This document shows positions 1 through 64,000 of a DNA stretch of 64,000 nt, in pieces. The translations under genes and the position numbers were made by a program. Location of the stretch: the sequence record MK250021.1. One strand, written 5' to 3'. Under the pieces are notes generated by a model, which saw nothing but the letters and a program-made list of their open reading frames with translations, was not told the origin of the DNA and ran no database searches. Numbering within the stretch: position 1 is the stretch's first letter; the number at the start of each line of letters is the position of its first letter.

Positions 1-170
1 TGAACACTTATAACCTGAATCTGCTACACTGTTATCTCTTGAATATAATTGATAAAATAAATTCTTATTCTTTGTTGTTGCCATTTCTGGTATATATAAA
101 TTTCTTTTTATATTTATTAAAATTAAAAAATGGAACCTATATTAAAATAAGTTCCATTTTATATAATATA

Positions 171-3100
171 TTATGCATTTTTAAAGAAACCGTCTATTGT
201 AGTATTTTTAAAATAGAATGTAACTCTACCTTGCATAGGCATATTATTACCGTAATAATTATTGTTTGTATTACCTGATCTATTTGGTTGATGAACACCT
301 CGTTGTTGAGTAACAGCTCTATTACCTGGTTGAACAACTTGATGTTGCTATGTATTACCTTGTGACTTATTAGTATTACTTGGTGTATTTGTAGTAATAA
401 GGTCAAGTAATTCTCTAATACCATCAAATCTACTAAGAATCTTATTCTCATCAAGACTTTCAAACGCAAATCGCATTCTATCTACTGCAGTCGCTATATT
501 ATTAACTTTATTAGCAAACTCTTGCAACGCTTGATTACGTTTCTTTTCATTATTAATAATCTAATCATCTAATGCTTTAAGCGCTTTACGAGCAGATTCA
601 AGCTTTGTCGTATATATTTCTACTTTAGATGTTGTTACCTAAATCTAAGATGTAAATGTTTTTAACCTTGATGTATAAGTTCTTAATGAACCAGAAGTTA
701 CGTTCATATTTCTGTTTATTTCAGGAGACGTTAATCTCTTTATATTATTAATGAACATATCAATATGAAGGCCTAACTATTTCTAACTATTCATTTCTCT
801 TGAAAGATATATCATCTTCTCTGCAATTTCAAGATAAAGATCCATAAACTAACCTGTTGTTTGAAAATTAACTTTTTCTGAATTATTAGATAATGATCTC
901 ATCTATGATTCCATCTTTGTTAATACAGTTCCGAACTAAGATACAATGGATGATGGTTTAACTTTATCATTATATGTAAGTTGATTTATAATCTTTCTAT
1001 ATACACTGGCAATCTGATAAACGCCATCTACGAATTTCTTTGCATCTTTTGTACTCTATATAGATGTTTCGAATATCTTACTTGAGTTACTGAAATATGT
1101 TGCTAACTATGTCAATACAGATGTAAATTTAGTCGCAACTTCACTACCTTGTGATAATACTTTCCCTTGATCATCTGTCATCGCTTTGATAATTTTAGAT
1201 AAAGAATCTACTGATTTTTTAATAGTTCCCATTACCTACATAACTATTTTTGCAGTTGATTGAATCTTATTATATTTCTCCATATTTTCTTTAGTAGAAA
1301 GATTATCAGAAATAATAGTAATAAAATCTACAAATGCATTAGCGATATTTTTAGATATTGTTCTAATAAAATTAGGTTGTAAACACAAATAATCTTTAGA
1401 CTATGCCGTTGTTCCTTTCTTATTAGATGTTAATCCTAAGAATGGTTTTAATGTTGCTGAGAAATTTTTAACTGCAGTCATTATAGGATTTATAGTATTC
1501 TTTATAATATCTGCTATTGATTCTGCTTTTTCTATAAAACCTTCATTTGCAAAACTTTGTACAAGATAATTTATAAATTCTACAAACATTCTGCCAACTT
1601 CTCTTGCAGCCTATGTAAATGCTCCTTTTTTAAGTTTCTTAGTAATAGGTATTAATTTACCATCTTTATCTTTTTCATAATGATCTACATAAACGCCGGT
1701 AGCTAACTTTAATATTGCATCTACATATTTTCCTAATCCTTCCATAACAGGTCCAACAGAACCACCTATTGCATTTAATGCATCCTCTGTTTTATTTCCC
1801 CAAAAAGAACCATGTCTTTCAAATACTGTAACTAACTCATCTATAAAAATACCAAATGTAGTTGCTACCGAAATAGCTGCATTTAAGAAGTCATCCGGTG
1901 TTACTTTAGCTAAATGTGGAACTGTATAATTACCGTCTTTATCTTGCATATAGTAATCTGTATATGTTCCTGTTGCTAGTTTCATTATTGCATCAACAAA
2001 TTTACTAACACCATCCATAATAGGCATAATAGAATCTTTCATTGCATCCATTGCCCATATCATATTAGGTTGTAATTGTTTAAATGATGTCCCAAGCTAT
2101 TCTATAAAATTACCAAATGAAGCTGATACAAATATAGCAGATGTAAAGAATATAGAAGGGTCAACCTCTTCATATTCAGGTTTACCATTTTTATCATATC
2201 CTGTTACTATTTGCATCGTTGCAACTTTAATAACTGTATCAACAAATTTAGAAACTGCATCCATAACGGGTTCCATTACCTATCCAACAGTAGATATTGC
2301 TAACATTGCATTAACTGACATCTTATCAAACGCGTCACTTAAACATTGTAAAAATATGCTAAACTATACAGATATAGCAAGAGCTGCGTTACTAAATTCT
2401 GTTGCTGTTAATTTCTTATATATTGGGTTCTTCTTATTATCATATCCTATAATATATGTTCCTGTTGCTAGTTTCATTACAACATCTACAAATTTTCCAA
2501 CAGTATCAATAATAGGATTAAGCGCTAATGTTAACACGCTTAATACAACAAGTTTTAAAGCAACCATTGCGTTAAATCCGGCACTTAATTTAGAAATAAA
2601 TGTTGTAAATCCATTTGTAACTGCTTCTGCTGCCTATTCAAATACAGTTGCTGGTAAATGTTCATACATAGGTTTACCATTATCATCATATCCTGCTATA
2701 TAATTCATTGTAGCAACTTTCATTATAATATCAATATATTTTGATATTGTATTTAATATAGGTCTTAATGCTAATGAAATAACTAATGCCATTGCAGTTC
2801 CATTAAAACCGCTAAATGCTTTAACAATAGCTTGCATAGATCCTAAAACACTATTTTTATCATCATTACCTTTACCTATCATCAATTCAGAAAATGTTTG
2901 AATCATCTTAGCATTACATATTTCTGTTATATATTTCATCTCAGAAACAGTTAATGCTAATACACCAAATACTGCCATAATAATAGGTGAAAAAGCTGCT
3001 GCCGCTGTTGCCTATACCATCTATACAGGATTTGGAGCTGCTGCTTTTATAACATCAAACATTACTTCAAATAATGTTACTGCAGTCTCCCCTGTTTTTT

Positions 3101-6100
3101 TAAGTTTCTCAGTATTATATGGTAACATTAATTCCAACGCTTTCATGAATAATATCATGGTTCCTGTTACAACAGTCATCACACCTGCAATTGCCGTCAT
3201 TACTACAGCACCTAATGTAATAAATGGAAGAATAGGCGTCATCGCACCTAATGCAGTCATAAATGTTCCCATAATAGTTAACAAACCTATCATTGTAGCT
3301 GCACCTAAAAATACTGCGCCACCTTTATTTAAATCATCAATTTTCTTTGCTTCCCATGCGAATAAAACCATTGTTCCTCCAACAATATCCATCACTGCAC
3401 CAATAGCGGACATAACAATACCACCTATAATAGTATCTGGTAAAAATTTCTCTAATTTAGAAACACCGTACATTACCAAACCCATTAGACCTAAAACACC
3501 TGCCATAACAGCAGCACCTAAAAATACTGCACCACCTTCATTTAATTCTAATATTTTCTTAGATTCTATTGCAAATGCTAAACATGCAGTCCCTATTACT
3601 AACATAACTATTGCAACTGCAGTCATAATAACTGCACCAACTGCTAATTCAACTGCATACTTATCTGCGAATTTTCCTATAAAGAATAATACAGTTCCAA
3701 ATATCGCTAATGTTCCTATCACAACACCTGCACCTATTAATGCGTCGTCCCACATTTTACCAATAGGAATCAATATATCTTTAACAATCAATGATATACC
3801 TAATAAAATAAATGCCATTGCCGCTGTTGCAAATATTGCATATGCTGCTTTCTTACCATCTACTTTAGCCAAGAAATAAGTACCTGCAATAAGAGTAATA
3901 ATAATGAATAATGTAATACCCATTCCTATACCTGCTTCTTTACCATTCTAACCTATAGGAATAAGTAAATCTTTTGTAATCAATGCAATACCCATATAAA
4001 TAATTGCAAGAGTAGCAGTAGCAAGAACACCCCATAAGGCTTTCTTTCCATTTACCATATTCAATACATAAACGCCTGCAACTAATCCTGCTATTATAAA
4101 CATTGTTACTATTGCACCTAAATAAACTTCCGGCGCTTTCTTTCCAATAGGTATTAAAAACGCAACAGATATAATAGCAACCAATGCAAACACAGCAGAT
4201 ATTTTAATAAGATTATTTACCCCTCTATCTATACGTTTACCATGTTTATCTAATGATTTAACTGCAAATATGCCTAATGCTATAATAAAAGATATAACCA
4301 ACGCACCTTTTGATACATCATCTAATCTCTTGCCAATAGGTGCCAATAATGTTGCTGACACCAAAGCTATAATTGCAAATACAGCAGAAATCTTTAACAT
4401 TGCATCTGTAGCGTATGTTAATTTCTTATTACCTATTTTAGACAATTTATTAACAATGAAAATAGTTCCTGCAGTAAATAATGTAAGTATTCCTATAGAT
4501 GCAAGTATAGTTTCCGTACTATTATTTTTAACAGTTAACGATAATAATAACATTGATACAGATAATGACATAATCATTATTCCAATACCAGTTAAAACAC
4601 CCTGTACATTTTTAAGGCTCTTATCTAATTTCTTCTCTGATAAATCTTCTATCAAACTCTTAAATCCAGAAACAGCAACTCTCATAACAATTAAACTTGC
4701 TACAACTGCAGTTAATCCAACAATCTTAGTTACAATAGATAATCCTATAATAATACCGCCTATCATACCTATTGCTGAACTTAAACTTCTTATTATCACC
4801 TATGCTCCTTTTACATCTTTAACTTTTAATTTTTTAGCTAAATCTGTAATAGTATTCTTCATGAATTTAATCAAATACCTAACTACTAAAACAGATTCAA
4901 TTATTGTTTTAAAAGATGTTAGCTTAATAGTTAATGCAATGAATACAATACCGTATAATAATGTTTTCAATGCATTATTCCATGCATTCATAAAAGATGA
5001 TAAAACTTTAACTTGTTTTACATCCCATTTTTCTTTTAATATTGTGTTAAAGAAATCTACTATTTTCTATGCACGTTTCTGTGTTAATGATTTTACAGCA
5101 AACATGAAATTAAGAATCTATATCTTCTTAATATCAAATATTACATTTAATAGCTATACCATACTATTAACAGTTTGTGCAACCGTTTTATTATCTGGTA
5201 TTTCCGTTGCAAATGCGACAAAGAAACTCGCAAGCATTTTAGCAGTAATAGGATTCAATACCTTCATTACTTTAAATATAGAAAACTTCTATTCAGGATC
5301 TGCTATCTTTACTAAAGGATCTAATATACCACCAATATATTTAACGTTCTCACTTATTTCTTTTCCTTTTAAATATTTAGCGATCTATCCTATGAACTAA
5401 CCTAATTGTCTGCCTAATAACCAACCTCTTATAGGATTAAGACTTATCTACATTTTAAAAACATTTGATGTTACCAATGCGGATAATCCTCCCATCAAGT
5501 CTCCAATGGGTTTAATTATTTTTTGAATATCTTTATTTTTTAATTTCGTTTTACTAATAGACGAAACTAATGCAGATATAAATTTGCCTAAACGTTGTGC
5601 AGTTTTAACATCAAGCTTCCCAATATTTTCCTATAACTTAATCATATCAAGAGCAACAAGTTTGGACATTGTTTCAACAACTGCTTTAATTATACCGACA
5701 CTTCGTCCTACTGATTTAGAATTCTATATTGTTAACCCTTGTATAAAATCAACTATTTTTTTTGCGCCTTCTGCATTTATTTCTGTCATTTTATTAATAG
5801 CTTTCAGAAAACTATCAATATTTGTAAATGTATTGTCATCAACTTTAAGACTTGATAAAACTGTATTTACATTTCCTATAGATGTGGCAACTTTATTCAA
5901 AACATCATTGTCAATCTATTCCATGGATACAAGTCCTTTTGACAACTTCTCCAACTATTCTCCAACAGTTGCTGCTGATTCCTCTTTAGCAGTCTCAACG
6001 ATACCCTATAACAAACTGATTATAGTAGAATCAGCTTTCTGTTCAATAGTTTCTTTCTTTTTCTCCTATTGCTGACTTACCATAGTGTCCAAAATATTAA

Positions 6101-6140
6101 ATATACCGTTAAGTGCTTCTTCTGAAGACATTTGTGCCAT
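171..6140 (-). CDS. Tape-measure-like protein, ~1989 aa with TAG=Gln
   Basis: Track ORFs 1401-1589, 1611-2063, 2364-2567, 2634-2978, 3021-3923, 3948-4799 and 4800-4991 share one frame. From ATG 6140 (MAQMSSEEAL) to TAA 171-173 the only stops are ~35 TAG. The protein has long hydrophobic/amphipathic helical repeats. Confidence 0.7.
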
Positions 6141-6163
6141 ATCGTTTTAATGTAATTTAATTT

Positions 6164-6523
6164 TTACTTAGATGTTGTTTTCTTCTTCTGAACAACATAA
6201 ACAGATTTATCTTTTAATGATTTTACTGTATATATAATACCGGAGTTTTTATCATATAATGTTCCATATTCATAAGCCTTATTATTGTCACCATCTTTAA
6301 TAGATGTTTTTATCCATTTATCATATTGAGGTAATGAATCTGACATAATTAAAGAATCTAATTGAGTAGAATTTAATGTATCATTATTCATTGTACGTAC
6401 GGATGTAATAGCAACTGAATATACAGAATCTTTTACCTAATTATTATTCTTTGTACCACATGAATTAAATGATACCATAAGGCTCAATAAAGAACCAACT
6501 AAAATATACTTTAAACTTTTCAT
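6164..6523 (-). CDS. Lipoprotein, 119 aa (one TAG at codon 29)
   Basis: MKSLKYILVGSLLSLMVSFNS-C lipobox signal, in frame with track ORF 6164-6391 through one TAG. Confidence 0.7.
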
Positions 6524-6571
6524 ATTTTAAGTTTATTTAACTAAATATTTAATATATTTATTTTTAGAATA

Positions 6572-6600
6572 TAGACTATATCATTATATTAATATATAAT
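6572..6600 (+). promoter_or_regulatory. Class II promoter TAGACT-N17-TATAAT
   Basis: Recurrent motif with exact 17-bp spacing, upstream of ORF 6630. Confidence 0.6.
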
Positions 6601-6629
6601 TTATTATAAGTAAAACTATATATTCAAAT

Positions 6630-7139
6630 ATGGCAAGAAAAAAGAAAGACAATGATGAAGAAGTTGAAAAAATAAAAACTCCTAAAGCTATTGGTCCATA
6701 TGACATTATATCTATGATGTTTACTAATTTTGAAGGATTCAATAAATTATCTAATACTATATTAGATAAGAATTTCTTTATGATTAATAGAGTATTCAGT
6801 ATTAAATATCCTTTACAAGGTGCATTATTTAATAGATTGAATATTAATACGGCAGGTGTTATTAAATCATGGGCAATGTTTATATCTAATAAAGAAGGAT
6901 ATGGACGTGTGCCTTATTTTGTATATACAAAAGGTGCGAAAAAATCAGCAGTTTCAACATCAAAAACTGATAAATTAGATAAAGAATTAATTAAAGAATA
7001 TTGTAAACGTTATAAAATTAATCTAAAAGATTTCGATATGTTAAATTCATTATATCATGATGAATTAATTAATGATGTTAAACGATATGAAAAATTAATT
7101 TCTATTAAAGAACAAGAAAAAAATATTACAAAAAAATAA
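6630..7139 (+). CDS. Probable clamp-loader small subunit (T4 gp62-like)
   Basis: FMINRVFS and LIKEYCKRYKINLKD recall gp62 FMVENALS and KLLAKRYQVN; size is similar (recognised from memory). Confidence 0.45.
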   Translation: MARKKKDNDEEVEKIKTPKAIGPYDIISMMFTNFEGFNKLSNTILDKNFFMINRVFSIKYPLQGALFNRLNINTAGVIKSWAMFISNKEGYGRVPYFVYTKGAKKSAVSTSKTDKLDKELIKEYCKRYKINLKDFDMLNSLYHDELINDVKRYEKLISIKEQEKNITKK

Positions 7140-7157
7140 AAATCATAATAAACAAAA

Positions 7158-7787
7158 ATGATGAAAATTTATCCACAAGATTTAGTTAAGTCAATTCAAA
7201 AAGTAATTGACTCAGGTAAAGTTGAAATTACAACTTTTAAGGATTACAATGAGAATTTTATTAAAGAAATAAATTCATGTGAGATACATATTAAATTTAC
7301 TATTGATAGTAATGACAAACGAGATGCAATTATAATTATTAATAATTCAGATATTACGTCTCAATTTATTAATACATGGAGGACATCAGCACCAGGTAAA
7401 TTTATGGCTTGTGATTTTAAGAAAAATAATAAAGATTTTATTGGAAACACTCTTTATCATGTAGTTAAGTTTGAACTTAATGGAGAAAAAATGATGATAT
7501 TGGTTCGACTACTTAATGAGATTACTCAAGATTGTACAGTAGAGGAAACAAAAGAACTTATTGAAGAATATGGTGACCTTACAATTAGTGGAAAAATCTT
7601 TTCCCTTATTAAAATTGTAAGAGATAACAATAGAGATGGATGGAATTCATGGGATCGTTATAAATCACGTGATAATAATTATCATATGAACCTTTATGAA
7701 TCTTCATCATACATTGATGAAACAGATAATGACAATGACAATGAAGAAATTTCAGATGATTCTAGTGAATCTGAACCTTTATTTTAA
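7158..7787 (+). CDS. Hypothetical protein, 209 aa, acidic tail
   Basis: Intact ORF in a + strand operon. Confidence 0.75.
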   Translation: MMKIYPQDLVKSIQKVIDSGKVEITTFKDYNENFIKEINSCEIHIKFTIDSNDKRDAIIIINNSDITSQFINTWRTSAPGKFMACDFKKNNKDFIGNTLYHVVKFELNGEKMMILVRLLNEITQDCTVEETKELIEEYGDLTISGKIFSLIKIVRDNNRDGWNSWDRYKSRDNNYHMNLYESSSYIDETDNDNDNEEISDDSSESEPLF

Positions 7788-8836
7788 TGATTAAAGATAT
7801 ATCACAAATAAAGGATAAATCTGTTAGTTTTATAAAGGAATTTATTAATAACTGTACGATAGAAGAAAAAATAGATGCTCATTATGTCATTGTTGAGATA
7901 ACATCTAAACAACATATTACTATTAAAAAAGCAAATGGAAAAGTAGTTGATAGAGTTGATATGATATTAAACAATATGTGGAGTCAATTAGTCACTGATT
8001 GGAATTTTATTAAACTTGCTAATCAGGAGTTTTTTAACACACATATTGGATATAATATATCGATGTTTTATTTTCCTAATAATAAGCCTTTACTGACAGA
8101 ATATCCAGATAATATAAAATATCTTATAGATAGAATTACATATAATGACGAATTAATTAATGTAGATTCATTTGTAAATAAATTGAAATTAAAAGATAAG
8201 TTCAATATTCATATTAAACATAATTTAACAAAGAATTTATCAAATGAAATAGATACCATTAATAAAATTAACGGTGATAGAAAATCAGATATTAATTATA
8301 AGTTATTATTTCAAAATATAATTGATAGATCTACATTATTAGCAAAAGAGCCTGAAGGATTTATTTATAAATGGAAAAAGAATCTCTATCAGTTAACATA
8401 TTATGATAGAGAAAAAATAATTCCAGAAAAAACTCAATATGAATATTTGCTTTGTGATTTTGTATCTTATTGTAAGTCACATAATTATCAAGATAAGATT
8501 CATCATAGTTATGTAAAAACCGTATGTTCTTTATTCAATGATTATATAATTAATTGGGAAGAGGTAAATCATAATATTGAAAATAATATAGATATAAACA
8601 GTATTCAATCACCATCATTAGGAACGACTTTTGATATGGGATATGAATATATACCTGATATTATTACAATGAATTTATGCAAATCAAATGAATTATATAA
8701 AAGTATATTTAAAGTATTATTAGCGAACCTTCGTAGAGGAAAAGATAATAGTAAATGTATATACATGAATAAGAAACAAGTTGATGATTGGAATATTATA
8801 ATGAAAAATATTAAGATTAGAACTTTAACTATTTAA
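7787..8836 (+). CDS. Hypothetical protein with ligase-like motifs (EKIDA; EGFIYK)
   Basis: 349-aa ORF; motifs resemble nucleotidyltransferase motifs I and IV. Confidence 0.4.
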   Translation: MIKDISQIKDKSVSFIKEFINNCTIEEKIDAHYVIVEITSKQHITIKKANGKVVDRVDMILNNMWSQLVTDWNFIKLANQEFFNTHIGYNISMFYFPNNKPLLTEYPDNIKYLIDRITYNDELINVDSFVNKLKLKDKFNIHIKHNLTKNLSNEIDTINKINGDRKSDINYKLLFQNIIDRSTLLAKEPEGFIYKWKKNLYQLTYYDREKIIPEKTQYEYLLCDFVSYCKSHNYQDKIHHSYVKTVCSLFNDYIINWEEVNHNIENNIDINSIQSPSLGTTFDMGYEYIPDIITMNLCKSNELYKSIFKVLLANLRRGKDNSKCIYMNKKQVDDWNIIMKNIKIRTLTI

Positions 8837-8869
8837 TAAATATATAAAATTAAATATTTTTATAGAATT

Positions 8870-9136
8870 ATGACCCATATTCATTATAATATAACAAGTA
8901 CACATGTTAATCCAGAAATTCCAGGTGATAATATAGAAATTCATGAACCAAAGGAAAAACCGGTTGAGAAAATACCTGGTTGGATGCATGTAGATCCTAT
9001 AAGTACATAGATAGATTTAGAATCTGTTGCTTATCAATTATCAGATTATAAATTTACACCAGGGTTTAAAGTTACGGTAGATGATTTACTTCATCCAAAA
9101 CCTTTAGATTATGAGGCAACACCTAAATTTAAATAA
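8870..9136 (+). CDS. Hypothetical protein, 88 aa (one TAG), absent from the track
   Basis: ATG 8870 to TAA 9134-9136 with one internal TAG, followed by a terminator. Confidence 0.65.
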
Positions 9137-9140
9137 ATGA

Positions 9141-9173
9141 AAGAGGAATAACAAGCAAGTTATTCCTCTTTTT
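9141..9173. terminator. Bidirectional intrinsic terminator
   Basis: AAGAGGAATAAC-loop-GTTATTCCTCTT plus T tract between convergent genes. Confidence 0.75.
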
Positions 9174-9184
9174 ATATTCTATAA

Positions 9185-9466
9185 TTAAATAGAATAATTA
9201 ATATTCATAATATCAAAAAGTTGATTAAGATGATCTGTTGTTTGAACTTCTACAGATGCAACAGTATTATGTTCATCATTATCAATAATACATGTCCAAT
9301 TTCTTCCTACCATATTTGTTTGTAAATTATGAATAGTTATTGTAAATGTATGATTAAGTTCTCCTACAGTTTTATAAAAGTAATCTGCTTCATCAAAATC
9401 TGCAAAACCTTTATCATGATTATATTCAAATTTATGAAATAAAAGTAAATCCTTTGTAATATCCAT
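9185..9466 (-). CDS. Hypothetical protein, 93 aa
   Basis: Intact ORF in a tightly packed operon. Confidence 0.7.
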   Translation of the reverse strand: MDITKDLLLFHKFEYNHDKGFADFDEADYFYKTVGELNHTFTITIHNLQTNMVGRNWTCIIDNDEHNTVASVEVQTTDHLNQLFDIMNINYSI

Positions 9467-9476
9467 GTTTAATTAT

Positions 9477-10331
9477 TTAATCTTCATCATTTAAATCCTC
9501 AAATTCTTCATATGATAATAGTAATTTATCATATTCTTTAATCATTGTAGATAAAATTTGTTTTTGCTCTGATACATACTGTTTATCAAAATGCCAACAT
9601 TGTCCTGCATATTTACATGGAATAAACATACCGTTTTGACTTTCTAACATTATACAGAATGATGCCCAATTTACAACTGATTCTGAAAGTTCTTTCCAAT
9701 TTATAGTTGAATTATTATAAAAACTCATAACACCATTCATTTGAGAAAATTGATTCCAACAATAATTATATGGCATATAGTCTCTATATTCATCACTATT
9801 TAAATCTGTGACAACAAATAGTATACCTCCAGTAAATTCATTAAATACATTATCGCCTACACCAATCAATTCCAAACATTTCTTCATCTTTGGAATTTCA
9901 TATGTCATTGCTTTATATATAGAATATTTCTCATATATAACAGTATATTCATATTTTTCTGAAGTATGAAATACTGAACACATTTTTGTTATATTTTCAA
10001 AAAGTGTTTTAATATTATCTTTTTGTTCTTCATATGAAACATATTTATTATAATCTCTTAATATTGTATATATAATATCATTAAATTTCATATGTAATTT
10101 CCCTTCTATCATTCGTGTAGTTTCATCCTCTTCATATTCAAAATCATCACTACCTCCATACTCATCCATATATCCTATAACAGGAATATGCATAGGTATT
10201 AATGGACTTTCTAAATAAGTAGGATTATTTCCAAGTTTATGCTTATTTCTACGACAAATAATAGCAATTACTTTCTCTCTATTCCTTATTGGAATTCTTG
10301 AATGAAATCCAGATACGCAAAAATCACCCAT
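9477..10331 (-). CDS. Hypothetical protein, 284 aa
   Basis: Intact ORF. Confidence 0.75.
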   Translation of the reverse strand: MGDFCVSGFHSRIPIRNREKVIAIICRRNKHKLGNNPTYLESPLIPMHIPVIGYMDEYGGSDDFEYEEDETTRMIEGKLHMKFNDIIYTILRDYNKYVSYEEQKDNIKTLFENITKMCSVFHTSEKYEYTVIYEKYSIYKAMTYEIPKMKKCLELIGVGDNVFNEFTGGILFVVTDLNSDEYRDYMPYNYCWNQFSQMNGVMSFYNNSTINWKELSESVVNWASFCIMLESQNGMFIPCKYAGQCWHFDKQYVSEQKQILSTMIKEYDKLLLSYEEFEDLNDED

Positions 10332-10334
10332 AAC

Positions 10335-10820
10335 TTATTTTAAATTATTAATATAATCAGCCATCTTAGTTTTCCAATTGTTTGCCTTTGCAATATGACA
10401 AATATAGTTAACTGCATACTCAAAACAATTTTCTAATGTATTCCATGTCATATCAAATGAATGTGGATTTTCACCAAGAGTTTGTGCAAACTTACTTGAA
10501 TATATAATATCAAAATACCAATCTTTATGCTCTCTATTATATCCAGGCTCGATAATAATACCAAGATGTTTTTCTAACCAATCAACTGCTTCAAATACAG
10601 TAGGTGCTGGAATCCAATTAGGCGACGGATATTCAACTTCCCATTCTTTATCGCGTTGACACAGATCTCCAGTATGCCATGTACGTTCAGCAACAGTTTC
10701 ACCATTCTTTGATTTAACACCTTTAATACCAATTGGTGTATTCATATACAAATCTTCTGTATATTCATCGAATCCTAATTTATTAAGAATTTGTGAAGAT
10801 GCAAAATTAATATGTTTCAT
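10335..10820 (-). CDS. Hypothetical protein, 161 aa
   Basis: Intact ORF directly downstream of a class I promoter. Confidence 0.75.
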   Translation of the reverse strand: MKHINFASSQILNKLGFDEYTEDLYMNTPIGIKGVKSKNGETVAERTWHTGDLCQRDKEWEVEYPSPNWIPAPTVFEAVDWLEKHLGIIIEPGYNREHKDWYFDIIYSSKFAQTLGENPHSFDMTWNTLENCFEYAVNYICHIAKANNWKTKMADYINNLK

Positions 10821-10843
10821 AATTATTTTATTTTATATTACAT

Positions 10844-10856
10844 TACAAAGATACAT
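10844..10856 (-). promoter_or_regulatory. Class I (host-type) promoter ATGTATCTTTGTA
   Basis: Contains the Bacteroidetes -7 element TAnnTTTG; the core motif recurs 9 times. Confidence 0.7.
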
Positions 10857-10879
10857 ATAATTTTGGAATATAAAAAATA

Positions 10880-11317
10880 TTACTTATCTTTTTCTTCTGC
10901 ATCTACATATTTCCAATACTGTTCTATTATCTTATTCCATAATAATTCATATGAAAACCCATAATTATTATCAGGTCCAAATACTTTCATTTCATTTGAA
11001 GTAACCACATAATTGATTTGATATTTTCCCCTTTTTATTTTAAAAAAATTATCTTCATTTAATTCGTCTGAACCAGTATAACTAAATATTCTAATATTAT
11101 AATGTTTACTTGATGTTATATGAACGCATGCATATAAATATGGTTGATAGTTTATTTTATATACATAATATGTATTTTCACAAATTTTATTAAATAGCCA
11201 TTGTATACATTGTACATCACAAAAATCCGGTATTTCTTTATTAAATGGTGGAAATACAATATTTTCATCCATTACAGGCTTATCTTTTTTCTTAAATATG
11301 TTATTAAACAGTTTCAT
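10880..11317 (-). CDS. Hypothetical protein, 145 aa
   Basis: Intact ORF. Confidence 0.7.
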   Translation of the reverse strand: MKLFNNIFKKKDKPVMDENIVFPPFNKEIPDFCDVQCIQWLFNKICENTYYVYKINYQPYLYACVHITSSKHYNIRIFSYTGSDELNEDNFFKIKRGKYQINYVVTSNEMKVFGPDNNYGFSYELLWNKIIEQYWKYVDAEEKDK

Positions 11318-11320
11318 TAT

Positions 11321-11989
11321 TCAATCTTTAATAATTTTTAAATCATCTGGTATATAACAATCACTACCTAAATATTTAATATATTCTTTAACTGGTTTCT
11401 TTACTTTTTTCCAATATAGTAAGTTATTATCTTTGCTTTGATAATATATATAACTATCAAAATATGTTATTTCTTCAATATTTCCATTATGTTCAACTTT
11501 ACATACTTTATAATTATCTTCATCGAAATAACTTGCAAGATCCATCCATACTAATAAATCTTCTAATATCATTATTGACAACGGTGAAGTGTTATATGTA
11601 TTAGTTTTTTTCTTTTCATATATAATATTTCCATTATTATCTTTCAATACTGTTAATCCTTTATAATCACCTGTAATTTGCCAATTTGGATTATCAATAA
11701 AATATTGTAATAAAAATTCTAATGGTTTTCGCTCGTCTTGGTTTATAGAATAATCTATTGAAAAATTATATTCACTAAACCTTAAATTATCTTCTATACA
11801 TTGTCGTATGTCTATAGCAAAATGTTGCTTCTAATCATGTGTTAATGTATAATATTCATATTTAGCAATATTTAATGCATGTTGATGTGCGGCTATTGTA
11901 TGTCTACCAATTGCATATCTATATGACATCCATACTAAATCTTCATGATAACTTTTATCAAATATATTATCCTAATCTTTTTTCTTCAT
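11321..11989 (-). CDS. Hypothetical protein, 222 aa (TAG at codons 6 and 53)
   Basis: ATG 11989 (MKKKD*DNIF) is in frame with track ORF 11321-11647. Confidence 0.7.
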
Positions 11990-12013
11990 ATAAAATAAAA
12001 AAGTCTATTTATA

Positions 12014-12042
12014 ATTATATAAAAATATACATAAGTTGTTTA
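12014..12042 (-). promoter_or_regulatory. Class II promoter TAAACA-N17-TATAAT
   Basis: Motif with 17-bp spacing upstream of the gene starting at 11989. Confidence 0.6.
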
Positions 12043-12078
12043 TTAATAAATATAATAAATAAAAATAAACTAATTATC

Positions 12079-12982
12079 ATGAAATTCATTAAATTATTTG
12101 ATAATAAAGAATAGTTAGATAATTATGCCAATGGAATTTCACATCGAGATGGTGCATTTATACTATCTGAAAAAAAAAAAAGAGAAACTAAGTATTATTG
12201 ATGAAAGACATCCAGGTCCAAACTGTATTTATGTATAGGATTTAAATATGTCTCCATTATCATTAGAATCAAATTCGTCGAAAGATGTAAAAGTTGGCTC
12301 AATATTATATGTAAACACTAATAATAAGTTAACATTAAATAATGAACCTGGTAATATGGCAATTGCTATATGTGTATGTCCATCAGTTACAGAAGATTTT
12401 GAAGCTGGTAATTCAACAGGTGAAAGTAAAGTAAAAACTGCACGTTTTTGTAGTCTTTACTATATGAATTAGGATATAGTAGGTACTGCTAGTATTAATG
12501 ATACAACAGTATAGTTTAATATGAAAGGATATACTATAGGAAATACATATGGTAATAGATCTAGTACTAGTTATATTGGTGGTAAAAAAAATACATAGAT
12601 ATTAGTAGAAAAATCATCATATTATTATGATACTAAAAGATTATTATGTAATATATCATTTTCTAATATTTATAATGGTGTTTTTCTTGGCTGTAATGCT
12701 GCAGTTTCTGCTGCTGTATATAGTATACGTGGTACAAAAAGAGGTGATTGGTATTTACCATCAGTGGGAGAATTAAAAGAGATGTATAGTAAAATTTCCA
12801 TAATCAATCCTATTAGAAAACAACTAGTTAATGAAGAATACAAAATGTAGGGGCATTATTGGACAAGTTATGAATATAATGCAGACAATGAATCTGCAAT
12901 ATTATTCACCAATGGTGCTATAACATATGCTGATAAAAAAATGAGTAAAAGAGTAATACCATTTTTAGCAGTTTCTATATAA
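12079..12982 (+). pseudogene. DUF1566/Lcl-like (C-type lectin fold) protein, frameshifted at an A12 run
   Basis: GDWYLPSVGELKEMY...HYWTS motif; 5 TAG; removing one A at 12170-12181 joins ATG 12079 to TAA 12980-12982. Confidence 0.6.
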
Positions 12983-12987
12983 AATAT

Positions 12988-13022
12988 TAAGGTGATAATA
13001 TTTTTGAAATATTATCACCTTA
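12988..13022. terminator. Bidirectional intrinsic terminator
   Basis: TAAGGTGATAATATTT / AAATATTATCACCTTA inverted repeat between convergent genes. Confidence 0.75.
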
Positions 13023-13028
13023 TTTAAT

Positions 13029-13709
13029 TTACTTCTTATATAAAATATTATCAATCATTCCTTTAGAACCATATGATTTTGCTTCTTCTGCTGTCATCCA
13101 AAAATCTCTATCTGCATCAGATTTAATTTTTTTCATTGTTTGCCCAGAATGATTTGCAATAATATCATAAAGTTCTGTTTTTAACTTATTTATTTCTTTA
13201 CATGTAATTTCTATATCACTTGCTTGGGTATGATCTCCAGTAGATGACATAGGTTGGTGAATCATTACACGTGAATGTGGTAATGCGTATCTCTTTCCTT
13301 CAGTTCCTGCACAAAGTAATATACTAGCCATACTAGCTGCCATACCGGCACATATAGTAGATACATCAGACCTTATAAATTGCATTGTATCATATATCTC
13401 TAATCCTGAATATACATCACCACCTGGTGAATTAATATAAATAGAAATATCAGTATTATCTACATTATCAAGATATAATAATTGAGATGTAATAATATTA
13501 GCACTTTCTGCTGTTACAGGATTACCTAAGAAAATAATTCTATCCATCATCAATCTTGAGAATACATCCATTTGTGATACGTTAAGTTGTCGTTCCTCAA
13601 GTATAGTAGGATTTTGATAACCCATATTTATACCATTCATATAATCATGTAAGTAAAGACTACTTACATTTCTTGAATTCATAAACTTTTCAAAATCAGT
13701 TTTAATCAT
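13029..13709 (-). CDS. clpP: ATP-dependent Clp protease proteolytic subunit
   Basis: DVFSRLMMDRIIFL, YINSPGG, MAASMAS (catalytic Ser), RVMIHQP (His), RDFWMTAEEA. Confidence 0.97.
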   Translation of the reverse strand: MIKTDFEKFMNSRNVSSLYLHDYMNGINMGYQNPTILEERQLNVSQMDVFSRLMMDRIIFLGNPVTAESANIITSQLLYLDNVDNTDISIYINSPGGDVYSGLEIYDTMQFIRSDVSTICAGMAASMASILLCAGTEGKRYALPHSRVMIHQPMSSTGDHTQASDIEITCKEINKLKTELYDIIANHSGQTMKKIKSDADRDFWMTAEEAKSYGSKGMIDNILYKK

Positions 13710-14202
13710 CTATATTATAGTATTTCTTTCTAAAACATTTTTTTAGTAATGATACAACATGAATATTAGGAAATTCACAAGGATTATTAGGATTTGTTTC
13801 ATTATAAATATCGGGATAACAATCTAATATAAATTTAACAACTCCTTGAGATCTAGATACTCCAGCTGAACAATGAACATAAATATCTTTTCCTAAATTA
13901 TTCTCTATAAAATTAAATAATTCATTTGCTTGATTATCTGTTAATCCTTTAATTGAATTTGCATATTTAATTTCATCTTCTGTTATATCATCTCCATATG
14001 CATATAATAAATTATAATCTGTAATATCATAAAAGTCTAAATTAATAACATTATCTCTTGATTTAAATATATGATATTCATCTTTTGCATTTGGTTCACA
14101 TATAGATATTATTGCTATATTATCTGGTAATGTATTGTTATCCCATTTATTTTTATTCATTAACGATTTAAATCCGTCAAATCCTGTACACCAAATTTTC
14201 AT
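13702..14202 (-). CDS. Dual-specificity/protein-tyrosine phosphatase-like protein
   Basis: VHCSAGVSRS CX5R active-site loop. Confidence 0.85.
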   Translation of the reverse strand: MKIWCTGFDGFKSLMNKNKWDNNTLPDNIAIISICEPNAKDEYHIFKSRDNVINLDFYDITDYNLLYAYGDDITEDEIKYANSIKGLTDNQANELFNFIENNLGKDIYVHCSAGVSRSQGVVKFILDCYPDIYNETNPNNPCEFPNIHVVSLLKKCFRKKYYNIDD

Positions 14203-14837
14203 AATTTACTTAATTGAATTTCTAATTCATGTATATGTGATAATTCTTTATCTATCTCATCATTTAAATAATCTATTCTATCTTGTGATTTTTTAATTAA
14301 ACGTTTAAGTTCATCTGATAATATATTATTTTCATCAAAATAATTTGAAATAATTTTTTTAATATTATCTATTCCGTTAACAAATGTTTTAAATTCATCA
14401 TCTGTTAATTTAAAAGAAATTTGATTATTTAAATTATAAACATATATTTTTTCTTTTAATGATTTACATTCTTTTAAAAAGAGTTCTATATTTTCATCTA
14501 TTATAAAATCTAAATCATAATCAGTAAATTTGACAAAAGTATTAATTTCAAAATTATCATACTTTGGATTAATAAATACGTCGTTAAATATATAATTTAC
14601 ATAATAGAATAAATCAACTCCATAAATATCATGAAACGAATCTGTATGACATACTATAAAATCTCCTAATTTCATATTAGAAAAATATCCATAATCGAAA
14701 TCAAATATTTTTATTGTTCTATTTAATAAATCAATTGGTATATTATCTTTTAAAATTTTAGGAAAATCATTTTCATCAGGACATTCTAATAATTTATGAA
14801 TATCCTGATATATGTTTTTTAATTTCTCATATTCCAT
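14199..14837 (-). CDS. Hypothetical protein, 212 aa
   Basis: Intact ORF overlapping its neighbours' stop/start codons. Confidence 0.7.
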   Translation of the reverse strand: MEYEKLKNIYQDIHKLLECPDENDFPKILKDNIPIDLLNRTIKIFDFDYGYFSNMKLGDFIVCHTDSFHDIYGVDLFYYVNYIFNDVFINPKYDNFEINTFVKFTDYDLDFIIDENIELFLKECKSLKEKIYVYNLNNQISFKLTDDEFKTFVNGIDNIKKIISNYFDENNILSDELKRLIKKSQDRIDYLNDEIDKELSHIHELEIQLSKL

Positions 14838-14839
14838 AT

Positions 14840-15529
14840 TTAAATAAACTTTTTAATATATTTTAATGTATCATGAATATCTTGAGAAAACTTAAACAAT
14901 GCTTCCTTTGTTTTAAGATTAATATCTTTATATAGTTGTTCTTTCGTTTCAAACCCTATAGCATCATCTGATTTCATCCATGATTTCTGTATAACTGCAG
15001 TATGCCTATTACTATCATTAATAGTAATATTATCCCAATTATTACCATATATATTAATTTCTGTATATACAATAGTTACTCTATTATTAATAATATTTAC
15101 ATCTTCTAACATAATATAAGTATCATTAATATTATAATCAAAACCACATGGTTCTACACCATATGTTATATCTTTATAAAAATCATTATCTACTTTTCGC
15201 ATAACTTTACCAGTATCTAAATAATTATGCTGAATAAAATCACGTAATTCAATATTATATTGAGATATAAAATTACCGCATGGACATTGTTCAGTCAAAA
15301 ATATTTGCATATTATATGGTAAATATCTAAAATCTTCATTATTAACATTTAAATAACGACGTTTTACTAATTTAAATGTATAATCAATATTATTGATATT
15401 AATAGTTACTTCTTCCTTTGCACAAAAATCTTGATATGTATGCAACTTATTTAAAAGACGTTTAAATAATGTAGCAACTCTATCACAACCTAAATCATTT
15501 ACTGAAATATCATATACTTCAAAATTCAT
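14840..15529 (-). CDS. Hypothetical protein, 229 aa
   Basis: Intact ORF. Confidence 0.7.
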   Translation of the reverse strand: MNFEVYDISVNDLGCDRVATLFKRLLNKLHTYQDFCAKEEVTININNIDYTFKLVKRRYLNVNNEDFRYLPYNMQIFLTEQCPCGNFISQYNIELRDFIQHNYLDTGKVMRKVDNDFYKDITYGVEPCGFDYNINDTYIMLEDVNIINNRVTIVYTEINIYGNNWDNITINDSNRHTAVIQKSWMKSDDAIGFETKEQLYKDINLKTKEALFKFSQDIHDTLKYIKKFI

Positions 15530-15563
15530 AGTTATATTATTTTTTAATTAAACATTCTATTAA

Positions 15564-15576
15564 TACAAAGATACAT
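15564..15576 (-). promoter_or_regulatory. Class I promoter
   Basis: TACAAAGATACAT on +; heads the operon ending in clpP. Confidence 0.7.
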
Positions 15577-15647
15577 AAAATTATTAAAAATAAAAAATAG
15601 TAATTAAGAAAACTAATATTAAATTTCTTAATTACTATATATTTTAA

Positions 15648-15854
15648 TTACTTTGATGACGAGCTAGATGATGATGGAAATAATAATTTAGCAACTGTCA
15701 TCAAACACAATGCATGAATATATGTAATTGTTGGTAAACCAAATAAATATGGCATAACATAATTCCAACAAATCATAAATATAATTGCACCTAAAATAAT
15801 AAATATAATTGCAACTAAAATAGTTACAATTGATGTCCATATAAAAGTTTTCAT
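15648..15854 (-). CDS. Small membrane protein, 68 aa
   Basis: Two hydrophobic helices. Confidence 0.7.
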   Translation of the reverse strand: MKTFIWTSIVTILVAIIFIILGAIIFMICWNYVMPYLFGLPTITYIHALCLMTVAKLLFPSSSSSSSK

Positions 15855-15950
15855 ATAATTTATTTACTTGTAATTAATGCAAATAGAATATTTGATAATA
15901 CATTAAATCTAAACTTCTTTTTTGCATATCTACCTTTATTTTTTATTTGT

Positions 15951-16175
15951 TCATACTTCATTATTTCTATTATTATAATAATTAATCAAATCAACTTTCA
16001 TTTCTTTATTAAATTGATTATTTCTTTTTCTATTTCTAATAACTCTATCTTCTGCTATTTCACAATTATAACGTTTCCATTTATTTAAAATAGAACGTCT
16101 ATACTTTGGTTTAATTTTATCTTTATTATCATGCATATAATCATATACAGCTTGTTCTTTAAAATTATTACTCAT
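15951..16175 (-). CDS. Hypothetical basic protein, 74 aa
   Basis: Intact ORF. Confidence 0.6.
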   Translation of the reverse strand: MSNNFKEQAVYDYMHDNKDKIKPKYRRSILNKWKRYNCEIAEDRVIRNRKRNNQFNKEMKVDLINYYNNRNNEV

Positions 16176-16209
16176 AGTATATTTTATAAAGATATTTTAT
16201 TTTCAAAAT

Positions 16210-17055
16210 AATAAAAAATAAACATCAAAATTGTGGTTCTAAATCTTACTGCTACTTACTAAGACTACAATTTTGATGTTTATAAAAGCAATCATTCATT
16301 ATCCTGCAGCATCCATATTAGTATAAGTTTCATTGCAATAGAACTTTACAACTATAGTGATAATCCACTTATACATTCTTTTACTCTAAAGTCTTTTATA
16401 TAACTTTATCATACATAATATATGTACTGTCCATCAATAAAAGGTTCTTTATTTCATCATGGTTTTATATCGTATAAACAACCCTCTGTATATCACTGAT
16501 TCATTTCTTTACATTTAGAAATCAGGGTCTTTAAGCCTCAACGTTTGGCTGTAACTATTATCCTCAACCATTACCAGATAATGTCATCTTGTTTTTGTGG
16601 TGCATCTCACATACCTCCTTTAATCATAAAACAAGCAAAACTACTAAGACAAATAACGTTTCTTAGAACTTCTACGAATTTACGCTCATATCAAATCATC
16701 ATCTGATATAGACACCTAAATTAAGTGAATAAAGTTTACGACTCAATATAAAATTTTATATCTCAACCTTTATCAAAAACGATTCATTAAATTCTTTTAA
16801 GGAACTTATTTCTAATTAAATGAAGGATTCATTTAAAATAGGTTCTCCCGAAAACATGCGGTTTATCCTTACTCATTATAATTATAATAAGCGTTGTTTA
16901 TAGCACTCATTAGAATTCATTATGTATTATCTAACTCTCATTTATAATATTCATAATTTATATGATATTAAAAGCAAAATGTCTAATATCATATTATAAA
17001 TTATTTGTCTCGTTAGATATTATCAAAATTTCAAAGATCTCTTCATTGTTATTTT
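16210..17055 (-). ncRNA. Candidate large structured ncRNA (~840 nt), family unassigned
   Basis: No track ORF and only very short ATG-started minus-strand ORFs even with TAG=Gln; class I promoter at 17064; many hairpins; long terminal stem plus T tract at 16213-16283. Confidence 0.6.
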
Positions 17056-17063
17056 ATTAACAA

Positions 17064-17075
17064 TACAAAGATACA
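17064..17075 (-). promoter_or_regulatory. Class I promoter
   Basis: TACAAAGATACA; followed by no ORF, only the candidate ncRNA. Confidence 0.7.
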
Positions 17076-17125
17076 CATTCTTTTTTAATAAAAAAAATAT
17101 TCTAAGAAAAAATTAAAAATATTTT

Positions 17126-17926
17126 TTATCTTACAAAACATGTTGCATATCCATGTTCAACCTTAATAAATAATACTTCACCATTTAACCACAATTTATC
17201 AAATGGCGTTTTATCACCATTTTCTTGCATATCTTTATGTTCATCAATAGCATATTTCTCAATGTCATCAATACTACCTTTATAATAATTCTTTATGTTA
17301 TCAGATTCAAGATATGCAATTCGCGACTTACATTCGTCAAGAAGTTCTTCAAATACAGGAACAGATTTATTACAAAATCTGTCATACTCATTCTGAAAAT
17401 TAATATTAGATGAACAAATACCATTTGTAATAATACGAGATACATTTTCAAGTTTCTCTAGATTATCAAGGTCTACATAAAAATCATCGCATGTAATATC
17501 ATTATCTTTATACATACCAATAACATGAACTTTTGCATTCCATAATTCACACCATTTATTTGCACCATCTTCTATAAGCTGTCCAAAATCATTATCATGA
17601 AAATCAAACATAATCATGAAATTTTTATCAACCTTAATATCACTAGTTTCATATGGATCACCTTTATACTTATGACCATCATAAAGACCTGTAAGATATG
17701 AAGAACGACTTATCCTTAAAATCTCTTTCAAACAAAAATCCTTAATTTTTTTATATTCTTCATCATTTAGATTATCAGTTCCATCAAGCAAATCTAATAC
17801 TGAGTCATAATATTTTTCTTCATTTTTTACATAGTCATAAGACATATCTACAAATGGCTTGCCGAACATACGAATTTCAGATTTATTCATATCTTCTTGC
17901 ATCTTCTTAAGATCTATTTCTTTCAT
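17126..17926 (-). CDS. Hypothetical protein, 266 aa
   Basis: Intact ORF. Confidence 0.7.
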   Translation of the reverse strand: MKEIDLKKMQEDMNKSEIRMFGKPFVDMSYDYVKNEEKYYDSVLDLLDGTDNLNDEEYKKIKDFCLKEILRISRSSYLTGLYDGHKYKGDPYETSDIKVDKNFMIMFDFHDNDFGQLIEDGANKWCELWNAKVHVIGMYKDNDITCDDFYVDLDNLEKLENVSRIITNGICSSNINFQNEYDRFCNKSVPVFEELLDECKSRIAYLESDNIKNYYKGSIDDIEKYAIDEHKDMQENGDKTPFDKLWLNGEVLFIKVEHGYATCFVR

Positions 17927-17939
17927 ATTTCTTAATTAT

Positions 17940-18881
17940 TTACATTGTTCCATCATTAGGTTGCAAACACATAATTCCACGTTCTCGCCACATCTTAACC
18001 ACTTTAGAAGAATCTTCCAATACAAACAATACATTATAATAAGGTTCAATATATTCCTTATATAAATTATATTTACAATCTGGACCCTTTGTAAAATTCT
18101 TCAAAGGTCTCATTAACACCTTATCAACATTACCAATAAGGTTATTCTTCAACCAATCTTCTGTTGCATGTCTAATATCGTCTGTATCTTCTCTACCTGT
18201 CAATATAATGACATCCACTGATTTATCGGCAATATATGTATTAACAAGTTGGCAAAGTTGCTTACATGGTTTATCATCCCTCATGCTATCAGCAGCACCA
18301 TTACCATAAAATGGCCGACCTTGAAGATTAAAACAAAGTGTAGCATCCATATCTACAAGAATACAATTCTTCTTCGTTTCATCAAACTTCTTAAAGCTAT
18401 TATATTGCTTATTATTAAGTTGTGTAGCAATAAAGTTTCTATATCGCCTATAAGTAGATTTGATAACGGATTCACCTATAGGATTAGATCTAAATGAATC
18501 TCTTCTAATACATTCCTCTACCGATACATCAAAGAAATCCTTAAATTCCAATGTATAATGATACTCATTATGTGTCTCATTATACTTATCAATTCTATCT
18601 TGCATTTCTTTCCATCCCTTTGGATTCAGGTTCATATTATCCATAATGATATTCCAACCTTTTTCCATAGGTGATTTAAAAAATGCATCTGTCATATCTT
18701 TAATAACAGAAAGTTTCTCACGTGATTCTACCCAATACTCACCGAACATGTTTCTAAGAGAATCCCAATTAATTCTAATTCTCTCAGTTGGTTTCTCCTT
18801 TACCCAATGTTCAGCGAATGTAGACTTACCAGACGCTTGAATACCTCTTGTCAATATAATTACCCTTTCTTTCATATTCAT
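17940..18881 (-). CDS. pseT: Polynucleotide 5'-kinase/3'-phosphatase (T4 PseT-like)
   Basis: P-loop GIQASGKST, RINWDSLR, HAD motifs DMDATLC, LTGRE, FVLED. Confidence 0.93.
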   Translation of the reverse strand: MNMKERVIILTRGIQASGKSTFAEHWVKEKPTERIRINWDSLRNMFGEYWVESREKLSVIKDMTDAFFKSPMEKGWNIIMDNMNLNPKGWKEMQDRIDKYNETHNEYHYTLEFKDFFDVSVEECIRRDSFRSNPIGESVIKSTYRRYRNFIATQLNNKQYNSFKKFDETKKNCILVDMDATLCFNLQGRPFYGNGAADSMRDDKPCKQLCQLVNTYIADKSVDVIILTGREDTDDIRHATEDWLKNNLIGNVDKVLMRPLKNFTKGPDCKYNLYKEYIEPYYNVLFVLEDSSKVVKMWRERGIMCLQPNDGTM

Positions 18882-18899
18882 ATTTTATTTAATTAGCAA

Positions 18900-18912
18900 T
18901 ACAAAGATACAT
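18900..18912 (-). promoter_or_regulatory. Class I promoter
   Basis: TACAAAGATACAT upstream of pseT. Confidence 0.7.
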
Positions 18913-19051
18913 AATTTTTAGGAAAATAAAAAATTAATTATTATCAAATACTATATTTTCAACAAAATTAAGTTTCTTATAATTTCTATTCTTTGAATAC
19001 TTATCGATTATTTTTAAAAAATCGACCATAAATCTATAATCAAATTCTGGT

Positions 19052-19270
19052 TTATTCATCTTTTAACATCATTGCAAGAATAACAGATTTCATACATGTC
19101 ATATATCCTTTAAGATACATATCTTTCAACATCAACCAAATTCTTTCAAATTCATCTGGTATCTTTTCACTTGTATCATCAGATATATTAGAGTTACCGA
19201 CAATAGTTTTAAGCTCTCGCCGTGCTTGATAATCAGCCATTGCATTTAATTTATTCTTATTAAATTCCAT
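19052..19270 (-). CDS. Hypothetical protein, 72 aa
   Basis: Intact ORF. Confidence 0.65.
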   Translation of the reverse strand: MEFNKNKLNAMADYQARRELKTIVGNSNISDDTSEKIPDEFERIWLMLKDMYLKGYMTCMKSVILAMMLKDE

Positions 19271-19273
19271 ATT

Positions 19274-19903
19274 TTATTTAGATTTTAATCCTAAACAATA
19301 TTCTTTATTAATATTATCAATAAAAGAATTAATTCTAATTCTTAGTAATTCTGATTCTTCTTCAAATTCCTTAATTTTATCAATGTCTTTTTTAATATCA
19401 TCTATATTATGATTTAACAAATATTCATACGTATTAGGTTTAGATACTTTAAAATAATAAATATCTTCATTCATAATATTATTATGATTTAAAGCACATA
19501 ATAAATGATAAGATTCCTCATTTGCAGATGAACCATGATAACCATATCCATCACTTTCAAAATATATACATAATGGTCCATAACTATAATGTCCACCTGG
19601 ATATACAGTTGTTCTTAATGAGTTAATATGAAATGATTTACATATATTATATTTCTTATCTAAATAATCATTCAATAACTTATTAATACTCATCATTTGA
19701 AGATCTAATAATCTATCTAAATTTATATCATTATTCTTACTTATATATACACTGGAAACTTCTTTTACAACTGAATCAATATCTAATTCATAATTCTCGT
19801 CTGTATATAAATGAAGAATACAAAGAAATAATCTATGTATATATTCTTTCTTATCGTAATTTATATATGCAGTTTTTAATTTTTCTACATAATCATCTGT
19901 CAC
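19274..19903 (-). CDS. Hypothetical protein, 209 aa
   Basis: Intact ORF (GTG start). Confidence 0.7.
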   Translation of the reverse strand: MTDDYVEKLKTAYINYDKKEYIHRLFLCILHLYTDENYELDIDSVVKEVSSVYISKNNDINLDRLLDLQMMSINKLLNDYLDKKYNICKSFHINSLRTTVYPGGHYSYGPLCIYFESDGYGYHGSSANEESYHLLCALNHNNIMNEDIYYFKVSKPNTYEYLLNHNIDDIKKDIDKIKEFEEESELLRIRINSFIDNINKEYCLGLKSK

Positions 19904-19965
19904 CTTCTTATTGATGTTATATTCGATATTCTTTATAAATTCTTTTTGCTCATTCTATGTCATAA

Positions 19966-20163
19966 TCATTGCTCTTTTATTTTTCTTAAAATAAATTTAG
20001 GTTCTTGATAATAAAAATAATCTATTGTTTTATCATCTATAATGTTCAAATTATATAATGCTTGTGAAAACCTAATATCCTTATATGTCGTAAGATACTT
20101 CTTTAATATATCTAATATTTCCATATTAGCATTGTATCTCTCAAATGTTTCTTTAGTTTCCAT
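19966..20163 (-). CDS. Hypothetical protein, 65 aa
   Basis: Intact ORF. Confidence 0.6.
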   Translation of the reverse strand: METKETFERYNANMEILDILKKYLTTYKDIRFSQALYNLNIIDDKTIDYFYYQEPKFILRKIKEQ

Positions 20164-20561
20164 TAGAATAACGGATTAATTTTTATCTCGTTTGTTTTAC
20201 TATATTCTTGTACATCTAAATTCAATGTTTCATTTAGCCAATCAGCAATTAAATGTCTGTGACAAAATTCATCTGGTTTTTCAAAACAACATAAAGCACA
20301 ATCTTTATTACCTGTTATAAACTTTAATCTATCTATAAATAAAGTTGGTTCTTTAAATATAGATAAAACTTCAGCTTTATATCGTTTTCTAAACTCTTGA
20401 TGATTGCTTCTACAATTATTCAATATATCTGGTGTAGGTGCGATACTTGCTAAGTTAACCCCTTTGAAATCATTTGGCGGATAACAACACACACCTATAG
20501 GAATAATATTATTCTTTATAAGATTATTAATATTACCAAAATAGCTTGTATATATTTTCAT
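20163..20561 (-). CDS. DUF488-like protein
   Basis: MKIYTSYF start and LCCFEKPDEFCHRHLIADWL motif. Confidence 0.7.
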   Translation of the reverse strand: MKIYTSYFGNINNLIKNNIIPIGVCCYPPNDFKGVNLASIAPTPDILNNCRSNHQEFRKRYKAEVLSIFKEPTLFIDRLKFITGNKDCALCCFEKPDEFCHRHLIADWLNETLNLDVQEYSKTNEIKINPLF

Positions 20562-20770
20562 ACACGAAATAAACTATATATTTCATTATAAGTTTCTTTT
20601 GATATTGGATATGATACTATATTACAATATTCTCCGAAATTCTGATCAACATCTACCATATAACCTTGTTTATATGTATCATAATAGCATCTTACTATAT
20701 GTGAAACATTAACTAAACCTGAATATGTATCAATAAATTTATTATAATTTTTATTTTTTAACTTAATCAT
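20558..20770 (-). CDS. Hypothetical protein, 70 aa (MIKLKNK...)
   Basis: Start moved to ATG 20770 because the track's upstream extension overlaps the + strand gene. Confidence 0.6.
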   Translation of the reverse strand: MIKLKNKNYNKFIDTYSGLVNVSHIVRCYYDTYKQGYMVDVDQNFGEYCNIVSYPISKETYNEIYSLFRV

Positions 20771-20829
20771 AATACTAAAACTATATAACTTAATGTTTAT
20801 ATAATATATAAATGTTTTTGTTTTATTTA

Positions 20830-21153
20830 ATGGGAGGTTTTGTTTATTTAATTTGCGATCCTGAATAGAATTGTTATAAAATAGGTGTAACAAGGAATAT
20901 AGCATAGAATAGATTAAAGTAGTTATAGACTGGTAACTCATCAAAATTACATATGGTTTCAAATATATATTGTGAATATCCTTTTAGACTTGAAACAATG
21001 TTACATAATAAATTCAATCATAAACGTGCAAATGGTGAATGGTTCTATTTAGAATAGGAAGATATAAGTAATTTTAAAACTATATGTGAAGAAACAATAT
21101 AGATGATTAATGTAATGAAAGATAATCCATTCTTTAGTAAAGATTTAAAATGA
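20830..21153 (+). CDS. GIY-YIG nuclease, T5orf172/MUG113-like, 107 aa (6 TAG), absent from the track
   Basis: GFVYLI...YKIGVT...RLK*L*TGN...LH...R..GEWF; both TAG fall on the conserved Gln of RLKQLQTGN. Confidence 0.85.
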
Positions 21154-21154
21154 A

Positions 21155-21196
21155 TAAAGGTGATATAAGAATAATAAAACTTATATCACCTTTATT
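21155..21196. terminator. Bidirectional intrinsic terminator
   Basis: ATAAAGGTGATATAAG / CTTATATCACCTTTAT inverted repeat. Confidence 0.75.
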
Positions 21197-21197
21197 T

Positions 21198-21473
21198 TTA
21201 ATTATCGTTCTTTTCTAATTCCTTATTAATATAATCCATATCTTCATCTGTTAAATCGCCAAATGATGTGAATAAATCTTTATTAATAAGTCCATATCTC
21301 ATAAGATATGCTAATGTCATTCTTACAGCATAATCTGCAATATCATAAGTTGTTGTAACTTCTAAATTTTGTAAATCTGGATTATTACCAACTACATTAG
21401 AAACTTTATCAACAATCTTATCACATGTTTTTTTCATTGAATTTAATTCATTATTTGTTAATTTGGTACTCAT
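21198..21473 (-). CDS. Hypothetical protein, 91 aa
   Basis: Probable start MSTKLTNN at 21473; the longer track start lies inside the upstream terminator. Confidence 0.6.
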   Translation of the reverse strand: MSTKLTNNELNSMKKTCDKIVDKVSNVVGNNPDLQNLEVTTTYDIADYAVRMTLAYLMRYGLINKDLFTSFGDLTDEDMDYINKELEKNDN

Positions 21474-21534
21474 AATATCATTAAATAATTTAATTATTAT
21501 ATTACAACGATATGCATAAAGTTTAGAAATAAAA

Positions 21535-22640
21535 AATGAGTTATTAGACTTATGCACAATCTAATAACTCACAAACACTTTATTCTAAATTTATTATATT
21601 TACATCTTATTTAAAGATGTCCCTCATGTTGTTATTCGTACGAACATAAGTTTCTGCCTCTTATGATTCACTTTAACGTTTGCCCGTTATATAATGAATG
21701 TTCATACTGAACTTCGTTATGTCCATAAGGACAAATGGCTGAGAACTTGACCAACACCTACTCTCAATGCTGTAACGTTGGAGTTACATGTTCACACAAC
21801 TCTTATTTCTAAGAGGTTGAGAGCATACCCACGACTTTTGTAAAAAATCGTAAACTCTTACTTGATAGGTTTCATAGAAATTCATTTCATACCAACTTCC
21901 TTGGAAGGATTCAATGTGTCCCCACATTTAGCACGATACTACTCTTACTATTCTCATGTCTTTCCTTGCGGTACTCGAATCATGTCTACATATTACAGTA
22001 GAATAAGGGTATTTTAACCACCAAGTGTCGCACACTTTTGCTTATACATAATTATATGTTAAATAAAATAATTTCCAATATTATTATTCTTATTATATAT
22101 TCTTTAGACTTGAAAGACGAGGTGCGACCAATAGCATTTCTTCCTTTTGAGAAGAACCCACTAAATCGCCTTTCTGAAATTTCGTTACACCAATGTAACC
22201 ATATTTCTACTCTTATAACTTACCTATTGTTTTTCAATAGTAATCTTACCATTTCTGAACAAGTTACCAGCTTGTATAAATTATTTGGTTTATAATTTAT
22301 ATAAGATTCATTATAACAATTAATATTAGCACTGGGAATTGGTATTCCGATCACTAAATATCCATAAACTTAAACTTCTATTGTATTACTACTCACATCA
22401 GTTGTCTATCAAACTTCCAATGTATATAAACTTCATCTCAGGAATTATCCCATCAATTTCCCATTTATACAGGCACTTACTAAGTTTGGTTTTCTGTAGA
22501 ATGCTCATTATTCATAAACATCGATAAACATGTCTACTGTTTACCTTTATCACATCACTGCTTTATCCTTACCCCACCGAAACCATGGGTTTATATTTCA
22601 AAGAACTCATCTTGAATAAAATAAATTCATTCAAATTTTA
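21535..22640 (-). ncRNA. Candidate GOLLD-like large ncRNA (~1100 nt transcription unit)
   Basis: No credible ORF; raised GC; class II promoter at 22646-22674 and terminator GAGTTATTAGA/TCTAATAACTC at ~21538-21570; ordered motifs CUCAAAAGG, AAUGCUAUU, AAUAUUGGAA, AAGCAAAAG-UGUGC, GAGUACCGCAAGGA, AAGAGUA recall GOLLD (from memory, not a covariance-model hit). Confidence 0.6.
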
Positions 22641-22645
22641 TACTT

Positions 22646-22674
22646 ATTATATAATCAATAATTTAAAAAGTCTA
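22646..22674 (-). promoter_or_regulatory. Class II promoter TAGACT-N17-TATAAT
   Basis: Immediately upstream of the candidate ncRNA; a second copy (TAGACT-N17-TATAAA) at 22762-22790. Confidence 0.65.
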
Positions 22675-22816
22675 TATTTTAATAGATATATTTCAAAATT
22701 TTTATTGTTAACTGTTATTAAAAATATTAAATATTAAAATCTTTTTAAACTTGATTCTAAATTTATATATTAAATTAAATAGAAAGTCTATATTTCAATA
22801 CAATATTTTTAAAAAA

Positions 22817-22993
22817 TTATTTTAAACAATATTCTAAATCAAATATAAAGTCTCCTAATAGTTCAATCTTTTTCCTAATAAGTTCTGATTCTAAATCAAA
22901 TTTATGATCTATACAAAAATTTAATTCAATATATAACTTATCTCTATTAGATTTCCATTTATCTATTAATTCTTTCTTTGTTAATTTTTCCAT
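22817..22993 (-). CDS. Hypothetical protein, 58 aa
   Basis: MEKLTKKELIDKWK... ORF below the track cutoff, packed against the upstream gene. Confidence 0.55.
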   Translation of the reverse strand: MEKLTKKELIDKWKSNRDKLYIELNFCIDHKFDLESELIRKKIELLGDFIFDLEYCLK

Positions 22994-22994
22994 C

Positions 22995-23495
22995 TTAAAA
23001 ATTCATTATATTTACACCAGCAATAGAAAGAAATTTTATATTCTTAATAATTTCACATGCTTTATCTTCTGGAAATATAATTTTAAAATCATCATAAACA
23101 TCCATTACTTCTTGCCATTTACATTCATCTCTTGGTGCTTCCATAGAAGTATATATTTTAGCAATAAGCATTCTTTTTTTAAATTGATTATAAAACGTAC
23201 TTCTTGGATACATCCCATGTTCATATCCTCCATTTGGATGATGTCCCATCCAATCAGGTTCAATATAATGACTCCATTTTACTCCTTCAAAATATAAAGT
23301 CTTATCTGGTTTTACACTAATAGAAATACTTTTATTTTTATCTTTTTGATATTCTATAAATTCAAGAAAATTATTTAATGCATCAAGATATTTCTCTGCA
23401 TATTCTGCTTCTTCTTTTTTATCAAAAATATAACTAAAACCAAAAGTATTATCTACAACTTCATATTTTACTTTTGTCTCAATCTTATTAATCAT
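22995..23495 (-). CDS. Hypothetical protein, ~166 aa
   Basis: Intact ORF; probable start MINKIETK. Confidence 0.7.
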   Translation of the reverse strand: MINKIETKVKYEVVDNTFGFSYIFDKKEEAEYAEKYLDALNNFLEFIEYQKDKNKSISISVKPDKTLYFEGVKWSHYIEPDWMGHHPNGGYEHGMYPRSTFYNQFKKRMLIAKIYTSMEAPRDECKWQEVMDVYDDFKIIFPEDKACEIIKNIKFLSIAGVNIMNF

Positions 23496-23511
23496 ATTAT
23501 TATTTTTATAA

Positions 23512-23664
23512 TTAATCATTTTCTCCCCATGGTAATTCACTATCTGGATCTATTACATCACCACCATGATTACCATCTACATTAAAACCTGATTGAAAAT
23601 TACTCATAATATTCATGTCAACAGGAATAACATTAATATTTGGTTTTATATAATTCTTTTTCAT
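23512..23664 (-). CDS. Small peptide, 50 aa, MKKNYIKP... (Prevotella-type)
   Basis: MKKNYIKPNINVIPVDMNIMSNFQSGFNVDGNHGGDVIDPDSELPWGEND. Confidence 0.6.
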   Translation of the reverse strand: MKKNYIKPNINVIPVDMNIMSNFQSGFNVDGNHGGDVIDPDSELPWGEND

Positions 23665-23707
23665 ATTAAAATTCTTCAACTCGTTATTCAAATAATGTTT
23701 TCTAAAA

Positions 23708-23986
23708 TTATTTAACTGTTACTTTAATTTTAGATTCTGTTACCTTTCCATTAACTACAGTATTTATAGTATCAATAGAAATAGAATCCAAACTCTTAAT
23801 GAATACATTAGGAATTTTTTCTATAGTAATTAAACTATCTCTATATTGAATAGAATCTTTACTCAAATTAATTGTATCATGTATAGGTTCTTGATTCAAA
23901 CTAGGAATATGTTTATTAATCCAAAAATATTGAACAGCAATACCAATAATAATTCCAATAATAAATGTCCAAAAAATATGTTTCAT
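23708..23986 (-). CDS. Membrane-anchored protein, 92 aa
   Basis: N-terminal TM helix followed by DTI/DSI-rich segment. Confidence 0.65.
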   Translation of the reverse strand: MKHIFWTFIIGIIIGIAVQYFWINKHIPSLNQEPIHDTINLSKDSIQYRDSLITIEKIPNVFIKSLDSISIDTINTVVNGKVTESKIKVTVK

Positions 23987-24010
23987 TTTTCTATATTATT
24001 TAAAATAAAA

Positions 24011-24217
24011 TTAAACTTTTAAATTAACTAAATCTTTATACTTTATTTCTTTATACTTTGTTTTATTAATAGATATAAAAATAGGCTTATCAGTATAACT
24101 TTTATAATAATTTAACGATTCGTCTTTACTAATAAACCACTTTGTTTCTTTATCTAAAATTTTTCCAGATAAACTTCTTCCTAATCCTATCCGAATAATA
24201 ATATTATTTTTCAACAT
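24011..24217 (-). CDS. Hypothetical protein, 68 aa
   Basis: Short ORF next to the assembly gap. Confidence 0.45.
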   Translation of the reverse strand: MLKNNIIIRIGLGRSLSGKILDKETKWFISKDESLNYYKSYTDKPIFISINKTKYKEIKYKDLVNLKV

Positions 24218-24259
24218 AATTAAAAATAATTTTTCAAAAAGAAATTTATAAATTAATTA

Positions 24260-24693
24260 NNNNNNNNNNNNNNNNNNNNNNNNNNNNNNNNNNNNNNNNN
24301 NNNNNNNNNNNNNNNNNNNNNNNNNNNNNNNNNNNNNNNNNNNNNNNNNNNNNNNNNNNNNNNNNNNNNNNNNNNNNNNNNNNNNNNNNNNNNNNNNNNN
24401 NNNNNNNNNNNNNNNNNNNNNNNNNNNNNNNNNNNNNNNNNNNNNNNNNNNNNNNNNNNNNNNNNNNNNNNNNNNNNNNNNNNNNNNNNNNNNNNNNNNN
24501 NNNNNNNNNNNNNNNNNNNNNNNNNNNNNNNNNNNNNNNNNNNNNNNNNNNNNNNNNNNNNNNNNNNNNNNNNNNNNNNNNNNNNNNNNNNNNNNNNNNN
24601 NNNNNNNNNNNNNNNNNNNNNNNNNNNNNNNNNNNNNNNNNNNNNNNNNNNNNNNNNNNNNNNNNNNNNNNNNNNNNNNNNNNNNNNNNNNNN
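24260..24693. other. Assembly gap (N run, 434 nt)
   Basis: Run of N. Confidence 1.
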
Positions 24694-24711
24694 TTTATAA
24701 TTTGTTGTAAA

Positions 24712-25434
24712 TCAATTCTTTAACTTATTTACTGTATTATTAAATACATTATTAAACTCTTCTTCTGTTATATAAGACATCTTTTCATCTAAACGTTCAT
24801 CCAATACGTCTTTAATATCGACTGATTCTCTTTTAATCATGAAATAATCAGTTCCGTCTAACCATGATTTTACTAATACTCTTGTAATATCTAAATTACC
24901 TTGATAATCTTTATCTATACCATGAATCTTTACATACTCATATACAGGTATAAATTTATCTGATATTTTTTCATCTTTTTCTTTATCAGATAAATTTTGT
25001 GTTTCTAAATCATCAATGAATTTAGTGAATAATGTTTTATTAAATTCTATACGAGTTGTTCTGTTCTTTAAATATGATACAGGTAAAATCGGTACTTCTG
25101 TTGTAATGGGGAAATCATCACTTAAAGGACATATTTGTTCTACAACCCAAACGATATATTCATTATTAACATTGAATTTATTTAGATTATATGTTTGTCG
25201 TTTATCATGACTTAAATTCCACACTTTATCAGAATAAGGAATGACCGCAATATATGTTTCATTAAAAATATCTTTTCCTAATTGTTCAGATGTAACTTTA
25301 CATTTATTTGATTCATCATCTCTATGATAATTGATACAATATAATTTTACTCCATCAGGAATTAAGATTTTATTTTCACATGATTCATATGCAAATCTCC
25401 AAATCTTATATTCTTTATATTTTGCTTTACTCAT
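24712..25434 (-). CDS. Hypothetical protein, 240 aa
   Basis: Intact ORF. Confidence 0.7.
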   Translation of the reverse strand: MSKAKYKEYKIWRFAYESCENKILIPDGVKLYCINYHRDDESNKCKVTSEQLGKDIFNETYIAVIPYSDKVWNLSHDKRQTYNLNKFNVNNEYIVWVVEQICPLSDDFPITTEVPILPVSYLKNRTTRIEFNKTLFTKFIDDLETQNLSDKEKDEKISDKFIPVYEYVKIHGIDKDYQGNLDITRVLVKSWLDGTDYFMIKRESVDIKDVLDERLDEKMSYITEEEFNNVFNNTVNKLKN

Positions 25435-25451
25435 TATTTACTTATATTATT

Positions 25452-25760
25452 TTATCTTCCTATACAATCATCATCTCCCCATCGGTTTTTAATTACTAAT
25501 CCATTATCATTTATAAAACAATTACATTTCATTCCAAGTTGAATATATAATGATTTTTCATAATTTATTGTTATAGGAAGTTCACCATATATAGTGTATG
25601 TGTTATTTTTATTCATAATACATATATTACCATATGTTTCAGGATATTTTGGATATAATTTATTGCGCTTTGCAAAGGCGATATTTAATTCTAAGATATG
25701 AATTTTTATATAATTTGGTATTTCATCCATATCTTTTTGTTGAATAGTTTCGTTTTTCAT
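25452..25760 (-). CDS. Hypothetical protein, 102 aa
   Basis: Intact ORF. Confidence 0.65.
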   Translation of the reverse strand: MKNETIQQKDMDEIPNYIKIHILELNIAFAKRNKLYPKYPETYGNICIMNKNNTYTIYGELPITINYEKSLYIQLGMKCNCFINDNGLVIKNRWGDDDCIGR

Positions 25761-25914
25761 ATATTTAAAATAAAACTTAAGAAAAACTTAAGAAAATGAT
25801 TAAATTCTCTATGTTTTTCTTAAGTTTTTCTAAGAAATTTTGATGTATTTTTCAAACGAGTATACTCCTACTGTAAATTTAAAAATACTCGTTTTAGATA
25901 CTTAAAACAGTACA

Positions 25915-26565
25915 TTATTTTTGATTAACACTTGAGTTATATTCAGCTCTAACTTTCTCAATTGCATCACACATATTTACAGACTTTCCTGTATTCTTAT
26001 CAATCGTATTACAATCATCTTCTGGATCACCGACAAGTTCTTTGTATACTTCATATGCCTCTGGAAATTCATCCTTCAACTTATTAACAGTAGTAATATT
26101 ATTCAATACACAAAGAACAGACTTTCCCCATTTTGCAATATCAAACATTTTCATAAGAATCTGTTTGCATTCATTAAACAAATCAGGATGATTACTCTTA
26201 AGATATTTAAGAACATTCTCTGAATTATATCCTGAATTCTTTGTATCATTAAACATCTTTAAAAATACATTATGAATTTCAAAATCAGGATAATAAAAGC
26301 AATTCAAGCATTCACAACGTTTTGGCTCTTCTCCTTTCTCAAAGAAATAATGTCCATAAATGCGAACAGTATTCATATCCATAAATTTTTCGTGGTCCTT
26401 AATAAAATCACGAACATCCTTTGGTACTTGATTAAACAAAAATCTAGAAATCTCTTCAGACTTCTCCTTAATTTGTGGAGTAATTTCCTTTGCACAACGA
26501 TTACGATACATGCGATTTGCAATATGTTCTCTTACTTCTTTAGTTAACTTCTTATATGCTACCAT
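25915..26565 (-). CDS. Hypothetical protein, 216 aa
   Basis: Intact ORF. Confidence 0.75.
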   Translation of the reverse strand: MVAYKKLTKEVREHIANRMYRNRCAKEITPQIKEKSEEISRFLFNQVPKDVRDFIKDHEKFMDMNTVRIYGHYFFEKGEEPKRCECLNCFYYPDFEIHNVFLKMFNDTKNSGYNSENVLKYLKSNHPDLFNECKQILMKMFDIAKWGKSVLCVLNNITTVNKLKDEFPEAYEVYKELVGDPEDDCNTIDKNTGKSVNMCDAIEKVRAEYNSSVNQK

Positions 26566-26597
26566 TTTTTACTAATAATTAAAATGTTAAATATATT

Positions 26598-27155
26598 TTA
26601 TTTTTTTCTCTTTACTTTAGTATATGGATCATTCCATACGCCTTCAATAATCAATTTACCATGTGGAATATTAAATTTTGTTTCAATATCCTCTATAGTT
26701 ACCGTATATTTTTTTGAATTCTCTTTATCTGAATTAATCTTATTTCTTAATTCTTTTTCTTTTTGCTTACGATATTCATTGCATTCAATAGGATTATCAA
26801 ATAATGCAATATCCCATTTATTAGGATTAACATTCCGAGATACCTGATGAATACCTAAATTATAAGGGATCATAGATTTTACTTTTGTATATGATAATTT
26901 ATTTTCACGAACAATTTTATCTATTAATGATTCTACTGCAGGTGAATATGGAGTAAAGAAAGCATACTTATTTTTATGTTCATCTAATTTTACAATTACA
27001 GGAACAATAAAATTAAAAGATACTTTCCCCTTATTCAATATAATAGGGCATGCCCATATTAACTTATTAAAATCTTTACTTAAAAAATCAACATAAGGTG
27101 TAAAATCATTAGGCATCAATAAGTTATCTAATGATTTAATATTAATAATTCTCAT
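26598..27155 (-). CDS. Hypothetical protein, 185 aa
   Basis: Intact ORF. Confidence 0.7.
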   Translation of the reverse strand: MRIINIKSLDNLLMPNDFTPYVDFLSKDFNKLIWACPIILNKGKVSFNFIVPVIVKLDEHKNKYAFFTPYSPAVESLIDKIVRENKLSYTKVKSMIPYNLGIHQVSRNVNPNKWDIALFDNPIECNEYRKQKEKELRNKINSDKENSKKYTVTIEDIETKFNIPHGKLIIEGVWNDPYTKVKRKK

Positions 27156-27224
27156 ATTTTCTTATTTTGTTAAAATAATATAAACATTTTTAGTATATTT
27201 TAATATAATAATTGTTAACTGTTA

Positions 27225-27914
27225 TTAATATAAATCTCGATGAAGAGATGAATCAAATAAACAATTCATAGATTCATATGAATCAACAATTATAAGTTCA
27301 TCTGGTTTAATACCTAATAAATTTGTAATATCTGTAATTGTATATACATGATGTCCATCTGTTTGTTTCTTTAACATTTTATAGTAATTCTCAAATGCTT
27401 TACGATAACCTTCAGCATCTTCGTATGTAGCAAAAATTTTTGCATTCTTTGCAGAATTCTCTAAAAATGTTAATTTTGATTCATTATCTTTTTCATATAC
27501 ATTCAATGTAATCCAATCATAACGAACATTAAAAGTTAAATCGATCTTTTTCTTATTAAGTTCCTTTGCGGATATTGAAGTGATACCTAAGGTTGTACTA
27601 AATTTATTAATAAGATTATATGTACTAATTCCTATAAGTGAGTAATTTTCACGATTGGGATATACAGAATGATCAATATTATTCTTACGAATAAATGCAG
27701 GAATAATTTTATTGTTATAAATTCTATCATTCCTATATTGAATAGTACAAACCCATACAATACGATATGGAATATTACAAGTAACTGGATTATTCATTAC
27801 TTTCTTAATATTCTCATCTGATGTGATATAATTGTCAAGTTCTTTTGTTGTATCAATAAAGAACTTATTATATGAATTTAATTCATCACGCAATTCATTT
27901 AAAGACTTTTTCAT
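27225..27914 (-). CDS. Hypothetical protein, 229 aa
   Basis: Intact ORF. Confidence 0.7.
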   Translation of the reverse strand: MKKSLNELRDELNSYNKFFIDTTKELDNYITSDENIKKVMNNPVTCNIPYRIVWVCTIQYRNDRIYNNKIIPAFIRKNNIDHSVYPNRENYSLIGISTYNLINKFSTTLGITSISAKELNKKKIDLTFNVRYDWITLNVYEKDNESKLTFLENSAKNAKIFATYEDAEGYRKAFENYYKMLKKQTDGHHVYTITDITNLLGIKPDELIIVDSYESMNCLFDSSLHRDLY

Positions 27915-27942
27915 TATCTATTGTTTTTTAATTATTCATTAT

Positions 27943-27955
27943 TACAAAGATACAT
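27943..27955 (-). promoter_or_regulatory. Class I promoter
   Basis: TACAAAGATACAT. Confidence 0.7.
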
Positions 27956-28028
27956 AAATTATATGTAAAATAAAAAAGTCTGACTAAATATTTCTATTTA
28001 ATCAGACATTATTAACAATATTTAATTT

Positions 28029-29195
28029 TTATGCATATAAATATATTTTTTTCATTTCTTTACCAGAAGGTGTTGTAAATGTTATAACTGCATATTTTCT
28101 TTCAAATCCATCCCATTCGCATTCCATATCTTCACCTCTGCCATTATAACGGTCCGCATCATCAAGGTCTCGTTTTAAATCAAGCTTTGCTTTCCAATTA
28201 GGCTTCTTTGTTGATTGAATTGATTTTTTATATTCAATACATTTTTTTGAATTATGTGCAAGCAATCTTAAATCAAACCTATCAAATATGCGAGATCGTT
28301 TTCCTGACACTCTTTCATCTGAAATATCCATTATATCTAATGGTTTACATTTCAATGTATTCTGAATATATTTATTCAATGATAGGAATTCTTTACATGG
28401 TTTAGAAATATACTTAATGGAATCAACCCATGGTTTATCATCATTATTACTTAGCCAACTACTATATGGTTTATGAATACCATCAATACGTGTGTAGTTA
28501 GGTAAATCTATTTTATACAATTTATATGTATAAATATCTTCCATTAATCCATCAATATCACCATTTGGATAATATTTTTCTAATATATTTTCATTATCAT
28601 AATAAAAATTATTAATATTAATATCGATAATAGGAAACTTTTCAGTTTTTTTATTTGCTATATATTTCTTTAATAGTTTTGAAATAACTTCTTGCTTATT
28701 ATTTGATGATGATGAAGTATTTCTTGAAGATGATGTACCTCTTAATGTTCCAGATAATACACGTTCACTTGCATTTACACCAAACTCTTGTAATGTAATA
28801 TTTGAACCAATAAGTTTATTAATCCATCTAACAATTTCATTCGCTGATATAGGATTTACTCTAAATACTTTTGTAAATGCTTCTATTGTAGCATCTGTAC
28901 GCTTTGGTATTTTTGCTTCTGTTTCACCTACAAATGTATAAATCAATTTTGGATTTCCAAAAGACATAAGCTTACATTTTCTTCCTTGTTTAATAATACG
29001 AAGAACATAAGATTGATTTGTTGGTGTATATACCATATACAAATAATATACAGGATAACCTGTGGTTCCATTTGATTTTAATTTTACAAGATTACATCTA
29101 TAATATGCTCCATCAGCAGAAGCAATATTTTCAAATGCAAATTTAACTGCTTGCTTTTCTGTTGTATCTAAAGATTCAAATAATTTATTAATCAT
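28029..29195 (-). CDS. Hypothetical protein, 388 aa, MINKLFES N-terminus (possible virion protein)
   Basis: Intact ORF; LFES motif; TATAAATA at 29230-29237. Confidence 0.65.
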   Translation of the reverse strand: MINKLFESLDTTEKQAVKFAFENIASADGAYYRCNLVKLKSNGTTGYPVYYLYMVYTPTNQSYVLRIIKQGRKCKLMSFGNPKLIYTFVGETEAKIPKRTDATIEAFTKVFRVNPISANEIVRWINKLIGSNITLQEFGVNASERVLSGTLRGTSSSRNTSSSSNNKQEVISKLLKKYIANKKTEKFPIIDININNFYYDNENILEKYYPNGDIDGLMEDIYTYKLYKIDLPNYTRIDGIHKPYSSWLSNNDDKPWVDSIKYISKPCKEFLSLNKYIQNTLKCKPLDIMDISDERVSGKRSRIFDRFDLRLLAHNSKKCIEYKKSIQSTKKPNWKAKLDLKRDLDDADRYNGRGEDMECEWDGFERKYAVITFTTPSGKEMKKIYLYA

Positions 29196-29246
29196 TATAT
29201 TATTAAAATTATTTAAGTTTAATATAATATATTTATATCTAATTAA

Positions 29247-30407
29247 TTACCATCTATGATAACGTTTTCTATATGAATAATTACCAGATGGATTATTTTC
29301 TGTATAATCATTTGTAATTACCCAATATGAAATTCCAACATTATATAGTAACATAATAATAAGAATAGCAATATACCATCCTGTACTTAATTCTATATTA
29401 ATATAATTAAAATCAGAAAATTCTTTCCTATTCCAATTTGTATCAATTTGTGTATCTAACCATTCAGCATATTCTTTAAAATTAATGGTAGGATGATTAA
29501 TGAAATAATCACGTGTTTTTACTTCAAGCAAAGGTTTATCACACCATGAAAATGGATTACACCAAATAATTTTATTATTCTTTATACCAAGACATACAAT
29601 AAACTCGTTCTTATTTCCACCTTGCCAATATGCCTTTTGCATTTCTGATATTTCTATGTTAGATGTATTGTAACAACATATCAATACATGAATTTGATTC
29701 TTTGGACCTCTGTAGCCATTCAAATACCTAACAGCGTCAATATCAGATTCATTTGCGTTATATCCAATTATTGGATTCTGATCATATAACTTAGTTTCAG
29801 GATATTCATATAAACCATTTTCTTTTGCATCTTCTTTACTTATATTAGAATATTTAAAGATAGAATATGAAGATGCTTTTACTTTATTCTGATACATATG
29901 TGTCCATGTTACAGGATATGAATTCTCTCTTGTTCTATTCCAATATGTAATATATGCATCTCCATCTTCTAAATGATAATTTCTATGCATATCTTTAAAT
30001 ACTGGTTGCGTATTTAATTTTTTACATATATACTGATAATCTTTTTTAGATATTGATTCTTTATCTCCATGTATTGTTTCATAAATATATTCAGCAGGAT
30101 GGTATCTTCGTTCAGGTACTGTATATGTTACGGTTCGTGTTTTACCGTTACCACATGAAACAGTTCTAGTATGTGTTACCATAACTATTTCATCCCATGG
30201 TTCATAATATGTTACTTTACTTATTAAATCACTTAAATATTCTGTGTCTAATGATGATATATATACAAATGAATATTTAAGGCCAAGAAATAATAATAAT
30301 GATGGTACAGCTACAATAAAATATTCCCATATTGCAGTTTGCTTACGAAATTTCCATGCTAATATTATTATTGTAATAATAGGTATTAAAAAAATTATTA
30401 TTTCCAT
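29247..30407 (-). CDS. Membrane protein, 386 aa
   Basis: Two N-terminal TM helices and one C-terminal TM helix around a large soluble domain. Confidence 0.8.
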   Translation of the reverse strand: MEIIIFLIPIITIIILAWKFRKQTAIWEYFIVAVPSLLLFLGLKYSFVYISSLDTEYLSDLISKVTYYEPWDEIVMVTHTRTVSCGNGKTRTVTYTVPERRYHPAEYIYETIHGDKESISKKDYQYICKKLNTQPVFKDMHRNYHLEDGDAYITYWNRTRENSYPVTWTHMYQNKVKASSYSIFKYSNISKEDAKENGLYEYPETKLYDQNPIIGYNANESDIDAVRYLNGYRGPKNQIHVLICCYNTSNIEISEMQKAYWQGGNKNEFIVCLGIKNNKIIWCNPFSWCDKPLLEVKTRDYFINHPTINFKEYAEWLDTQIDTNWNRKEFSDFNYINIELSTGWYIAILIIMLLYNVGISYWVITNDYTENNPSGNYSYRKRYHRW

Positions 30408-30441
30408 ATATTATTATTTTATTTAAAATTAAAAATTATGT

Positions 30442-30454
30442 TACAAAGATACAT
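30442..30454 (-). promoter_or_regulatory. Class I promoter
   Basis: TACAAAGATACAT. Confidence 0.7.
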
Positions 30455-30525
30455 ATAATTTATAAAATAAAAAATCTTATAGATAAAAACTAATTTACCT
30501 ATAAGATTTAAATAAGTGTTGTTAT

Positions 30526-31059
30526 TTAATAGATTCTTTTAAAGTTTTCATAAAAATCTTTCGCATGCTTTACAAAATACGGACCATCAGGACAATCATT
30601 ATATACTGCTTTATATAAAACTAAATCTTCATTTTTTCTCCAGTAATAATTTGGGTGTTCTAAATATTCATCATCAAAATATTCAGGATCTAAATCAATA
30701 TCTTTAAATAATAGATGTTCTTGAACTAATTCATATTCTCTATGTTCAAAATCTTTTGCATTTTTATAGATATATCTTCCAATACCTTTATTCTCTATAT
30801 TCCATTCTGTTTGATACCAATATTCACTTAAGCTTCTATCATGTTCATCAGGAAATTTATCTTGATTCATATATTCCTTATTAACATGAAGATAATGAAA
30901 CGTATCTTGAACATATCCACCAAACCAACAAATTCCTAATATAAGTTCTTTTTGTGTATCATGAATTTCGACAACTCTCATACCTTGAGTCATTTTAGGA
31001 AATTCTTTACAACAATGAAATATATAATCTCCTTCTTTTATATCTTTTAGCTTTTTCAT
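30526..31059 (-). CDS. Hypothetical protein, 177 aa
   Basis: Intact ORF. Confidence 0.7.
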   Translation of the reverse strand: MKKLKDIKEGDYIFHCCKEFPKMTQGMRVVEIHDTQKELILGICWFGGYVQDTFHYLHVNKEYMNQDKFPDEHDRSLSEYWYQTEWNIENKGIGRYIYKNAKDFEHREYELVQEHLLFKDIDLDPEYFDDEYLEHPNYYWRKNEDLVLYKAVYNDCPDGPYFVKHAKDFYENFKRIY

Positions 31060-31370
31060 TTCTTTCTAATTAAGTTTTTAATTGTATAAAAATATAAAAA
31101 TTTAGTTTATTAAATATTGTTAATTAAAATATTTTTATTAATTTTTTCCCCAATATTATTATGGTATTTTTTAATATAATAATTAAAATTATTATTTTTA
31201 ACTATGAATGAAACTAATGTGAAAGAACCTAAACGTATAAAGCAATATATAGATACACATATATGGTTAAGTTTTTGTAAATTATTAAAAGCTTATGTTT
31301 TAATAAGTAATAATTTATATATTTATTTGCTTTATAAAAATTAAAATTTTATGAACGCATACATAAATTG

Positions 31371-32051
31371 TTATTTGTTTGTAATATTAAATAATAATTC
31401 TACTTCTTCTAATAAACTTACTTTATTTTCTTCTATTATTTTCTTTGAATATGATAATTTCATATTCTTCCATGTTTCTAATAGAAACTTTATATGTTCT
31501 GCTAAGAATTTATTCCAATCATGAATTCTCATCTCGTCTTTCAAACCACATGCACATTGTGTGAAATAATCAGATGAAAATGAAACTAATATATCACATT
31601 CTCTTAATATCCGTTGATATAAATTTAAATCATCATCATTAATCATATAAGGATAACATGTTGCATCTATATTATCTCCTATAATTTTAATCAAATGATT
31701 ACATGATTCATCATTAATAAATTCAGTTCTAATATAATTCTTCATTACATCTTTTGCGATATTGATATTTGTAATATCATCATATTTTCCTGCGCTATGA
31801 TTAAAATCATGAAATATTGCAGACATTAAAAGAATATATAAGCCTTCATTATCTAATTTAAATTCATAATTATCAGTTTGACTTTCTTCATATATACAAC
31901 ATATATGATACATCATCGCAAATGTATGGTTTATATTATGATATGGATTTGTAAGAGATATACAATTATTAATATAATATGTAAATAATTTCTTTAAATC
32001 TTCATTTGCATTTATATATGTTAAAACTTTTACTTGATCTGTATTAATCAT
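31371..32051 (-). CDS. HD-domain phosphohydrolase
   Basis: YHNINHT...AIFHDFNH...ECD metal-binding pattern. Confidence 0.85.
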   Translation of the reverse strand: MINTDQVKVLTYINANEDLKKLFTYYINNCISLTNPYHNINHTFAMMYHICCIYEESQTDNYEFKLDNEGLYILLMSAIFHDFNHSAGKYDDITNINIAKDVMKNYIRTEFINDESCNHLIKIIGDNIDATCYPYMINDDDLNLYQRILRECDILVSFSSDYFTQCACGLKDEMRIHDWNKFLAEHIKFLLETWKNMKLSYSKKIIEENKVSLLEEVELLFNITNK

Positions 32052-32207
32052 ATTTAATAAATTTAATTCAAATTTTATATAATAGTTTAAATAAAAAGAC
32101 TTATTAAATAATGTAATTAAAATAAAAATCCAGATAATAATCTTATCAATTAAGAGAATTATCTGGATAAAATAATATATTTAATTTATGATTTATGATT
32201 CAATATA

Positions 32208-33953
32208 TTAGAAATTATCATATGTTTGTTCAAGCATCTTAACATAATCCATATGATAACCAAGAGGATGTTCTGATTCATTTACAGGTTTCATAATAGG
32301 TTTTTGAGAAACTTTATAACGTTTAACAAATTCTTCATTCATTATACGTTGTGCTTCTCTATTTCTAAGACCAGTTTTCTCCCAGAACTCATCAACATCT
32401 TGTTTAGTTTCAAGAACCCAATAACGTGCCATATTCTCAATAGCATCTTGCTCTTGAAGAGAAGCATGTGTGTAAAGTTCAATATCTTTAGGATCAGCTA
32501 ATCTCAACCAATTCTTAAGGATACGTTTCTCTGCAAGAAGTGGAACATTCCATTGATTGTTAATATCATCAATCTTATAGATATTATGTTCTACTACATA
32601 TTTCATACATTTTTTCTTCTATGTAGGTTTAAGAGCCGCAAATTTCGCGAAGTTATCTGGTGATAATGAAACAGAGAATGGATAACGTGAAATAATCTGT
32701 TCTTTAATTGCTTCCTTTTTTTCGAGATTATCAAGAAGATCTTGGAATTCCTCCATATCTTTATCAGTTTCAGCTGCAATTCTTTCTGCTTTTTCTGTAG
32801 ATGTTTTTGAATCTTCGTCAGCAGGCACAGAATCTTCTGCATCATCATTAGTTGTATCTGTATCAGAAACGTCTTCATCTTTTGAATTATCATCTGAATC
32901 AGCATCACCATCATCGGCTTTATCCTCATCAGACTATCCTTCTACATCAAGAATATCTGCACGTTTTTCGGCTTTCTCATCATCGTCTGTATTTTCATCG
33001 GAATCACTATCAGCATCTTCTGATGTAATATCGAGGATTAATGCGCGTTTCTTTTCTTTCTCATCATCTGTAGGTTCTGATTTTGAATCTTCACTCTTAT
33101 TATCTTTTGTATCATTATTTTCATCTTTATTATCAGATGAATCGTCAGAACTACTACCATCTGGTGTTACGTCTGCTTCTGGTAATTTGAATTCTTCTTC
33201 ATCTTCTTCAAGTAATGGTTTTGATAAATCTTTCAAATTAACCGGTTTGTTTTTCATTTCCATACATTTTTCATTTATTGGAGCATCTTGCTCAAGTTCA
33301 TTGACTGTAACACCTTCCATAAGGACCTTATATTTCTTATTAGTTGTTTCTTTCTCTGATTTTTGAGCTGATACTGATTCATTGAGATATGACATAGTAT
33401 TAACTCCCAATGATTCATTAACCCTATCAAGTTTCGCTTCAGCGAAACCAGGAGTACAAACAATATCATATGTGAAAATCTGAGCGATTTCTACCTCATG
33501 TGTTTTCTCATCTACATCACCTGCTGCACGAGAAGAAACAAACAATGGATAACCTGCTTCTACTAATTCCTATGCAATTTTACCATTAGGTGTATCAAGA
33601 ATTTCAAGTTTACCCATTACATTATGATTTTCCTAATCATACCAAAGGTCTGTAATCTTATGTGAAGCTTCCTTTAACTAAATATCAAAACGTCCTTCAG
33701 GATGATCCAATTCACCAAGAATTGAACCACTTTCCTTAATCATCTCTCGTAAATATCCAAGGTGACGTAAAACTTCTTTTTCTGGATAACTTCTATTATT
33801 ACGGTTAATTACAACATGACCTGGAACAGAACATGCAGTAAATACACCGGAGAATATATATTTCTTATTATTTGGTGTACTGTCAAGAGACTCGTTAAGC
33901 GTAAGAGGCTACAATGACTTACTTTTTATCATTAACTTATTACTTTTTGTCAT
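32208..33953 (-). CDS. Prohead core protease (T4 gp21-like) fused to an acidic linker and a helical C-terminal domain, 581 aa (6 TAG)
   Basis: NRNNRSYP, GELDHP, DTPNG, VSSRAAG motifs; in frame through TAG with track ORFs 32934-33545, 32619-32828 and 32208-32606. Confidence 0.85.
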
Positions 33954-34001
33954 AAAACAAAATAAATCTTATTTTTATTATTTATTTACTTTATTTATAG
34001 T

Positions 34002-35345
34002 TTATTTTCTATAAATTAACATTTTATCGATATTTGTAGATATATGTTTACTTTTAAATAATCCAGTATTTGGATCAATAAAATCATATAAATTACTACC
34101 TAATAATAGCCAGATATTTGTAATTATAATTTTATTTTCAGATAAACTATAATCGCATAATACATATATAGGATTAGTTGCATTATTTTTGTCTCTCTAA
34201 TTCTTTGTTAAAGTTATATTTCCGAATTTTTCATTATATGATTTTATTTCAAATGTTTGTTTTAGTTCTTTATTTTTCTTGGGGTTAAATTCTATTAAAA
34301 AATCATGTACTTTTCCTCTTTTTGTAGTATTTATATTTTCTTTCTAACAATGAAATTCAGTTTTAAACATATCAATCATAAATTTAGCAACATATTGCTC
34401 TATTAACTAACCAGCAATATTAATCATAAGGTATTTATAAAAATCAGAATTAACAATATTATTAATAGGTATCTAAATATTTAATACAATTTCTGGTTTA
34501 AATGTAGTTTGAAAATATTTGAAAATTTTATCTTTTATTTCTCCATTATTAAATTTATTTGTTAATCTTTGATCTTCTTCATTAATAATATCTTCATTAA
34601 TACTTTCATATATCATCTTTAAATCATTACTAGATATTTTATGATATGATTCTTTTACAGATATAGGTTCAACTCTACTCGTAAAATCTTCGATACATTT
34701 CTTTGTATCAAATTCTATATTTCGTCCTAAACCTCTTAATTTATCTTTATCTTTTTCTTTATCTAATATTCCTTCTTTTACCAATTCATCGAATGCATAT
34801 TTGTCATCAGAAATATATGTTGTTCCATTCTTTTTCCATTCATCTGTATATGTTTCAGTTTTACTATCATAACTAGCATCACAATTACCAAATAATCTTT
34901 TTGTATCTTTCCTGTATGCATTTCCTTTCTCTGGTATATAACATCTGAATTGCTTTCCATCATAATAAATCATTACACATAATGGGCATTCCCAATCACC
35001 TCCAACCATCATTACAATATACGGACATCCTTTAACTGTTCGTAATCCACCGGTAATATCATAATTTTCCCAATCAGGTTGAATTCCTTTAAAATCTTTC
35101 TTAATGATAGTTTCACCTTTCTTATCATTATAATATATTGTTCTTATAGCTCTTGGTAATGATGATATAATTTTGGAAGTAGAATTAGTTTTATTCATTT
35201 TATCGGTAGTCCAACTATCATCTTTACATGTATCAAGAATAAATTTCTTTGCTTTCTCTCCAAACTATTTCTCTGATAATTTAGCAATCTTTCTACCACC
35301 TTTTCTTAATTTTACATCATTATATAATGAATAATATTTTCCCAT
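34002..35345 (-). CDS. Two-domain protein, 447 aa (5 TAG): GGDWECP domain plus a possible PD-(D/E)xK nuclease
   Basis: ATG 35345 to TAA 34002; C-terminal HDFLIEF...TFEIKS. Confidence 0.6.
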
Positions 35346-35347
35346 TG

Positions 35348-36823
35348 TTAACTATATTTTATTTTATATTTTTTAATTTCAGATGGAACAGTATATAAGA
35401 ATTTTATAAATTCATCTAACGTCCATTCTGCATATGAATCAAATTCGTCTTCATTAATATCCAAACTTAATAATTCTCTATTAACATAATAATCAATATT
35501 TGATTTATCTATTATTAAATTATCATTTAACCATAAATCATTAATAACTTTATTCTTTATTAATAATTTTATATTTGGATAATTTTTACCTTTATTATCT
35601 GTATCATTCATTGTAACACTATCGCATACTTCATATAATAATTCAAATTCTCTGAATGTTAATACATCAATAGACATACAATCATCATTATCATATGTGT
35701 CACTATCTTGACCATCCAAATATATAACATCTTCTAATGGGAAATAATAATCATTATCATTTAAATTCTATATTTCATCATCAACAATAACATTATAAAT
35801 TTTTGCATAATTTCCATTTGGATCACCATAACCATAATCAAATTCACCAACATCAAATGTTAATGTTCCTCTATCATATCCTAATTTTAGAAAATCCCAT
35901 GAATTTAATAATCTTCCAGAATTTCCCTTATTACTCATAGGTGTACCTTTATCAAAAAATGCAATATTATTCATGTTATATTTTCTTAAATCTATACATG
36001 AAAAATCCTAATCAAATGAACCACATAGAAATAACATATTCTTAAATGATTTTACACTATTCATATTCCATTTCTATATAGGTTGATTAAACTTCTTACA
36101 TAAACTAAACATGTTATCCATACATTCTACTTTTGATACATCCCAATTACTAATATCCTAATTAAATAGTTCACAGTTATTAAACATATCGGTCATGTCA
36201 AGAGCATTCTCAGTATTCCATTTAGTTATATCACCATTAAATTTCCTACATGTATCAAACATACCTATAAAAAATTCAACATTATGAACGTCCCAATTAC
36301 TTATACCATTATTACCATCATATTCTTTACAGTAAATAAACATGTTTGTCATTGTACATACATTAGATGTATTCCATTTACTAAGATCACATATCTATAT
36401 CTAATTGCCAAATACTTGTTTCATTCTTGTTACATGTGCAGTATTCCAATCCTCTACATGCCAAAATATAGGATACTTATCTCCCATCTATGGTTTGAAC
36501 TAAAGTAAATAATCCAATTTCTTTACATTACGTATATCAATCCAATTAAGATTAAATTCATGTATATCATCTTTAAATAACTAAGGTTTAATCTTATTAT
36601 AAATTAAATCATGTAATTCATTATAATCCGCAACTTTATATTGAAACTATGGTGTTAATACTAATTCTAGATCATCATCAGATACAGTAAAACCATTCTT
36701 TAACTTATTTAATATATTATCGACATCTCGACCTATTAATATATCACTATGATCAATTTCATTATCAAATATATCGTCATCATCAAATAATGATTCCATT
36801 AAATTATATATATATTTCTTCAT
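35348..36823 (-). CDS. BspA/DUF285 26-residue-repeat protein, 491 aa (10 TAG)
   Basis: Repeats WNTSNVCTMTNMF, WDVHNVEFFIGMF, FN*DISNWDVSKV, FNQPI*KW. Confidence 0.85.
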
Positions 36824-36852
36824 ATATTAATATAAATATTATTTTAATAAAA

Positions 36853-37179
36853 TTACCAATGATAACCTAATTCTGCACCCATTGCGGCTAATACTAATTT
36901 AGATGTTAAAAGATTTCCTAAAGTTCCTTTTTCATCAATGCCTAAACACTTACAAATAGCTTTCATTATACTTTGTCCAATAGTTGATGAAACTGCACTT
37001 CCTAATAATGCAGTAAATAAACCTTCATCTACTACATCTTCCAGCGGTACACCTTCTTTTTTCGCAATTTCATTTGCTTCAACTATATAATCATATACTT
37101 TCTTACTATCCATTATCTATTTAGGCGTATAACCACTTAAATCAATGCCTTCAAATAAATTATTATATTTTTCACTCAT
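36853..37179 (-). CDS. Probable virion/head protein, 108 aa (one TAG)
   Basis: MSEKYNNLFEG...K*IMDSKK in frame with the track ORF; hydrophobic C-terminus after VDEG. Confidence 0.6.
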
Positions 37180-37300
37180 TATATTATTAAAATCAATTCT
37201 TTAAGATATTTATTTTATATATAAATAATCTGAATAAATATCTAAAAGATAATAATGAATTATCTTATAAATGTAAAAAATAATTATCGATAATTATAAT

Positions 37301-38554
37301 ATGAAAAAACAAATGAAAACAGTTAATAAAGTTAATTCAAAGAAAGAACTTTATAACTCTATTATGGAATCTGTTGTTCCTTAGATTGCAAAAGCATTGA
37401 GTGAAGCAGAAGATGAAGATAAAGATGTAGATTCTGCTGAAGATGATGTAAAGGATGCAGAGAAAAATGAGTGTGATAATGTAGATGAAGCGGCACTTAA
37501 CGAGTTATTCGGTTTTGGTTCATCAGTGAAGAAACCTGAGAAAGCATTATCTCTTGAAAATTCTGATGAAGAGAATGCAGATTTATTTATTGCATGGTCA
37601 GCATACTATATGTCTAAATGTAGCAATGATGCAAAGAAAGGTATGGAGATGTTCTTGAAAGAATCGGGTGAGATTATTTCAAAAGCACCTATGATGATTG
37701 TTAAGGGTATTCTTCGTTTAATGTCTGGTGCAATTAAAGGTGCAGTATTTGGTGTTGGTACAGTTGCTGCTGTTGTTCTTGGAGGTATTTCTATGTTGGT
37801 TCGTATGGCAGTAAACGGTGTAGAGAAAGCAAAAGAAGCACTTGCTGAATTATATAAAACTATTAAACAAGGTATTTCAACATTCTATAAGAATTTTACA
37901 TCTGGCACTGATAAGATGGTTAATGATTCAAAAGATAAGTTAACTGTATGGCTTGGTGTTCTTTCAGGTGCACTTATGGCATGTGCAAATAAAATTCAAG
38001 GAGCTGCTGAAGCAATGGGTGATTTCTTCAAACAAGTTCTTGCAGACGCTAAAGAGAAGAAAGATGCAGCTGTTCTTATCGTAAAGACTTGGTTACAGGC
38101 AAAATCAGAAGCAGTTAAATCTTGGATTACAGAAACTGGTGGAGAAATTCGCAAAACTGTAATTGAAGCATGGAATGCAATGGATAAAAAAGTCCGTAAT
38201 ACTTATGATAAGGTAGCTAAAGCACTTGAATCATGGATGAATGATATTAAGGAGCTTGTCCAAGCAGTTTCACAGAAAGTATCAGATGCGGCAGATAAAG
38301 CTAAAGATGTTGTAATTGATAAGAAAGATAAAGCACTTGTATGGGGTATTTAGAAAGGAGTTAAAGGTCTTTCAAAGAATTATACAGAAGATCAAGTTGT
38401 AGCCCTTGTTCGTAAATGTTATAATGAGTCTGTAGTTCCTAATAAGAGAACTGGTAATATCATTATCAATGAAGCATATATGCATGCTAAAGGAACAAGA
38501 ACACGTATGCTTTATGAAAAGAGATTAGCACGTAAAGCTAGATTATTGAAGTAA
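37301..38554 (+). CDS. Helical, apolipoprotein-like protein, 417 aa (2 TAG), probably virion-internal
   Basis: ATG 37301 (LYNSIMES...LSE) through TAG to TAA 38552; amphipathic helices with two hydrophobic segments; TATAAATA at 37220. Confidence 0.65.
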
Positions 38555-38615
38555 TTTAATTTTACAATCATATAATGAATTAAGGGATAAATCATTAAGA
38601 TTTATCCCTTCTTTT

Positions 38616-38843
38616 TTATAATGAAAAATTTGAATATTGTTGAATTGCATCAACTGTTTGTTGTGCAACCGGTATTTTATATTTAATTAACAGTTCAATT
38701 AATTGTCTTTGAGTTAATTCAATTTTATCTGATTTAACATATACATATTTTGTTTGAACACCAACTTTACTTAAATCGATAGGCTTACATTTTCTATCTT
38801 CTGTATCAATTGGTTTAATCTTATCAAAATTAAAAGATTTCAT
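38616..38843 (-). CDS. Hypothetical protein, 75 aa
   Basis: Intact ORF. Confidence 0.6.
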   Translation of the reverse strand: MKSFNFDKIKPIDTEDRKCKPIDLSKVGVQTKYVYVKSDKIELTQRQLIELLIKYKIPVAQQTVDAIQQYSNFSL

Positions 38844-38917
38844 TTATTCTATAAAATAATTTTATTATTTATTTTAAATATATGTTGTCTCTCTTTTATG
38901 ATCAAAGATTGTCATAT

Positions 38918-39166
38918 CTATTTTTCTGTAAATCTATGTAACTTTCTTAAAGATGCGGGCGAACTAGAAATTGATAAATCATGTATAAATATTTTTAATT
39001 TATTATTTCTTATTTCTTTTTCTCTGCGTTTATTAAGATTATTTTCTCTCTTAATACTTGCATGAACAATACCATTATATTGATGTTTACTTTTAAACAT
39101 TGGTCGTTCATCATCTATACGATTTCGTTTATTATTAATAATACGTCTATTAAATTTTTTTATCAT
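38918..39166 (-). CDS. Hypothetical basic protein, 82 aa (MIKK family)
   Basis: Intact ORF. Confidence 0.6.
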   Translation of the reverse strand: MIKKFNRRIINNKRNRIDDERPMFKSKHQYNGIVHASIKRENNLNKRREKEIRNNKLKIFIHDLSISSSPASLRKLHRFTEK

Positions 39167-39169
39167 ATA

Positions 39170-39382
39170 TTATAGTATTTTATTAAGGTCATTCATAATT
39201 TTTGTTAATGAATTTGCATTCATATATGGATTAAAATTTTGTAATTTGGACTTTAATGATTCTTGTATTTGTTGTTGTTCTTTTTTTCGTGTATATTCAT
39301 TATATGAATCATTTAAAATTTTATATACAAGATTTATTAATTCATCTAAATTATTCGTATGCTTATTTTTAAACTTTATCAT
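39170..39382 (-). CDS. Hypothetical protein, 70 aa (MIKF family)
   Basis: Intact ORF. Confidence 0.6.
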   Translation of the reverse strand: MIKFKNKHTNNLDELINLVYKILNDSYNEYTRKKEQQQIQESLKSKLQNFNPYMNANSLTKIMNDLNKIL

Positions 39383-39951
39383 TATTTAAAAATTTTAAAT
39401 ATTCCTAAAAATTTCTTTTTTTTCATATCTTCAATCTGTTGTTTAAGATCTGTATTTTCATTTTCAAGAATCTTATTTTTCTTTTTAATATCAATATAGA
39501 GATTTTCTATTTGTTCAAGGTCTTGTTTGTAATAATTAAACGCATTTTCTCTTTCTTCGTTATTACAGTGATTAAGGCATTTAATAAACATTTCAATGAT
39601 TAATAGAGATGATTCTTTTTGCATATCCTCAATCATTTCTGAATGCTTATCTGGATCTGAATCTAATCCATCTTTTTCATATTCTATTGTTTTCTTTGCC
39701 AATGTAGATGTAGCTCTTATTTGATATTCATTAAATAAATCTTGAATAAATTTACGTGTTCTCTTAATGAATTCAATATCTTCTTTTGATTTACCTTCAA
39801 GTTCTTTATCATCCCATGCAATCTGGGTACAAATATTATCAGGATTTACATTTTCTTTCTGAAGTATTTCATATTCTTCTTTCAAATCACTCAAATTATT
39901 TTGAAATACTTCGTTTATTAATTTATCTCGCCTTGTAACTAAACTTTCCAT
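39382..39951 (-). CDS. Coiled-coil protein, 189 aa
   Basis: Intact ORF; heptad-rich C-terminus. Confidence 0.7.
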   Translation of the reverse strand: MESLVTRRDKLINEVFQNNLSDLKEEYEILQKENVNPDNICTQIAWDDKELEGKSKEDIEFIKRTRKFIQDLFNEYQIRATSTLAKKTIEYEKDGLDSDPDKHSEMIEDMQKESSLLIIEMFIKCLNHCNNEERENAFNYYKQDLEQIENLYIDIKKKNKILENENTDLKQQIEDMKKKKFLGIFKIFK

Positions 39952-40197
39952 TCTAACTAATTATTCTTTTATTATAATTTATATAATACAATTAAATAAA
40001 TGTCTTATTTATAAAAATAAAAGTGATATATATTGGTTTATATATCACTTTTATATATTATTTACATGTAGACCATCGTTGTTTCATACACATATCTACA
40101 TATTCTTCTTCTAATGCATCACCAATAAAATTATTGATTGCTTCTTTGAATCTCTTTAAAAAATTTTTCATATAATAATTAATTTTAAATGTTATAA

Positions 40198-40210
40198 TAC
40201 AAAGATACAT
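40198..40210 (-). promoter_or_regulatory. Class I promoter
   Basis: TACAAAGATACAT. Confidence 0.7.
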
Positions 40211-40231
40211 TAATTATTTTATATGAAAAAA

Positions 40232-40621
40232 TTAATTTATTAATTCATAATAAGTTAATACTTTACAATATCCTGAATCCCAAGAATCATAATAAAAACC
40301 ATTTATAGATGCGACCACATGTCCTCTTAAATTCAATAAAAAATATCCTTTATCATATTTTTTTACAAATTCGCTAACGGTTAATCTATGTTGACCTTTA
40401 GTCATTCGGCCAAATGAACGTTTAACATAATTATGTTCTTTTAACCATAATTCAATTATCTTCCATTCATTAGGCATTCGTTTTTTCTTCCTACCTAATG
40501 CACATAATTCATCATAACATGTATACCAATCTCTATGAGTTAATTTCATCATAGCCCTTATGGCACAATCATCCGCATTCTTTTTCTGAGATACAAATTT
40601 AATATATCTATCATTGATCAT
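40232..40621 (-). CDS. Conserved phage hypothetical protein, 129 aa
   Basis: DCAIRA...GH...YDSWDSG pattern typical of phage proteins. Confidence 0.7.
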   Translation of the reverse strand: MINDRYIKFVSQKKNADDCAIRAMMKLTHRDWYTCYDELCALGRKKKRMPNEWKIIELWLKEHNYVKRSFGRMTKGQHRLTVSEFVKKYDKGYFLLNLRGHVVASINGFYYDSWDSGYCKVLTYYELIN

Positions 40622-40706
40622 AATTAATAAAATTAATTTATATAATAAAATATTAATCTATTTCTTTAAACAAAAAAATCTGGAAATTATAAACTTCCAG
40701 ATTTTC

Positions 40707-41678
40707 TTACATATCATATTCATGTTTCTTATCTAATTCAGAATCAATTATCTTATAGAAGTCATATATATATTGATTAAAATAATCATTAAAGAAATTA
40801 TATACGTTCTTTGCAATTTGCTTATCTCTTCTTGTTAACTTATAATCGAGTTTCTTAATATTTTCAATGTATTCTTTATCAATACCAAAATTATTTATAT
40901 TTAATTCCGTTAAATAATATCCTAAATAAAATACTGGTCTCATTTCATTTGGGTCCTCATCCATAAAATGGAATAAGAAAAAATAAAATAAATTATAATA
41001 ACTAGTATTAATAAAATAATTTATTAAACAACATATACGTTTAAATCCATGATTACCATAACAAATTAAATTTACGTCGTCTTGAGATAATTTATCAATA
41101 TTTTCTTTGATATTTTTTTCTCTATTTATTTTTTCTGAAGGTGATAGCAAAGAAATCATTCTTGTTATGAATAAAAATTCAGATGAAGATATATTTATAT
41201 CATTTTTTAAGTTATGAACATATGTTATACTATCTTCAATTTTAATTCTATTAGTCAAACAGAATTCCAAATAAAATAGTTGTGTTCTTAATTGATGTTC
41301 ATATTTATTAATATCAGAACTTACATAATGTAAGTTCAAAAATATAAACATTCCTTCATCATTTAATTTAATATCTGTAAATTGATAATCATCATCGTCA
41401 TAATAATGAACATATATAGATACTCCTCCACCATAAGGTGTAAGCATATTCATAAATTCATATACACTATCTGCACTTAATGGATATTCACGAGATAACT
41501 TAAGTTCTATTTCAAAATTATTTTCTATTGATTTTGTAATAGCTTCATGTGCAATATCCTTATGTAATTTAGCACATCTATCATAGAATTCTTTAATTGC
41601 TGTATATCTGTATGTTGGTATAATATCTCTTATCTTATTTACAATATTCTTATTTAACATCTTTTTACTCAATGCCAT
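40707..41678 (-). CDS. Hypothetical protein, 323 aa
   Basis: Intact ORF. Confidence 0.7.
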   Translation of the reverse strand: MALSKKMLNKNIVNKIRDIIPTYRYTAIKEFYDRCAKLHKDIAHEAITKSIENNFEIELKLSREYPLSADSVYEFMNMLTPYGGGVSIYVHYYDDDDYQFTDIKLNDEGMFIFLNLHYVSSDINKYEHQLRTQLFYLEFCLTNRIKIEDSITYVHNLKNDINISSSEFLFITRMISLLSPSEKINREKNIKENIDKLSQDDVNLICYGNHGFKRICCLINYFINTSYYNLFYFFLFHFMDEDPNEMRPVFYLGYYLTELNINNFGIDKEYIENIKKLDYKLTRRDKQIAKNVYNFFNDYFNQYIYDFYKIIDSELDKKHEYDM

Positions 41679-41690
41679 TTAATATATTTA

Positions 41691-41909
41691 TTATTTATAA
41701 CGATATGAAATACGACCCTTTGTAAGATCATATGGTGACATTTCAACTTTTACCTTATCCCCTGTAATAAGTTTAATATAATTCATTCTAAGTTTACCAG
41801 CAAGAACACAGTTAATTTCAAATCCATTTTCAAGTTCAACCTTAAATCTTGTGCTAGGTAGACATTCGGTAATAACACCATTCATTTCCAATGCTTTTTC
41901 TTTCGCCAT
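41691..41909 (-). CDS. infA: Translation initiation factor IF-1
   Basis: 72 aa; [37 protein letters not shown]. Confidence 0.97.
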
Positions 41910-41933
41910 TATTAAATTATTAGTTTTATAAAA

Positions 41934-42128
41934 TTATTCATATGAGACATAAACATTATGTGTTTTATATTCATCATTCTCATCGAACACGCATATATTT
42001 ATCTTATATCCTGATATTTTCTTTATGAAAATATTCCATATATCTTTAAATGTTAATTCAACACCTTCTATATAAGGTCCTTTTTCTTGAATTCTTTTTT
42101 CTACAATTTTTTTATTTAATAAATCCAT
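41934..42128 (-). CDS. Hypothetical protein, 64 aa
   Basis: Intact ORF. Confidence 0.6.
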   Translation of the reverse strand: MDLLNKKIVEKRIQEKGPYIEGVELTFKDIWNIFIKKISGYKINICVFDENDEYKTHNVYVSYE

Positions 42129-42131
42129 AAT

Positions 42132-42290
42132 TTATCTAATTAACATTTCTTCAAATTCTAAATCAGTTGGATATACATTAACTGATAATAAATTTATTTG
42201 TTTTTTAATATTTCTTATTTCTAATTTTAAATAATTAAAATCGGAAACTACTTTTTTAAAATTATTATTTTTATTTCTAAATTTAATCAT
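42132..42290 (-). CDS. Hypothetical protein, 52 aa (MIKF family)
   Basis: Probable start MIKFRNK at 42290. Confidence 0.55.
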   Translation of the reverse strand: MIKFRNKNNNFKKVVSDFNYLKLEIRNIKKQINLLSVNVYPTDLEFEEMLIR

Positions 42291-42507
42291 TACAATATGA
42301 CATTTGAATTGTTGGTGTATATGTTTTATATGTATATTGTGTACCTTTTCTATGTTGATGACTATTAAATGTGTTAACCATATCATTTTGATGACATTCT
42401 AAATTCTTAAGGTGTTGTTCCAATATAGATATAGAATCTCTTAAAAATATAATTTTATCATTTAATATTTTTATTTGATTCTTCTTCGATTCTTTAAACT
42501 TAATCAT
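42283..42507 (-). CDS. Small coiled-coil protein, 74 aa (MIKF family, FNSHQH)
   Basis: Intact ORF. Confidence 0.6.
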   Translation of the reverse strand: MIKFKESKKNQIKILNDKIIFLRDSISILEQHLKNLECHQNDMVNTFNSHQHRKGTQYTYKTYTPTIQMSYCND

Positions 42508-42773
42508 TTTATTAATTGCATCGGTATATCAGTTTCAAATGTTTTACTATAACCATTATAACCTGTTTGAACATGTATATGATCATTAAATATTTTTGCA
42601 TTTTCTTTCATTAAATATTTAATATTATCTATATCATTTTTGGTATTTGCTTTTAGTGATCTTAATTCACTTTCCAGTTGCTGTATTCTATTACGTAATT
42701 CCATATTGTTCCAACCAAGTTCATTAAAACGACAAGCAAGATTACGTTTATTATAAGGTTTCTTTTTAATCAT
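42504..42773 (-). CDS. Small coiled-coil protein, 89 aa (MIKK family, FNDHIH)
   Basis: Intact ORF. Confidence 0.65.
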   Translation of the reverse strand: MIKKKPYNKRNLACRFNELGWNNMELRNRIQQLESELRSLKANTKNDIDNIKYLMKENAKIFNDHIHVQTGYNGYSKTFETDIPMQLIK

Positions 42774-42777
42774 TATA

Positions 42778-43281
42778 TTATCTTGTAATAGAAATATTCA
42801 TATCATCAAATACATTTTGATCTGCAAGTAATATCCAGCGTCCATTATCATTAATACAGCATCGCCCTATAACCATATTATCATTCATATAGATATAATA
42901 ATAATTTTCACCGATGCCTCTTGATCCATATTGATGATTCCAATCTGTATTTTTAATAATATTATCTATATCAAATTGTTTCTTTACATTTTCATTAGTA
43001 TTACCAAATATACAATACCAGTTATAATCATCATATTTCTCATGTATCACTTCCAAATTATTTTCCTTAATAACTTTACATATTTCAGAAAAAAGTGTCT
43101 TAGAAACAAAATCTGATGCCTTATATGAAGGATATTTATTAACTAATATACCATCATTAAATGATTCAACAAATTTCTTCCAATTAACAGGATTTAAACA
43201 AACTTTTGCTTGTTCCTTTCTCTTATTTTTATTTGTTGATTCAAATAATATATTCATTGTATCTCTTATATTCTTATTCAT
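42778..43281 (-). CDS. Hypothetical protein, 167 aa (ILFES motif)
   Basis: Intact ORF. Confidence 0.7.
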   Translation of the reverse strand: MNKNIRDTMNILFESTNKNKRKEQAKVCLNPVNWKKFVESFNDGILVNKYPSYKASDFVSKTLFSEICKVIKENNLEVIHEKYDDYNWYCIFGNTNENVKKQFDIDNIIKNTDWNHQYGSRGIGENYYYIYMNDNMVIGRCCINDNGRWILLADQNVFDDMNISITR

Positions 43282-43305
43282 ATTTTTACCTTATTATAAT
43301 TAACT

Positions 43306-43334
43306 ATTATAATAATTAAAAATAAAAAAGTCTA
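43306..43334 (-). promoter_or_regulatory. Class II promoter TAGACT-N17-TATAAT
   Basis: Motif with 17-bp spacing. Confidence 0.6.
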
Positions 43335-43370
43335 TAACCGTATAAAAGTTATAGACTTATATATAATATT

Positions 43371-44249
43371 TTACTTATCGTATAATTTTGAAAGTAATGT
43401 TAATACTGTAATACTTTTTGGACCATAAGATTCATTTAAAATTTCACATGCACGTTTAATAGTCTGACCTCTACTAATAGTATTATCAATTAAAAGTATA
43501 TTTTGACCATTTATAATTTTAGAATATCTTGCATACTTATCAGGTGTAATTTTTAAGGTGTCTAATAAAGTGTCTCTCATTAAATTATCAGTAACAAGAT
43601 GACAAGAAAACATACCATTTCGTTCTTCATTCATTTTATCAAAATATAAATGTAACTGATCATATGCTTCATCAAATTCTTCTTTATATACTTTTCTAAA
43701 ATAAGAATCCTTTCTCATTACAATTTCATCAACCTCCTCTACTGTTAATTTACATATTACCCCTTCAATTAATTTTGCATCTTTACTTTTTGACATTATA
43801 ATATCCGCAATATGCTTATTTAATGAATTACCACTTGGTATAATAACAGTAACACCTATAGGATATAATTTCGCAAATTTTTCTGCAATTAAATCAAATT
43901 GTTTTTCTATTAATTCTTTATCTTTTTCTGATTTGAATTTCCAATCACGTTCACCTTTTAATGCATATATTAATGGATTTCCATCACCAGCAGTTCCTCT
44001 CTTTCTTTTAAATATAGACCATACATTAACATTAGGTACTAAGTTATTATCTAATGATGGATTATTATCAAATGATGTATCTACATTATTTTCATGTTCA
44101 GAATTATAAGAAACAAATTTATGAATTCGGTCTATATCTATTCCTTCTATTAATTATTTACTATTATTAATTTCTTCAAATAATAATTTCATTACATCTT
44201 TTATATTTCTATTCATTACTACAGTATCATTTATTTTAAAAATATCCAT
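43371..44249 (-). pseudogene. Phosphoribosyltransferase-like protein interrupted by an in-frame TAA at 44154-44156
   Basis: PRT motif ILLIDNTISRGQTI; the frame is open from ATG 44249 except for one TAA at codon 32 (NNSK*LIEG). Confidence 0.6.
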
Positions 44250-44284
44250 AATTAAAATATTTAAATTATTTATATATAATGTAT

Positions 44285-44297
44285 TACAAAGATACAT
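44285..44297 (-). promoter_or_regulatory. Class I promoter
   Basis: TACAAAGATACAT. Confidence 0.65.
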
Positions 44298-44476
44298 ATA
44301 TTTAATAAAATAAAAAAGTTTATAACATGTAGTTGCAAATTTACCTGTAATTAAAAAAGATACAGGTTTACCACTATTTTACATGTTGGACGAATGTCAA
44401 TATTATTATATATATGATATTTATCAATAAAGGCAAATCTATTCCTTAGATTTGCCTTTATTCTGCTATTTAATAA

Positions 44477-46027
44477 TTATGTAATTTCTTTTCGTTTTTC
44501 AAGTATATGTTTTAATATTTCATATTCTGTATTCGCTATTTTCTTATCCATTTTTGCTGCTTTACGCAATGCAAAATAATGTGTAAGAATCGCAGGAACA
44601 ACAGCATTTGGATCTTTTTTATAAACTGCGCCAGAACATGTTTTAATCTCATCAGATTTTGGGATATAATTCTTATCTTTGAATAAGAATGATTCAGGAG
44701 AAATTTGAAATTGTCTCATTATAGATGGATATAGTGACGCGAAATCTAATCCACCTATATATTTAAATATTCCTGGTCTAGTTGGCCACACAAAAGCTCC
44801 AACATATTGATTATCAGTTAGTTCTGTGTTTTTATTAAATGGTTTTTCTGGTATTACCTTATAATTTGGGTACACAAAGTTACACATAACAACATGTGTT
44901 GGTTGAATTGTAGAGAATGCGACATTTAGTTCAAGTCTCAATTCACATGCGAGCATATACCAAATTTCAGCAGTCTTTAAGAATCTGTCTATATGTTCAA
45001 CCAATATGGTATCGATGCAGTTATAGAAAACATATTCTTTGAAATGTTCTTCGAAGAATTCTTTGAATCCCCACGGGTGATTTACCTTCTTGATACCTAA
45101 CGCTTTTTCTGCGACAAAATCAAGTGTATTATTTTCTTTTGGTTGGATAGTCATGTCCCATGTTTTATAAACCAATAAGTAGTCATAAATTATTTTATGC
45201 ATAGGGACTTTCACATTGATTGTTTTACCACCGGATCTTGGAGTAATCTTAAAGTTTGTGAATGTTCTTGTAGGAGAAATTCTTTCAATATCAATATTAT
45301 TGATTTTACATCTATTATAGATATATAACCAGTCGAATCCTAGAAAATTCCATCCAGACATTGCAGGAATTGGTTCGATGAATGTTATATAGTCTTCAAG
45401 CATTTCCCGTTCTGTTGGAAAAAATCTGAATTCAAATTTATATCCTTTTGTAATATCTGATCCATTGTTTTCCTATGAATACTTATCGATTTGTTCTTGG
45501 ACCCATTGTTGTTCTTCTAATGTTAAGTCTTTACGTGACCAAATGATAGTCCTAGGAAATTGTGTCATTGATATAGTATTGATACGAGTTGACGCTTCTT
45601 CTGGATCTGGAAATCCTTCATCTGAAACTTCTGTCTCAATATCACACCACCATGTTGGAGGAATATTCATTTCAAACAGAGGATCAACTGCATGTCCAAA
45701 TGAATTAAGAATTTCATTTATTCTTAATTCAGGAAGTTTATCAACAGGATGCCTACGAACCCATTTATTATCATAAGATTTCCATTGGTGCATAACAGGT
45801 GAACCGTCTGGATTAAACTTATAACATTTGTTTACAAAATCATATTCTTGAAATGGAGGATCTGCATTTTGTCTGTTCGTATATTTCCATTCGAACATTG
45901 ATTCTTTAGGAACAGGATATTGAAGGAATTTAACTTGCCCTTGTTTATCTATATATGATACTATTAATTTCTTTGTCGGTGTGCCATCAGGCAATAAATA
46001 ATCTACCTATTCTTTATTAATTATCAT
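44477..46027 (-). CDS. polB: Family B DNA polymerase, N-terminal subunit (exonuclease, motif A, first finger helix), 516 aa (2 TAG)
   Basis: CDIET (ExoI), WNFLGFDW (ExoII), YNCID (ExoIII), GLDFASLYPSIMR (motif A), RKAAK; ends at TAA with no intein. Confidence 0.93.
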
Positions 46028-46052
46028 AAATGTATAATGATATATTTTCTGA

Positions 46053-46661
46053 TTAAATTATTTTAGATATTATCTTTAATTTAAGAGCTTCTTCTGAAGT
46101 AAGAATCCAATCTTTCTTTCTTGAATAATTATCTTCAAGTTCTTTTCTTGTTATTGCTGTTTCTTCAATGATTAATTTATATATCATTTCAGTAAGTCTC
46201 TTCGCTTCTTTAACATCATCTTCTAAATCTGCTGTTTTCCCGATTGCAACAGAAGATGCTTGATGAATTAAGAATGTTGTATTCTTGGTCGCGAATCTTT
46301 GTTCATAAGGAACAGAAAGAAGAATACAAATACCTGCAGACATACATGCGCCAGTTGCAGTGATATTTGTCTTGCAATGATTATTAAGCATTATTAACAT
46401 ATCATGAATTGCATAACCTTGATAACATGTTCCTCCATATGTGTCTAACCATACATTAACATCTGGTATTTTAATTTCTTCTTTTATATTATGACCGAAA
46501 AATTCTTTTAATGCTTTTTTATTCTCATCAATTATATTATTATCCCCTGTAATTAAATTAGTTACCCATTTAATAATATCATCTGATGTTTTTTCATCAA
46601 TATCTTCTGTAATATATAAATTTCTCTTTGTTACATCAAATGTCTACAATTTATTTTCCAT
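46053..46661 (-). CDS. clpP: Divergent ClpP-like protease, 202 aa (TAG at codon 6)
   Basis: LDTYGG, ACMSAG (Ser), FLIHQ (His), DWILTSEEAL. Confidence 0.85.
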
Positions 46662-46697
46662 ATATTAAAATTTATTAAATATAATTTTAGTTTAAAT

Positions 46698-46726
46698 ATT
46701 ATAGTGAGAAAATTGCGATTTGTTTA
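46698..46726 (-). promoter_or_regulatory. Class II promoter TAAACA-N17-TATAAT
   Basis: Heads the clpP2-polB(N) operon. Confidence 0.65.
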
Positions 46727-46806
46727 TATATAAAAAAGAGATAATAGAATTAAAATAAACTCTATTATCTCTAAAAATATATTTTCATTATTATAAAAAA
46801 AGATTG

Positions 46807-47436
46807 TTATCTTCTACCACCGAAATGTCCACCACCATTAAAATTACCAGGTCTTCCTTGAGTAACTCTCGTTGAACTTCTATCTGACCCAAATCCTTGA
46901 GGTCTTCTCTGTTGATTACCAAAATTAGGTCTACCGCTCTGTGGTGGGCGTTGCATATTATTTGGTTTATTAGGTTGTTGTCCATTTCCAAATGATGGTC
47001 TATTATTAGGTCTACCATAATTCATTGGCTGATGATTATGTTTCATAGGAGGATTTCTAAAATCATTTGGTCTTCCAGATCGCATAGGCGGTTTTCTAAA
47101 TTCATAACCACGTGGTGCAGGTCTCATAAAATGTCTATAACCTGGATGGTAATGATATACAAATCCCCTTGGTTTCATATAAGGGGATGGATAAAAATAC
47201 CAATAATTATTATACCTATATGGATAATAATAGATTCCTCTATATAAGTAATAACTTAAAATATTATCTATATAATATGGTGTTCCATACATAATGACTG
47301 TAGAAAAATCTACTGTAGTTGAAACGGTTGTATATGTATCGTCATCATACTGTTGTGTAGATGCGAATGTTGTTGAACATGCTGAAAATGAAATAACAGC
47401 AAATAACATAATCAAAAAATATTTAATCTTTTTCAT
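46807..47436 (-). CDS. Lipoprotein with Tyr-rich core and disordered R/P/G-rich tail
   Basis: MKKIKYFLIMLFAVISFSA-C lipobox; ends GGGHFGGRR. Confidence 0.75.
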   Translation of the reverse strand: MKKIKYFLIMLFAVISFSACSTTFASTQQYDDDTYTTVSTTVDFSTVIMYGTPYYIDNILSYYLYRGIYYYPYRYNNYWYFYPSPYMKPRGFVYHYHPGYRHFMRPAPRGYEFRKPPMRSGRPNDFRNPPMKHNHQPMNYGRPNNRPSFGNGQQPNKPNNMQRPPQSGRPNFGNQQRRPQGFGSDRSSTRVTQGRPGNFNGGGHFGGRR

Positions 47437-47520
47437 AATCAACACACTTTTTATTATTTATATGATTTAATACATAATTTCTCTACAGTAAATTCATATT
47501 TGTTAGTATGAAAATTCATA

Positions 47521-47985
47521 TTACTTAATACCAAGATGTCTGTCTATCTCATCTTGCGTCTTTACATTATAAACCATTTCATTGATACCGAAATCTTCAC
47601 TACCAAATACAATACCATCTTCATCTACACTGTAATTAGAGACAGACTTCATATATTCAAGTTTCTTTTTATCTGATGGCATTGCTTTCGCTCTCTTATG
47701 ATCATCAAAATATTGATCTTTATAAAACATCCAATAATCAAGAATATCTTTATCTGATTGTTTTTTGATTGCATCAAATGCTTCATCTTTTGTTTTATAT
47801 GGACCTCCAAGTTTCCAGCCCACACGATATGCATGAATTTCATCTTGTGTCATATCACCTGTATAAACATCTTCCATGTTAGAATACCATGTGAAGTATT
47901 CCTCTACATTCTTTGATTCATTAACAGATGTTGAATTACTATTCATTACAGCATTGTAAAATTCATTCTTTTGCTTTGTATTCAT
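47521..47985 (-). CDS. Hypothetical protein, 154 aa (VNES motif)
   Basis: Intact ORF. Confidence 0.7.
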   Translation of the reverse strand: MNTKQKNEFYNAVMNSNSTSVNESKNVEEYFTWYSNMEDVYTGDMTQDEIHAYRVGWKLGGPYKTKDEAFDAIKKQSDKDILDYWMFYKDQYFDDHKRAKAMPSDKKKLEYMKSVSNYSVDEDGIVFGSEDFGINEMVYNVKTQDEIDRHLGIK

Positions 47986-48018
47986 AATTTCAAATATTTT
48001 AATATGTTTAACTTACAA

Positions 48019-48031
48019 TACAAAGATACAT
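48019..48031 (-). promoter_or_regulatory. Class I promoter
   Basis: TACAAAGATACAT. Confidence 0.65.
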
Positions 48032-48052
48032 AAAATATTTGATATTAAAAAA

Positions 48053-48712
48053 TTATTGTATTGTAATATTATATGTCCAACCATCTTTATTATATATTTG
48101 AGAGTCACTGGGAAAATAAACTACTCCAGCGTTTGGTATATCATATGTTCTAGTTTGATATTTTGAGGACGATTCTCCTATATTCATTGTTAGACTTACT
48201 ACAGTTTCAGAAGAAGTATATCTTATAACCATATCTACAACAATAGTATTTCCTACTGGTGAATTATTTTTATAAAAATAATTTTTTACTAAATATGCAC
48301 CATAAATCATTTTTGAACTATTCTGCATATTATACACAAACATTATATCTGCTTTTCTTTCATACACAGTAACAGTTTGCTAAACTTGGAATAATATATT
48401 TCCATTATACTTAAAAGTAATAAGGCGTGAAGATGTTGTTTCTGAGATATTATAGTATATTGACCGACCTGTTGTTTTATCTTCACTACTAGCTGCGTCA
48501 CTGACTCTCGCAGAGCATCCAGATGTATCGCATGTTAATGAAAAAGTATCATTTCCTAATTTATTATTAAAATTACCATCAATATCCTATAAACCAAAAA
48601 ATACCTATCTTGTTGGTAGAACACCAAAAGCACTTGTATCTAACATGCCACTTTTTGCATCCTAATTTATTTGCATAATATTTGTACCTGTATATTTCTA
48701 AAAAGTTGACAT
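48053..48712 (-). CDS. Beta-rich protein, ~219 aa (5 TAG), possible BACON-like tail/adhesion domain
   Basis: Open from ATG 48712 through TAG; S/T-rich; ETTSSRLITF...FQV*Q resembles a BACON C-terminus (weak). Confidence 0.55.
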
Positions 48713-48784
48713 AAAATAAAAAGTATTTTTATATCTACACCCCAATATGAAATACTATAACTTATTTTACATAACTAATAAATA

Positions 48785-49678
48785 ATGAAAAATAATTATT
48801 CATTTCAAATGAATTCTAAATAGATAGGGAAATTAATATATAATTTGGATTTGGGAAAATTCAATTATAAAACAAAATTATTTGAATCTAATAATAAAGA
48901 TAATTGGTGGAGAAATGAAGAATCATATAATACAATAAAATATCATCCATTAAATTCAAATACAAATAATCTATTGTATAAAGAATATGAACAAGAATAT
49001 CTATATGAAGGATTAATAAGTTCAGTAGAACCAAATAAAACAAAAAATATATTAGATAGAAATGCTGGAGGATTTATACATGATATACGCATTGTATATA
49101 ATCCTTTATAGTTAGATATGAAAACACCAGTTATTGATTTCTTTATATATAAAGAAGATTATTATGATTTAGAATATGGTAAAATTGCATATGATGAATT
49201 ATTAACATTAATTAATAATTTAGGATATTTTGTATCAGGTAAAACAGAATTATCAGATATTATAAATGTTGTTATAATGCCAAAATTTTTATACGAAGTA
49301 ACATATGAAATATATAAAGGAGATGGCTTTTTATTTCATATAACTCCATTATAGAATAAAAAGAAAATATTACAAAAAGGATTAATACCAAAATATAAAA
49401 ATTATAGGTTAGATAATTATCCAGATAGAATATATTTTTATACAAGTAAGCAAGAATCTAAATTAAATTTATTATGTAAAAATTTATCTAATAATACATG
49501 TATAAAAGATTGGTTAATTCTTAAAGTAAATATTAAAGATAAAAAAAGTTATAAAGAAAATGATAAATCTACAATGTACAGATTTTTTGAAGATCCAAAA
49601 TCATAGTATGGCATTTTTACATATGAAAATATAGATCCTTAGTGTATATCTATATATAAAGAAATAAGGTTATCATAA
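48785..49678 (+). CDS. Protein with a C-terminal ADP-ribosyltransferase/Tpt1-like fold, 297 aa (5 TAG)
   Basis: Joins track ORFs 48845 and 49118; LFHITP...ILQKGLIPK...PDRIYFY...YRFFEDP motif. Confidence 0.55.
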
Positions 49679-49702
49679 ATATTGATAACCTTATTTTTAT
49701 AT

Positions 49703-50353
49703 TTAATAAATTCTACATTCAACTGATTGATCAACTTCTCTCTCCATACAATAACTTGCAAAGAAATCAGCTTGCATAATCAACACTGACAAAGGAACTT
49801 TCTGATATGACTGTTGCATAGAAGGTTTTTGATAATTACTCATCCATGCTCCAATATCACTCATACCCATATGCCACATTATAGCACACAATTCTTCACC
49901 ACTCAACTTAATAAATGATTGCGCAATGAAAATAGACTTCGGTGCATGTCCAAGTGGAAGTTTCTCGTCTATCTTATATGAATAATACTTAATCCATTGG
50001 TTAGACTCATCTTTCTTAAACTTTTCATACATTACATAATTATTTGCTTTACACAAATCATGTAACAATGCGCAAATAATTAATGAATCTTCAGAAATAC
50101 TATCAATGTTTTTCTCTGGAAGTGCCAACTTTTTATATGTCTCTAAAAATCCTTTGGCCGCATAATATACATTCAATGAATGCTGACATAATCCTCCCGG
50201 ATAATTACAATGATAAATCGTAGAAGACGGTGCTTCAAAGAAATCTGATTTCTCTGAAAGCCAACTAATCAAATTCTCAATACCTTCACGCTTTGTACTT
50301 CTAAGTAACTCAATAAATTCTTGTTTATTCTTCTCTTTTACTATTTGATCCAT
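49703..50353 (-). CDS. HD-domain phosphohydrolase
   Basis: YHCNYPGGLCQHSLNV, LLHDLCK, GH, WHMG, AD. Confidence 0.88.
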   Translation of the reverse strand: MDQIVKEKNKQEFIELLRSTKREGIENLISWLSEKSDFFEAPSSTIYHCNYPGGLCQHSLNVYYAAKGFLETYKKLALPEKNIDSISEDSLIICALLHDLCKANNYVMYEKFKKDESNQWIKYYSYKIDEKLPLGHAPKSIFIAQSFIKLSGEELCAIMWHMGMSDIGAWMSNYQKPSMQQSYQKVPLSVLIMQADFFASYCMEREVDQSVECRIY

Positions 50354-50389
50354 AAAATTTATTATGTTTAAAAATTAATAATTATATTC

Positions 50390-50418
50390 ATTATATAATT
50401 ATACTTTATAAAAGTTTA
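50390..50418 (-). promoter_or_regulatory. Class II promoter TAAACT-N17-TATAAT
   Basis: Motif with 17-bp spacing. Confidence 0.6.
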
Positions 50419-50529
50419 TATAAACAATTCATATTATTTTTTATATAAATAAAATTAATATTAATAATAAATATAAAGATGTAAATATATGAAAACTAAA
50501 TAAAAACATAAGATAAAATAAATTTAATT

Positions 50530-52035
50530 ATGAAAACTAAATTATTGATTTTTTTAATGTGTGCATTCAGTTTTATAGGATTTACTGGATGTTCTACAGA
50601 AGTAGAGAACAACAACACTATCATTATTCCAGGTTATAATGGAACTGAGGTGGTGAAGACAGGTTCTAACTTACTTGTCAATGTTGGAGAAAATAAGTAT
50701 GGTGAGAAAACACAAGCATTATCAAGAGTAAAAGCAATAACACGTGCATCCGTTGATAAATCAACTATTTCGATTACAACAGATGATCAAATCAATACAC
50801 CTACAATTGGTTTGTATTCAAACTATGCATGGAATACTTACACTAATGGTCAGCAAATCTATGTTGGTGCAAGCAATGGTTATCTTTTTGCAACAACATC
50901 ATTGACAACACCTTACAAAACCGAATGGAATGTTAATAATACCATAAGTAATGGTGTACTTACATTGACATCACAGATGTTGGATGACAAATATGCTAAG
51001 CCTGTTCCTGTGACATTCTGGGGTAATCATTCATTAGTAACATCAAGTGTAGAAAAAACAATCTTTGATCCTAATGATAATGATTGGAAGAATATGGCAG
51101 TGACAAGTACAACAAAGTCTGTTGCTATCTCAAAGTCTATTGAATACGCAAATTCAGCTGTTAGAATGAATTTGACATTAGGAACAGAAGGTGTTCTTTG
51201 TTGGTATGACAAGTATGATACATCAAAAGATGAAGCTGATGTTACAACAGTAAAGATAACAGAAGATAATATCAATACTATGCCAACTTCTGAGACAAAG
51301 ACTTATGAAGTAAATGGTAAACAATATAAAATTATCAATATTGATAATATTGGTAGCAAGACCGTAGGAAATTACTTGCATTACAAAGCAGGTTATGCTA
51401 TAAAGATTGCACAAACGGACAAAGGTACAGGAAACTGGCACTTCATTGGTCCTAATGAATCAGATGACATCAACTATGAAGTTCTTGAAGCACGCATTGT
51501 TTCATCTAAATCTTGTACTTATAAGAATGAATATCAATATGAACCAAGTTCAGATGAAGTTACTTATAAGTATGAGTTGAATGAATCACTTCAATCAGGT
51601 GAGAATGCAGTATTCTCTATTATGCCAACATCAGAAAAATCATCTGTTGTCGTTTTGAAATGTAAAATCACAAAATTCCCAACGCAAGATCATGATAGAT
51701 TCCTTTGGTATATCAAAGAATCAATAAAAGATAATTCACCTTACATAAAAGTTGGTGATAACTCTACATTCTATATCATTGGAAAGATTTCAACATCTGA
51801 CAAGACAATACCTACAGGTTCACCTTACTCAACAACATGGAACAAAGGTATTTATTGTCCTGATGTAATAACTAATGTAAATGTACATATTGATGATCTC
51901 ACGGTAAATGGTTCCGTTGTAGTTGATCCAGATGGTTCAGATGAAACAGATATTAATAAGATACATTATAATTTCGATTATGAATATGGTACTATGGATG
52001 GTGTTTGGACAACAGGAAATACAACAAAACATTAA
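50530..52035 (+). CDS. Lipoprotein, 501 aa, type V pilin (Mfa/Fim)-like
   Basis: Lipobox FTG-C; ITR-A after a ~50-aa propeptide; T/S-rich beta sequence; C-terminal FYIIGKI...VTNVNVHIDDL...W. Confidence 0.55.
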   Translation: MKTKLLIFLMCAFSFIGFTGCSTEVENNNTIIIPGYNGTEVVKTGSNLLVNVGENKYGEKTQALSRVKAITRASVDKSTISITTDDQINTPTIGLYSNYAWNTYTNGQQIYVGASNGYLFATTSLTTPYKTEWNVNNTISNGVLTLTSQMLDDKYAKPVPVTFWGNHSLVTSSVEKTIFDPNDNDWKNMAVTSTTKSVAISKSIEYANSAVRMNLTLGTEGVLCWYDKYDTSKDEADVTTVKITEDNINTMPTSETKTYEVNGKQYKIINIDNIGSKTVGNYLHYKAGYAIKIAQTDKGTGNWHFIGPNESDDINYEVLEARIVSSKSCTYKNEYQYEPSSDEVTYKYELNESLQSGENAVFSIMPTSEKSSVVVLKCKITKFPTQDHDRFLWYIKESIKDNSPYIKVGDNSTFYIIGKISTSDKTIPTGSPYSTTWNKGIYCPDVITNVNVHIDDLTVNGSVVVDPDGSDETDINKIHYNFDYEYGTMDGVWTTGNTTKH

Positions 52036-52097
52036 TTATTAAGTTATTATAAAATTAAAAGGAATATAAACAACTAAGTTTATATTCCTTTATTTTT

Positions 52098-52358
52098 TTA
52101 CTTATGACTTTCAATTTCTTTATTAATATCATCAATAGAAACAAGTCCCACCCATTTCTTTAATTCTTCACCATTATCACCTTCCAATACAATAACAGGA
52201 ACATTTCTGATATTATACTTATCAATAACTGCAGATGTTTCATCATCTTCATCATCTACATCATATTTCTTTAATTCACATGTATTAAAGTTTTCCAACC
52301 TCTTATCCATTACATTACATGGACCACACCATGTAGCACCTACTTTAATTAATCTCAT
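52098..52358 (-). CDS. trxA: Thioredoxin
   Basis: ATWCGPC; IRNVPV. Confidence 0.93.
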   Translation of the reverse strand: MRLIKVGATWCGPCNVMDKRLENFNTCELKKYDVDDEDDETSAVIDKYNIRNVPVIVLEGDNGEELKKWVGLVSIDDINKEIESHK

Positions 52359-52376
52359 ATTATTTAAAAATTATTT

Positions 52377-52805
52377 TTACCAACATTCATAATCTGTAAT
52401 ATCTTCAGAATCACCATTTTTGTTACATACAATACGTATACAGCTACCAATACCAGTTCCTCCTTCAATAAACGAAAATGGAAGCTTATATTTACTTTTT
52501 ACATTCCAATTATCTTTATTGTAATTCGTAACATCTTCAGATTCATTACATGTTTCACATACATATGTATGGCTAAAACCACAATTCCACATATCAATTA
52601 AATATACAGAACCTCTACCACCATTGCACACTGCTTTATGCTTTACATAAAAATTATGTGCATTCTTTTTTTCTATATCATCCATTTCAGTAAATCCATG
52701 ATTATCTTTCAATAATGCAATAGATGTGATACAAGACTGTGTACCAACATCATTCTCATGTTTATTAATAAATGATATAGACATTTCTAATTCTTTATCT
52801 GTCAT
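52377..52805 (-). CDS. Hypothetical protein, 142 aa, with an internal duplication
   Basis: Two copies of a GG.G...C...SED(V/I)T(N/D)Y..W unit. Confidence 0.7.
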   Translation of the reverse strand: MTDKELEMSISFINKHENDVGTQSCITSIALLKDNHGFTEMDDIEKKNAHNFYVKHKAVCNGGRGSVYLIDMWNCGFSHTYVCETCNESEDVTNYNKDNWNVKSKYKLPFSFIEGGTGIGSCIRIVCNKNGDSEDITDYECW

Positions 52806-52832
52806 CTTATTAAAATTAATTCAATATTTTAT

Positions 52833-52861
52833 ATTATATGAAAAAAGGTAAGATTTGTTTC
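52833..52861 (-). promoter_or_regulatory. Class II promoter GAAACA-N17-TATAAT
   Basis: Motif with 17-bp spacing. Confidence 0.55.
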
Positions 52862-52893
52862 TTAATCTTACCTTTATATTTTATTTACTATTA

Positions 52894-53868
52894 TTACCAA
52901 AGTGCGGCTGTATAACATAAGTTAGATGTTAATGTAGTATAACCAATAATAGATATAATTCTATTACAAGGTTCAAGAATCATTTTTTCAAATTGTTTAT
53001 CATAATCTATTTCAGGTGCATATTCTATTGGATAAGCGCCAGGTAAAAATGCAAAACAATCATAATTTCTATCCTTTGCATAATACCACTTAACTTTATC
53101 TGCTGTCTTAATAGGATTATACTTTACCTTATATTTCTTATTCTTTGGTTGATTCAAAATAAAGTTAGCAATTCCTGAAGCCTTAACCTGAATAGGACAA
53201 TGTTCTCCGAATACCAACTTATTCTTATCATCAAGAACGAACTTTTGATAATTTCCTATTGAACTACCTTTTGAAATCTCTGATGGATCTTTAAACATAA
53301 ACTGTTGTTTATATCCCTTTATTTTCGCAATAATATCTTCATATGGTGGTCTTTCCTTATGTTCCTGATACCAATGCAACATATAACATGTAAAGTCTTT
53401 TTGACATTCTCTTGCAAATGGTGGTGTAGAACCTTGAACGATCTCAAGTCCCTTATAAACGACTTCTTCCATTTGCTCCAAGAAAATATTAGGTTCCTTA
53501 AAACACTCTGCCATTGCATAATGTTTCTTTGAAGTCAAGATAGTTGTATCTGCAATTTTCTCTAACTCAAGATTCTGAATATTTACATCACAATTATATT
53601 TCTTTGCATATTCCTCATATTTCTGTTGCATATATGGTCCACAACCATAATTCCAAAGATCAACAACAAATTGTGCACATTTAGACTCTGGAATATCAAG
53701 CTGTTGACAAATTCTTCCAAATTCTACATATATTGAGTTGTGAGCCAGTATCTCATTTGCGAAGAATGTATGAGTATCATCTACCTCAATATCATATACA
53801 TACTCATCATTAAAATCTTCAAGTTGCTCTATTACATCAATATCCTCTACTTGTATATTGTAATTCAT
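52894..53868 (-). CDS. polB: Split-intein C fragment fused to the PolB C-terminal part (palm end and thumb)
   Basis: YVYDIEVDDTHTFFANEILAHN|SIY; then LELEKI, KKHYA, KGLEIV. Confidence 0.93.
   Translation of the reverse strand: MNYNIQVEDIDVIEQLEDFNDEYVYDIEVDDTHTFFANEILAHNSIYVEFGRICQQLDIPESKCAQFVVDLWNYGCGPYMQQKYEEYAKKYNCDVNIQNLELEKIADTTILTSKKHYAMAECFKEPNIFLEQMEEVVYKGLEIVQGSTPPFARECQKDFTCYMLHWYQEHKERPPYEDIIAKIKGYKQQFMFKDPSEISKGSSIGNYQKFVLDDKNKLVFGEHCPIQVKASGIANFILNQPKNKKYKVKYNPIKTADKVKWYYAKDRNYDCFAFLPGAYPIEYAPEIDYDKQFEKMILEPCNRIISIIGYTTLTSNLCYTAALW
53737..53868 (-). mobile_element. Split intein IntC (PolB), 44 aa, acidic
   Basis: Blocks F and G with terminal His-Asn and +1 Ser; own ATG. Confidence 0.92.
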
Positions 53869-53927
53869 CTTTTTTCTCCTATTATTAATTGTGTATTTTC
53901 AACATTATTAAAATGTTCTAATATATA

Positions 53928-53956
53928 ATTATATAAATAATTTTTTATATTGTTTT
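53928..53956 (-). promoter_or_regulatory. Class II promoter AAAACA-N17-TATAAT for IntC-polB(C)
   Basis: Motif with 17-bp spacing 60 nt upstream of ATG 53868. Confidence 0.55.
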
Positions 53957-54731
53957 TATATCTTCTCTATCTTTATGTGTTTTATAGAATATCCAGTTAT
54001 CAATAAAATATGGATAAATGAATAACATATTTAATTTATTATTTTTGCATCTTCCCATTTTTGAATATCAGTTTCTGTCCATGTATGAATTAATCCATCA
54101 TAATTATTTTTCGTATTTGTTTTAGAACATTTACTTAAAAAATAATTATACTTATCTTTATCTAATTCTTTATTATATAAACATTTATTATGCCAAAATG
54201 ATCCTTGATACTCTATATATAAATTATACTGTTTTATATAAAAATCACAATTATGATTATATTCTTTTGTTTTATAACATCTTATAACATCATCACCATA
54301 TAATTCATTTAAAAAAACATATAAAATTTCTTCTTCAATAGATGTTTTATATGATTTATGCTTATTATAAGATTCTGTGACTTTATCTTGTATTTCTGAT
54401 AACTATGAAATATAATCATCATCTATTACCATATCATATTATTATGTTCATTTCTATAATTCTTTTCATTATAACAACACTCATCGAATTTTTTCACTTT
54501 TTCTATATATTCATCTATAATATCAATACCTAAATATTTTGCATATATTATTTTTGCATCTGATATATCACATTTATCATTCATTGTAATACAATTAACA
54601 TTATTATTCAATGCAAAGTATATATCTTTATATGTTGATATTATTTGTTTAAGAAAATATTTTAATAACGTATTATGTTTCTTAAACATATTATTCCTTA
54701 TAATCCTTATTTTTGAACGATAATATATCAT
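53945..54731 (-). pseudogene. Degenerate Vsr/EDxHD-like homing endonuclease (two frameshifts)
   Basis: CDFYIKQYNLYIEYQGSFWH; frame breaks near 54430 and at an A5 run near 54042-54046. Confidence 0.7.
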
Positions 54732-55846
54732 ATTTCAGTTATATCATTTAATTGATCTTTATTATTAATCATCTATATAAGTGATTTTATAGTTCCTTTC
54801 TTATCATTTTTATATGTAGATTCCCAAACTATTATAACCTTGCAATTCAATGTCTGTTGAATATCTTCAATTCTTTCTCTATCATGATTCCATTTATCTT
54901 TAACTGAACGTCCGTTTCTTAATATAAAATAATTTGTTTCATTAGCATTATATTTCTTTGGATTAAAATGATAAAAATCTCCATAAAATTCTATAACAAT
55001 ATTTAATGATTTATCGTAATAATCTACATGATAAAAATTATTATTTAATAACTTAACTGTATATTCTATATAAGTATCATTATCTTTATAATATTCTTTT
55101 AAATGAGAAAATAACTCTAATGATATATTTGACTTATTACCTATTAAATAATATTGTTCTGAACGTTTTTCTACAAATTCATTATATTTTTGTGTTCCAT
55201 CTTCTTTACCGTATTCTTCGATAAAATAATCTAATGTACATGTATATCTCTGACGTTCGATATAAGCATTCCATATTTTTAAACCATCTATTTCACCATG
55301 TCTTTTAATAAGATTTTCCTTTGTTACCGCTCTAGATTTATTGTATTCATCAAATTTATCTTGAGACATACCATATTTTTCATGTTTATATTCATATGTA
55401 TTTGTAACTGATTGTTTATTACAATATGAATTCCATTTTTCTAATCCTATATCTTTTCCATATCGTTTAATCATTTTTTCTTTGGTAACACATTGTCTTT
55501 CTTTTGCTACAGGGTTGAAATCCTTATCAGGTACTCCAAATCCATACTACGTATATTTTGCAGCTTTATGCGCAAATTTAAATTTTACATCTTTAAAATT
55601 TGGAAATTTCTTGCATACACAATCATAACACCTACATAAATGATATTCATTACCATTATAATTTCTAGTACTTAAAAATGATAACTTATTATTATCACAT
55701 ACTATTTTATGTGTTTTTGAGTTTATATGAAATGTACCATTATCATATATAAGAAATTTACCACATTCTTTACAATAACATATTGATGGATCTATATTAT
55801 TATCTTTACAATATTGAACTACGTTCTATTCACTTAAATATTTCAT
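54728..55846 (-). CDS. Free-standing homing endonuclease (Vsr/EDxHD-like), 372 aa (3 TAG)
   Basis: Starts at a TAATG overlap with the IntN stop; Zn-ribbon Cys, K(R/Y)G repeats, VDYY...IEFYGDFYH. Confidence 0.85.
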
Positions 55847-56658
55847 TATCTATCTAATGTTATAATTTTATCAGATTTTTTTATTTCTCTTGCAGGAACA
55901 GATATTAATTCATTATTTCGTATAACCATTATACTATGATCACCTGTAACTATAAGCTCTTTACCGGATTTAGTTTTTAACCTAAACTTATCTTTAGTTA
56001 CTTTATGTCTCATTATATAATTAATCGGTCGTGTAATAGTTTTATAATCATGATCCTTATATGATAATGTATCGTGATTATGTACAGGAATGACTTCAGA
56101 CCCATTTTGTAATTTTATAACAACATCGTCATTTTCATATTTTGCTTTAGTAAAAAAGCCTTCCATTGAAAATACTTTATTATCTATAACTACTTGAGTA
56201 TCAGCAGTTTGCGAATCCGTATCCCCCGCTACAGTTAGTGATTGGTTTCCATCAAGATACGAAAACTCGGGTCCGTCCAACGTACCTGTTTCAGTTGTCT
56301 TACCTTTTGCGATACTTACTCGTTTTGCTTTCTCCGAATCAATACCGAGTTTCTTATGCAATTCTGTATCATTCTGAAATATACCACTGAAATACGCGTT
56401 AACAGAATTCTCAGAATAATGGTTCAAATCCTGACCCTGAAGAGTAATAGATTCTGCGACTGCTGTGTTATGCGCAATGAAATACTTGCTCGCGGTAGCT
56501 CCATAAACACTATTGATAAATTTCTTTAACGCTAACTGCTTAGTCTCATAAAAATCCCCTAAATTTTTTAATCTTTCTACTTCTTTTTCAAGTTCTTCAA
56601 TACTGCAATTCTCAGGGTCTACTTGGCAAAATTTATAATTCTTATGTTGTTCTTCCAT
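55846..56658 (-). CDS. polB: PolB middle part (motifs B and C) fused to split-intein N fragment
   Basis: QLALKKFINSVYG (motif B); AGDTD|SQTADT; block B LIVTGDHS; TAA stop. Confidence 0.93.
   Translation of the reverse strand: MEEQHKNYKFCQVDPENCSIEELEKEVERLKNLGDFYETKQLALKKFINSVYGATASKYFIAHNTAVAESITLQGQDLNHYSENSVNAYFSGIFQNDTELHKKLGIDSEKAKRVSIAKGKTTETGTLDGPEFSYLDGNQSLTVAGDTDSQTADTQVVIDNKVFSMEGFFTKAKYENDDVVIKLQNGSEVIPVHNHDTLSYKDHDYKTITRPINYIMRHKVTKDKFRLKTKSGKELIVTGDHSIMVIRNNELISVPAREIKKSDKIITLDR
55849..56214 (-). mobile_element. Split intein IntN (PolB), 122 aa, Ser-initiated
   Basis: Inserted after DTD of motif C; TxxH block B; lacks blocks F/G. Confidence 0.9.
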
Positions 56659-56682
56659 TTTATTCTAATTAACGATTTAATT

Positions 56683-56711
56683 ATTATACAAATAAAAATT
56701 CTATTTGTTTA
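56683..56711 (-). promoter_or_regulatory. Class II promoter TAAACA-N17-TATAAT for polB(mid)-IntN
   Basis: Motif with 17-bp spacing. Confidence 0.65.
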
Positions 56712-56747
56712 TTAAAAACATTATTAACAATATTTAATATAAGATAT

Positions 56748-58406
56748 ATGGAAATTACAGATCAAATTATAATAGATAAGTTAACAGTATTTAGACATAA
56801 TAAAATACAATTAAATACATGTAGAATAAAAGAAACATGGTTAAAAGATCATGGTTTATATGAGTATTTAATTAATAGATTTAAAACCATAGATAATATT
56901 CAAGAAATTATATATAGGATATATTATAAATTACCGGATAATTTACAGTTACATTGTAATACTTGTGGTAATGAAATACCTTTACAATTTAGAGGATTCT
57001 TATATGGATATAATCAATATTGTTCTTATAAATGTTCTTTAAATGATCCAAATAAAATACATAAATTAACAAATGTAAAACAAAAAGATGATATAGATGA
57101 TAATTATGTATTGAATTTAATGATTAAAGACAATAGATTAGTTTCAGAATATTGTAAGAATAAAAAACTTAAACAATTTGGTATATATGATTATATGATG
57201 AATAGATATGGCGATTTACAGAAAAATAAATCTATTATTCAAGAAATTATATATAGAATGAAATATCATATAGATAAATCTCCTCGATGTCCAACATGTG
57301 GGAAATATGTTAACTTTTATAGATTTAGTGAAGGATTCAGACATTATTGTTCAAATGAATGTGCAAATAAGAATGAAAATAATGTTAACATAAAATTAAA
57401 TAATAAGCATAAAACTATAGAAAATAAATGGTTAAACCGTGGATATAAAATTAAATATACAGAAAATAAAAATGAATTTCTTGTATATAATCAATGTAAT
57501 TTACATAATCCATTTAAAATTAAAAAATATACATTCTTTAATAGACAAGGAAAAGATATAATTATGTGTCCTATTTGTAATCCTGAAAAAAATATGGAGA
57601 CTTCTATAGAATATAAAATTAGGTTAATATTAGAGAAACATAATATAAAATTTACGCAACATGTTAGGTATATAATATCACCAAGGGAATTAGACTTTTA
57701 TTTACCTGCTTATAAAGTAGCAATAGAATGTAATGGGATTTATTGGCATTCAGGGATAAACGGTAAAAATAGATTTAAAGTTAAATATGAACTATTATCC
57801 AAAACTGATATATAGATGTTAACTTTTTGGGAAGACGATATTCATTATAACATTGATAAGATAGAAAATATCATATTAAGAAGTTGCAATTTAGAAAAGA
57901 AATTATTTTCAAATGATACTGTTATTAGAGAAATAGATATTGATATATGTAAGTCATTTATTAATAATAACTCAATTAAAAAATATATTATATCTAATAT
58001 AAATTTAGGTTTATTTAAGGATGATAAATTATTATTTGTTATGACATTTTCAAATAATAATGATAATAATTATACATTAAATCAAATATGTTATAAAAAT
58101 AATTTATATGTTATAAATTCTGAAAAATTATTATTATATTATTTTTTTAATAATTATAAATTTAATAAATTGATAACATATTGCGATTTAAAAATTGAAA
58201 ATAATAAATTATATGAAAAATTAGGATTCAAATTAAATAGTGATAAATTAAAATTTAATCTGAATTATTATAATTATAGAACAACTGAACATAGAATTAA
58301 TAAGAAAGAAGTTAATCAATTATTGAAATTAGATGATTCTGATTCATTAGAAGATTATATGAAATGTTATTCAGGATATTTAATATATGAGAAAGAGAAT
58401 GTATAA
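56748..58406 (+). CDS. Homing endonuclease (Vsr/EDxHD, Hef-like C-terminus), 552 aa (one TAG)
   Basis: Track ORFs 56748-57815 and 57816-58406 join through TAG; duplicated CxxCG/CSxxC modules; LDFYLP...AIECNGIYWH. Confidence 0.82.
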
Positions 58407-58413
58407 TTTAAAT

Positions 58414-59634
58414 TTATATACATTCTCTTTTATTATTTTCTAAATATTCATTTATTATAGTTTTTATTATTTCTATCTTATTGCTCCATATAGGAAGATA
58501 ATTCAGATTATTCATTTTCGCAGTTTGACATTTAAAAGGATCAATGATTGACCAAACATTTACAGCAGATTTATATTGTTTTGATATTTCTGCTTTTTGT
58601 TTCCACTTATTTAATAAATCAATATCATCTTTATTATCTTCATCAAATAAATGTTTCCCATGTGTCCAAAATGCGTTTATCTCTATAAATAAATCTAATG
58701 GTTTTATATAGAAATCTACATGGAATGGATAACGCTCATCAACATTTACATTAAACTATATATCATCTTTATCAAATATTGTTTGTAAATATTCATATGT
58801 TTGATATTCTGGTTTTGACATACCAAAATTATCTTTATATTTTTTCTTTATTGTTTTTACATATTGATCAAACTAATATTGATGAAAATTTTCTAATGAA
58901 CCATATTTTTTAATAACAGTTTCTTTTGTCTTTTCTTTATTATTAAATGTTGGATCCCCATATAATTCTAATTTTGTTTCTTTAATTTTGTTTTTTATTT
59001 CTTCATTTTTTGCAGGGTTATCAACGCCATATTTTTTAATAACAGTTTCTCTTGATTTTTCTTTATTATTATCTGACTAAAAACTATATTTACACCCATA
59101 TTTTTTTAAACATGTATTAATTGATTTCTATTTAACTTCTTCATTCTATCCTGAAAATTCTACANNNNNNNNNNNNNNNNNNNNNNNNNNTGTCTTCTAT
59201 AAATATTCCGATGTTTTTGTATATGATGAAACTCCATATTTTTCTAAACATGTTTGTTTTATTTTATCTTTAACTGATTTTAACTACATTTGATGTTCAA
59301 CACCATATCGTTCTTTTAATGTATTTTTTATTTTATTCTATACATTAACTGAATTCATTACACATCGTGAATTTGAACAAAATTTACGAAATCCTCTACT
59401 ATAACAATTAAATCTCACAGGTTTCCCACATGTTTCACATACTGGTCTTATTTCTATTTTATTTACAATACGGTATATTGTCTCCTATATAGATTCGCTA
59501 TCATTATATCTATTAATTAAATAATCATAAATATCTTGATGTTTATTTAACCAAGATAATCTTGTATAATTTTTTGCTAACTAATTCTTTTTTGTTATAA
59601 ATTTTTCTTTTATGTAGTCATCATTAATAATCAT
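58414..59634 (-). CDS. Homing endonuclease (Vsr/EDxHD-like) with KYG repeats, many TAG, spans a 26-nt gap
   Basis: CETCG/CSNSRC, repeated T..KKYG units, VDFYIKPLDLFIEINAFWTHG; absent from the track. Confidence 0.78.
59165..59190. other. Assembly gap (N run, 26 nt)
   Basis: Run of N inside a repeat-rich endonuclease gene. Confidence 1.
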
Positions 59635-59725
59635 ATCTAATAATAAATTATTATTATTTTTAATTATATAAAAAATGAGGTAAATAGTTTTTAACAGAAT
59701 TAAAACTATTTACCTCATTAATATA

Positions 59726-60463
59726 TTAATTAATACTTGCTTCTTTTATAGGATCTTCATCATTATCATTTTCATCTGAAATACCCATTGTTTCCTCCAA
59801 ATCTTTAACATCATCAAATGCAGATTGATCTGGTAATTGGAACATTGGGTGAATAACATGCTCATTTATATAATCAAGATATTCTGGTGTAAATACCTTA
59901 TCAGACCAAAATTCAGTAAAAGGAACTTGTTCATTAAGATGTTTTACTACAATATACCTTGCTGTATCTTTCGGTAAACAATAATGTGTTTCACCATCAT
60001 CTGTTGTCCATGTATATACTTTCTTTTTATCTGAATCTGATAATTTATCATATTCTTTTTGCGTAAGTAAATTTCCTCTACAAACACCTGAATTGTCCCA
60101 TGTCATAAATTGTTCCAAACCAACATATGGGTTAGGTTTTTTAAAATATGGAATTTGAAATTTCACTTTAATTGGTCTGCAAAAACGAGACTTAACTGGT
60201 TTTGCTGTAACTAAAACACCATTCTTTGTACCTGCATCAGAACCTTGTCTTGATTTTGCAGCTGAATCATTCTCTTTATCTTCCAGTTTAGCAGCACTTA
60301 ATTCAATTGTAATTGATGCATTATATACAATACCTGAATTATGATTTATAATACCATTTGCAGAAACATAATTATGTGTGTCTTTAACTGTTAAATCTAT
60401 TACATCCTCACTTAATTCTGACTATATCTTCTTTACAATCTTTAACTTTCTATATTTCATCAT
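59726..60463 (-). CDS. uvsX: Split-intein C fragment fused to the UvsX/RecA C-terminal part, 245 aa (TAG at codon 14)
   Basis: MMKYRKLKIVKKI*SELSEDVIDLTVKDTHNYVSANGIINHN|SGIVYNAS...KSRF; in frame with track ORF 59726-60166. Confidence 0.9.
60338..60463 (-). mobile_element. Split intein IntC (UvsX), 42 aa, basic N-terminus
   Basis: Blocks F and G; His-Asn then +1 Ser. Confidence 0.9.
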
Positions 60464-61799
60464 TTATATATTGCGTTATTTTTTTATATTCTAAATATTT
60501 AAAAACTGTTTCTGAAATTCTAACAATACCTAATACATTATTATCTATTAATAAAATATCATTATCTCTTTGCTTATCCAATTCTTCCTAATGAAATACA
60601 CCTTGTCCACCATCATATTCAAATATAATTATTTTACCTTTATATTCTAAATACCCATCACATGCATAAAATATTTTATTTCGTGTTTTATCTGATATTT
60701 CATCTGGAATTATTACTATATATGGTTTATGAATGATTTTCTTATCGATATATTTTTGTAAAAATTCAAAACATCTATTTTCTGATTCTGATATATTTGT
60801 CATCCAGCCACCTTTTATTTTACATAAAAAGTTATCACTATGTTTCCAATTTTTCCAAATATTTTTTGCTAAATTTGATTGTAATTCTTTTTTCTTTAAA
60901 TAATCTTCATATGATTTATAACCTTTATATTCCTCACATGATGGATTAATTTCATGCACTTTTAATTTAGCTTCATCATCAGAATATCCTAACTTCTTCC
61001 AATAATTAAACGTCCATACACTATGTTCTTTTGCATAATATGAAGCTTTCTTTTTTGCATCCTCTATAGTTAGCCCTAAATTTAACCAATATTTTGTTGT
61101 GCTTTTAGAACATGTTGAATTATTCTATTAAACTTTACTTACTTCTATTTTTGCGTCTTCTAATGTATAACCTTTATTTAACCAATATTCAACACAACGC
61201 GGTGATCTATTTTTATTTAATTCTCGTATAATTGATTCTGCTTCAGTATCACTATATCCTCGTGCTAAATAAAACGATTTACTACTTTTAATATATCCTT
61301 TATTCTACTTATCAGGATAATATTGTTTACACCAAATCATTAACTAATCATTAATATCTCGTTCTGTTATAAAATCAGAAAATGTTATGAAATTTATAAA
61401 TCTTTTAATAAAAGAAATATTATTCAAATTAAATGAATATTTATTATCTTTAATGAATGAATTAAATATATCATCTTTATTAAAATATACAACTGTCTTT
61501 TTATACTTATTTAATATAATTTTTTTATATTCATCAAATGAATATCCTCTAACATCCCAATATAAAAATGTTGTATTTTTATGTTTATTTGTAATATTCT
61601 TTAAATAATTTAATAATATATCTATTATTTCTTGAGAGCCATATACTTTATTTTCACTAAATAACTATTGTAACTTATTAATATACTATGTATTATTTGT
61701 ATTAATATTAAAATTATAAAACTTATTATATTTGTTTATAAACTATATAAACTCATTTATATCAAATACATTTATTTCTACTTTTTTCATATTAAACAT
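60408..61799 (-). pseudogene. Homing endonuclease (Vsr/EDxHD-like) inside uvsX, with an in-frame TAA at 61128-61130
   Basis: Four (F/Y)W/Y..(K/L/R)G(Y/L)...(E/D)A repeats; CDGYLEY...IFEYDG...FH; overlaps the IntC start by 56 nt. Confidence 0.75.
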
Positions 61800-61885
61800 T
61801 TCAAATTTTTGATTATTTTATACCTTATAATATTTATTCATATATAAAGTAAAAATAATCAAAAATTAAAAAATATTTTATGGTA

Positions 61886-62860
61886 TTATTCAGAAATTGC
61901 ATAAATTTCATCATTTTCATTTAATTCTGAAACTATTTTCCATGAGCTATCCAACTCTGGTTTATCAGGATTAATAAGAAATCTATGTGTATTTGAACAT
62001 GTAATAGTCTCTCCATTATCAAATGTAAATGTATATGTCGGTTTTTTAAAATGCCAAAGTTTCTCTACATCATGATATTCACCATCATGTGACAATACTT
62101 TATCTCCAACAACAACATCTTTCATTTGTTTAATTCCATTATTTGTAATAATTTTTTCATCTGGTCGTAAACAACCCATTGCTTGTATATTCTGAGGAAT
62201 AAATGACATAGATTGATATACATGGTTCACTACAATCCAAGGAATTTGCAATTTTGCAATTGGAGTAGCACAAACTCTAAACATTGCTTTAGTATCTTTT
62301 GCTTTTGTAAAATCTGCTTTTTGTGAACCTGACAATGTATCTTCACGTTCCTTTTCAGATGTTAAATTTCCGAGAGAATCCAATACAATAATAACTTTAT
62401 CATGTTGACCATACTTATCTTGTTGTTCTTGCAATTTATCACATAAATTTGCAATAAATTGGCTTGTCTCCATAATTGTATTAACTTTTTTAATAATTAA
62501 TTTAGATGGATCTACTCCAAGACGCCTAACAAAATCAGAATCTATTGCACCTTCAGAATCAAGATAAATTGGAATATAACCTAATTTTTGAGCTTCCCTA
62601 CAACATGAACATGCTAAAAAAGATTTACCAGCGCCAGATGTACCCGAGAACGTTACAACTCTACCAGTCGGTATTGCTTTATAAATATCACCTGAACAAC
62701 ATGCATTTAAAATATAATTACCTGTTGAAATCCATTCTTTTATATTTGAATACGCTGAATCTGCAATAATTTCAGCTTGATCATCTATACTACTTACCAT
62801 TGACATTAATGAACCAATACCACCTTCAAAATCTTCGCTTGACTACTTTTTCTTTGCCAT
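61886..62860 (-). CDS. uvsX: UvsX/RecA N-terminal part fused to split-intein N fragment, 324 aa (TAG at codon 6)
   Basis: ISTGN..LN, Walker A GTSGAGKS, YLDSE, Walker B IIVLDS, VVNHVY, then AMG|CLRPDEK. Confidence 0.95.
61889..62173 (-). mobile_element. Split intein IntN (UvsX), 95 aa, Cys-initiated
   Basis: Block A CLRPDEKI, VGDKVL, block B TCSNTHRF; acidic end; TAA stop. Confidence 0.92.
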
Positions 62861-62892
62861 AATATTAAATTACGTTAATTTTTATTTTATAT

Positions 62893-62921
62893 ATTATATA
62901 TGTTTTTTATTAATTTGTTTA
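62893..62921 (-). promoter_or_regulatory. Class II promoter TAAACA-N17-TATAAT for uvsX
   Basis: Motif with 17-bp spacing. Confidence 0.65.
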
Positions 62922-62987
62922 GAAAATAATAGCATCTAAAATTAATTTCTAATCTTAGATGCTATCTTATATTTAAGCTATAATAAA

Positions 62988-64000
62988 TTACATAATACCT
63001 CCAAGAACATCATCAAGACTCATTCCTGCTGCTGGATTTGTAGGAGCTGATGGAGCTGGTGCACCTGCATTCAAAATAGAATCAAGTTCTCCTGTACCTA
63101 CACCAGGAATATTAGCAGCATTAAAACCACCAGGAGTTGTCTGATTCATTGATGTAGCATCACTACCCATTTCAAGACCTGTTGCTGGTGCAGATGGAAT
63201 AGGATTTGCCGGAATTCCTGGACTTACCTGCGGTTGCATAGCTGGTTGCATATAAGGATTTGCTGTAGACATTGCTGCTGGTTGCATACCGGTTGCAGCT
63301 TGCATTGAAGCCTGAGGATTTGTATAAATCTTAATACATGAATTAACAAAATTAGTTGTTTCCTGTGTCCATGCATGATACTCATAAGGTTCAAGTGAAG
63401 GACAATTCTCCTTAAGATATGTAAGAATTGTAGGTTTAATATCTGGATTTGATTCAATTACTTGCTGAGTAATTGGTTGCCATGTCTCCTGACCTTGTGC
63501 ATTCTTAACCTGAATACGAAGAGCGCCATCTGCTGGTTGAAGATCAATAAACTGTGAATCATCAAAGTTATTGAAATTAGACACCAACTTACACTTTACA
63601 TAAAATGGACGTCCAACAAACATATTAAATGGATTTCTTGGAGTTCCCATAGGTGGATTCATCTCATTGTAAATCTTCTCATGAATCTTGATACCATAAC
63701 GCCATACAAGAATCTTACCTACCAACTGAGGTTCTGACTTACATGAAAGAATCTGTACAAGTGAAGCATAACGCTGACGACGTGAAAAATGCTTTGAATT
63801 TTCTTTAAGAACAGGATTCTCACTATTACGAAGTGCAAAGAATGTATCCTGTAGAATATCTGGTTGACCAATTGTAGATGGACAATCAACTTCCATCTGT
63901 GCATTTGTCAAAGGATTCTTAAGGAATACTGTATTCTTAGAAACGATAGATTTATTTGAAGGATCCTCTGGATTTGGAATAAAGCGAATTACTGCATCAT
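62988..64000 (-). CDS. gp32: Single-stranded DNA-binding protein (T4 gp32-like), 5'-partial
   Basis: AVIRFIP, GKILVWRYGIKIHEKI, GRPFYVK, NFNNFDDSQF; disordered tail ending SLDDVLGGIM. Confidence 0.85.
   Translation of the reverse strand, partial: DAVIRFIPNPEDPSNKSIVSKNTVFLKNPLTNAQMEVDCPSTIGQPDILQDTFFALRNSENPVLKENSKHFSRRQRYASLVQILSCKSEPQLVGKILVWRYGIKIHEKIYNEMNPPMGTPRNPFNMFVGRPFYVKCKLVSNFNNFDDSQFIDLQPADGALRIQVKNAQGQETWQPITQQVIESNPDIKPTILTYLKENCPSLEPYEYHAWTQETTNFVNSCIKIYTNPQASMQAATGMQPAAMSTANPYMQPAMQPQVSPGIPANPIPSAPATGLEMGSDATSMNQTTPGGFNAANIPGVGTGELDSILNAGAPAPSAPTNPAAGMSLDDVLGGIM

What the first reader, a model, noticed from the sequence alone, without database searches (positions are those of the whole stretch)
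11321..62860. TAG codons placed just after the start codon: a possible translational gate on replication, protease and virion genes
Seen: the first TAG is at codon 5 (gene 48712), 6 (uvsX-N 62843, clpP2 46644, gene 11989), 7 (polB-N 46007, HEG 55826), 12-15 (DUF1566, GIY-YIG, ART-like, uvsX IntC, prohead protease) and 18-19 (two HEGs). In uvsX-N, uvsX-C and clpP2 it is the only TAG, although other Gln use CAA/CAG. Genes such as clpP1, pseT, infA, trxA, polB-mid and polB-C have none. Known: recoded phages enrich TAG in late and lysis genes. Inference: one 5'-proximal TAG aborts translation cheaply until suppressor tRNA or RF1 inhibition is established, and here it reaches recombination and replication genes.
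Basis: partly seen in the sequence, partly recalled or inferred. Interest (0 to 1): 0.8.

Follow-up and report, generated by a model that had tools for sequence, protein, structure and literature searches.

The report
Early amber codons in Lak megaphage genes
In this Lak megaphage, genes that otherwise avoid the recoded TAG (glutamine) codon carry it mostly within their first ~30 codons; the bias is real and repeats in related phages, but "failure is cheap near the start" explains it as well as a purpose-built translational gate.

Summary
The window is a Lak-B megaphage (100% identical to Lak-B2/B4 over 3.1 kb) that reads TAG as Gln. Two similar cases that I found in my own ORF list are start-call artefacts.

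The bias is not chance. In the window, 18 of 24 TAG-bearing genes have their first TAG within 30 codons (8.7 expected). Across Lak-B2, genes with 1-3 TAGs score 65 of 102 against 33.6 expected. The bias survives start validation against Lak-A1, and it repeats in Lak-A1 and in a distant Lak-like contig. CAA and CAG stay flat along genes, so neither AT bias nor Gln bias explains it.

The "gate" reading is only partly supported:
- The 5' TAG share rises to the level of heavily recoded genes but not above it.
- Early TAGs are kept no better than early CAAs.
- Some early TAGs swap to CAA or CAG in Lak-A/C.

My best reading is that selection against TAG relaxes near the start in TAG-poor genes. A leaky dependence on the suppressor tRNA follows as a side effect.

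New context: a host-type promoter motif precedes only TAG-free genes, and a T4-late-like motif precedes TAG-bearing ones.

The parts
61886..62860 (-). uvsX-N (RecA domain) fused to an N-terminal intein half. Its only TAG is codon 6 (62843-62845), beside 13 CAA/CAG.
   Evidence: Pfam RecA plus Intein/Hint. The ATG and the TAG are conserved in Lak-A1 with 5/5 identical residues before the TAG and in IMG/VR relatives; an 84%-identical relative has TAG at codons 5 and 10.
46053..46661 (-). clpP2. Its only TAG is codon 6 (46644-46646), and there is no other ATG/GTG/TTG for 82 codons.
   Evidence: Pfam CLP_protease. Lak-A1/A2/C1 have CAA at this codon with the ATG conserved. Next start 82 codons on.
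44477..46027 (-). polB-N (exonuclease plus start of the polymerase domain). TAG at codon 7 (46007-46009) and codon 185.
   Evidence: Pfam DNA_pol_B_exo1 and DNA_pol_B. TAG7 is conserved in Lak-A1/A2/C1 and four IMG/VR contigs.
11321..11989 (-). Unknown gene with TAG at codons 6 (11972-11974) and 53, and an ATAAATA motif upstream.
   Evidence: In Lak-A1 the ATG is conserved, codon 6 is GAC, and a different TAG sits at codon 4.
54728..55846 (-). TAG at codons 7 (55826-55828), 100 and 358, with no other start for 118 codons.
   Evidence: Lak-A1 has GAT at codon 7 but TAG at codon 11. Only a weak nuclease hint in Pfam.
48053..48712 (-). Unknown gene. From the ATG at 48712 its first TAG is codon 5 (48698-48700); five TAGs in all.
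   Evidence: The upstream TTG of the longest ORF is not conserved.
48809..49678 (+). The probable start is the second ATG (48809), which makes TAG 48821-48823 codon 5; from the first ATG it is codon 13.
   Evidence: A 1-nt indel in Lak-A1 breaks the frame of the first ATG, while ATG-AAT-TCT-AAA-TAG is conserved.
59726..60463 (-). IntC plus uvsX-C. Its only TAG is codon 14 (60422-60424), inside the intein C-terminal splicing block.
   Evidence: Pfam Intein_splicing covers residues 7-42; one TAG beside 7 CAA/CAG.
32208..33953 (-). Prohead protease (S77). Six TAGs, the first at codon 15 (33909-33911), with an ATAAATA motif upstream.
   Evidence: Pfam Peptidase_S77. Codon 15 is CAG in Lak-A/C. Motif.
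58414..59634 (-). DUF7487 ORF with its first TAG at codon 18 (59581-59583). It spans assembly gap 59165-59190, so it may be two genes.
   Evidence: It was left out of all ortholog and statistical work because of the N run.
61128..61799 (-). ORF between the two uvsX halves. Five TAGs, the first at codon 19 (61743-61745), with an ATAAATA motif upstream.
   Evidence: no significant Pfam family.
46737..46772 (-). Terminator-like hairpin (15-bp stem plus T-run). It separates the TAG-free unit behind the host-type promoter at ~48025 from the clpP2/polB-N pair.
48019..48030 (-). One of nine exact copies of TGTATCTTTGTA in the window, all on the - strand. It is a host-type (Bacteroides -7 box TAnnTTTG) promoter-like motif. 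Six copies lie within 60 nt of a called ATG, always of a TAG-free gene. The other copies are at 10844, 15564, 17064, 18900, 27943, 30442, 40198 and 44285.
   Evidence: Nine matches against 0.03 expected. Class association.

Best explanation
TAG is a glutamine codon whose reading depends on a phage amber-suppressor tRNA, so it is risky whenever suppression is incomplete.

Lak genes fall into three classes:
- Genes behind host-type promoters are TAG-free.
- Genes behind T4-late-like ATAAATA promoters use TAG for about half of their Gln codons, evenly along the gene.
- An intermediate class avoids TAG in the gene body. It includes replication, recombination and nucleotide-metabolism genes, clpP2 and the major capsid protein.

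In the intermediate class, selection against TAG weakens towards the start codon. A ribosome that terminates at codon 5-30 wastes almost nothing and leaves no truncated protein. TAGs arising by mutation (CAG, AAG or GAG to TAG) therefore persist there and are purged further in. The first ~30 codons drift up to the neutral TAG share while the body stays TAG-poor.

The consequence is that the output of these genes is tied to suppressor activity. This is a leaky gate or attenuator, but it is a by-product rather than a selected device.

Shown: the codon meaning, the positional gradient, its replication in other lineages, and the promoter classes.
Inferred: the cost gradient, the timing of expression, and the efficiency of suppression.
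For: TAG means Gln:
- At orthologous sites beyond codon 30 in Lak-A1, 320 of 820 TAGs are kept and 200 are CAA or CAG.
- A tRNA(CUA) lies at Lak-B2 415547-415619 and is closest to the phage tRNA-Gln(CUG).
- The phage release-factor gene is TAG-free.

Gradient:
- In validated genes with 1-3 TAGs, TAG per 1000 codons falls from 52.6 (codons 5-7) to 21 (11-20), 11 (31-50), about 5 (51-200) and 2.8 (>200). Non-TAG Gln codons (CAA+CAG) do not rise towards the 5' end.
- Classing genes by body only: in TAG-free bodies (n=125) TAG/Gln is 0.18, 0.08, 0.07 and 0.03 at codons 5-10, 11-20, 21-30 and 31-50. In low-TAG bodies (n=20, body share 0.14) it is 0.75, 0.67, 0.40 and 0.17. In heavy genes it is flat at about 0.5. 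Fisher tests give p 7e-7 and 1e-11.

The 5' share reaches the heavy-gene level but does not exceed it (14/22 vs 49/97, p 0.35). The share of genes with a TAG in the first 30 codons is also similar (12/20 vs 40/80).

There is no TAG-specific conservation: early TAG 20/30 vs early CAA 43/74.

C-terminal tails show no such rise at 4-30 codons from the end, so loose protein constraint alone does not explain the skew.

Replication: Lak-A1 49/98 vs 23.8 expected. Distant Lak-like contig G002 33/74 vs 20.9 expected, p 7e-5.

Promoter classes.
Against: - Some early TAGs are strictly conserved across Lak-A, B and C (polB-N TAG7, uvsX TAG6, capsid TAG11). The capsid gene keeps one TAG beside 26 CAA/CAG although it is probably the most highly expressed gene. 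These look more like retained features than drift, but those proteins are 89-98% identical between clades, so the test is weak.
- In the window the TAGs pile up at codons 5-7. Genome-wide, codons 2-4 are depleted against 5-7 (3/31 vs 14/37, p 0.01). A simple linear cost does not predict that.
- Genes that lost the site often have another TAG nearby in Lak-A1 (4 of 17 within 30 codons, and others at 31-38).
- No expression or translation data exist for Lak phages, so the cost gradient is untested.
Confidence: 0.5

Rival explanations
1. Adaptive 5' amber gate. One TAG placed just after the start is selected because it blocks translation of middle-class and capsid genes until the suppressor tRNA has accumulated or RF1 is inhibited. 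It does so at minimal cost, and a ribosome waiting at codon 5-7 may also cover the start site.
For: - The same positional data as for the best explanation.
- Strict conservation of polB-N TAG7, uvsX TAG6 (with TAG at codons 5 and 10 in an 84%-identical relative) and capsid TAG11 as the only TAG among 27 Gln codons.
- Turnover to a neighbouring codon: 11321-11989 codon 6 becomes codon 4, and 54728-55846 codon 7 becomes codon 11.
- A peak at codons 5-7 with depletion at 2-4.
- clpP2 and polB-N form an isolated two-gene unit, set off upstream by a terminator-like hairpin and downstream by a hairpin and the next host-type motif. Both genes carry the TAG at codon 6-7.
Against: - The 5' TAG share is not above the level of heavily recoded genes.
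- Early TAGs are not retained better than early CAAs.
- clpP2 TAG6, protease TAG15, 36853 TAG21 and 37301 TAG28 are CAA or CAG in Lak-A/C.
- Compensation is not above the gene-class baseline (4/17 vs 7/38).
- Only 11 of 125 genes with TAG-free bodies have an early TAG.
- Capsid codon 11 is Lys in more distant relatives.
- These genes are never directly behind host-type promoters, so a translational gate would be largely redundant with transcription timing.
Confidence: 0.3
2. Start-codon artefact. With TAG read as sense, ORFs are extended upstream through a non-coding TAG to a chance ATG, and the true starts lie downstream.
For: This is true for some cases. In 40232-40747 the TTG is not conserved and the ATG lies four codons after the TAG. 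ORFs 12098, 21198 and 21966 start with TTG or GTG and are doubtful.
Against: - With starts required to align to an ATG in Lak-A1, the skew stays (33/57 vs 15.0 expected, p 1.6e-10).
- Substitutions between the ATG and the TAG fall 49/34/99 on codon positions 1/2/3, like the coding sequence downstream (179/105/410).
- There is no alternative start for 82 (clpP2), 118 (54728-55846), 41 (capsid) and 54 (Mre11-like) codons.
- The IntC TAG lies inside a Pfam domain match.
- Orthologs have CAA or CAG at the site.
Confidence: 0.03
3. Composition effect. N-termini are AT-rich, Gln-rich or loosely constrained, and TAG simply follows that.
For: N-terminal tails are Lys/Glu-rich, and AAG or GAG is one step from TAG. 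Several lost early TAGs are Lys/Asn/Asp/Glu codons in Lak-A1.
Against: - TAG and CAA have the same G+C content, yet CAA density is flat along genes while TAG/Gln changes 5- to 10-fold.
- The null that shuffles TAG among each gene's own Gln codons is rejected.
- Heavily recoded genes show no gradient.
- C-terminal tails show none.
- Many early TAGs sit in fully conserved N-termini, with 10/10, 13/13 and 27/27 identical residues.
Confidence: 0.02
4. Mini-ORF with re-initiation. ATG plus 4-6 codons plus TAG is a leader peptide that ends at TAG, and the real protein starts at a nearby downstream codon.
For: uvsX-N has ATGs 13 and 15 codons after the TAG. Some genes have a start 1-5 codons after it. 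The pair TAG-ATG at 57813-57818 is conserved in Lak-A1.
Against: - Start codons within five codons of the TAG occur in about 10 of 33 genes, near the roughly 20% I estimate from start-codon frequencies (an estimate, not computed).
- Many genes have no start for 40-118 codons.
- Residues before the TAG are conserved and evolve as coding sequence.
Confidence: 0.05

Closest known systems
Stop-codon recoding (TAG to Gln, code 15) in Lak and crAss-like phages, proposed to time late and lysis gene expression (Devoto 2019 preprint 10.1101/356790; Crisci 2021 PMC8346664; Borges 2021 preprint 10.1101/2021.08.26.457843)
   Same: Same phage clade and same code. The machinery matches: a suppressor tRNA(CUA), a universal tRNA(UUA) and a TAG-free phage release factor. 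There are TAG-free and TAG-rich gene sets, and Lak replication genes are already noted as 'mostly encoded in alternative code'.
   Different: Those papers treat genes as recoded or not. In the texts I could search they say nothing about where in a gene the TAG sits. New relative to those texts are the within-gene 5' gradient in TAG-poor genes and the sorting of TAG classes by two upstream motifs. The published Nature Microbiology version of Borges et al. was not in the library.
Translational ramp, or special codon usage in the first 5-30 codons of bacterial genes
   Same: It is a position-dependent codon choice confined to the first tens of codons and linked to the cost or efficiency of early elongation.
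   Different: The ramp concerns slow sense codons and mRNA structure. Here the codon is a conditional stop, so failure ends translation instead of slowing it. The effect is also seen only in one gene class.
T4-type temporal classes (early host-type promoters; late TATAAATA promoters read with gp55)
   Same: There is a host-type motif before one gene set and an ATAAATA motif 20-39 nt before the ATG of another. The core genes are T4-like (gp23, gp32, uvsX, gp43). A small sigma-region-2-like ORF also exists in Lak-B2 (a weak Pfam hit below the cut-off).
   Different: Promoter function is inferred from motif enrichment only, and no transcript data exist. The early motif follows the Bacteroides -7 box TAnnTTTG, not the E. 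coli sigma-70 boxes. The T4 comparison rests on my own knowledge.
Engineered amber-gated genes (an N-terminal UAG that makes expression depend on an orthogonal suppressor tRNA)
   Same: One early UAG makes protein output depend on a suppressor and leaves only a tiny peptide on failure.
   Different: That is a designed system. Here no selection for the TAG could be shown.

Membership tests
Code-15 (TAG=Gln) recoded Lak megaphage | In-frame TAG inside conserved genes, and coding density restored when TAG is read as sense | tested here: met
   TAGs lie inside polB, RecA/UvsX, ClpP, S77 protease and intein domains. The window is 100% identical to Lak-B2/B4 over 3.1 kb. In the related contigs G002 and G003, coding density rises from 0.70-0.72 to 0.88-0.90.
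Code-15 (TAG=Gln) recoded Lak megaphage | TAG aligns with Gln codons in orthologs | tested here: met
   Of 820 TAGs beyond codon 30, Lak-A1 has TAG at 320, CAA at 132 and CAG at 68. Examples: clpP2 TAG6 is CAA and protease TAG15 is CAG.
Code-15 (TAG=Gln) recoded Lak megaphage | Phage-encoded suppressor tRNA(CUA) and a release factor that is itself TAG-free | tested here: met
   The window has no tRNA gene. In Lak-B2 outside the window, tRNA(CUA) lies at 415547-415619 and tRNA(UUA) at 346127-346199. tRNA(CUA) is closest to the phage tRNA-Gln(CUG) at 73%. The RF-1-domain ORF 292737-293873 has no TAG. Charging with Gln was not tested.
Selected translational gate (5' amber codon as a regulatory device) | TAG is placed near the start more often than chance, controlling for Gln and AT usage and for start calls | tested here: met
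Selected translational gate (5' amber codon as a regulatory device) | Frequency of the early TAG exceeds the neutral level (positive selection for presence) | tested here: not met
   The 5' TAG/Gln share is 14/22 in TAG-poor genes against 49/97 in heavy genes (p 0.35). Genes with an early TAG: 12/20 vs 40/80. Only 11 of 125 genes with TAG-free bodies have one.
Selected translational gate (5' amber codon as a regulatory device) | The early TAG is conserved as TAG more than synonymous codons at the same positions, or is replaced by a nearby TAG when lost | tested here: inconclusive
   Retention at codons 2-10 is 20/30 for TAG and 43/74 for CAA (p 0.5). Compensation is 4/17 against a class baseline of 7/38 (p 0.7). 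Single cases are strictly conserved (polB-N, uvsX, capsid). Only two deep lineages were compared.
Selected translational gate (5' amber codon as a regulatory device) | Protein output of these genes depends on suppressor level or on time after infection | not testable with these tools
   There is no culture, Ribo-seq or proteome of a Lak infection.

The most novel reading that the evidence does not exclude
Lak megaphages use a single amber codon at codons 5-30 as a selected translational checkpoint. It defines a 'middle' expression class between TAG-free early genes and TAG-rich late genes. The class includes DNA polymerase, UvsX, ClpP, nucleotide-metabolism enzymes and the major capsid protein. 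The position is tuned so that a ribosome waiting or terminating there costs almost nothing and covers the initiation site.
Probability: 0.3. Interest if true: 0.8.

Novelty: new variant of a known kind. Interest (0 to 1): 0.55.

Why it matters
How recoded phages live in standard-code hosts is an open question. So far the evidence is gene-level: which genes contain the recoded stop.

A within-gene gradient adds a second, quantitative read-out. It shows that in one class of genes TAG is still costly, so decoding is ambiguous when they are translated, and that the cost scales with distance from the start.

Together with the two upstream motifs, this gives a sequence-only way to split Lak genes into early, intermediate and late classes. 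It also names concrete test genes for reporter assays: clpP2, polB-N, uvsX and the capsid gene.

It matters for annotation as well. Callers that demand TAG-free starts will truncate these genes, and longest-ORF callers will over-extend others.

Tried and rejected
- **phAss-1 (OQ749652), an independent TAG-recoded phage outside Lak.** At 44% GC my crude longest-ORF caller gave many false ORFs. The result was 20 vs 15.4 expected, p 0.07. This is inconclusive and I do not use it as evidence.
- **A third upstream motif specific to 5'-TAG genes.** I found none beyond ATAAATA.
- **Compensation test.** Loss of a site paired with a new nearby TAG is significant against all genes (p 0.003) but not against the proper class baseline (p 0.7). 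I rejected it as evidence for a gate.
- **Nucleotide after the TAG.** A follows TAG somewhat more often than it follows CAA (0.43-0.46 vs 0.31-0.35), and CAG is similar. There is no clear suppression-context signal.
- **Start codon within five codons after the TAG (re-initiation).** The rate is not above my rough estimate of chance.
- **TAG near the 3' end.** There is a small excess in the last three codons. I kept this as a side note, not as part of the finding.
- **clpP2 relatives in IMG/VR.** Only one identical locus was found.
- **Whole-genome file.** None is held for this window. I therefore used Lak-B2 outside the window's range, and I skipped Lak-A1 177501-184099 near the homolog of gap 1.

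Full report
**What the window is.** The window has 25.7% G+C, no tRNA genes and two N runs. A 3.1-kb stretch is 100% identical to Prevotella phages Lak-B2 and Lak-B4 and about 80% identical to Lak-A1, A2 and C1. Lak phages are known to read TAG as Gln, to carry tRNA(CUA) and tRNA(UUA), and to encode RF2. Borges et al. already note that Lak replication genes are mostly in alternative code. No whole genome is held for the window. I therefore fetched Lak-B2 outside the window's range and Lak-A1. I skipped the stretch of Lak-A1 near the homolog of gap 1. ORF 58414-59634 contains gap 2 and was left out of every comparison. No gap letters were looked up.

**The gaps.** Gap 24260-24693 lies between two genes and affects no claim. 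Gap 59165-59190 lies inside ORF 58414-59634. Its 26 N are not a multiple of three. Both flanks match the N-terminal half of the DUF7487 profile rather than successive halves. Continuity is therefore not shown, and two genes or a collapsed repeat are possible. The TAG at codon 18 lies upstream of the gap and stands.

**The observation.**
- uvsX-N plus an intein N-half: TAG at codon 6.
- clpP2: codon 6.
- polB-N: codon 7.
- Gene 11321-11989: codon 6.
- ORF 54728-55846: codon 7.
- The gene starting at 48712: codon 5.
- IntC plus uvsX-C: codon 14, inside the intein domain match.
- Prohead protease: codon 15.
- Two further ORFs: codons 18 and 19.

uvsX-N, uvsX-C and clpP2 each have a single TAG beside 13, 7 and 3 CAA/CAG. 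clpP1, pseT, polB-mid and polB-C have none.

Some cases do not hold or stay open. In my own longest-ORF list, the TAG at 'codon 5' of 40232-40747 lies upstream of the conserved ATG, and ORFs 21198 and 21966 are doubtful.

**Is it chance?**
- *Window:* 8 of 24 TAG-bearing genes have the first TAG at codon 7 or earlier (3.0 expected when TAG is shuffled among each gene's own Gln codons, p 9e-4). 18 of 24 have it within 30 codons (8.7 expected, p 7e-6).
- *Lak-B2 plus window (545 ORFs):* 331 have no TAG, 102 have 1-3 and 112 have four or more. In the 1-3 class the first TAG is within 30 codons in 65 genes against 33.6 expected (p 7e-17). Genes with four or more TAGs are nearly flat.
- *Replication:* Lak-A1 gives 49/98 against 23.8 expected. 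A distant Lak-like contig, with a capsid protein 63% identical, gives 33/74 against 20.9 expected, p 7e-5.

**Is it a start-call artefact?** This was the main worry, and it is excluded for most genes.
- When the ATG must align to an ATG in the Lak-A1 ortholog (323 genes), the skew stays: 33/57 against 15.0 expected, p 1.6e-10.
- Between the ATG and the first TAG, differences between Lak-B2 and Lak-A1 fall 49/34/99 on codon positions 1/2/3. That matches the coding pattern downstream, 179/105/410.
- clpP2, ORF 54728-55846, the capsid gene and others have no alternative start for 41-118 codons.

**Is it composition?** No.
- CAA has the same G+C content as TAG and is flat along genes.
- I classed genes by their body alone (codons beyond 50), so the 5' end plays no part in the classing. 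Genes with TAG-free bodies (n=125) have TAG/Gln of 0.18, 0.08, 0.07 and 0.03 at codons 5-10, 11-20, 21-30 and 31-50. Genes with a low body share (0.14, n=20) have 0.75, 0.67, 0.40 and 0.17. Heavy genes are flat near 0.5 (Fisher p 1e-11 and 7e-7).
- C-terminal tails show no rise at 4-30 codons from the end.

**What the TAG means.** At orthologous sites beyond codon 30, TAG in Lak-B2 is TAG in 39% and CAA or CAG in 24% of Lak-A1 sites. clpP2 TAG6 is CAA and protease TAG15 is CAG in Lak-A/C. Lak-B2 carries a tRNA(CUA) that is closest to its tRNA-Gln(CUG). It also has a TAG-free release-factor gene.

**Which genes carry it.** Sparse, early TAGs occur in:
- uvsX, polB-N and clpP2;
- a gp23-like major capsid gene, whose only TAG is codon 11 of 667, beside 26 CAA/CAG;
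- an Mre11-like phosphoesterase (codon 9), NrdD (16), Hsp90 (11), dUTPase (8), a 5'-3' exonuclease (28) and a helicase (30).

The capsid TAG is shared by Lak-A and Lak-B but is Lys (AAG or AAA) in more distant relatives. uvsX TAG6 and polB-N TAG7 are conserved in all close relatives found, and one 84%-identical uvsX has TAG at codons 5 and 10.

**Gate or tolerance?** A selected gate predicts three things: early TAGs above the neutral level, TAG-specific conservation, and compensation when a site is lost. None is seen clearly.
- The 5' share in TAG-poor genes (14/22) equals that of heavy genes (49/97).
- Retention at codons 2-10 is 20/30 for TAG and 43/74 for CAA.
- Compensation is 4/17 against a class baseline of 7/38.
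- Several early TAGs are CAA or CAG in the sister clade.

The simplest account is therefore that selection against TAG, strong in the bodies of these genes, fades towards the start, because termination there is cheap and leaves no truncated protein. The gene's output still becomes coupled to suppression, so a leaky gate exists as an effect.

Some points keep the adaptive version alive at roughly 0.3:
- the strictly conserved single TAGs in polB-N, uvsX and the capsid gene;
- the pile-up at codons 5-7 with depletion at codons 2-4 (p 0.01);
- the clpP2/polB-N pair, both with TAG at codon 6-7, sitting apart from the flanking TAG-free units. A terminator-like hairpin lies upstream, and a hairpin plus the next host-type motif lie downstream.

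**Promoter context (new, partly followed).**
- *Host-type motif.* The 12-mer TGTATCTTTGTA contains the Bacteroides -7 box TAnnTTTG (consensus cited in PMC4747536). It occurs nine times in the window, all on the - strand, against 0.03 expected. It lies 20-49 nt before ATGs. Its strict core precedes 34 of 331 TAG-free genes, 0 of 112 heavy genes and 0 of 65 sparse-early genes. In Lak-A1 the counts are 28/320 and 0/218.
- *Late-like motif.* ATAAATA resembles the T4 late promoter (my own knowledge). At 12-45 nt before the ATG it precedes 56/112 heavy, 22/65 sparse-early and 29/331 TAG-free genes. The association repeats in Lak-A1 and in the distant contig.

So 5'-TAG genes are not immediate-early genes. 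This fits a middle or late class in which the suppressor is present but perhaps limiting.

**Literature.** Full-text searches found no statement about the position of recoded stops within phage genes. The final journal version of Borges et al. was not available, so prior mention cannot be excluded.

**Verdict.** It is a new variant of the known link between stop-codon recoding and timing. Interest is moderate to high.

Noticed in passing
window 10844, 15564, 17064, 18900, 27943, 30442, 40198, 44285, 48019 (12-mers, - strand): TGTATCTTTGTA occurs nine times against 0.03 expected. It contains the Bacteroides -7 promoter box TAnnTTTG. Genome-wide in Lak-B2 and Lak-A1, its strict core precedes only TAG-free genes. 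It is likely the host-RNA-polymerase (early) promoter of Lak phages.
   Followed up: partly
window, for example upstream of 33953, 37179, 11989, 6523 and 61799; Lak-B2 genome-wide: ATAAATA lies 20-39 nt before the ATG of about half of the heavily TAG-recoded genes and 9% of TAG-free genes. It resembles the T4 late promoter and repeats in Lak-A1 and a distant Lak-like contig.
   Followed up: partly
window 57813-57818 (+), inside ORF 56748-58406: TAG at codon 356 is followed at once by ATG, and the junction is conserved in Lak-A1. The stretch may make two proteins when TAG is read as stop and a fusion when it is read as Gln. A weak Vsr-like (and DUF559) hit lies just before or across the junction.
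   Followed up: partly
Lak-B2 201773-202180 (-), 283723-284076 (+), 295319-295879 (+); window 38912-39166 (-): TAG-poor genes have a TAG as the last or near-last codon (135/135, 114/117, 180/186, 83/84). Two of them sit directly behind the host-type promoter motif. TAG may still be the real stop of early genes, backed up by a nearby TAA or TGA.
   Followed up: partly
Lak-B2 346127-346199 (outside the window): A tRNA with anticodon UUA (ochre-type) is present beside the tRNA(CUA). Crisci et al. report it as universal in Lak and unexplained, since TAA still appears to act as a stop.
   Followed up: no
window 59726-62860 and 52894-56658 (- strand): uvsX and polB are each split by what look like split inteins: an IntN at the end of one ORF and an IntC at the start of another, with TAG-bearing ORFs in between. 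polB-N lies about 7 kb downstream of polB-C on the same strand. The intein-associated ORFs carry early TAGs while the extein parts polB-mid and polB-C carry none.
   Followed up: partly
window 59165-59190 and flanks 58414-59634: Both sides of the 26-N gap match the N-terminal half of DUF7487. This suggests two tandem copies, or a repeat that the assembly could not resolve, rather than one continuous gene.
   Followed up: partly
window about 12079-12201 (+): For the Lcl_C/DUF1566 gene, an ATG in another frame gives a TAG at codon 12. That frame overlaps the main frame's start and includes a run of about 12-13 A (read off the print; not computed). This could be transcriptional or translational slippage, or an assembly error.
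   Followed up: no
window 44426-44462 and 46737-46772: Two long hairpins bracket the clpP2/polB-N pair. The upstream one has a T-run on the - strand; the downstream one was called on the + strand and is a perfect palindrome. The pair may form its own transcription unit between two units driven by host-type promoters.
   Followed up: partly
Lak-B2 405724-406110 (+), locus L012:13724-14110: A small ORF with a weak sigma-70 region-2 match (below the Pfam cut-off), possibly a gp55-like late sigma. It has TAGs at codons 20, 33 and 46 and an ATAAATA motif upstream. If real, late transcription itself would depend on suppression.
   Followed up: no

Follow-up and report, generated by a model that had tools for sequence, protein, structure and literature searches.

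Only a few classes of bacterial or phage RNA longer than 500 nt with complex conserved structure are known, and each of them (OLE, GOLLD, ROOL and raiA) has revealed unexpected RNA architecture. GOLLD (Rfam RF02032), named for lake samples and Lactobacillales, and ROOL (Rfam RF03087) are phage-borne RNAs of unknown function that form RNA-only cages, and GOLLD also has a less conserved 5' half (PMC12286853); the cages are homo-oligomers held together by kissing loops. GOLLD is encoded in phages or prophages, often next to tRNA genes, whereas ROOL is a large ornate RNA of phages and prophages from gut and rumen habitats with no known protein partner. OLE and raiA are abundant, large and highly conserved non-coding RNAs of Firmicutes and Actinobacteria chromosomes, not of phages, and their structures were established by covariation long before any function was known. 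Long structured leaders such as T-box and riboswitch-attenuator units place a structured RNA and an intrinsic terminator between a promoter and the ORFs that they serve.

Here we describe a gene-free 0.86-kb stretch of a Lak-B megaphage of Prevotella, within a 64,000-nt window of record MK250021.1 (the whole stretch of DNA that was analysed, called the window below), which encodes an abundant, highly folded non-coding RNA on the minus strand (17060-16205) that matches no Rfam family. The RNA resembles GOLLD in being phage-encoded, about as long (0.8-1 kb for GOLLD), in having its own transcription unit, a less conserved 5' part and a strongly conserved remainder, and in carrying variable peripheral hairpins. 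A divergent GOLLD lies 5 kb upstream in the same genome and shares a 16-nt 5' motif with it, but the GOLLD covariance model itself, that of the conserved 3' domain, gives no match here. Like ROOL it is a large RNA of gut phages, but it is longer than ROOL (574-position model), is not matched by the ROOL model and lies in no tRNA island. OLE and raiA are likewise not matched in Rfam. With long leaders it shares the layout of promoter, structured RNA, intrinsic terminator and then ORFs with no intervening copy of the promoter motif, but it is three to eight times larger, no known aptamer or T-box motif is present, and the terminated RNA accumulates far above the downstream message. We found no paper that describes this RNA, and none linking Lak phages to structured RNAs or reporting GOLLD in Lak or Prevotella phages.

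The locus and its conservation in Lak megaphages

The original prediction, made from sequence alone, was of an ORF-free structured RNA of about 840 nt at 16210-17055 with its own host-type promoter and terminator, and as an observation it is confirmed. No ORF of 60 aa or more exists in 16176-17125 in six frames under table 11, TAG=Q (the Lak code) or table 4; the longest frames under TAG=Q or TGA=W, 59 aa and 100 aa, lie on the opposite strand and were not treated as genes. No ORF of more than 20 codons that starts at a conserved ATG is kept across lineages, and indels of 1, 2, 9 and 18 nt, which are not all multiples of three and fall in hairpin tips, rule out a hidden reading frame. ARAGORN finds no tRNA or tmRNA, nor any tRNA in the whole 64-kb window, so that of the two genomic traits of GOLLD, phage origin and tRNA neighbourhood, the first is seen here and the second is not, which leaves the comparison on this point undecided. 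A search of Rfam, including ROOL, GOLLD and OLE, had been named in advance as a check: Rfam 15 gives nothing at the gathering threshold, and at E<=10 only chance snoRNA and miRNA hits were obtained for the 1.5-kb piece 15900-17400 and for the 0.65-0.7-kb pieces 16300-16950 and 1700-2400 of the A/C-like copy L001. There is thus no match to GOLLD, ROOL, RNase P, group I or II introns, 6S, SRP or any ribozyme family in these searches. The nearest record has a single GOLLD match, at the other locus; a ROOL search of three Lak records was also without a hit, but its control genomes were silent too, which makes that one search weak.

On the minus strand the stretch begins just downstream of a -7 box, TATCTTTG (17073-17066), embedded in a motif of roughly 45 nt (17112-17066) that consists of a T-run, 9-10 nt and TATGTATCTTTGTA. 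The motif occurs 8 times in the window, always on the minus strand (10857, 15577, 17077, 18913, 27956, 30455, 44298 and 48032), and about 18 times in 249 kb of the nearest record, and it is invariant in all homologs. In the 7 other copies read here an ATG follows within a few tens of nt, whereas at this locus the next ORF is about 890 nt away. The predicted start of transcription is about 17062-17058. TAnnTTTG is the Bacteroidetes -7 consensus, and the box fits it, but no TTTG is seen near -33, where a T-run stands instead, and no transcript 5' end was mapped, so the assignment to the housekeeping sigma factor is left undecided. The stretch ends in an intrinsic terminator (16284-16200), an interrupted hairpin of 13+4+9 pairs (16284-16217) with a conserved apical loop (GUAAGUAGCAG) followed by a U tract, where a 17-bp stem had been predicted. 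The hairpin carries 12 pairs with compensatory changes and a consensus-fold z-score of -9.5; a simple terminator scan missed it because its loop is long.

The 950-nt stretch 16176-17125 is 100% identical to Prevotella phages Lak-B2 and Lak-B4, 99.8-99.9% identical to the other Lak-B genomes and about 78% identical to Lak-A1, A2 and C1, all of them megaphages of roughly 540-550 kb that read TAG as glutamine. A BLAST search of phage records, an 18-mer scan of IMG/VR and of metagenome contigs, and contigs found through the two flanking proteins together recovered about 25 copies in about 10 lineages, 77-100% identical. These copies, numbered L below, fall into a B-like group (the window, L039, L050, L042, L047, L069 and L070; 83-96% identical to each other outside the near-identical window/L039 pair), an A/C-like group (L001-L003, L022, L023, L031 and L041) and a third group (L036-L038, L040 and L051). 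The RNA ranges from 861 to about 1020 nt. A covariance model of one domain (R1, see below) finds exactly one copy in each of the complete Lak-A2 and Lak-C1 genomes. An 18-mer scan of 596 Gb of prokaryote genomes (185,579 species) gave 12 hits, all of them chance matches of 18-24 nt, and six of the 14 metagenome hits were chance matches too. Five of the contigs recovered through the downstream protein (L044, L045, L046, L049 and L052) end inside the RNA, suggesting that assemblies break there, for example because of strain variation in the variable arms or uneven coverage.

Where both flanks are on the contig, the gene order is always a T4-type polynucleotide kinase-phosphatase (PNK; 17940-18881, minus strand), an ORF of roughly 270 aa, the RNA, a 74-aa ORF, further small ORFs and then the protease ClpP (13029-13709, minus strand). 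The 74-aa protein (16175-15951, minus strand) is basic and always adjacent to the RNA. Neither it nor the upstream 266-aa protein has family, Atlas or PDB relatives, and AlphaFold2 predicts for the 74-aa protein a single long helix at low confidence (pLDDT 67). Gene callers extend this protein upstream by 18 residues (MKFNFFLF...) in 97-aa forms (proteins P0005, P0009, P0012 and P0013), but those residues are the translation of the terminator's 3' arm and U tract, so the extension is probably an annotation artefact. Distant homologs of the 266-aa protein (loci L071 and L072) showed no 1-kb gap and no hit to the covariance model. Between the B and A clades the core of roughly 640 nt (about 16935-16320) is 87-88% identical in 100-column windows, whereas most of the flanking coding sequence is 50-80% identical and the 266-aa gene 46-58% over most of its length.

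Secondary structure and compensatory changes

Compensatory change among homologs had been set beforehand as a condition that the RNA reading must satisfy, and it is observed. RNAalifold on 17 full and 4 partial copies gives 220 pairs in 36 helices, of which 35 pairs carry compensatory changes, against 1-9 when the 3' partners are slid by 1-3 columns; 98.9% of cells are paired, against 40-47% in the slid controls. The structure was, however, derived from the same alignment on which it was scored, the diversity is shallow, most core pairs never vary, and several long-range helices differ between models and are not settled. The consensus contains 22-27 G-U pairs, which fit only the minus strand: its energy is -52 to -98 kcal/mol on the minus-strand RNA, against +10 to -30 when mirrored. 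The minus strand is therefore the RNA strand, which agrees with the orientation of promoter and terminator. Wobble intermediates (A-U, G-U, G-C) are seen, and L069 and L070 show G-U intermediates of the double changes in L047. Other lines of evidence are weaker: the whole-length minimum-energy z-score is -3.3, consensus folds in sliding 120-column windows give only -1 to -4 except at the terminator, and single-sequence minimum-energy folds, tried as an unbiased structure for counting covariation, were too noisy (23 compensatory types against 5-16 in controls).

The RNA opens with a 5' module (17063-17028), a small hairpin (17063-17046) and then the 16-nt motif (17043-17028; ATGAGTTCTTTGAAAT in other lineages) that recurs in the GOLLD-like RNA. 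It is followed by a hypervariable arm, V1 (17025-16927), a long irregular hairpin in the window. The first 130-250 nt after the 5' hairpin exist in three unalignable versions, with the arm ranging from about 100 nt up to 220-235 nt; the arms that were extracted fold into long hairpins in the B-type and third lineages (z -0.6 to -4.0), while the A/C arm was not recovered whole. Domain 1 (16924-16785) is a multi-branch domain closed by an 11-bp helix (16924-16912/16795-16785) and containing hairpins at 16892-16871 and 16836-16816 and the helix 16870-16866/16803-16799. Modelled independently (model R1), it has 46 pairs with 99.7% of cells paired, against 33-49% when slid, and 0 of 500 shuffles were as high on every measure. 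Seven genuine compensated pairs lie in four helices; four further pairs counted as changed on both sides come from one spurious row and are discounted. In domain 2 (16781-16676) the helix 16774-16768/16734-16728 carries variable hairpin V2, which is 65 nt longer in L047, and is accompanied by hairpin 16727-16713 and variable hairpin V3 (16711-16688), which differs completely between clades. Length changes are confined to discrete sites flanked by invariant anchors, and unrelated sequences form hairpins at the same anchored positions in different clades. A consensus helix, 16781-16777/16704-16700, conflicts with V3 and is not relied on.

Further downstream, hairpin 16666-16644 has an invariant loop containing the palindrome AACGUU (16656-16651), and helix 16641-16626/16598-16583 encloses hairpin 16618-16599. 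Compensated pairs in this segment (16666-16583) are 16666/16644 (GC/CG), 16665/16645 and 16635/16588 (UA/CG). The palindrome is the only lead towards kissing loops; because the loop never varies it offers no covariation between palindromes, and multimer formation was not measured here. An invariant AAAGGAGG at 16621-16614, complementary to the 3' tail of 16S rRNA, is partly paired in the model. Domain 3 (16581-16454), the most G+C-rich and nearly invariant core, is closed by 16581-16566/16464-16454 and has three inner hairpins; its compensated pairs are 16568/16462 (CG/GC) and 16517/16508 (UA/CG), with alternative pairings of AGCC and GGGUU that the analysis did not separate. Domain 4 (16451-16320) consists of variable hairpin V4 (16443-16393), followed by conserved hairpins at 16373-16353 and 16352-16332, although two models differ on which helix encloses these hairpins. 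A separate model (R2) has 98.7% of cells paired but only one compensated pair. V4 carries five compensated pairs in the full consensus, and its tip is deleted in L044 and L045 while its base is kept.

Most stems named in the original prediction are real. TTAAATGAA/TTCATTTAA is confirmed with 2 compensated pairs, CTAAGA/TCTTAG is confirmed with C-G changing to G-C, and TATCAGAT/ATTTGATA is confirmed in the B clade but replaced by a different hairpin in the A clade. The nested 5' arm TATCTAAC/GTTAGATA is the minimum-energy fold in the B-type copies that were folded; in L069 it reads AATCTAAC/GTTAGATT, as noted by eye. The exception is TAATGAGTG/CGCTTATTA, which is probably not the native pairing, as CGCTTATT pairs better with the downstream AATGAGT in a helix with two compensated pairs.

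Transcripts of the locus and the neighbouring GOLLD-like RNA

The lack of any transcript would have spoken against the prediction, but contigs of the stretch are seen in RNA-seq runs. A 31-mer index found parts of the stretch in 8 RNA-seq runs of animal gut samples from two studies. When contigs of four of these runs were compared with 14000-19400 at 80% likeness or more, one contig each of 770 nt (depth 22.8), 697 nt (331), 665 nt (149) and 333 nt (5.3) covered 16304-16993, with loose 3' ends that reach the terminator region, at about which the contigs stop, whereas the flanking 4.5 kb is represented only by short contigs at depth 2-10. DNA contamination would cover the flanks evenly, so the simplest reading is a discrete transcript that is much more abundant or more stable than its neighbours. 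Contig depth is a crude measure of expression, contigs show neither strand nor exact ends, and the runs hold relatives of the window sequence, not the sequence itself. No cleavage or joint signal appears in the contigs other than length variants of hairpins.

A second ORF-free stretch, of about 1.1 kb (22632-21530, minus strand), is 84% identical to Lak-A and Lak-C over 96% of its length, and by eye the block at about 22050-21640 is nearly invariant. It has visible compensatory changes and its own compensated terminator. Positions 22174-21736, in its 3' part, match the full 416-position GOLLD model at 62.8 bits (E 7e-16), and the Lak-A2 copy scores 65.2 bits; both are below the gathering score of 150, so that the search at that threshold missed them, and a 1.7-kb search also missed the match, probably because of speed filters. 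This match serves as a positive control for the negative GOLLD searches of the first RNA. Twenty runs from 10 studies hold part of this second RNA, 7 of them on record as RNA. The two RNAs show no overall similarity (Smith-Waterman score 76 against shuffles at 71 +/- 12), and the best duplex between them, -29 kcal/mol, is no better than shuffles at -27 to -31. Both do begin with a small hairpin followed by the same 16-nt motif, at 17043-17028 and 22610-22595, which is an exact match in the L050 and L042 copies and at 2 mismatches or fewer occurs nowhere else in the window; it may be a common 5' module, such as a stability, processing or binding site. Lak-A1 (locus L074) has an insertion of about 240 nt, relative to Lak-A2 and Lak-B, just upstream of the GOLLD-like RNA. 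A stretch at 24218-24711 holding 434 N (masked or an assembly gap) was left untouched.

A large RNA of unknown function

The interpretation of the stretch as a large non-coding RNA, possibly of a new class, is supported by conservation, covariation, strand-specific G-U pairs and metatranscriptome contigs confined to the stretch. We read it, with moderate confidence, as the gene for a stand-alone RNA of about 0.86 kb (0.86-1.0 kb in other lineages), specific to Lak megaphages of Prevotella and forming a new family within the known category of large ornate phage RNAs. In this view host RNA polymerase would start at a phage promoter with the Bacteroidetes-type -7 box, the transcript would fold into a small 5' hairpin, a freely evolving 5' arm and a conserved core of four multi-helix domains with variable-length peripheral hairpins, and transcription would end at the long terminator, with only a small fraction appearing to read through into three small ORFs (74, 33 and 68 aa). 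The existence of the RNA, its bounds as set by the recurrent promoter and compensated terminator, its strand, conservation and structure, and its representation in metatranscriptome assemblies far above its neighbours come from the analysis itself, whereas action in trans, any partner or multimer and early timing are inferences. Trans action is inferred from abundance and the terminator alone, as no functional data exist, and a role as a folded scaffold or assembly, in which invariant loops and junctions would be binding or self-association surfaces, is drawn by analogy with GOLLD and ROOL; it would be a third kind of large ornate phage RNA beside them. One possible partner is the adjacent basic 74-aa protein. 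That the RNA is early-expressed, as originally predicted, rests on a promoter motif that in the window precedes only genes lacking in-frame TAG, while the TAG-rich ORFs (171-6140, 32208-36823 and 58414-59634) have none; the genes around the RNA contain no in-frame TAG either. This fits an early class of genes read in the standard code, as recoding is thought to mark late genes (bioRxiv 10.1101/2021.08.26.457843). The term ornate is plausible but rests on secondary-structure models only.

Other readings are less likely, but the cis-leader, ribozyme and peptide readings are not excluded. The strongest of them, though still unlikely, is that the RNA is a cis-acting leader or attenuator of the three small ORFs, whose fold, perhaps on binding a ligand or protein, would set how often the terminator is read through. 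Indeed no copy of the promoter motif lies between the terminator (16217) and the ATG at 16175, the next being at 15577; the RNA and the 74-aa ORF are adjacent in every contig; the apical loop of the terminator is sequence-conserved while its stems covary; and low-depth contigs exist over 16019-16134. On the other hand, a conserved core of 640 nt is far larger than any known leader, the terminated species is about 100-fold deeper than the ORF in the same run (331 against 2-3), and the GOLLD-like RNA nearby has the same layout although GOLLD is not regarded as a leader. A ribozyme or other catalytic RNA, which might process itself or act on host or phage RNA, seems more doubtful: long invariant single-stranded and junction segments in a large multi-domain fold and the syntenic PNK gene two genes upstream would be in keeping with it, but no group I or II intron, RNase P or ribozyme family matches in the Rfam searches, the contigs carry no cleavage or joint signal other than length variants of hairpins, and the link to the neighbouring gene is weak.

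It is also improbable that the locus is a small-peptide gene or dual-function RNA. A 13-codon ORF (16605-16564, MHHKNK...), preceded by the Shine-Dalgarno-like AAAGGAGG at an 8-nt spacing, has the same start, stop and length in all 17 full copies, but five of its 13 residues vary, and some of the variable codons are helix positions compensated from outside the ORF (16635/16588 and 16568/16462). The Shine-Dalgarno-like bases are partly paired in the model, the start-codon contexts read in this window show no such Shine-Dalgarno sequence, and the peptide would explain about 40 of 860 nt. The ORF is probably incidental to the RNA structure. Least likely is a DNA-level element, such as a replication-origin primer transcript or packaging region, or a decaying non-functional spacer. 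The region is AT-rich and full of hairpins, and both strands fold better than shuffles, yet the G-U pairs and the compensation pattern fit one RNA strand only, the core is under strong purifying selection, GC skew shows no turning point here and the transcript is abundant.

More tentatively, we speculate that Lak megaphages carry a set of at least two unrelated giant structured RNAs, this new class and a divergent GOLLD, both tagged by a common 5' module, and that the new RNA would form its own kind of RNA-only or RNA-protein assembly, or have a new catalytic activity, used in the early takeover of Prevotella. We consider this possible rather than probable. The RNA is a further class beside OLE, GOLLD, ROOL and raiA, found in the largest known gut phages, and its neighbour puts GOLLD-type RNAs in a Bacteroidota phage, which makes the new RNA a direct target for cryo-EM and chemical probing. 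Its short conserved core could additionally serve as a transcript marker of active Lak infection. With two different ornate RNAs in one genome that share a 5' motif and have defined promoters, the Lak megaphages give a natural system for asking what such RNAs do.

Follow-up and report, generated by a model that had tools for sequence, protein, structure and literature searches.

How a replicative DNA polymerase is encoded in the Prevotella phage Lak-B is the question raised by the locus analysed here. In the window, which is the whole 64,000-nucleotide stretch of sequence record MK250021.1 from the Lak-B genome, the sole family B DNA polymerase (PolB) is spread over three open reading frames on the minus strand when TAG is read as Gln. 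Long frames are obtained only with this reading of TAG (for example, an ORF of 1991 amino acids), and of the two TAG codons read as Gln in the N-terminal piece, the one at codon 7 aligns with a Gln conserved among homologs. We asked whether the three pieces belong to one enzyme, how they would be joined, and what is unusual about them.

Three pieces of one polymerase

The pieces and their exteins are located as follows.

44477..46027, minus strand: PolB N subunit (gp43A-like), 516 amino acids with TAG read as Gln
55846-56658, minus strand: mid piece, 270 amino acids
56215..56658, minus strand: mid extein (residues 1-148), with the fingertip loop, helix 2, motif B (KKFINSVYG) and the palm as far as DTD in motif C
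52894-53868, minus strand: C piece, 324 amino acids
52897..53736, minus strand: C extein, 280 amino acids, beginning with Ser+1, which completes DTDS, followed by the remaining palm and the thumb

In searches against Pfam, the N piece matched DNA_pol_B_exo1 and positions 28-153 of the DNA_pol_B profile, the mid piece matched positions 148-239 of DNA_pol_B and the N part of Intein_splicing, and the C piece matched the C end of Intein_splicing and positions 261-346 of DNA_pol_B. The matches of the N and mid pieces were above the cut-off and assign the protein to the family B DNA polymerases of the T4 gp43 type; the nearest named relatives are likewise T4-like gp43 proteins. The motifs of the family, Exo I-III together with motifs A (DxxSLYPS), B (KxxxNSxYG) and C (DTDS), are distributed across the pieces. 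The N piece, which ends where finger helix 1 ends, contains this helix with its conserved residues R488 and K492, as well as Exo I-III and motif A in the form DFASLYPS.

A sequence-only reading of this DNA had described the polymerase as being in three parts, and this description is borne out. The pieces tile a contiguous homolog of 942 amino acids (P0002) from end to end, with N covering residues 1-508, mid 517-666 and C 667-942, so that only about 8 loop residues are left uncovered by the alignment. An alignment of 19 fused PolBs has 37 invariant columns, and every one of them is retained in Lak-B, with 24 falling on N, 8 on mid and 5 on C. Between Lak-B and Lak-A1, the numbers of synonymous and nonsynonymous codon differences are 142 and 51 for N, 78 and 31 for mid, and 91 and 16 for C. 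All three pieces are under purifying selection.

A split intein between the mid and C pieces

Between the two exteins of the mid and C pieces lie the following features.

55849..56214, minus strand: N-intein, 122 amino acids, with Ser1, block A (SQTADTQV) and block B (TGDH)
53737..53868, minus strand: C-intein, 44 amino acids, with blocks F and G and HN at its end
54728..55846, minus strand: free-standing, putatively Vsr-like homing endonuclease gene, 372 amino acids, between the intein halves
54031..54731, minus strand: two small ORFs of 101 and 133 amino acids, the latter with a weak Vsr motif

The halves have the features of a class 1 (Ser1) intein, namely S149 followed by QTADT, the TGDH of block B, and AHN followed by the +1 Ser, and the insertion site is after the DTD of motif C. 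The N half matched Intein_splicing with 42.4 bits, and the C half remained below the cut-off. The predicted complex of the two halves scored 0.84, while the best of three controls scored 0.00. This mark was attained by 51 of 78 complexes with solved structures and by 2 of 108 mismatched pairs; familiarity of the model with solved split inteins may account for the score of the intein halves. Contacts agreed by at least 84% among the runs, and the pLDDT of the partner was at least 72. This modeling supports binding of the intein halves to each other. The halves complement each other as parts of a split intein that is intact, and from homology and precedent trans-splicing would be expected to ligate mid to C. 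Two proposals of the sequence-only reading, that the second subunit is made by trans-splicing and that the enzyme has two independent splits, are supported on these grounds, one split being a plain break at the fingertip and the other a split intein.

The 372-amino-acid ORF is homologous to the 'VSR endonuclease' ORF-240 of phage PTm1, which occupies the same position (E=1e-19). No Pfam Vsr or DUF559 match was obtained for this ORF, and the matches on neighboring paralogs were below the curated cut-offs; a tblastn search of the window found no close paralog of the endonuclease. The endonuclease gene is absent from Lak-A2, which also lacks most of the segment at 54031..54731, and Lak-A1 is without this segment. 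Fractured genes with Vsr-like homing endonucleases have been described (PMC2677866), and their layout is found here, with ORFs for N-extein plus N-intein, endonuclease, and C-intein plus C-extein on one strand at one locus. The break between mid and C is therefore a classic "fractured gene".

The crowding of the locus by homing-endonuclease-like ORFs could also be read as a sign of decay, in which mobile elements destroyed a polB gene, the pieces are its decaying remains, and another polymerase carries out replication. A candidate for the latter would be the extra split minimal Pol III-like enzyme reported by Iyer et al. for group 2.2 jumbo phages including Lak-B8 (PMC7824862). We consider this explanation very improbable, because the full set of invariant PolB residues and all catalytic residues of the intein are intact, because synonymous changes far outnumber nonsynonymous changes in all three pieces, and because the set of three pieces persists throughout the Lak clades and recurs in over 120 protein clusters, at identities that fall to approximately 50%.

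An intein-free break at the fingertip

The break between the N and mid pieces is of a different kind, with no intein motif and no spare residues on either side. As the sequence-only reading had stated, the N piece lies 6.9 kb downstream without an intein, on the same strand as the C piece. An AF2 model (pLDDT 85.6), made on a fused database homolog and not on the Lak N piece, has the finger helices at 470-507 and 531-566 with a loop at 508-530, and from these helix and loop boundaries the break is placed at the start of the fingertip loop. This position corresponds to residues ~500-515 of T4 gp43. It had been proposed that new helical termini were acquired at the finger split and that they form a coiled-coil zipper; neither idea could be retained, since the contiguous homolog has the same helices and a loop of the same length at the break, and the helices are those of the ordinary fingers hairpin. 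The parallel drawn with T4-like phages, in which gp43A and gp43B are divided within the fingers, proved to be accurate, and the Lak break is at exactly the same place.

Other ways of joining the N and mid pieces were considered. A hidden intein at this break was ruled out, as there are zero spare residues to accommodate it. Joining at the RNA level or by ribosomal bypass was rejected because the genes are 7-227 kb apart and, in some genomes, on opposite strands. The N piece would have to join non-covalently, by analogy with T4-like gp43A/gp43B (PMC2988022, PMC3061061). Judged by motif content, neither subunit alone has a complete active site: N supplies motif A, R488 and K492, and the B-type pieces supply motifs B and C.

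It could be argued that N is instead a free-standing proofreading exonuclease or accessory factor, perhaps with another partner, and not an obligate half of the polymerase. Stand-alone N-type proteins are indeed very common, being the majority form among relatives (110 of 134 cluster representatives), and in most Lak genomes N is unlinked from mid and C and has transcription signals of its own. However, the catalytic palm Asp of motif A and the triphosphate-binding Arg and Lys would be useless without motifs B and C, while mid and C, which contain no motif A, have only N to supply it. The contiguous homologs show one fold, and a Lak-like genome that is 100% complete (G003) has exactly these three PolB matches, so that no different partner for any piece was seen elsewhere in the genome. 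An independent role of N is therefore highly unlikely.

Gene order and transcription signals

In Lak-B, N follows the B-type pieces (mid, then C), with 6.9 kb between the C piece and the start of N. Since the Lak genomes are metagenome-assembled and the window contains runs of N (24260-24693 and 59165-59190), this permuted order might be suspected to be an assembly artefact. This is extremely improbable, because the same layout is found in nine Lak-B genomes, in an IMG/VR record (G001, in which the copy of N is identical to that of the window at 513 of 516 residues) and in two independent IMG/VR contigs (L013 and L014), because B also precedes A in the sister phages G005 and G008, and because the runs of N leave the three PolB genes untouched. 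In Lak-A and Lak-C, N is ~220 kb away on the opposite strand, and the Lak-A layout is itself reproduced by independent assemblies (G002 and G003). The order middle-C-N with a distance of 6.9 kb, to which the sequence-only reading had drawn attention, is thus genuine for the window and conserved among the nine Lak-B genomes, but a comparison of synteny across Lak genomes, which that reading had suggested, indicates that it is not a conserved design, given the position of N in Lak-A and Lak-C. Among related huge phages, the distance between the A and B genes ranges from 13 nt to 227 kb, and both orders as well as both strands occur. On the tree, the polymerase changed between the split and the fused form at least 13 times, and the closest fused relative (P0001) falls just outside the clade of Lak, G005 and G008.

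The signals around the three genes are as follows.

46053..46661, minus strand: ClpP-like gene, separated by 25 nt from the N subunit gene downstream of it
46698..46725, minus strand: promoter-like motif AAACA-N17-TATAAT, preceding the ClpP-like gene and N
56683..56710, minus strand: promoter-like motif AAACA-N17-TATAAT, preceding the mid piece
53928..53955, minus strand: promoter-like motif AAACA-N17-TATAAT, preceding the C piece
46737..46772, minus strand: terminator-like hairpin, dividing the upstream gene from the probable clpP-N unit
44426..44462, minus strand: terminator-like palindromic hairpin directly after the N stop codon (found on the plus strand, the stem being palindromic)
52844..52875, minus strand: terminator-like hairpin directly after the C piece

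The pattern AAACA-N16-18-TATAAT is enriched, with 11 occurrences in the window compared with 2.6 expected. A generic sigma-70 scan of the window performed no better than on shuffled sequences (126 found, 119 expected), and an 18-nt promoter word common to the regions upstream of mid and clpP is not enriched. Co-transcription of N with the ClpP-like gene, which the sequence-only reading had ascribed to a class II promoter, is plausible because of the 25-nt gap, the hairpin and promoter-like motif upstream, the hairpin after N, and the adjacency of the two genes in Lak-A1 as well. That reading had labelled the gene clpP2; a second clpP was not found in the window by tblastn.

A proposed enzyme and its implications

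We propose, with a probability of roughly 0.85, that the single replicative T4-type family B polymerase of Lak-B is encoded as three polypeptides, which yield a trans-spliced B subunit and a non-covalently bound A subunit. In the proposed sequence of events, a Ser1 intein was inserted after the DTD of motif C and was split in turn by a free-standing gene for a putative Vsr-like homing endonuclease. We infer that the translated intein halves pair and trans-splice to give a gp43B-like subunit of ~428 amino acids, and that the gp43A-like N subunit, without an intein, joins it non-covalently, which would restore the fingers hairpin, with its two native helices, and the palm to which both subunits contribute. 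The genes for A and B would be independent transcription units, perhaps including the ClpP-like gene in that of A, whose relative position is free, with B before A in the Lak-B lineage.

A further possibility is that a two-gene PolB open at the fingertip is not neutral debris left by invading homing endonucleases but the ancestral, selected state of a very large clade of huge phages, that the Lak permutation arose by duplication and partial deletion, and that the split has been kept for nucleotide selectivity or dosage control. We regard this as unlikely. Within such a history, the order in G008, where B is followed by A at a distance of 13 nt, would fit a permutation by duplication and partial deletion. 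An open fingertip would alter the selectivity for nucleotides, for which the engineered split of Pfu is a precedent, and the exonuclease/palm half could be dosed separately, for example, together with the ClpP-like protease.

For the three-polypeptide enzyme proposed here, nothing new is required in terms of mechanism. After the fingertip break, the halves of the polymerase behave as free genes, and the split form is dominant among relatives. PolB genes of Lak and of many huge phages will be taken for truncated or partial ones as long as the three pieces are not assigned to a single enzyme, and PolB-based phylogenies and completeness checks need the pieces to be joined.

Comparison with known systems

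The intein-free break in the loop between the two finger helices is like that of gp43A/gp43B, a split attributed to the T4-related phages 25, 31, 44RR, 65 and 133 (Petrov et al. 2006, 2010, as cited in PMC3061061 and PMC2988022), and so is the division of content, with the exonuclease, motif A and helix 1 on A and helix 2, motifs B and C and the thumb on B. The gp43A and gp43B proteins of phage 25 co-purify and are active (PMC2988022), and Pfu polymerase divided at the fingertip retains full activity (PMC3061061). In T4-like phages, A and B are colinear in that order and 2 bp to 3 kb apart, whereas B lies 6.9 kb before A in Lak-B, and the genes of Lak-A and Lak-C are ~220 kb apart on opposite strands.

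The fractured genes of Dassa et al. 2009 (PMC2677866) have endonucleases of the Vsr-like family, to which that of Lak-B probably belongs, and share with Lak-B the phage context; their 26 loci, however, do not include PolB. The MIJ3/PA5oct split PolB intein has been reported in the jumbo phage MIJ3 (PMC6892783), but the endonuclease of MIJ3 is of the HNH type and that of Lak is probably Vsr-like. Unlike the loci of Dassa et al. and MIJ3, Lak-B nests extra small ORFs between the intein halves, and the presence of the endonuclease varies among Lak genomes. Unlinked genes for the halves of one PolB are described for Methanothermobacter PolB1/PolB2, which are 85 kb apart according to the accounts in PMC3061061 and PMC2677866, although there the break is in the palm, while the unlinked break of Lak is at the fingertip and without an intein. 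The split PolB of Nanoarchaeum equitans is likewise described as having unlinked halves, but these are joined by an intein, which the unlinked break of Lak lacks.

In the literature searched, no description of the Lak PolB split was found; the three-part layout itself is already annotated in two other phages. Aeromonas phage Aes516 (JN377905) has Gp43A, Gp43B1 (N-intein) and Gp43B2 (C-intein), with the fingertip break and a Ser1 intein after DTD, and Tenacibaculum phage PTm1 (AP019524) has ORF-236, ORF-239, a VSR endonuclease and ORF-241, with the same break and the same intein site. PTm1 has a homolog of the putatively Vsr-like endonuclease of Lak-B between the intein halves, whereas Aes516 has no endonuclease gene there and has an annotated intron. 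In both, the genes are colinear and compact (N, mid and C within 0-2 kb), in contrast to the permuted or dispersed order of Lak. The unusual aspect of the Lak polymerase is limited to its scrambled and unlinked gene order, both types of break being already known.

Results

Consecutive parts of one T4 gp43-type family-B DNA polymerase (PolB) are spread over three minus-strand ORFs, which are listed here with their Pfam matches and with the intein and extein parts that two of them carry.

Pieces of the polymerase
44477-46027, minus strand: N piece, 516 aa; DNA_pol_B_exo1 and DNA_pol_B positions 28-153
55846-56658, minus strand: mid piece, 270 aa; DNA_pol_B positions 148-239, followed by an intein splicing domain (N part)
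52894-53868, minus strand: C piece, 324 aa; C end of an intein, followed by DNA_pol_B positions 261-346
Mid residues 1-148: mid extein, ending GDTD
Mid residues 149-270: N-intein
C-piece residues 1-44: C-intein, ending AHN
C piece from Ser45: C extein

P0002, a contiguous relative of 942 aa (53% identity), is tiled completely by the three pieces: N aligns to residues 1-508, mid to 517-666 and C to 667-942. A set of 19 fused PolBs has 37 invariant columns, and none of them is lost here (N carries 24, mid 8 and C 5). The identical layout recurs in nine Lak-B genomes and in the IMG/VR record G001, and that it was produced by faulty assembly is unlikely. By the tiling, the invariant columns and the repetition in Lak-B genomes, the polymerase in three pieces is real, as the sequence-only reading had proposed. 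The window has a G+C content of 20-30% and contains long frames, one of them of 1991 aa, only with TAG as a sense codon, and the TAG at codon 7 of the N piece aligns with a Gln conserved among homologues; therefore, TAG was translated as Gln. Prevotella phage Lak-B2 and its sister genomes share 99.6% identity with the N piece.

When Lak-B was compared with Lak-A1, synonymous codon differences greatly exceeded nonsynonymous ones in the N (142/51), mid (78/31) and C (91/16) pieces. Therefore, the three pieces are functional genes and not debris, and the alternative that they are remnants of a pseudogene is unlikely. The same comparison of a ClpP-like gene (46053-46661, minus strand), which diverges far more rapidly than the pieces of the polymerase, gave 53 synonymous and 76 nonsynonymous differences and 62% amino acid identity; Ser, His and Asp were seen by eye in ClpP-like contexts.

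The break between N and mid is equivalent to about residues 500-515 of T4 gp43. In an AF2 model of P0002 (pLDDT 85.6), finger helices 470-507 and 531-566 are connected by a loop (508-530); the Lak N piece terminates in the last turn of the first helix, and the loop and the second helix come from the mid piece. Neither an intein motif nor spare residues for an intein were found on either side of this break (Pfam; alignment to P0002), in agreement with the intein-less split claimed earlier. The new helical leader and the coiled-coil zipper that had been envisaged at this break are the ordinary finger helices and fingers hairpin, since the fused P0001 and P0002 are continuous across the break with the same helices and an equal loop length, and no residues are spare. 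The fingertip loop contains a Cys (DPxxC; Cys18 of 55846-56658) that 13 diverse mid pieces share without exception (alignment A1); among the fused relatives, some have it (P0001, P0007) and P0002 does not.

The break between mid and C carries a split intein, inserted after the DTD of motif C, with Ser1, block B TGDH, blocks F and G ending HN, and Ser+1. In a complex prediction the intein halves scored 0.84 (best of three controls, 0.00), with runs agreeing on at least 84% of contacts and a partner pLDDT of at least 72; 51 of 78 solved complexes attained this mark, as did 2 of 108 mismatched pairs. The prediction supports binding of the halves, and its pass may partly reflect likeness to known structures because split inteins have already been solved. 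The halves are separated by an ORF of 372 aa, a homologue (E=1e-19) of the "VSR endonuclease" that Tenacibaculum phage PTm1 (AP019524) has in this position, and, after it, by two small ORFs. Endonuclease ORFs are variably present here across Lak genomes (window 53900-55857 compared with the stretches L008 and L009): the 372-aa gene is absent from Lak-A2, where just 368 bp separates mid and C, and a 133-aa ORF is missing from both Lak-A1 and Lak-A2, as expected of mobile endonuclease genes. Beside the mid piece, two large ORFs (56748-58406, plus strand; 58414-59634, minus strand) resemble free-standing endonuclease or DNA-binding genes, one with weak Vsr/DUF559 matches and the other with DUF7487, the latter extending across a run of N at 59165-59190 that was kept unfilled; the polB locus is set within a cluster of mobile-element-like genes.

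The order of the pieces, and the distances between them, vary among genomes.

Gene order of the polymerase pieces
All Lak-B, this window included: order mid-C-N, with N 6.9 kb beyond C, same strand
Lak-A1, Lak-A2, Lak-C1, Lak-like G002 and G003: N about 220-228 kb off, opposite strand
G008 (Lak sister): B subunit without intein, then N 13 nt later
G005 (Lak sister): B with contiguous mini-intein, then N 4.1 kb later
G004 (673 kb): N 59 kb downstream of mid and C, same strand
G006: pieces 179 kb apart, opposite strands
G009, G011, LR756500: A then B, 10-58 kb apart
PTm1, Aeromonas phage Aes516 (JN377905): compact, colinear

The order mid-C-N with N 6.9 kb downstream of C, as first read, thus holds for the window and all Lak-B genomes, but does not extend to Lak-A1, Lak-A2 and Lak-C1. 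Because the arrangements differ, the 6.9-kb spacing is one state of many and the A (N piece) and B (mid and C exteins) genes act as independent loci. Synteny between Lak-B and Lak-A1 breaks near 49690 and at 50380-52090; an HD-domain gene (49703-50353) lies on the opposite side of the mid/C block in Lak-A1, and the two stretches of Lak-A1 that were compared contain no match to a lipoprotein-like gene on the plus strand (50530-52035). PolB matches number exactly three in a Lak-like genome that is 100% complete, which leaves neither piece another partner, and an independent role for the N piece is unlikely.

The N pieces of G005 and G008 are the closest to that of Lak (59% identity). In G008, a 262-kb IMG/VR phage, a B gene of 516 aa without intein is followed by N (L093, G008:C1:219000-226000, at 2073-5175). 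Simple insertion into a contiguous gene cannot give this adjacent B-then-A pair with its permuted order, which could, for instance, have arisen through tandem duplication and partial deletion. In G005 (L094, G005:C1:358500-370500, at 1768-3828 and 7960-9522), the 686-aa B precursor has a mini-intein without endonuclease at the same site as the Lak split intein. The intein is therefore absent, contiguous or split among close relatives.

Putative transcription signals accompany all three pieces.

Putative transcription signals
46772-46737: hairpin upstream of the ClpP-like gene
46698-46725: AAACA-N17-TATAAT, upstream of the ClpP-like gene
44426-44462: hairpin after N
56683-56710: AAACA-N17-TATAAT, before mid
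53928-53955: AAACA-N17-TATAAT, before C
52875-52844: hairpin after C
52833-52860 and 62893-62920: further AAACA-N16-18-TATAAT sites

AAACA-N16-18-TATAAT occurs 11 times in the window (span 8774-62920), compared with 2.6 expected from shuffles; the sites often read AAACAAAT, most lie directly upstream of minus-strand genes, and they are a candidate phage promoter class. A generic sigma-70 scan of the window performed no better than shuffles. The ClpP-like gene ends 25 nt before the start of N, and a second clpP was not found in the window. This adjacency is retained in Lak-A1 and absent from G005 and G008, and the co-transcription of clpP and N suggested earlier is plausible, as is their co-regulation. 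An 86-aa thioredoxin/glutaredoxin-like ORF (52098-52358, minus strand) lies a short way downstream of the C piece.

Discussion

In the mechanism that we favor, the intein halves would bring the mid and C pieces together, and trans-splicing would yield a gp43B-like subunit, to which the gp43A-like N would bind without a covalent link, by way of the fingers hairpin and the shared palm. N contributes motif A, R488 and K492, and the B-type pieces contribute motifs B and C, so an active site would require both subunits. We estimate the probability of this whole mechanism at roughly 0.85.

The split form is prevalent. The 150 cluster representatives that match N best include about 110 stand-alone proteins (450-580 aa, ending at the fingertip) and 24 fused ones, and the state changed at least 13-15 times on a quick FastTree of the N region, "split" being assigned from length and an absent mid region. 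Furthermore, more than 120 clusters, reaching down to about 50% identity, consist of mid pieces with an N-intein (262-280 aa), and the contigs that carry them measure 370-530 kb.

A literature search found no papers on the Lak three-part PolB. What is new is the permuted or dispersed gene order for an intein-less PolB break in phage, together with how prevalent the split form is among huge phages. Every single element was known before. The mid/C arrangement is a "fractured gene" of Dassa et al. (PMC2677866), and in the jumbo phages MIJ3 and PA5oct an allelic PolB intein is split and is accompanied by an HNH endonuclease (PMC6892783). The T4-like phages 133, 44RR, 31, 25 and 65 have the fingertip break, with subunits that co-purify and are active, and Pfu polymerase engineered with a fingertip split retained full activity (PMC3061061, PMC2988022). 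Gp43A/Gp43B1 of Aes516 and ORF-236/ORF-239 of PTm1 are broken at the same place as Lak N/mid, and the three-part combination is already present in the GenBank annotation of these two phages.

Follow-up and report, generated by a model that had tools for sequence, protein, structure and literature searches.

The uvsX gene of Lak-B megaphages is fractured by a gp41-1-class split intein around a free-standing Vsr-like endonuclease gene, and its product is probably restored by protein trans-splicing

In Prevotella phage Lak-B2, from whose record MK250021.1 a stretch of 64,000 nt (hereafter the window) was analysed, the recombinase gene uvsX is present as two same-strand ORFs (62860..61886 and 60463..59726), the first of which ends with the N-terminal half (IntN) and the second of which begins with the C-terminal half (IntC) of an intein, with an endonuclease gene between them. 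We consider it highly likely that a gp41-1-class split intein, arranged around a free-standing Vsr-like homing-endonuclease gene, was inserted precisely in the uvsX of Lak-B and that the separately encoded halves of UvsX are trans-spliced. The uvsX of Lak-B is a new host gene for a fractured-gene arrangement that is already known from other genes.

Results

All features of the locus lie on the minus strand. The uvsX N-extein (62174..62860; 229 codons) has GTSGAGKS as its Walker A motif and closes with ...NIQAMG, after which IntN (61889..62173; 95 codons) starts with Cys1 at 62173-62171 and is closed by a TAA stop at 61888-61886. An AT-rich non-coding spacer of 86 nt (61800..61885) separates this stop from the endonuclease gene, whose first part (61131..61799; 223 codons including five TAG) ends at a TAA at 61128-61130 and whose frame is continued over 60408..61127 (codons 225-463 and the stop at 60408-60410). 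The endonuclease ORF, starting at 61799, uses a frame that differs from those of the IntN and IntC ORFs, and at its 3' end shares 56 nt (60408-60463) with the start of IntC, again in separate frames. IntC (60338..60463; 42 codons) has its own ATG at 60463 and ends in ...GIINHN, and the uvsX C-extein (59726..60337) comprises 203 codons from Ser+1 (SGIVYNAS...) and the stop at 59726-59728. The inserted element has a length of 1,836 nt (62173..60338). An earlier note on this DNA, made from the letters of the sequence, had described an IntN with Cys start and TAA, an 86-nt gap, an out-of-frame endonuclease gene and a separately initiated IntC: re-derivation of the reading frames with TAG read as Gln returned exactly these coordinates.

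Both halves of the gene contain a TAG codon, which is codon 6 in the N-extein (62845-62843) and codon 14 in IntC (60424-60422). These codons had been recognised before, and both are present; the idea that they demand a special read-through did not hold, since TAG encodes Gln genome-wide in Lak phages (code 15; PMC8346664) and ORF statistics point the same way, with the longest ORF growing from 507 to 1,991 aa and coverage rising from 0.71 to 0.86 when TAG is read as sense. Neither a suppressor tRNA nor any other tRNA was found within the 64-kb stretch, so that the assignment of code 15 rests on these ORF statistics and the literature. The uvsX gene of Lak-A phages contains three in-frame TAG codons.

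The identity of the fractured gene is clear from both of its parts: the N half matches Pfam RecA with 48.5 bits (cut-off 27) and PHROG 97 (UvsX-like recombinase) at 1e-45, and the C-extein matches the recombinase family PHROG 18112. Searches with P0030, a Lak allele that is intact, returned phage UvsX (9gbg, 9e-34), the T4-type protein 3io5 (2e-21) and also E. coli RecA. The uninterrupted uvsX of Lak-A1 reads ...NIQAMG|SGIVYNAS..., which is exactly the predicted spliced junction and the AMG-SGIVYNAS that the earlier note had expected, and QAMG|SG stands at the insertion site in three alleles without the intein (Lak-A1, L005 and L006). HMMER aligns the UvsX junction to E. coli RecA ...TTGG|NALKFYAS, in agreement with the alignment made before, and this places the insertion at the codon boundary equivalent to G212|N213 of E. 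coli RecA, at the C-terminal edge of loop L2, which binds DNA. The DNA flanking the insertion is collinear between Lak-A and Lak-B, and a comparison of the two around the junction gave no clear gradient of the kind expected for a co-conversion tract. For whole-genome searches we used the 550-kb record of Lak-B4, which is near-identical to Lak-B2: exactly one homolog of the endonuclease is found there, and none in Lak-A1. Because the Lak-A uvsX runs uninterrupted through QAMG|SGIVYNAS at that very point, as expected for alleles that are continuous at the split point, the 1,836-nt element is, judged from the aligned alleles, a precise insertion whose excision would give a normal UvsX.

The same comparisons speak to whether the gene is still of use. 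Given that the embedded endonuclease of the Lak-B2 assembly already contains a nonsense codon, that selfish elements are abundant in Lak genomes and that an endonuclease-like gene (DUF7487) adjoins uvsX, the fractured gene could be dead and its halves relics, with recombination in Lak-B being performed by the host RecA or another phage protein. This is difficult to reconcile with the state of the halves, both of which are open: the N half of Lak-B4 shows 97% protein identity to the intact, Lak-A-type UvsX P0030 and the C half 90% identity to residues 225-430 of P0030, and the Walker A and L2-flanking motifs are preserved unbroken in the split UvsX. Furthermore, dozens of diverged lineages, including one that lacks the endonuclease (L016), maintain the same split and have open frames, and a search of the 550-kb Lak-B4 record for the RecA family returned nothing but the two uvsX halves, with no second uvsX or other RecA-family gene. 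A dead gene is very improbable in light of this, and the UvsX of Lak-B2 probably must be joined at the protein level, by trans-splicing.

The intein halves themselves contain the residues required for this: Cys1, a block-B S-x-x-H motif (S-N-T-H in IntN, His codon at 61987-61985), the terminal His-Asn and Ser+1. An intein HMM search, proposed in the earlier note, matched Pfam Intein_splicing and Hint to both halves below the cut-off; IntN shows weak matches to Intein_splicing, Hint and Hom_end_hint, and IntC a sub-threshold match to Intein_splicing (1.6e-6 over residues 7-42). To this, phmmer adds the gp41-1 intein (6qaz) as the best PDB match of IntN, with an E-value of 2.6e-6. Across six loci, the IntC alignment shows the invariant pattern D..L.V...Y.V..N..INHN|SG. 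By these sequence criteria, IntN and IntC make up a split intein of canonical type that belongs to the gp41-1 class. The net charges of the halves are -7 (IntN) and +2 (IntC). A complex prediction was made for the homologous IntN/IntC pair of locus L013, a standard-code homolog of the Lak-B2 pair, and gave a score of 0.59 compared to 0.00 for the best of three controls, with the runs agreeing in at least 94% of contacts and a partner pLDDT of at least 70. In calibration, 51 of 78 solved complexes passed at this mark, as did 2 of 108 mismatched pairs; of the 78 solved complexes, just 5 had scores of up to 0.60, but so did all 4 mismatches that passed, and the score of the L013 pair may in part reflect memory of solved split inteins. 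Read with these limits, the prediction weakly suggests that the L013 homologs associate.

Association without splicing would be sufficient if the UvsX halves assembled non-covalently, with the intein halves acting as interaction domains only and no peptide bond being formed. A precedent exists in the Aeh1 NrdA protein, fragmented by mobE, which uses interaction domains derived from the mobile element (PMC3045599), and trans-splicing in Lak-B2 is, for its part, deduced; the association on which such an assembly would depend is itself only hinted at by the L013 prediction. However, Cys1, S-x-x-H, His-Asn and Ser+1 are all retained down to an IntN identity of ~47%, the ~137 residues that would stay unspliced at the end of loop L2 can be expected to hinder filament formation and DNA binding, and gp41-1, the nearest relative, trans-splices rapidly, its t1/2 of ~5 s placing it among the fastest inteins known (as cited in PMC13014065). 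We hold non-covalent assembly to be quite improbable, and favour trans-splicing of the two halves.

The intact endonuclease, as present in Lak-B1 and relatives, has 463 codons, eight of which are TAG. In Lak-B2, an in-frame TAA at 61130-61128 is followed by 239 further codons in the same frame, down to 60408. This break, absent from the earlier note, is seen in the Lak-B2 assembly alone: CAA occupies the position in Lak-B1, B4, B5, B7 and B8 and in two IMG/VR contigs (7/7), giving a 463-aa protein, and also in contigs of all four sequencing runs examined. The TAA is a private CAA-to-TAA change that marks either the onset of decay or a consensus/minor-variant call; since it shortens the ORF, homing by the Lak-B2 copy of the endonuclease is doubtful.

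The N-terminal part of the endonuclease is helical and contains the first of a series of 'YW..GYS..EA' repeats, which continues beyond codon 225, and residues 336-463 (from 60794 down) form a Vsr-like nuclease domain. Searches of the two endonuclease halves against Pfam and PHROGs gave no match, as did those against PDB sequences using phmmer and profile hmmsearch, and Foldseek searches of the PDB with the structure model (pLDDT 79) returned nothing at E <= 0.001. Using VIA-align, with which alone Vsr and I-Bth0305I surfaced, residues 336-463 could be superposed on Vsr (1cw0; Z 9.4, rmsd 2.6, 104 residues) and on I-Bth0305I (3r3p; Z 9.0, rmsd 2.8, 95/97 residues). In the family alignment, for which sequence searches of PDB and Pfam gave no match, conservation is 90% or higher at E340, E394 and H403, D381 and D412 are largely conserved, and the His-to-Asp spacing of 9 (H403/D412) is that of I-Bth0305I (H213/D222). 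As sequence searches and Foldseek were empty, the Vsr assignment rests on structural re-alignment (Z ~9) together with the conserved acidic and His residues; on the model, the C-terminal domain has a Vsr-type fold, in line with the Vsr-like homing endonuclease of the architecture named in the earlier note. The candidate target of the predicted homing endonuclease is the Lak-A sequence around ...CAAGCAATGGGT|TCGGGTATTGTA...

At the RNA level, a hairpin (61788..61882) is predicted within the spacer and across the endonuclease start codon (61799-61797), with a minimum free energy of -28.5 kcal/mol and a z of -6.7 (0/200 shuffles fold as well). Comparable hairpins occur at two related loci, L015 (z -5.9) and L017 (z -3.75), and none was found at L013 or L014. 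A sigma-70 promoter scan returned 29 sites versus 34 expected, using a model that is ill-suited to a Bacteroidota host. Two metatranscriptome libraries yielded contigs that match parts of the locus with an identity of 92-93% and without joints; such matches do not prove transcription, nor do they define transcript ends or strand.

These data also allow the split itself to be scrutinised, which could be an artefact of misassembly or of a sequencing error in a contiguous maxi-intein, or could be undone by an RNA intron restoring one frame. MK250021.1 is metagenome-assembled, and its base 61130 differs from all other copies. Nevertheless, the layout is identical in nine Lak-B genomes, in two IMG/VR contigs and in contigs that other studies obtained independently, its stops, starts and frame change recur in diverged loci from assemblies made by others (ENA, Logan, NCBI), and the endonuclease is out of frame behind the 86-nt AT-rich spacer. 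No Rfam group I or II intron family was detected at E <= 1 in 59500-63000, and no joints across the locus were seen in contigs of either DNA or RNA libraries; a self-splicing RNA intron was rejected on the grounds that neither an Rfam ribozyme nor joints in the RNA-library contigs were present. The earlier note had named an assembly error or RNA intron giving one frame as the alternative to look for: with no sign of misassembly, no intron signal and no joints, we regard an artefact as extremely improbable and the three separate ORFs as real.

The same split, at what we term site A, is present in at least 31 protein clusters, with IntN identities of 47-97% and the same end point after the same G|C junction. 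The arrangement occurs in dozens of unannotated metagenomic phages, some of them without an endonuclease and some with a three-piece uvsX, and full three-gene loci were obtained from unrelated datasets (L013, L014 and L015); the overlap between the endonuclease 3' end and IntC is 50-53 nt in L013, L014 and L017. Split alleles number roughly 40 in all. In L016, the endonuclease has been lost with a tail remnant kept, and both intein halves are kept. Identities of extein and intein can be discordant: P0019 shows 81% identity in the extein and 97% in IntN, and P0021 86% in the extein and 53% in IntN. Together with L016, this discordance counts in favour of mobility of the element, as far as sequence comparison can tell. 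More generally, Lak genomes contain many selfish elements.

Related loci exhibit a second split-intein site (B), 13-14 codons upstream of site A, and all four states of occupancy of sites A and B are found in nature. In the resulting three-polypeptide UvsX, the middle piece consists only of IntC(B), the 13-14-aa L2 loop and IntN(A); relatives with uvsX in three pieces include L017, P0138 and P0140. The uvsX L2 region of Lak-like gut phages may thus be a two-site landing pad for different, presumably orthogonal split inteins, whose co-option would turn recombinase assembly into a post-translational switch, a reading that we offer as speculative and rather unlikely. Triggers of such a switch could possibly be concentration, redox state, ssDNA or the timing of the TAG code-switch, and, if real, it would time recombination-dependent replication.

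Discussion

An atypically split 'VidaL UvsX-2' intein has reportedly been recovered from a Lake Vida metagenome. In the literature that we found, an arrangement of UvsX with an intein or split intein, or of a Lak phage with an intein, is not described. The earlier note was not aware of any recA-family example, a statement that stands for the literature searched and fails for the sequence databases, where the site-A split recurs in the clusters described above.

The arrangement as such was correctly recognised in that note as the fractured-gene architecture: Dassa, London, Stoddard and Pietrokovski (2009) described it in gp41, NrdA, NrdJ, IMPDH, DnaE, terminase and ligase genes of GOS metagenomes (PMC2677866), with a hairpin in 15 of 16 endonuclease 5' UTRs and an overlap of 6-69 bp between endonuclease 3' end and IntC start (PMC2677866). 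Lak-B2 shares with these the split at a conserved site, the same-strand ORFs with IntN at the end of the N-terminal and IntC at the start of the C-terminal one, the free-standing Vsr-like endonuclease gene between the halves, the 5'-UTR hairpin and the overlap (56 nt), and endonuclease-less variants exist in both cases (gp41-7 there, L016 here). In contrast, the fractured gene is uvsX itself, which is only a neighbour in the earlier loci (PMC2677866), and the carrier is a 550-kb gut megaphage, whose use of code 15 accounts for TAG sense codons in intein, endonuclease and extein. The N-terminal DNA-binding part of the endonuclease, which is composed of 'YW..GYS..EA' helical repeats without Pfam match, may also differ from the NUMOD type of the earlier loci. 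Compared with the gp41-1 intein (6qaz, 6riz), the canonical split site, Cys1, the block-B S-x-x-H, an IntN of ~90-95 aa and Ser+1 are alike, whilst the two inteins sit at different sites of different host proteins and share modest identity, the Lak intein being known from sequence.

A close parallel for the endonuclease is I-Bth0305I, a Vsr-like homing endonuclease within a group I intron in the recA of Bacillus phage 0305phi8-36 (PMC3239194). Both combine an N-terminal DNA-binding region with a C-terminal nuclease of Vsr-like fold and the same His-to-Asp spacing, and the part of a recA-family gene that encodes loop L2 is the target of I-Bth0305I and the predicted target of the Lak enzyme. They differ in carrier (an RNA intron there, a split intein here) and in length (266 versus 463 aa), and share no sequence similarity detectable by phmmer or hmmsearch. 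Contiguous inteins in RecA and RadA are well known, including those of M. tuberculosis RecA (252-691), M. leprae RecA (206-570) and the P-loop of P. horikoshii RadA, at sites designated a-e (PMC4513877). These likewise occupy functionally critical places in RecA-superfamily recombinases, as independent invasions of one family, but all are single-chain, and the Lak site differs by alignment from sites a, b and c, the three compared. In phage T4, the free-standing GIY-YIG endonuclease encoded by segA, beside uvsX, cuts uvsX (PMC2988022): here too a free-standing phage homing endonuclease has uvsX as its target, although segA neither interrupts the gene nor is associated with an intein. A DUF7487 endonuclease-like gene lies directly downstream of the Lak uvsX.

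Conclusions

Our findings are consistent with the following course of events. The three ORFs on one strand are probably co-transcribed, and UvsX-N-IntN and IntC-UvsX-C would be translated apart, with TAG read as Gln. The acidic IntN and basic IntC would associate and trans-splicing would join ...QAMG to SGIVY..., yielding a normal UvsX of ~432 aa with the predicted junction peptide ...NIQAMG-SGIVYNASITIELSAAK. An intact endonuclease would cut intein-less uvsX genes such as that of Lak-A, allowing the whole element to spread by homing; its own translation is probably restricted by the hairpin over its start codon, and the overlap with IntC may couple the two translations.

For annotation, this means that gene callers would report two uvsX fragments and no complete UvsX, and would fragment the endonuclease under code 11. 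Natural split inteins of the gp41-1 class are prized ligation tools, and the loci described here provide dozens of diverged IntN/IntC pairs, amongst which the second pair co-occurring at the neighbouring site in related loci is a candidate orthogonal set. The life cycle of the element can be followed in public data, from the empty site via the occupied site and the decaying endonuclease to the loss of the endonuclease with the split intein left stranded. With uvsX, a RecA-family recombinase joins the short list of natural fractured genes; some of the largest phages on record carry the gene for their core recombinase in pieces.

Architecture and genetic code of the split uvsX locus

The 3,135-nt locus (59726-62860, minus strand) matches Prevotella phage Lak-B2 (MK250021) at 100% identity and the eight other Lak-B genomes at 99.3-100%; Lak-A genomes align to it over the exteins only. 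Along the minus strand, the uvsX N-extein (62860..62174; 229 codons, Walker A motif GTSGAGKS, C-terminal end ...NIQAMG) runs directly into the N-terminal intein half, IntN (62173..61889; 95 codons, Cys1, block-B S-N-T-H, net charge -7), which is closed by a TAA and followed by an AT-rich spacer of 86 nt (61885..61800). The endonuclease gene lies in a different frame (61799..60408; 463 codons), and the C-terminal intein half, IntC (60463..60338; 42 codons, ending ...GIINHN, net charge +2), leads into the uvsX C-extein (60337..59729; 203 codons, starting SGIVYNAS). The N half matches Pfam RecA with 48.5 bits (cut-off 27) and PHROG 97 'UvsX-like recombinase' at 1e-45. The residues on which the earlier note had based its split intein (Cys start, ...HN|S) are present: Pfam Intein_splicing, Hint and Hom_end_hint match the N and C halves, all under their cut-offs, and phmmer aligns IntN with the gp41-1 split-intein structure 6qaz at an E-value of 2.6e-6, block-B S-x-x-H included.

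Two TAG codons lie in frame, at codon 6 of the N-extein and codon 14 of IntC. The window has a G+C content of 25.5%, and reading TAG as sense extends its longest ORF from 507 to 1,991 aa, while the fraction taken up by ORFs of 100 aa or more rises from 0.71 to 0.86; TGA as sense brought no gain in longest ORF in the window, where no tRNA genes were found. As Lak phages decode TAG as Gln (code 15) with a phage-encoded suppressor tRNA (PMC8346664), both TAGs serve here as ordinary sense codons: their in-frame position, noted earlier, stands, but they call for no special read-through. No in-frame ATG, GTG or TTG occurs between the IntC TAG and the conserved intein blocks, and a complete IntC therefore requires TAG decoding. 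A predicted TAA-suppressor tRNA is encoded by all 51 Lak genomes of Crisci et al.

The Lak-B genomes differ little over the locus. One cluster of 20 differences in 67 nt (62632-62698, minus strand, N-extein around Walker A) separates Lak-B2/B4/B7/B8 from Lak-B1/B5 and the IMG/VR contigs L003 and L004, with only about 6 differences between these sub-lineages over the remaining ~3 kb; the cluster has the appearance of a patch left by gene conversion or recombination. In the spacer, the sub-lineage of the window carries one extra T at position 61865 relative to Lak-B1/B5/L003/L004, and contig X1 has one base fewer near 61861.

A precise insertion in the only uvsX gene

In Lak-A1, uvsX is one gene of 431 codons with the junction ...NIQAMG|SGIVYNAS..., and the IMG/VR relatives L005 and L006 exhibit the same uninterrupted junction. 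The joined exteins of the window (1,299 nt) are collinear with the Lak-A gene (1,296 nt), with ~88% identity across the junction; the product AMG-SGIVYNAS that the earlier note had expected from splicing is that of these intact alleles. In the HMMER alignment, the junction falls at ...TTGG|NALKFYAS of E. coli RecA, equivalent to RecA G212|N213 (own numbering) at the C-terminal end of loop L2. The only RecA-family matches in the 550-kb Lak-B4 record are the two uvsX halves, and the endonuclease gene is present in one copy in Lak-B4 and absent from Lak-A1. Together, IntN, the endonuclease gene and IntC make up a precise insertion of 1,836 nt into the sole uvsX gene, and all splicing residues are conserved.

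Two other readings had been named at the outset, an assembly error and an RNA intron that would yield one contiguous frame, and neither was seen. Misassembly is excluded because nine Lak-B genomes and two contigs from IMG/VR share one identical layout, which diverged contigs assembled by other groups show as well. Against an intron, an Rfam search of 59500-63000 found none, and no joints were found in contigs of DNA or RNA libraries.

The endonuclease and the hallmarks of a fractured gene

The earlier note missed a break in the endonuclease gene: the window copy contains a TAA at 61130-61128, after which reading continues in the same frame, and the 'YW..GYS..EA' repeats run on through this stop. 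Lak-B1, B4, B5, B7, B8 and contigs L003 and L004 have CAA here, encoding an intact 463-aa protein with a Gln that is conserved in the family alignment; CAA is likewise found in contigs of two DNA-type runs (>99% identity) and two RNA libraries, which makes the TAA private to this assembly. It may be either an early step of decay or a minor-variant or consensus call, and the predicted TAA-suppressor tRNA of the Lak genomes could have a bearing on it.

The endonuclease sequence had no match in Pfam, PHROG or the PDB, and Foldseek with its AlphaFold model (13 homologs, pLDDT 79) returned no significant match. With VIA-align, model residues 336-463 gave Vsr (1cw0) as top match (Z 9.4, rmsd 2.6, 104 residues), along with I-Bth0305I (3r3p; Z 9.0, 95/97 residues) and another Vsr structure (1vsr; Z 8.4): the modelled endonuclease exhibits a Vsr-like fold. 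In the family alignment, E340, E394 and H403 are conserved and D381 and D412 largely so, and the H403-D412 spacing equals that of H213-D222 in I-Bth0305I. That enzyme, too, has its target in the L2-coding part of a phage recA, but it is carried by a group I intron.

In the fractured genes of Dassa et al. 2009 (PMC2677866), 15 of the 16 5' UTRs of endonuclease genes contain an RNA hairpin, and the endonuclease 3' end overlaps the IntC ORF by 6-69 bp at 15 loci. Here, a hairpin at 61788-61882 (-28.5 kcal/mol, z -6.7, none of 200 shuffles as stable) takes in the endonuclease ATG, and the overlap with the IntC ORF, in separate frames, is 56 nt and falls within that range. Comparably strong hairpins are present in the relatives L015 and L017 and absent from L013 and L014. 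The locus belongs with these fractured genes and displays every testable structural hallmark; the architecture first proposed is borne out by layout, splicing residues, Vsr-like fold, hairpin and overlap.

Distribution and mobility

A search with the N half retrieved 41 clusters of 295-340 aa ending in IntN: 31 end at the site of the window (site A, ..G|C) and 10 at another that lies 13-14 residues further upstream (site B, NHVY[A/Q/S]|C). The assumption that this split is rare does not hold, with 31 clusters sharing it. The order UvsX-N-IntN, endonuclease, IntC-UvsX-C recurs in L013 (Logan) and L014 (ENA), both using the standard code, and in TAG-recoded L015 (ENA); the L013 and L014 endonucleases are only 34-35% identical to that of Lak. 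Across six IntC sequences, D.L.V...Y.V..N..INHN|SG is invariant. Contig L016 (5476-5628; GCA_034286715.1, JANPXS010093370.1) has uvsX split at site A with both intein halves and no endonuclease gene; in its 153-nt IntN-IntC spacer, coding for LGIIRISE, a motif from the C-terminus of the endonuclease, survives. The arrangement resembles a split intein stranded after endonuclease loss. Compared with the window, P0019 is 81% identical in the extein and 97% in IntN, and P0021 86% and 53%, a mismatch that fits independent movement of the element.

In L017:4501-9170 (Logan SRR17543908), and also in P0138 and P0140, uvsX is in three pieces: UvsX-N with a site-B IntN, followed by a DUF7487 endonuclease gene; a 147-aa piece of IntC(B), a 14-aa L2 loop and IntN(A), and after it a gene homologous to the window endonuclease; and IntC(A) with UvsX-C. 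The middle piece occurs again in two other datasets (66% and 55% identity), and the P0140 L2 segment (SMSFIPQNIQAMG) is identical to that of Lak-B. In P0142 only site B is occupied; all four occupancy states therefore exist. Contiguous inteins in related UvsX genes were seen at site B (a mini-intein, HVYA|C...SHN|S, L007:4905-6713) and within Walker A (GPSG|C...SSHN|TGKS, L018:1880-3409), and L018 also contains an IntN end at site B with a DUF7487 gene behind it.

Directly downstream of uvsX, a 406-codon ORF (58414-59634, minus strand) contains 10 TAG codons and spans a masked run (59165-59190); its unmasked IMG/VR copy matches Pfam DUF7487 (1.9e-29), the family to which the L017 and L018 site-B endonucleases also belong. 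It probably encodes a free-standing homing endonuclease next to uvsX, like segA in T4. Upstream, a terminator-like 18-bp hairpin (62928-62966, minus) separates uvsX from a gp32-like ssDNA-binding protein gene (62988-63998, minus; its full IMG/VR copy matches Pfam gp32 at 6.4e-8). By eye, ORFs on both sides of the intein-less Lak-A1 uvsX (L001:213-1485, 2823-4034) resemble the DUF7487 gene: the downstream one consists of two overlapping ORFs, possibly frameshifted, and the upstream one (403 codons) lacks an equivalent at this position in Lak-B.

Proposed mechanism and novelty

IntN and IntC would bring the two polypeptides together and trans-splice them to normal UvsX. Complex prediction scored the homologous L013 pair at 0.59 (contact agreement between runs at least 94%, partner pLDDT at least 70), with the best of 3 controls at 0.00; solved split-intein complexes known to the predictor may have raised this score. 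Among solved complexes 51 of 78 passed the mark, among mismatched pairs 2 of 108, but scores up to 0.60 included just 5 of the 78, yet all 4 mismatches that passed. This hints at association of the halves. The endonuclease may home the element into empty uvsX alleles, with the hairpin throttling its translation and the overlap perhaps coupling it to IntC.

RecA/RadA inteins at sites a-e are contiguous in every known case (PMC4513877), and the Lak site is distinct from sites a, b and c in our own alignment. In Dassa et al. 2009, UvsX appears only as a neighbouring gene, not as the fractured gene. We found no description of a fractured uvsX in the literature searched; the earlier claim that no recA-family case is known holds to that extent, but the arrangement is widespread in sequence data. 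What is new relative to known fractured genes is the host gene, uvsX, and its context. An atypically split 'VidaL UvsX-2' intein has reportedly been seen; if so, a split intein in UvsX would not be wholly new, but the form found here, canonically split, at L2 and with an endonuclease, still would. The fractured uvsX is well supported as real, and the three-piece relatives heighten its interest.
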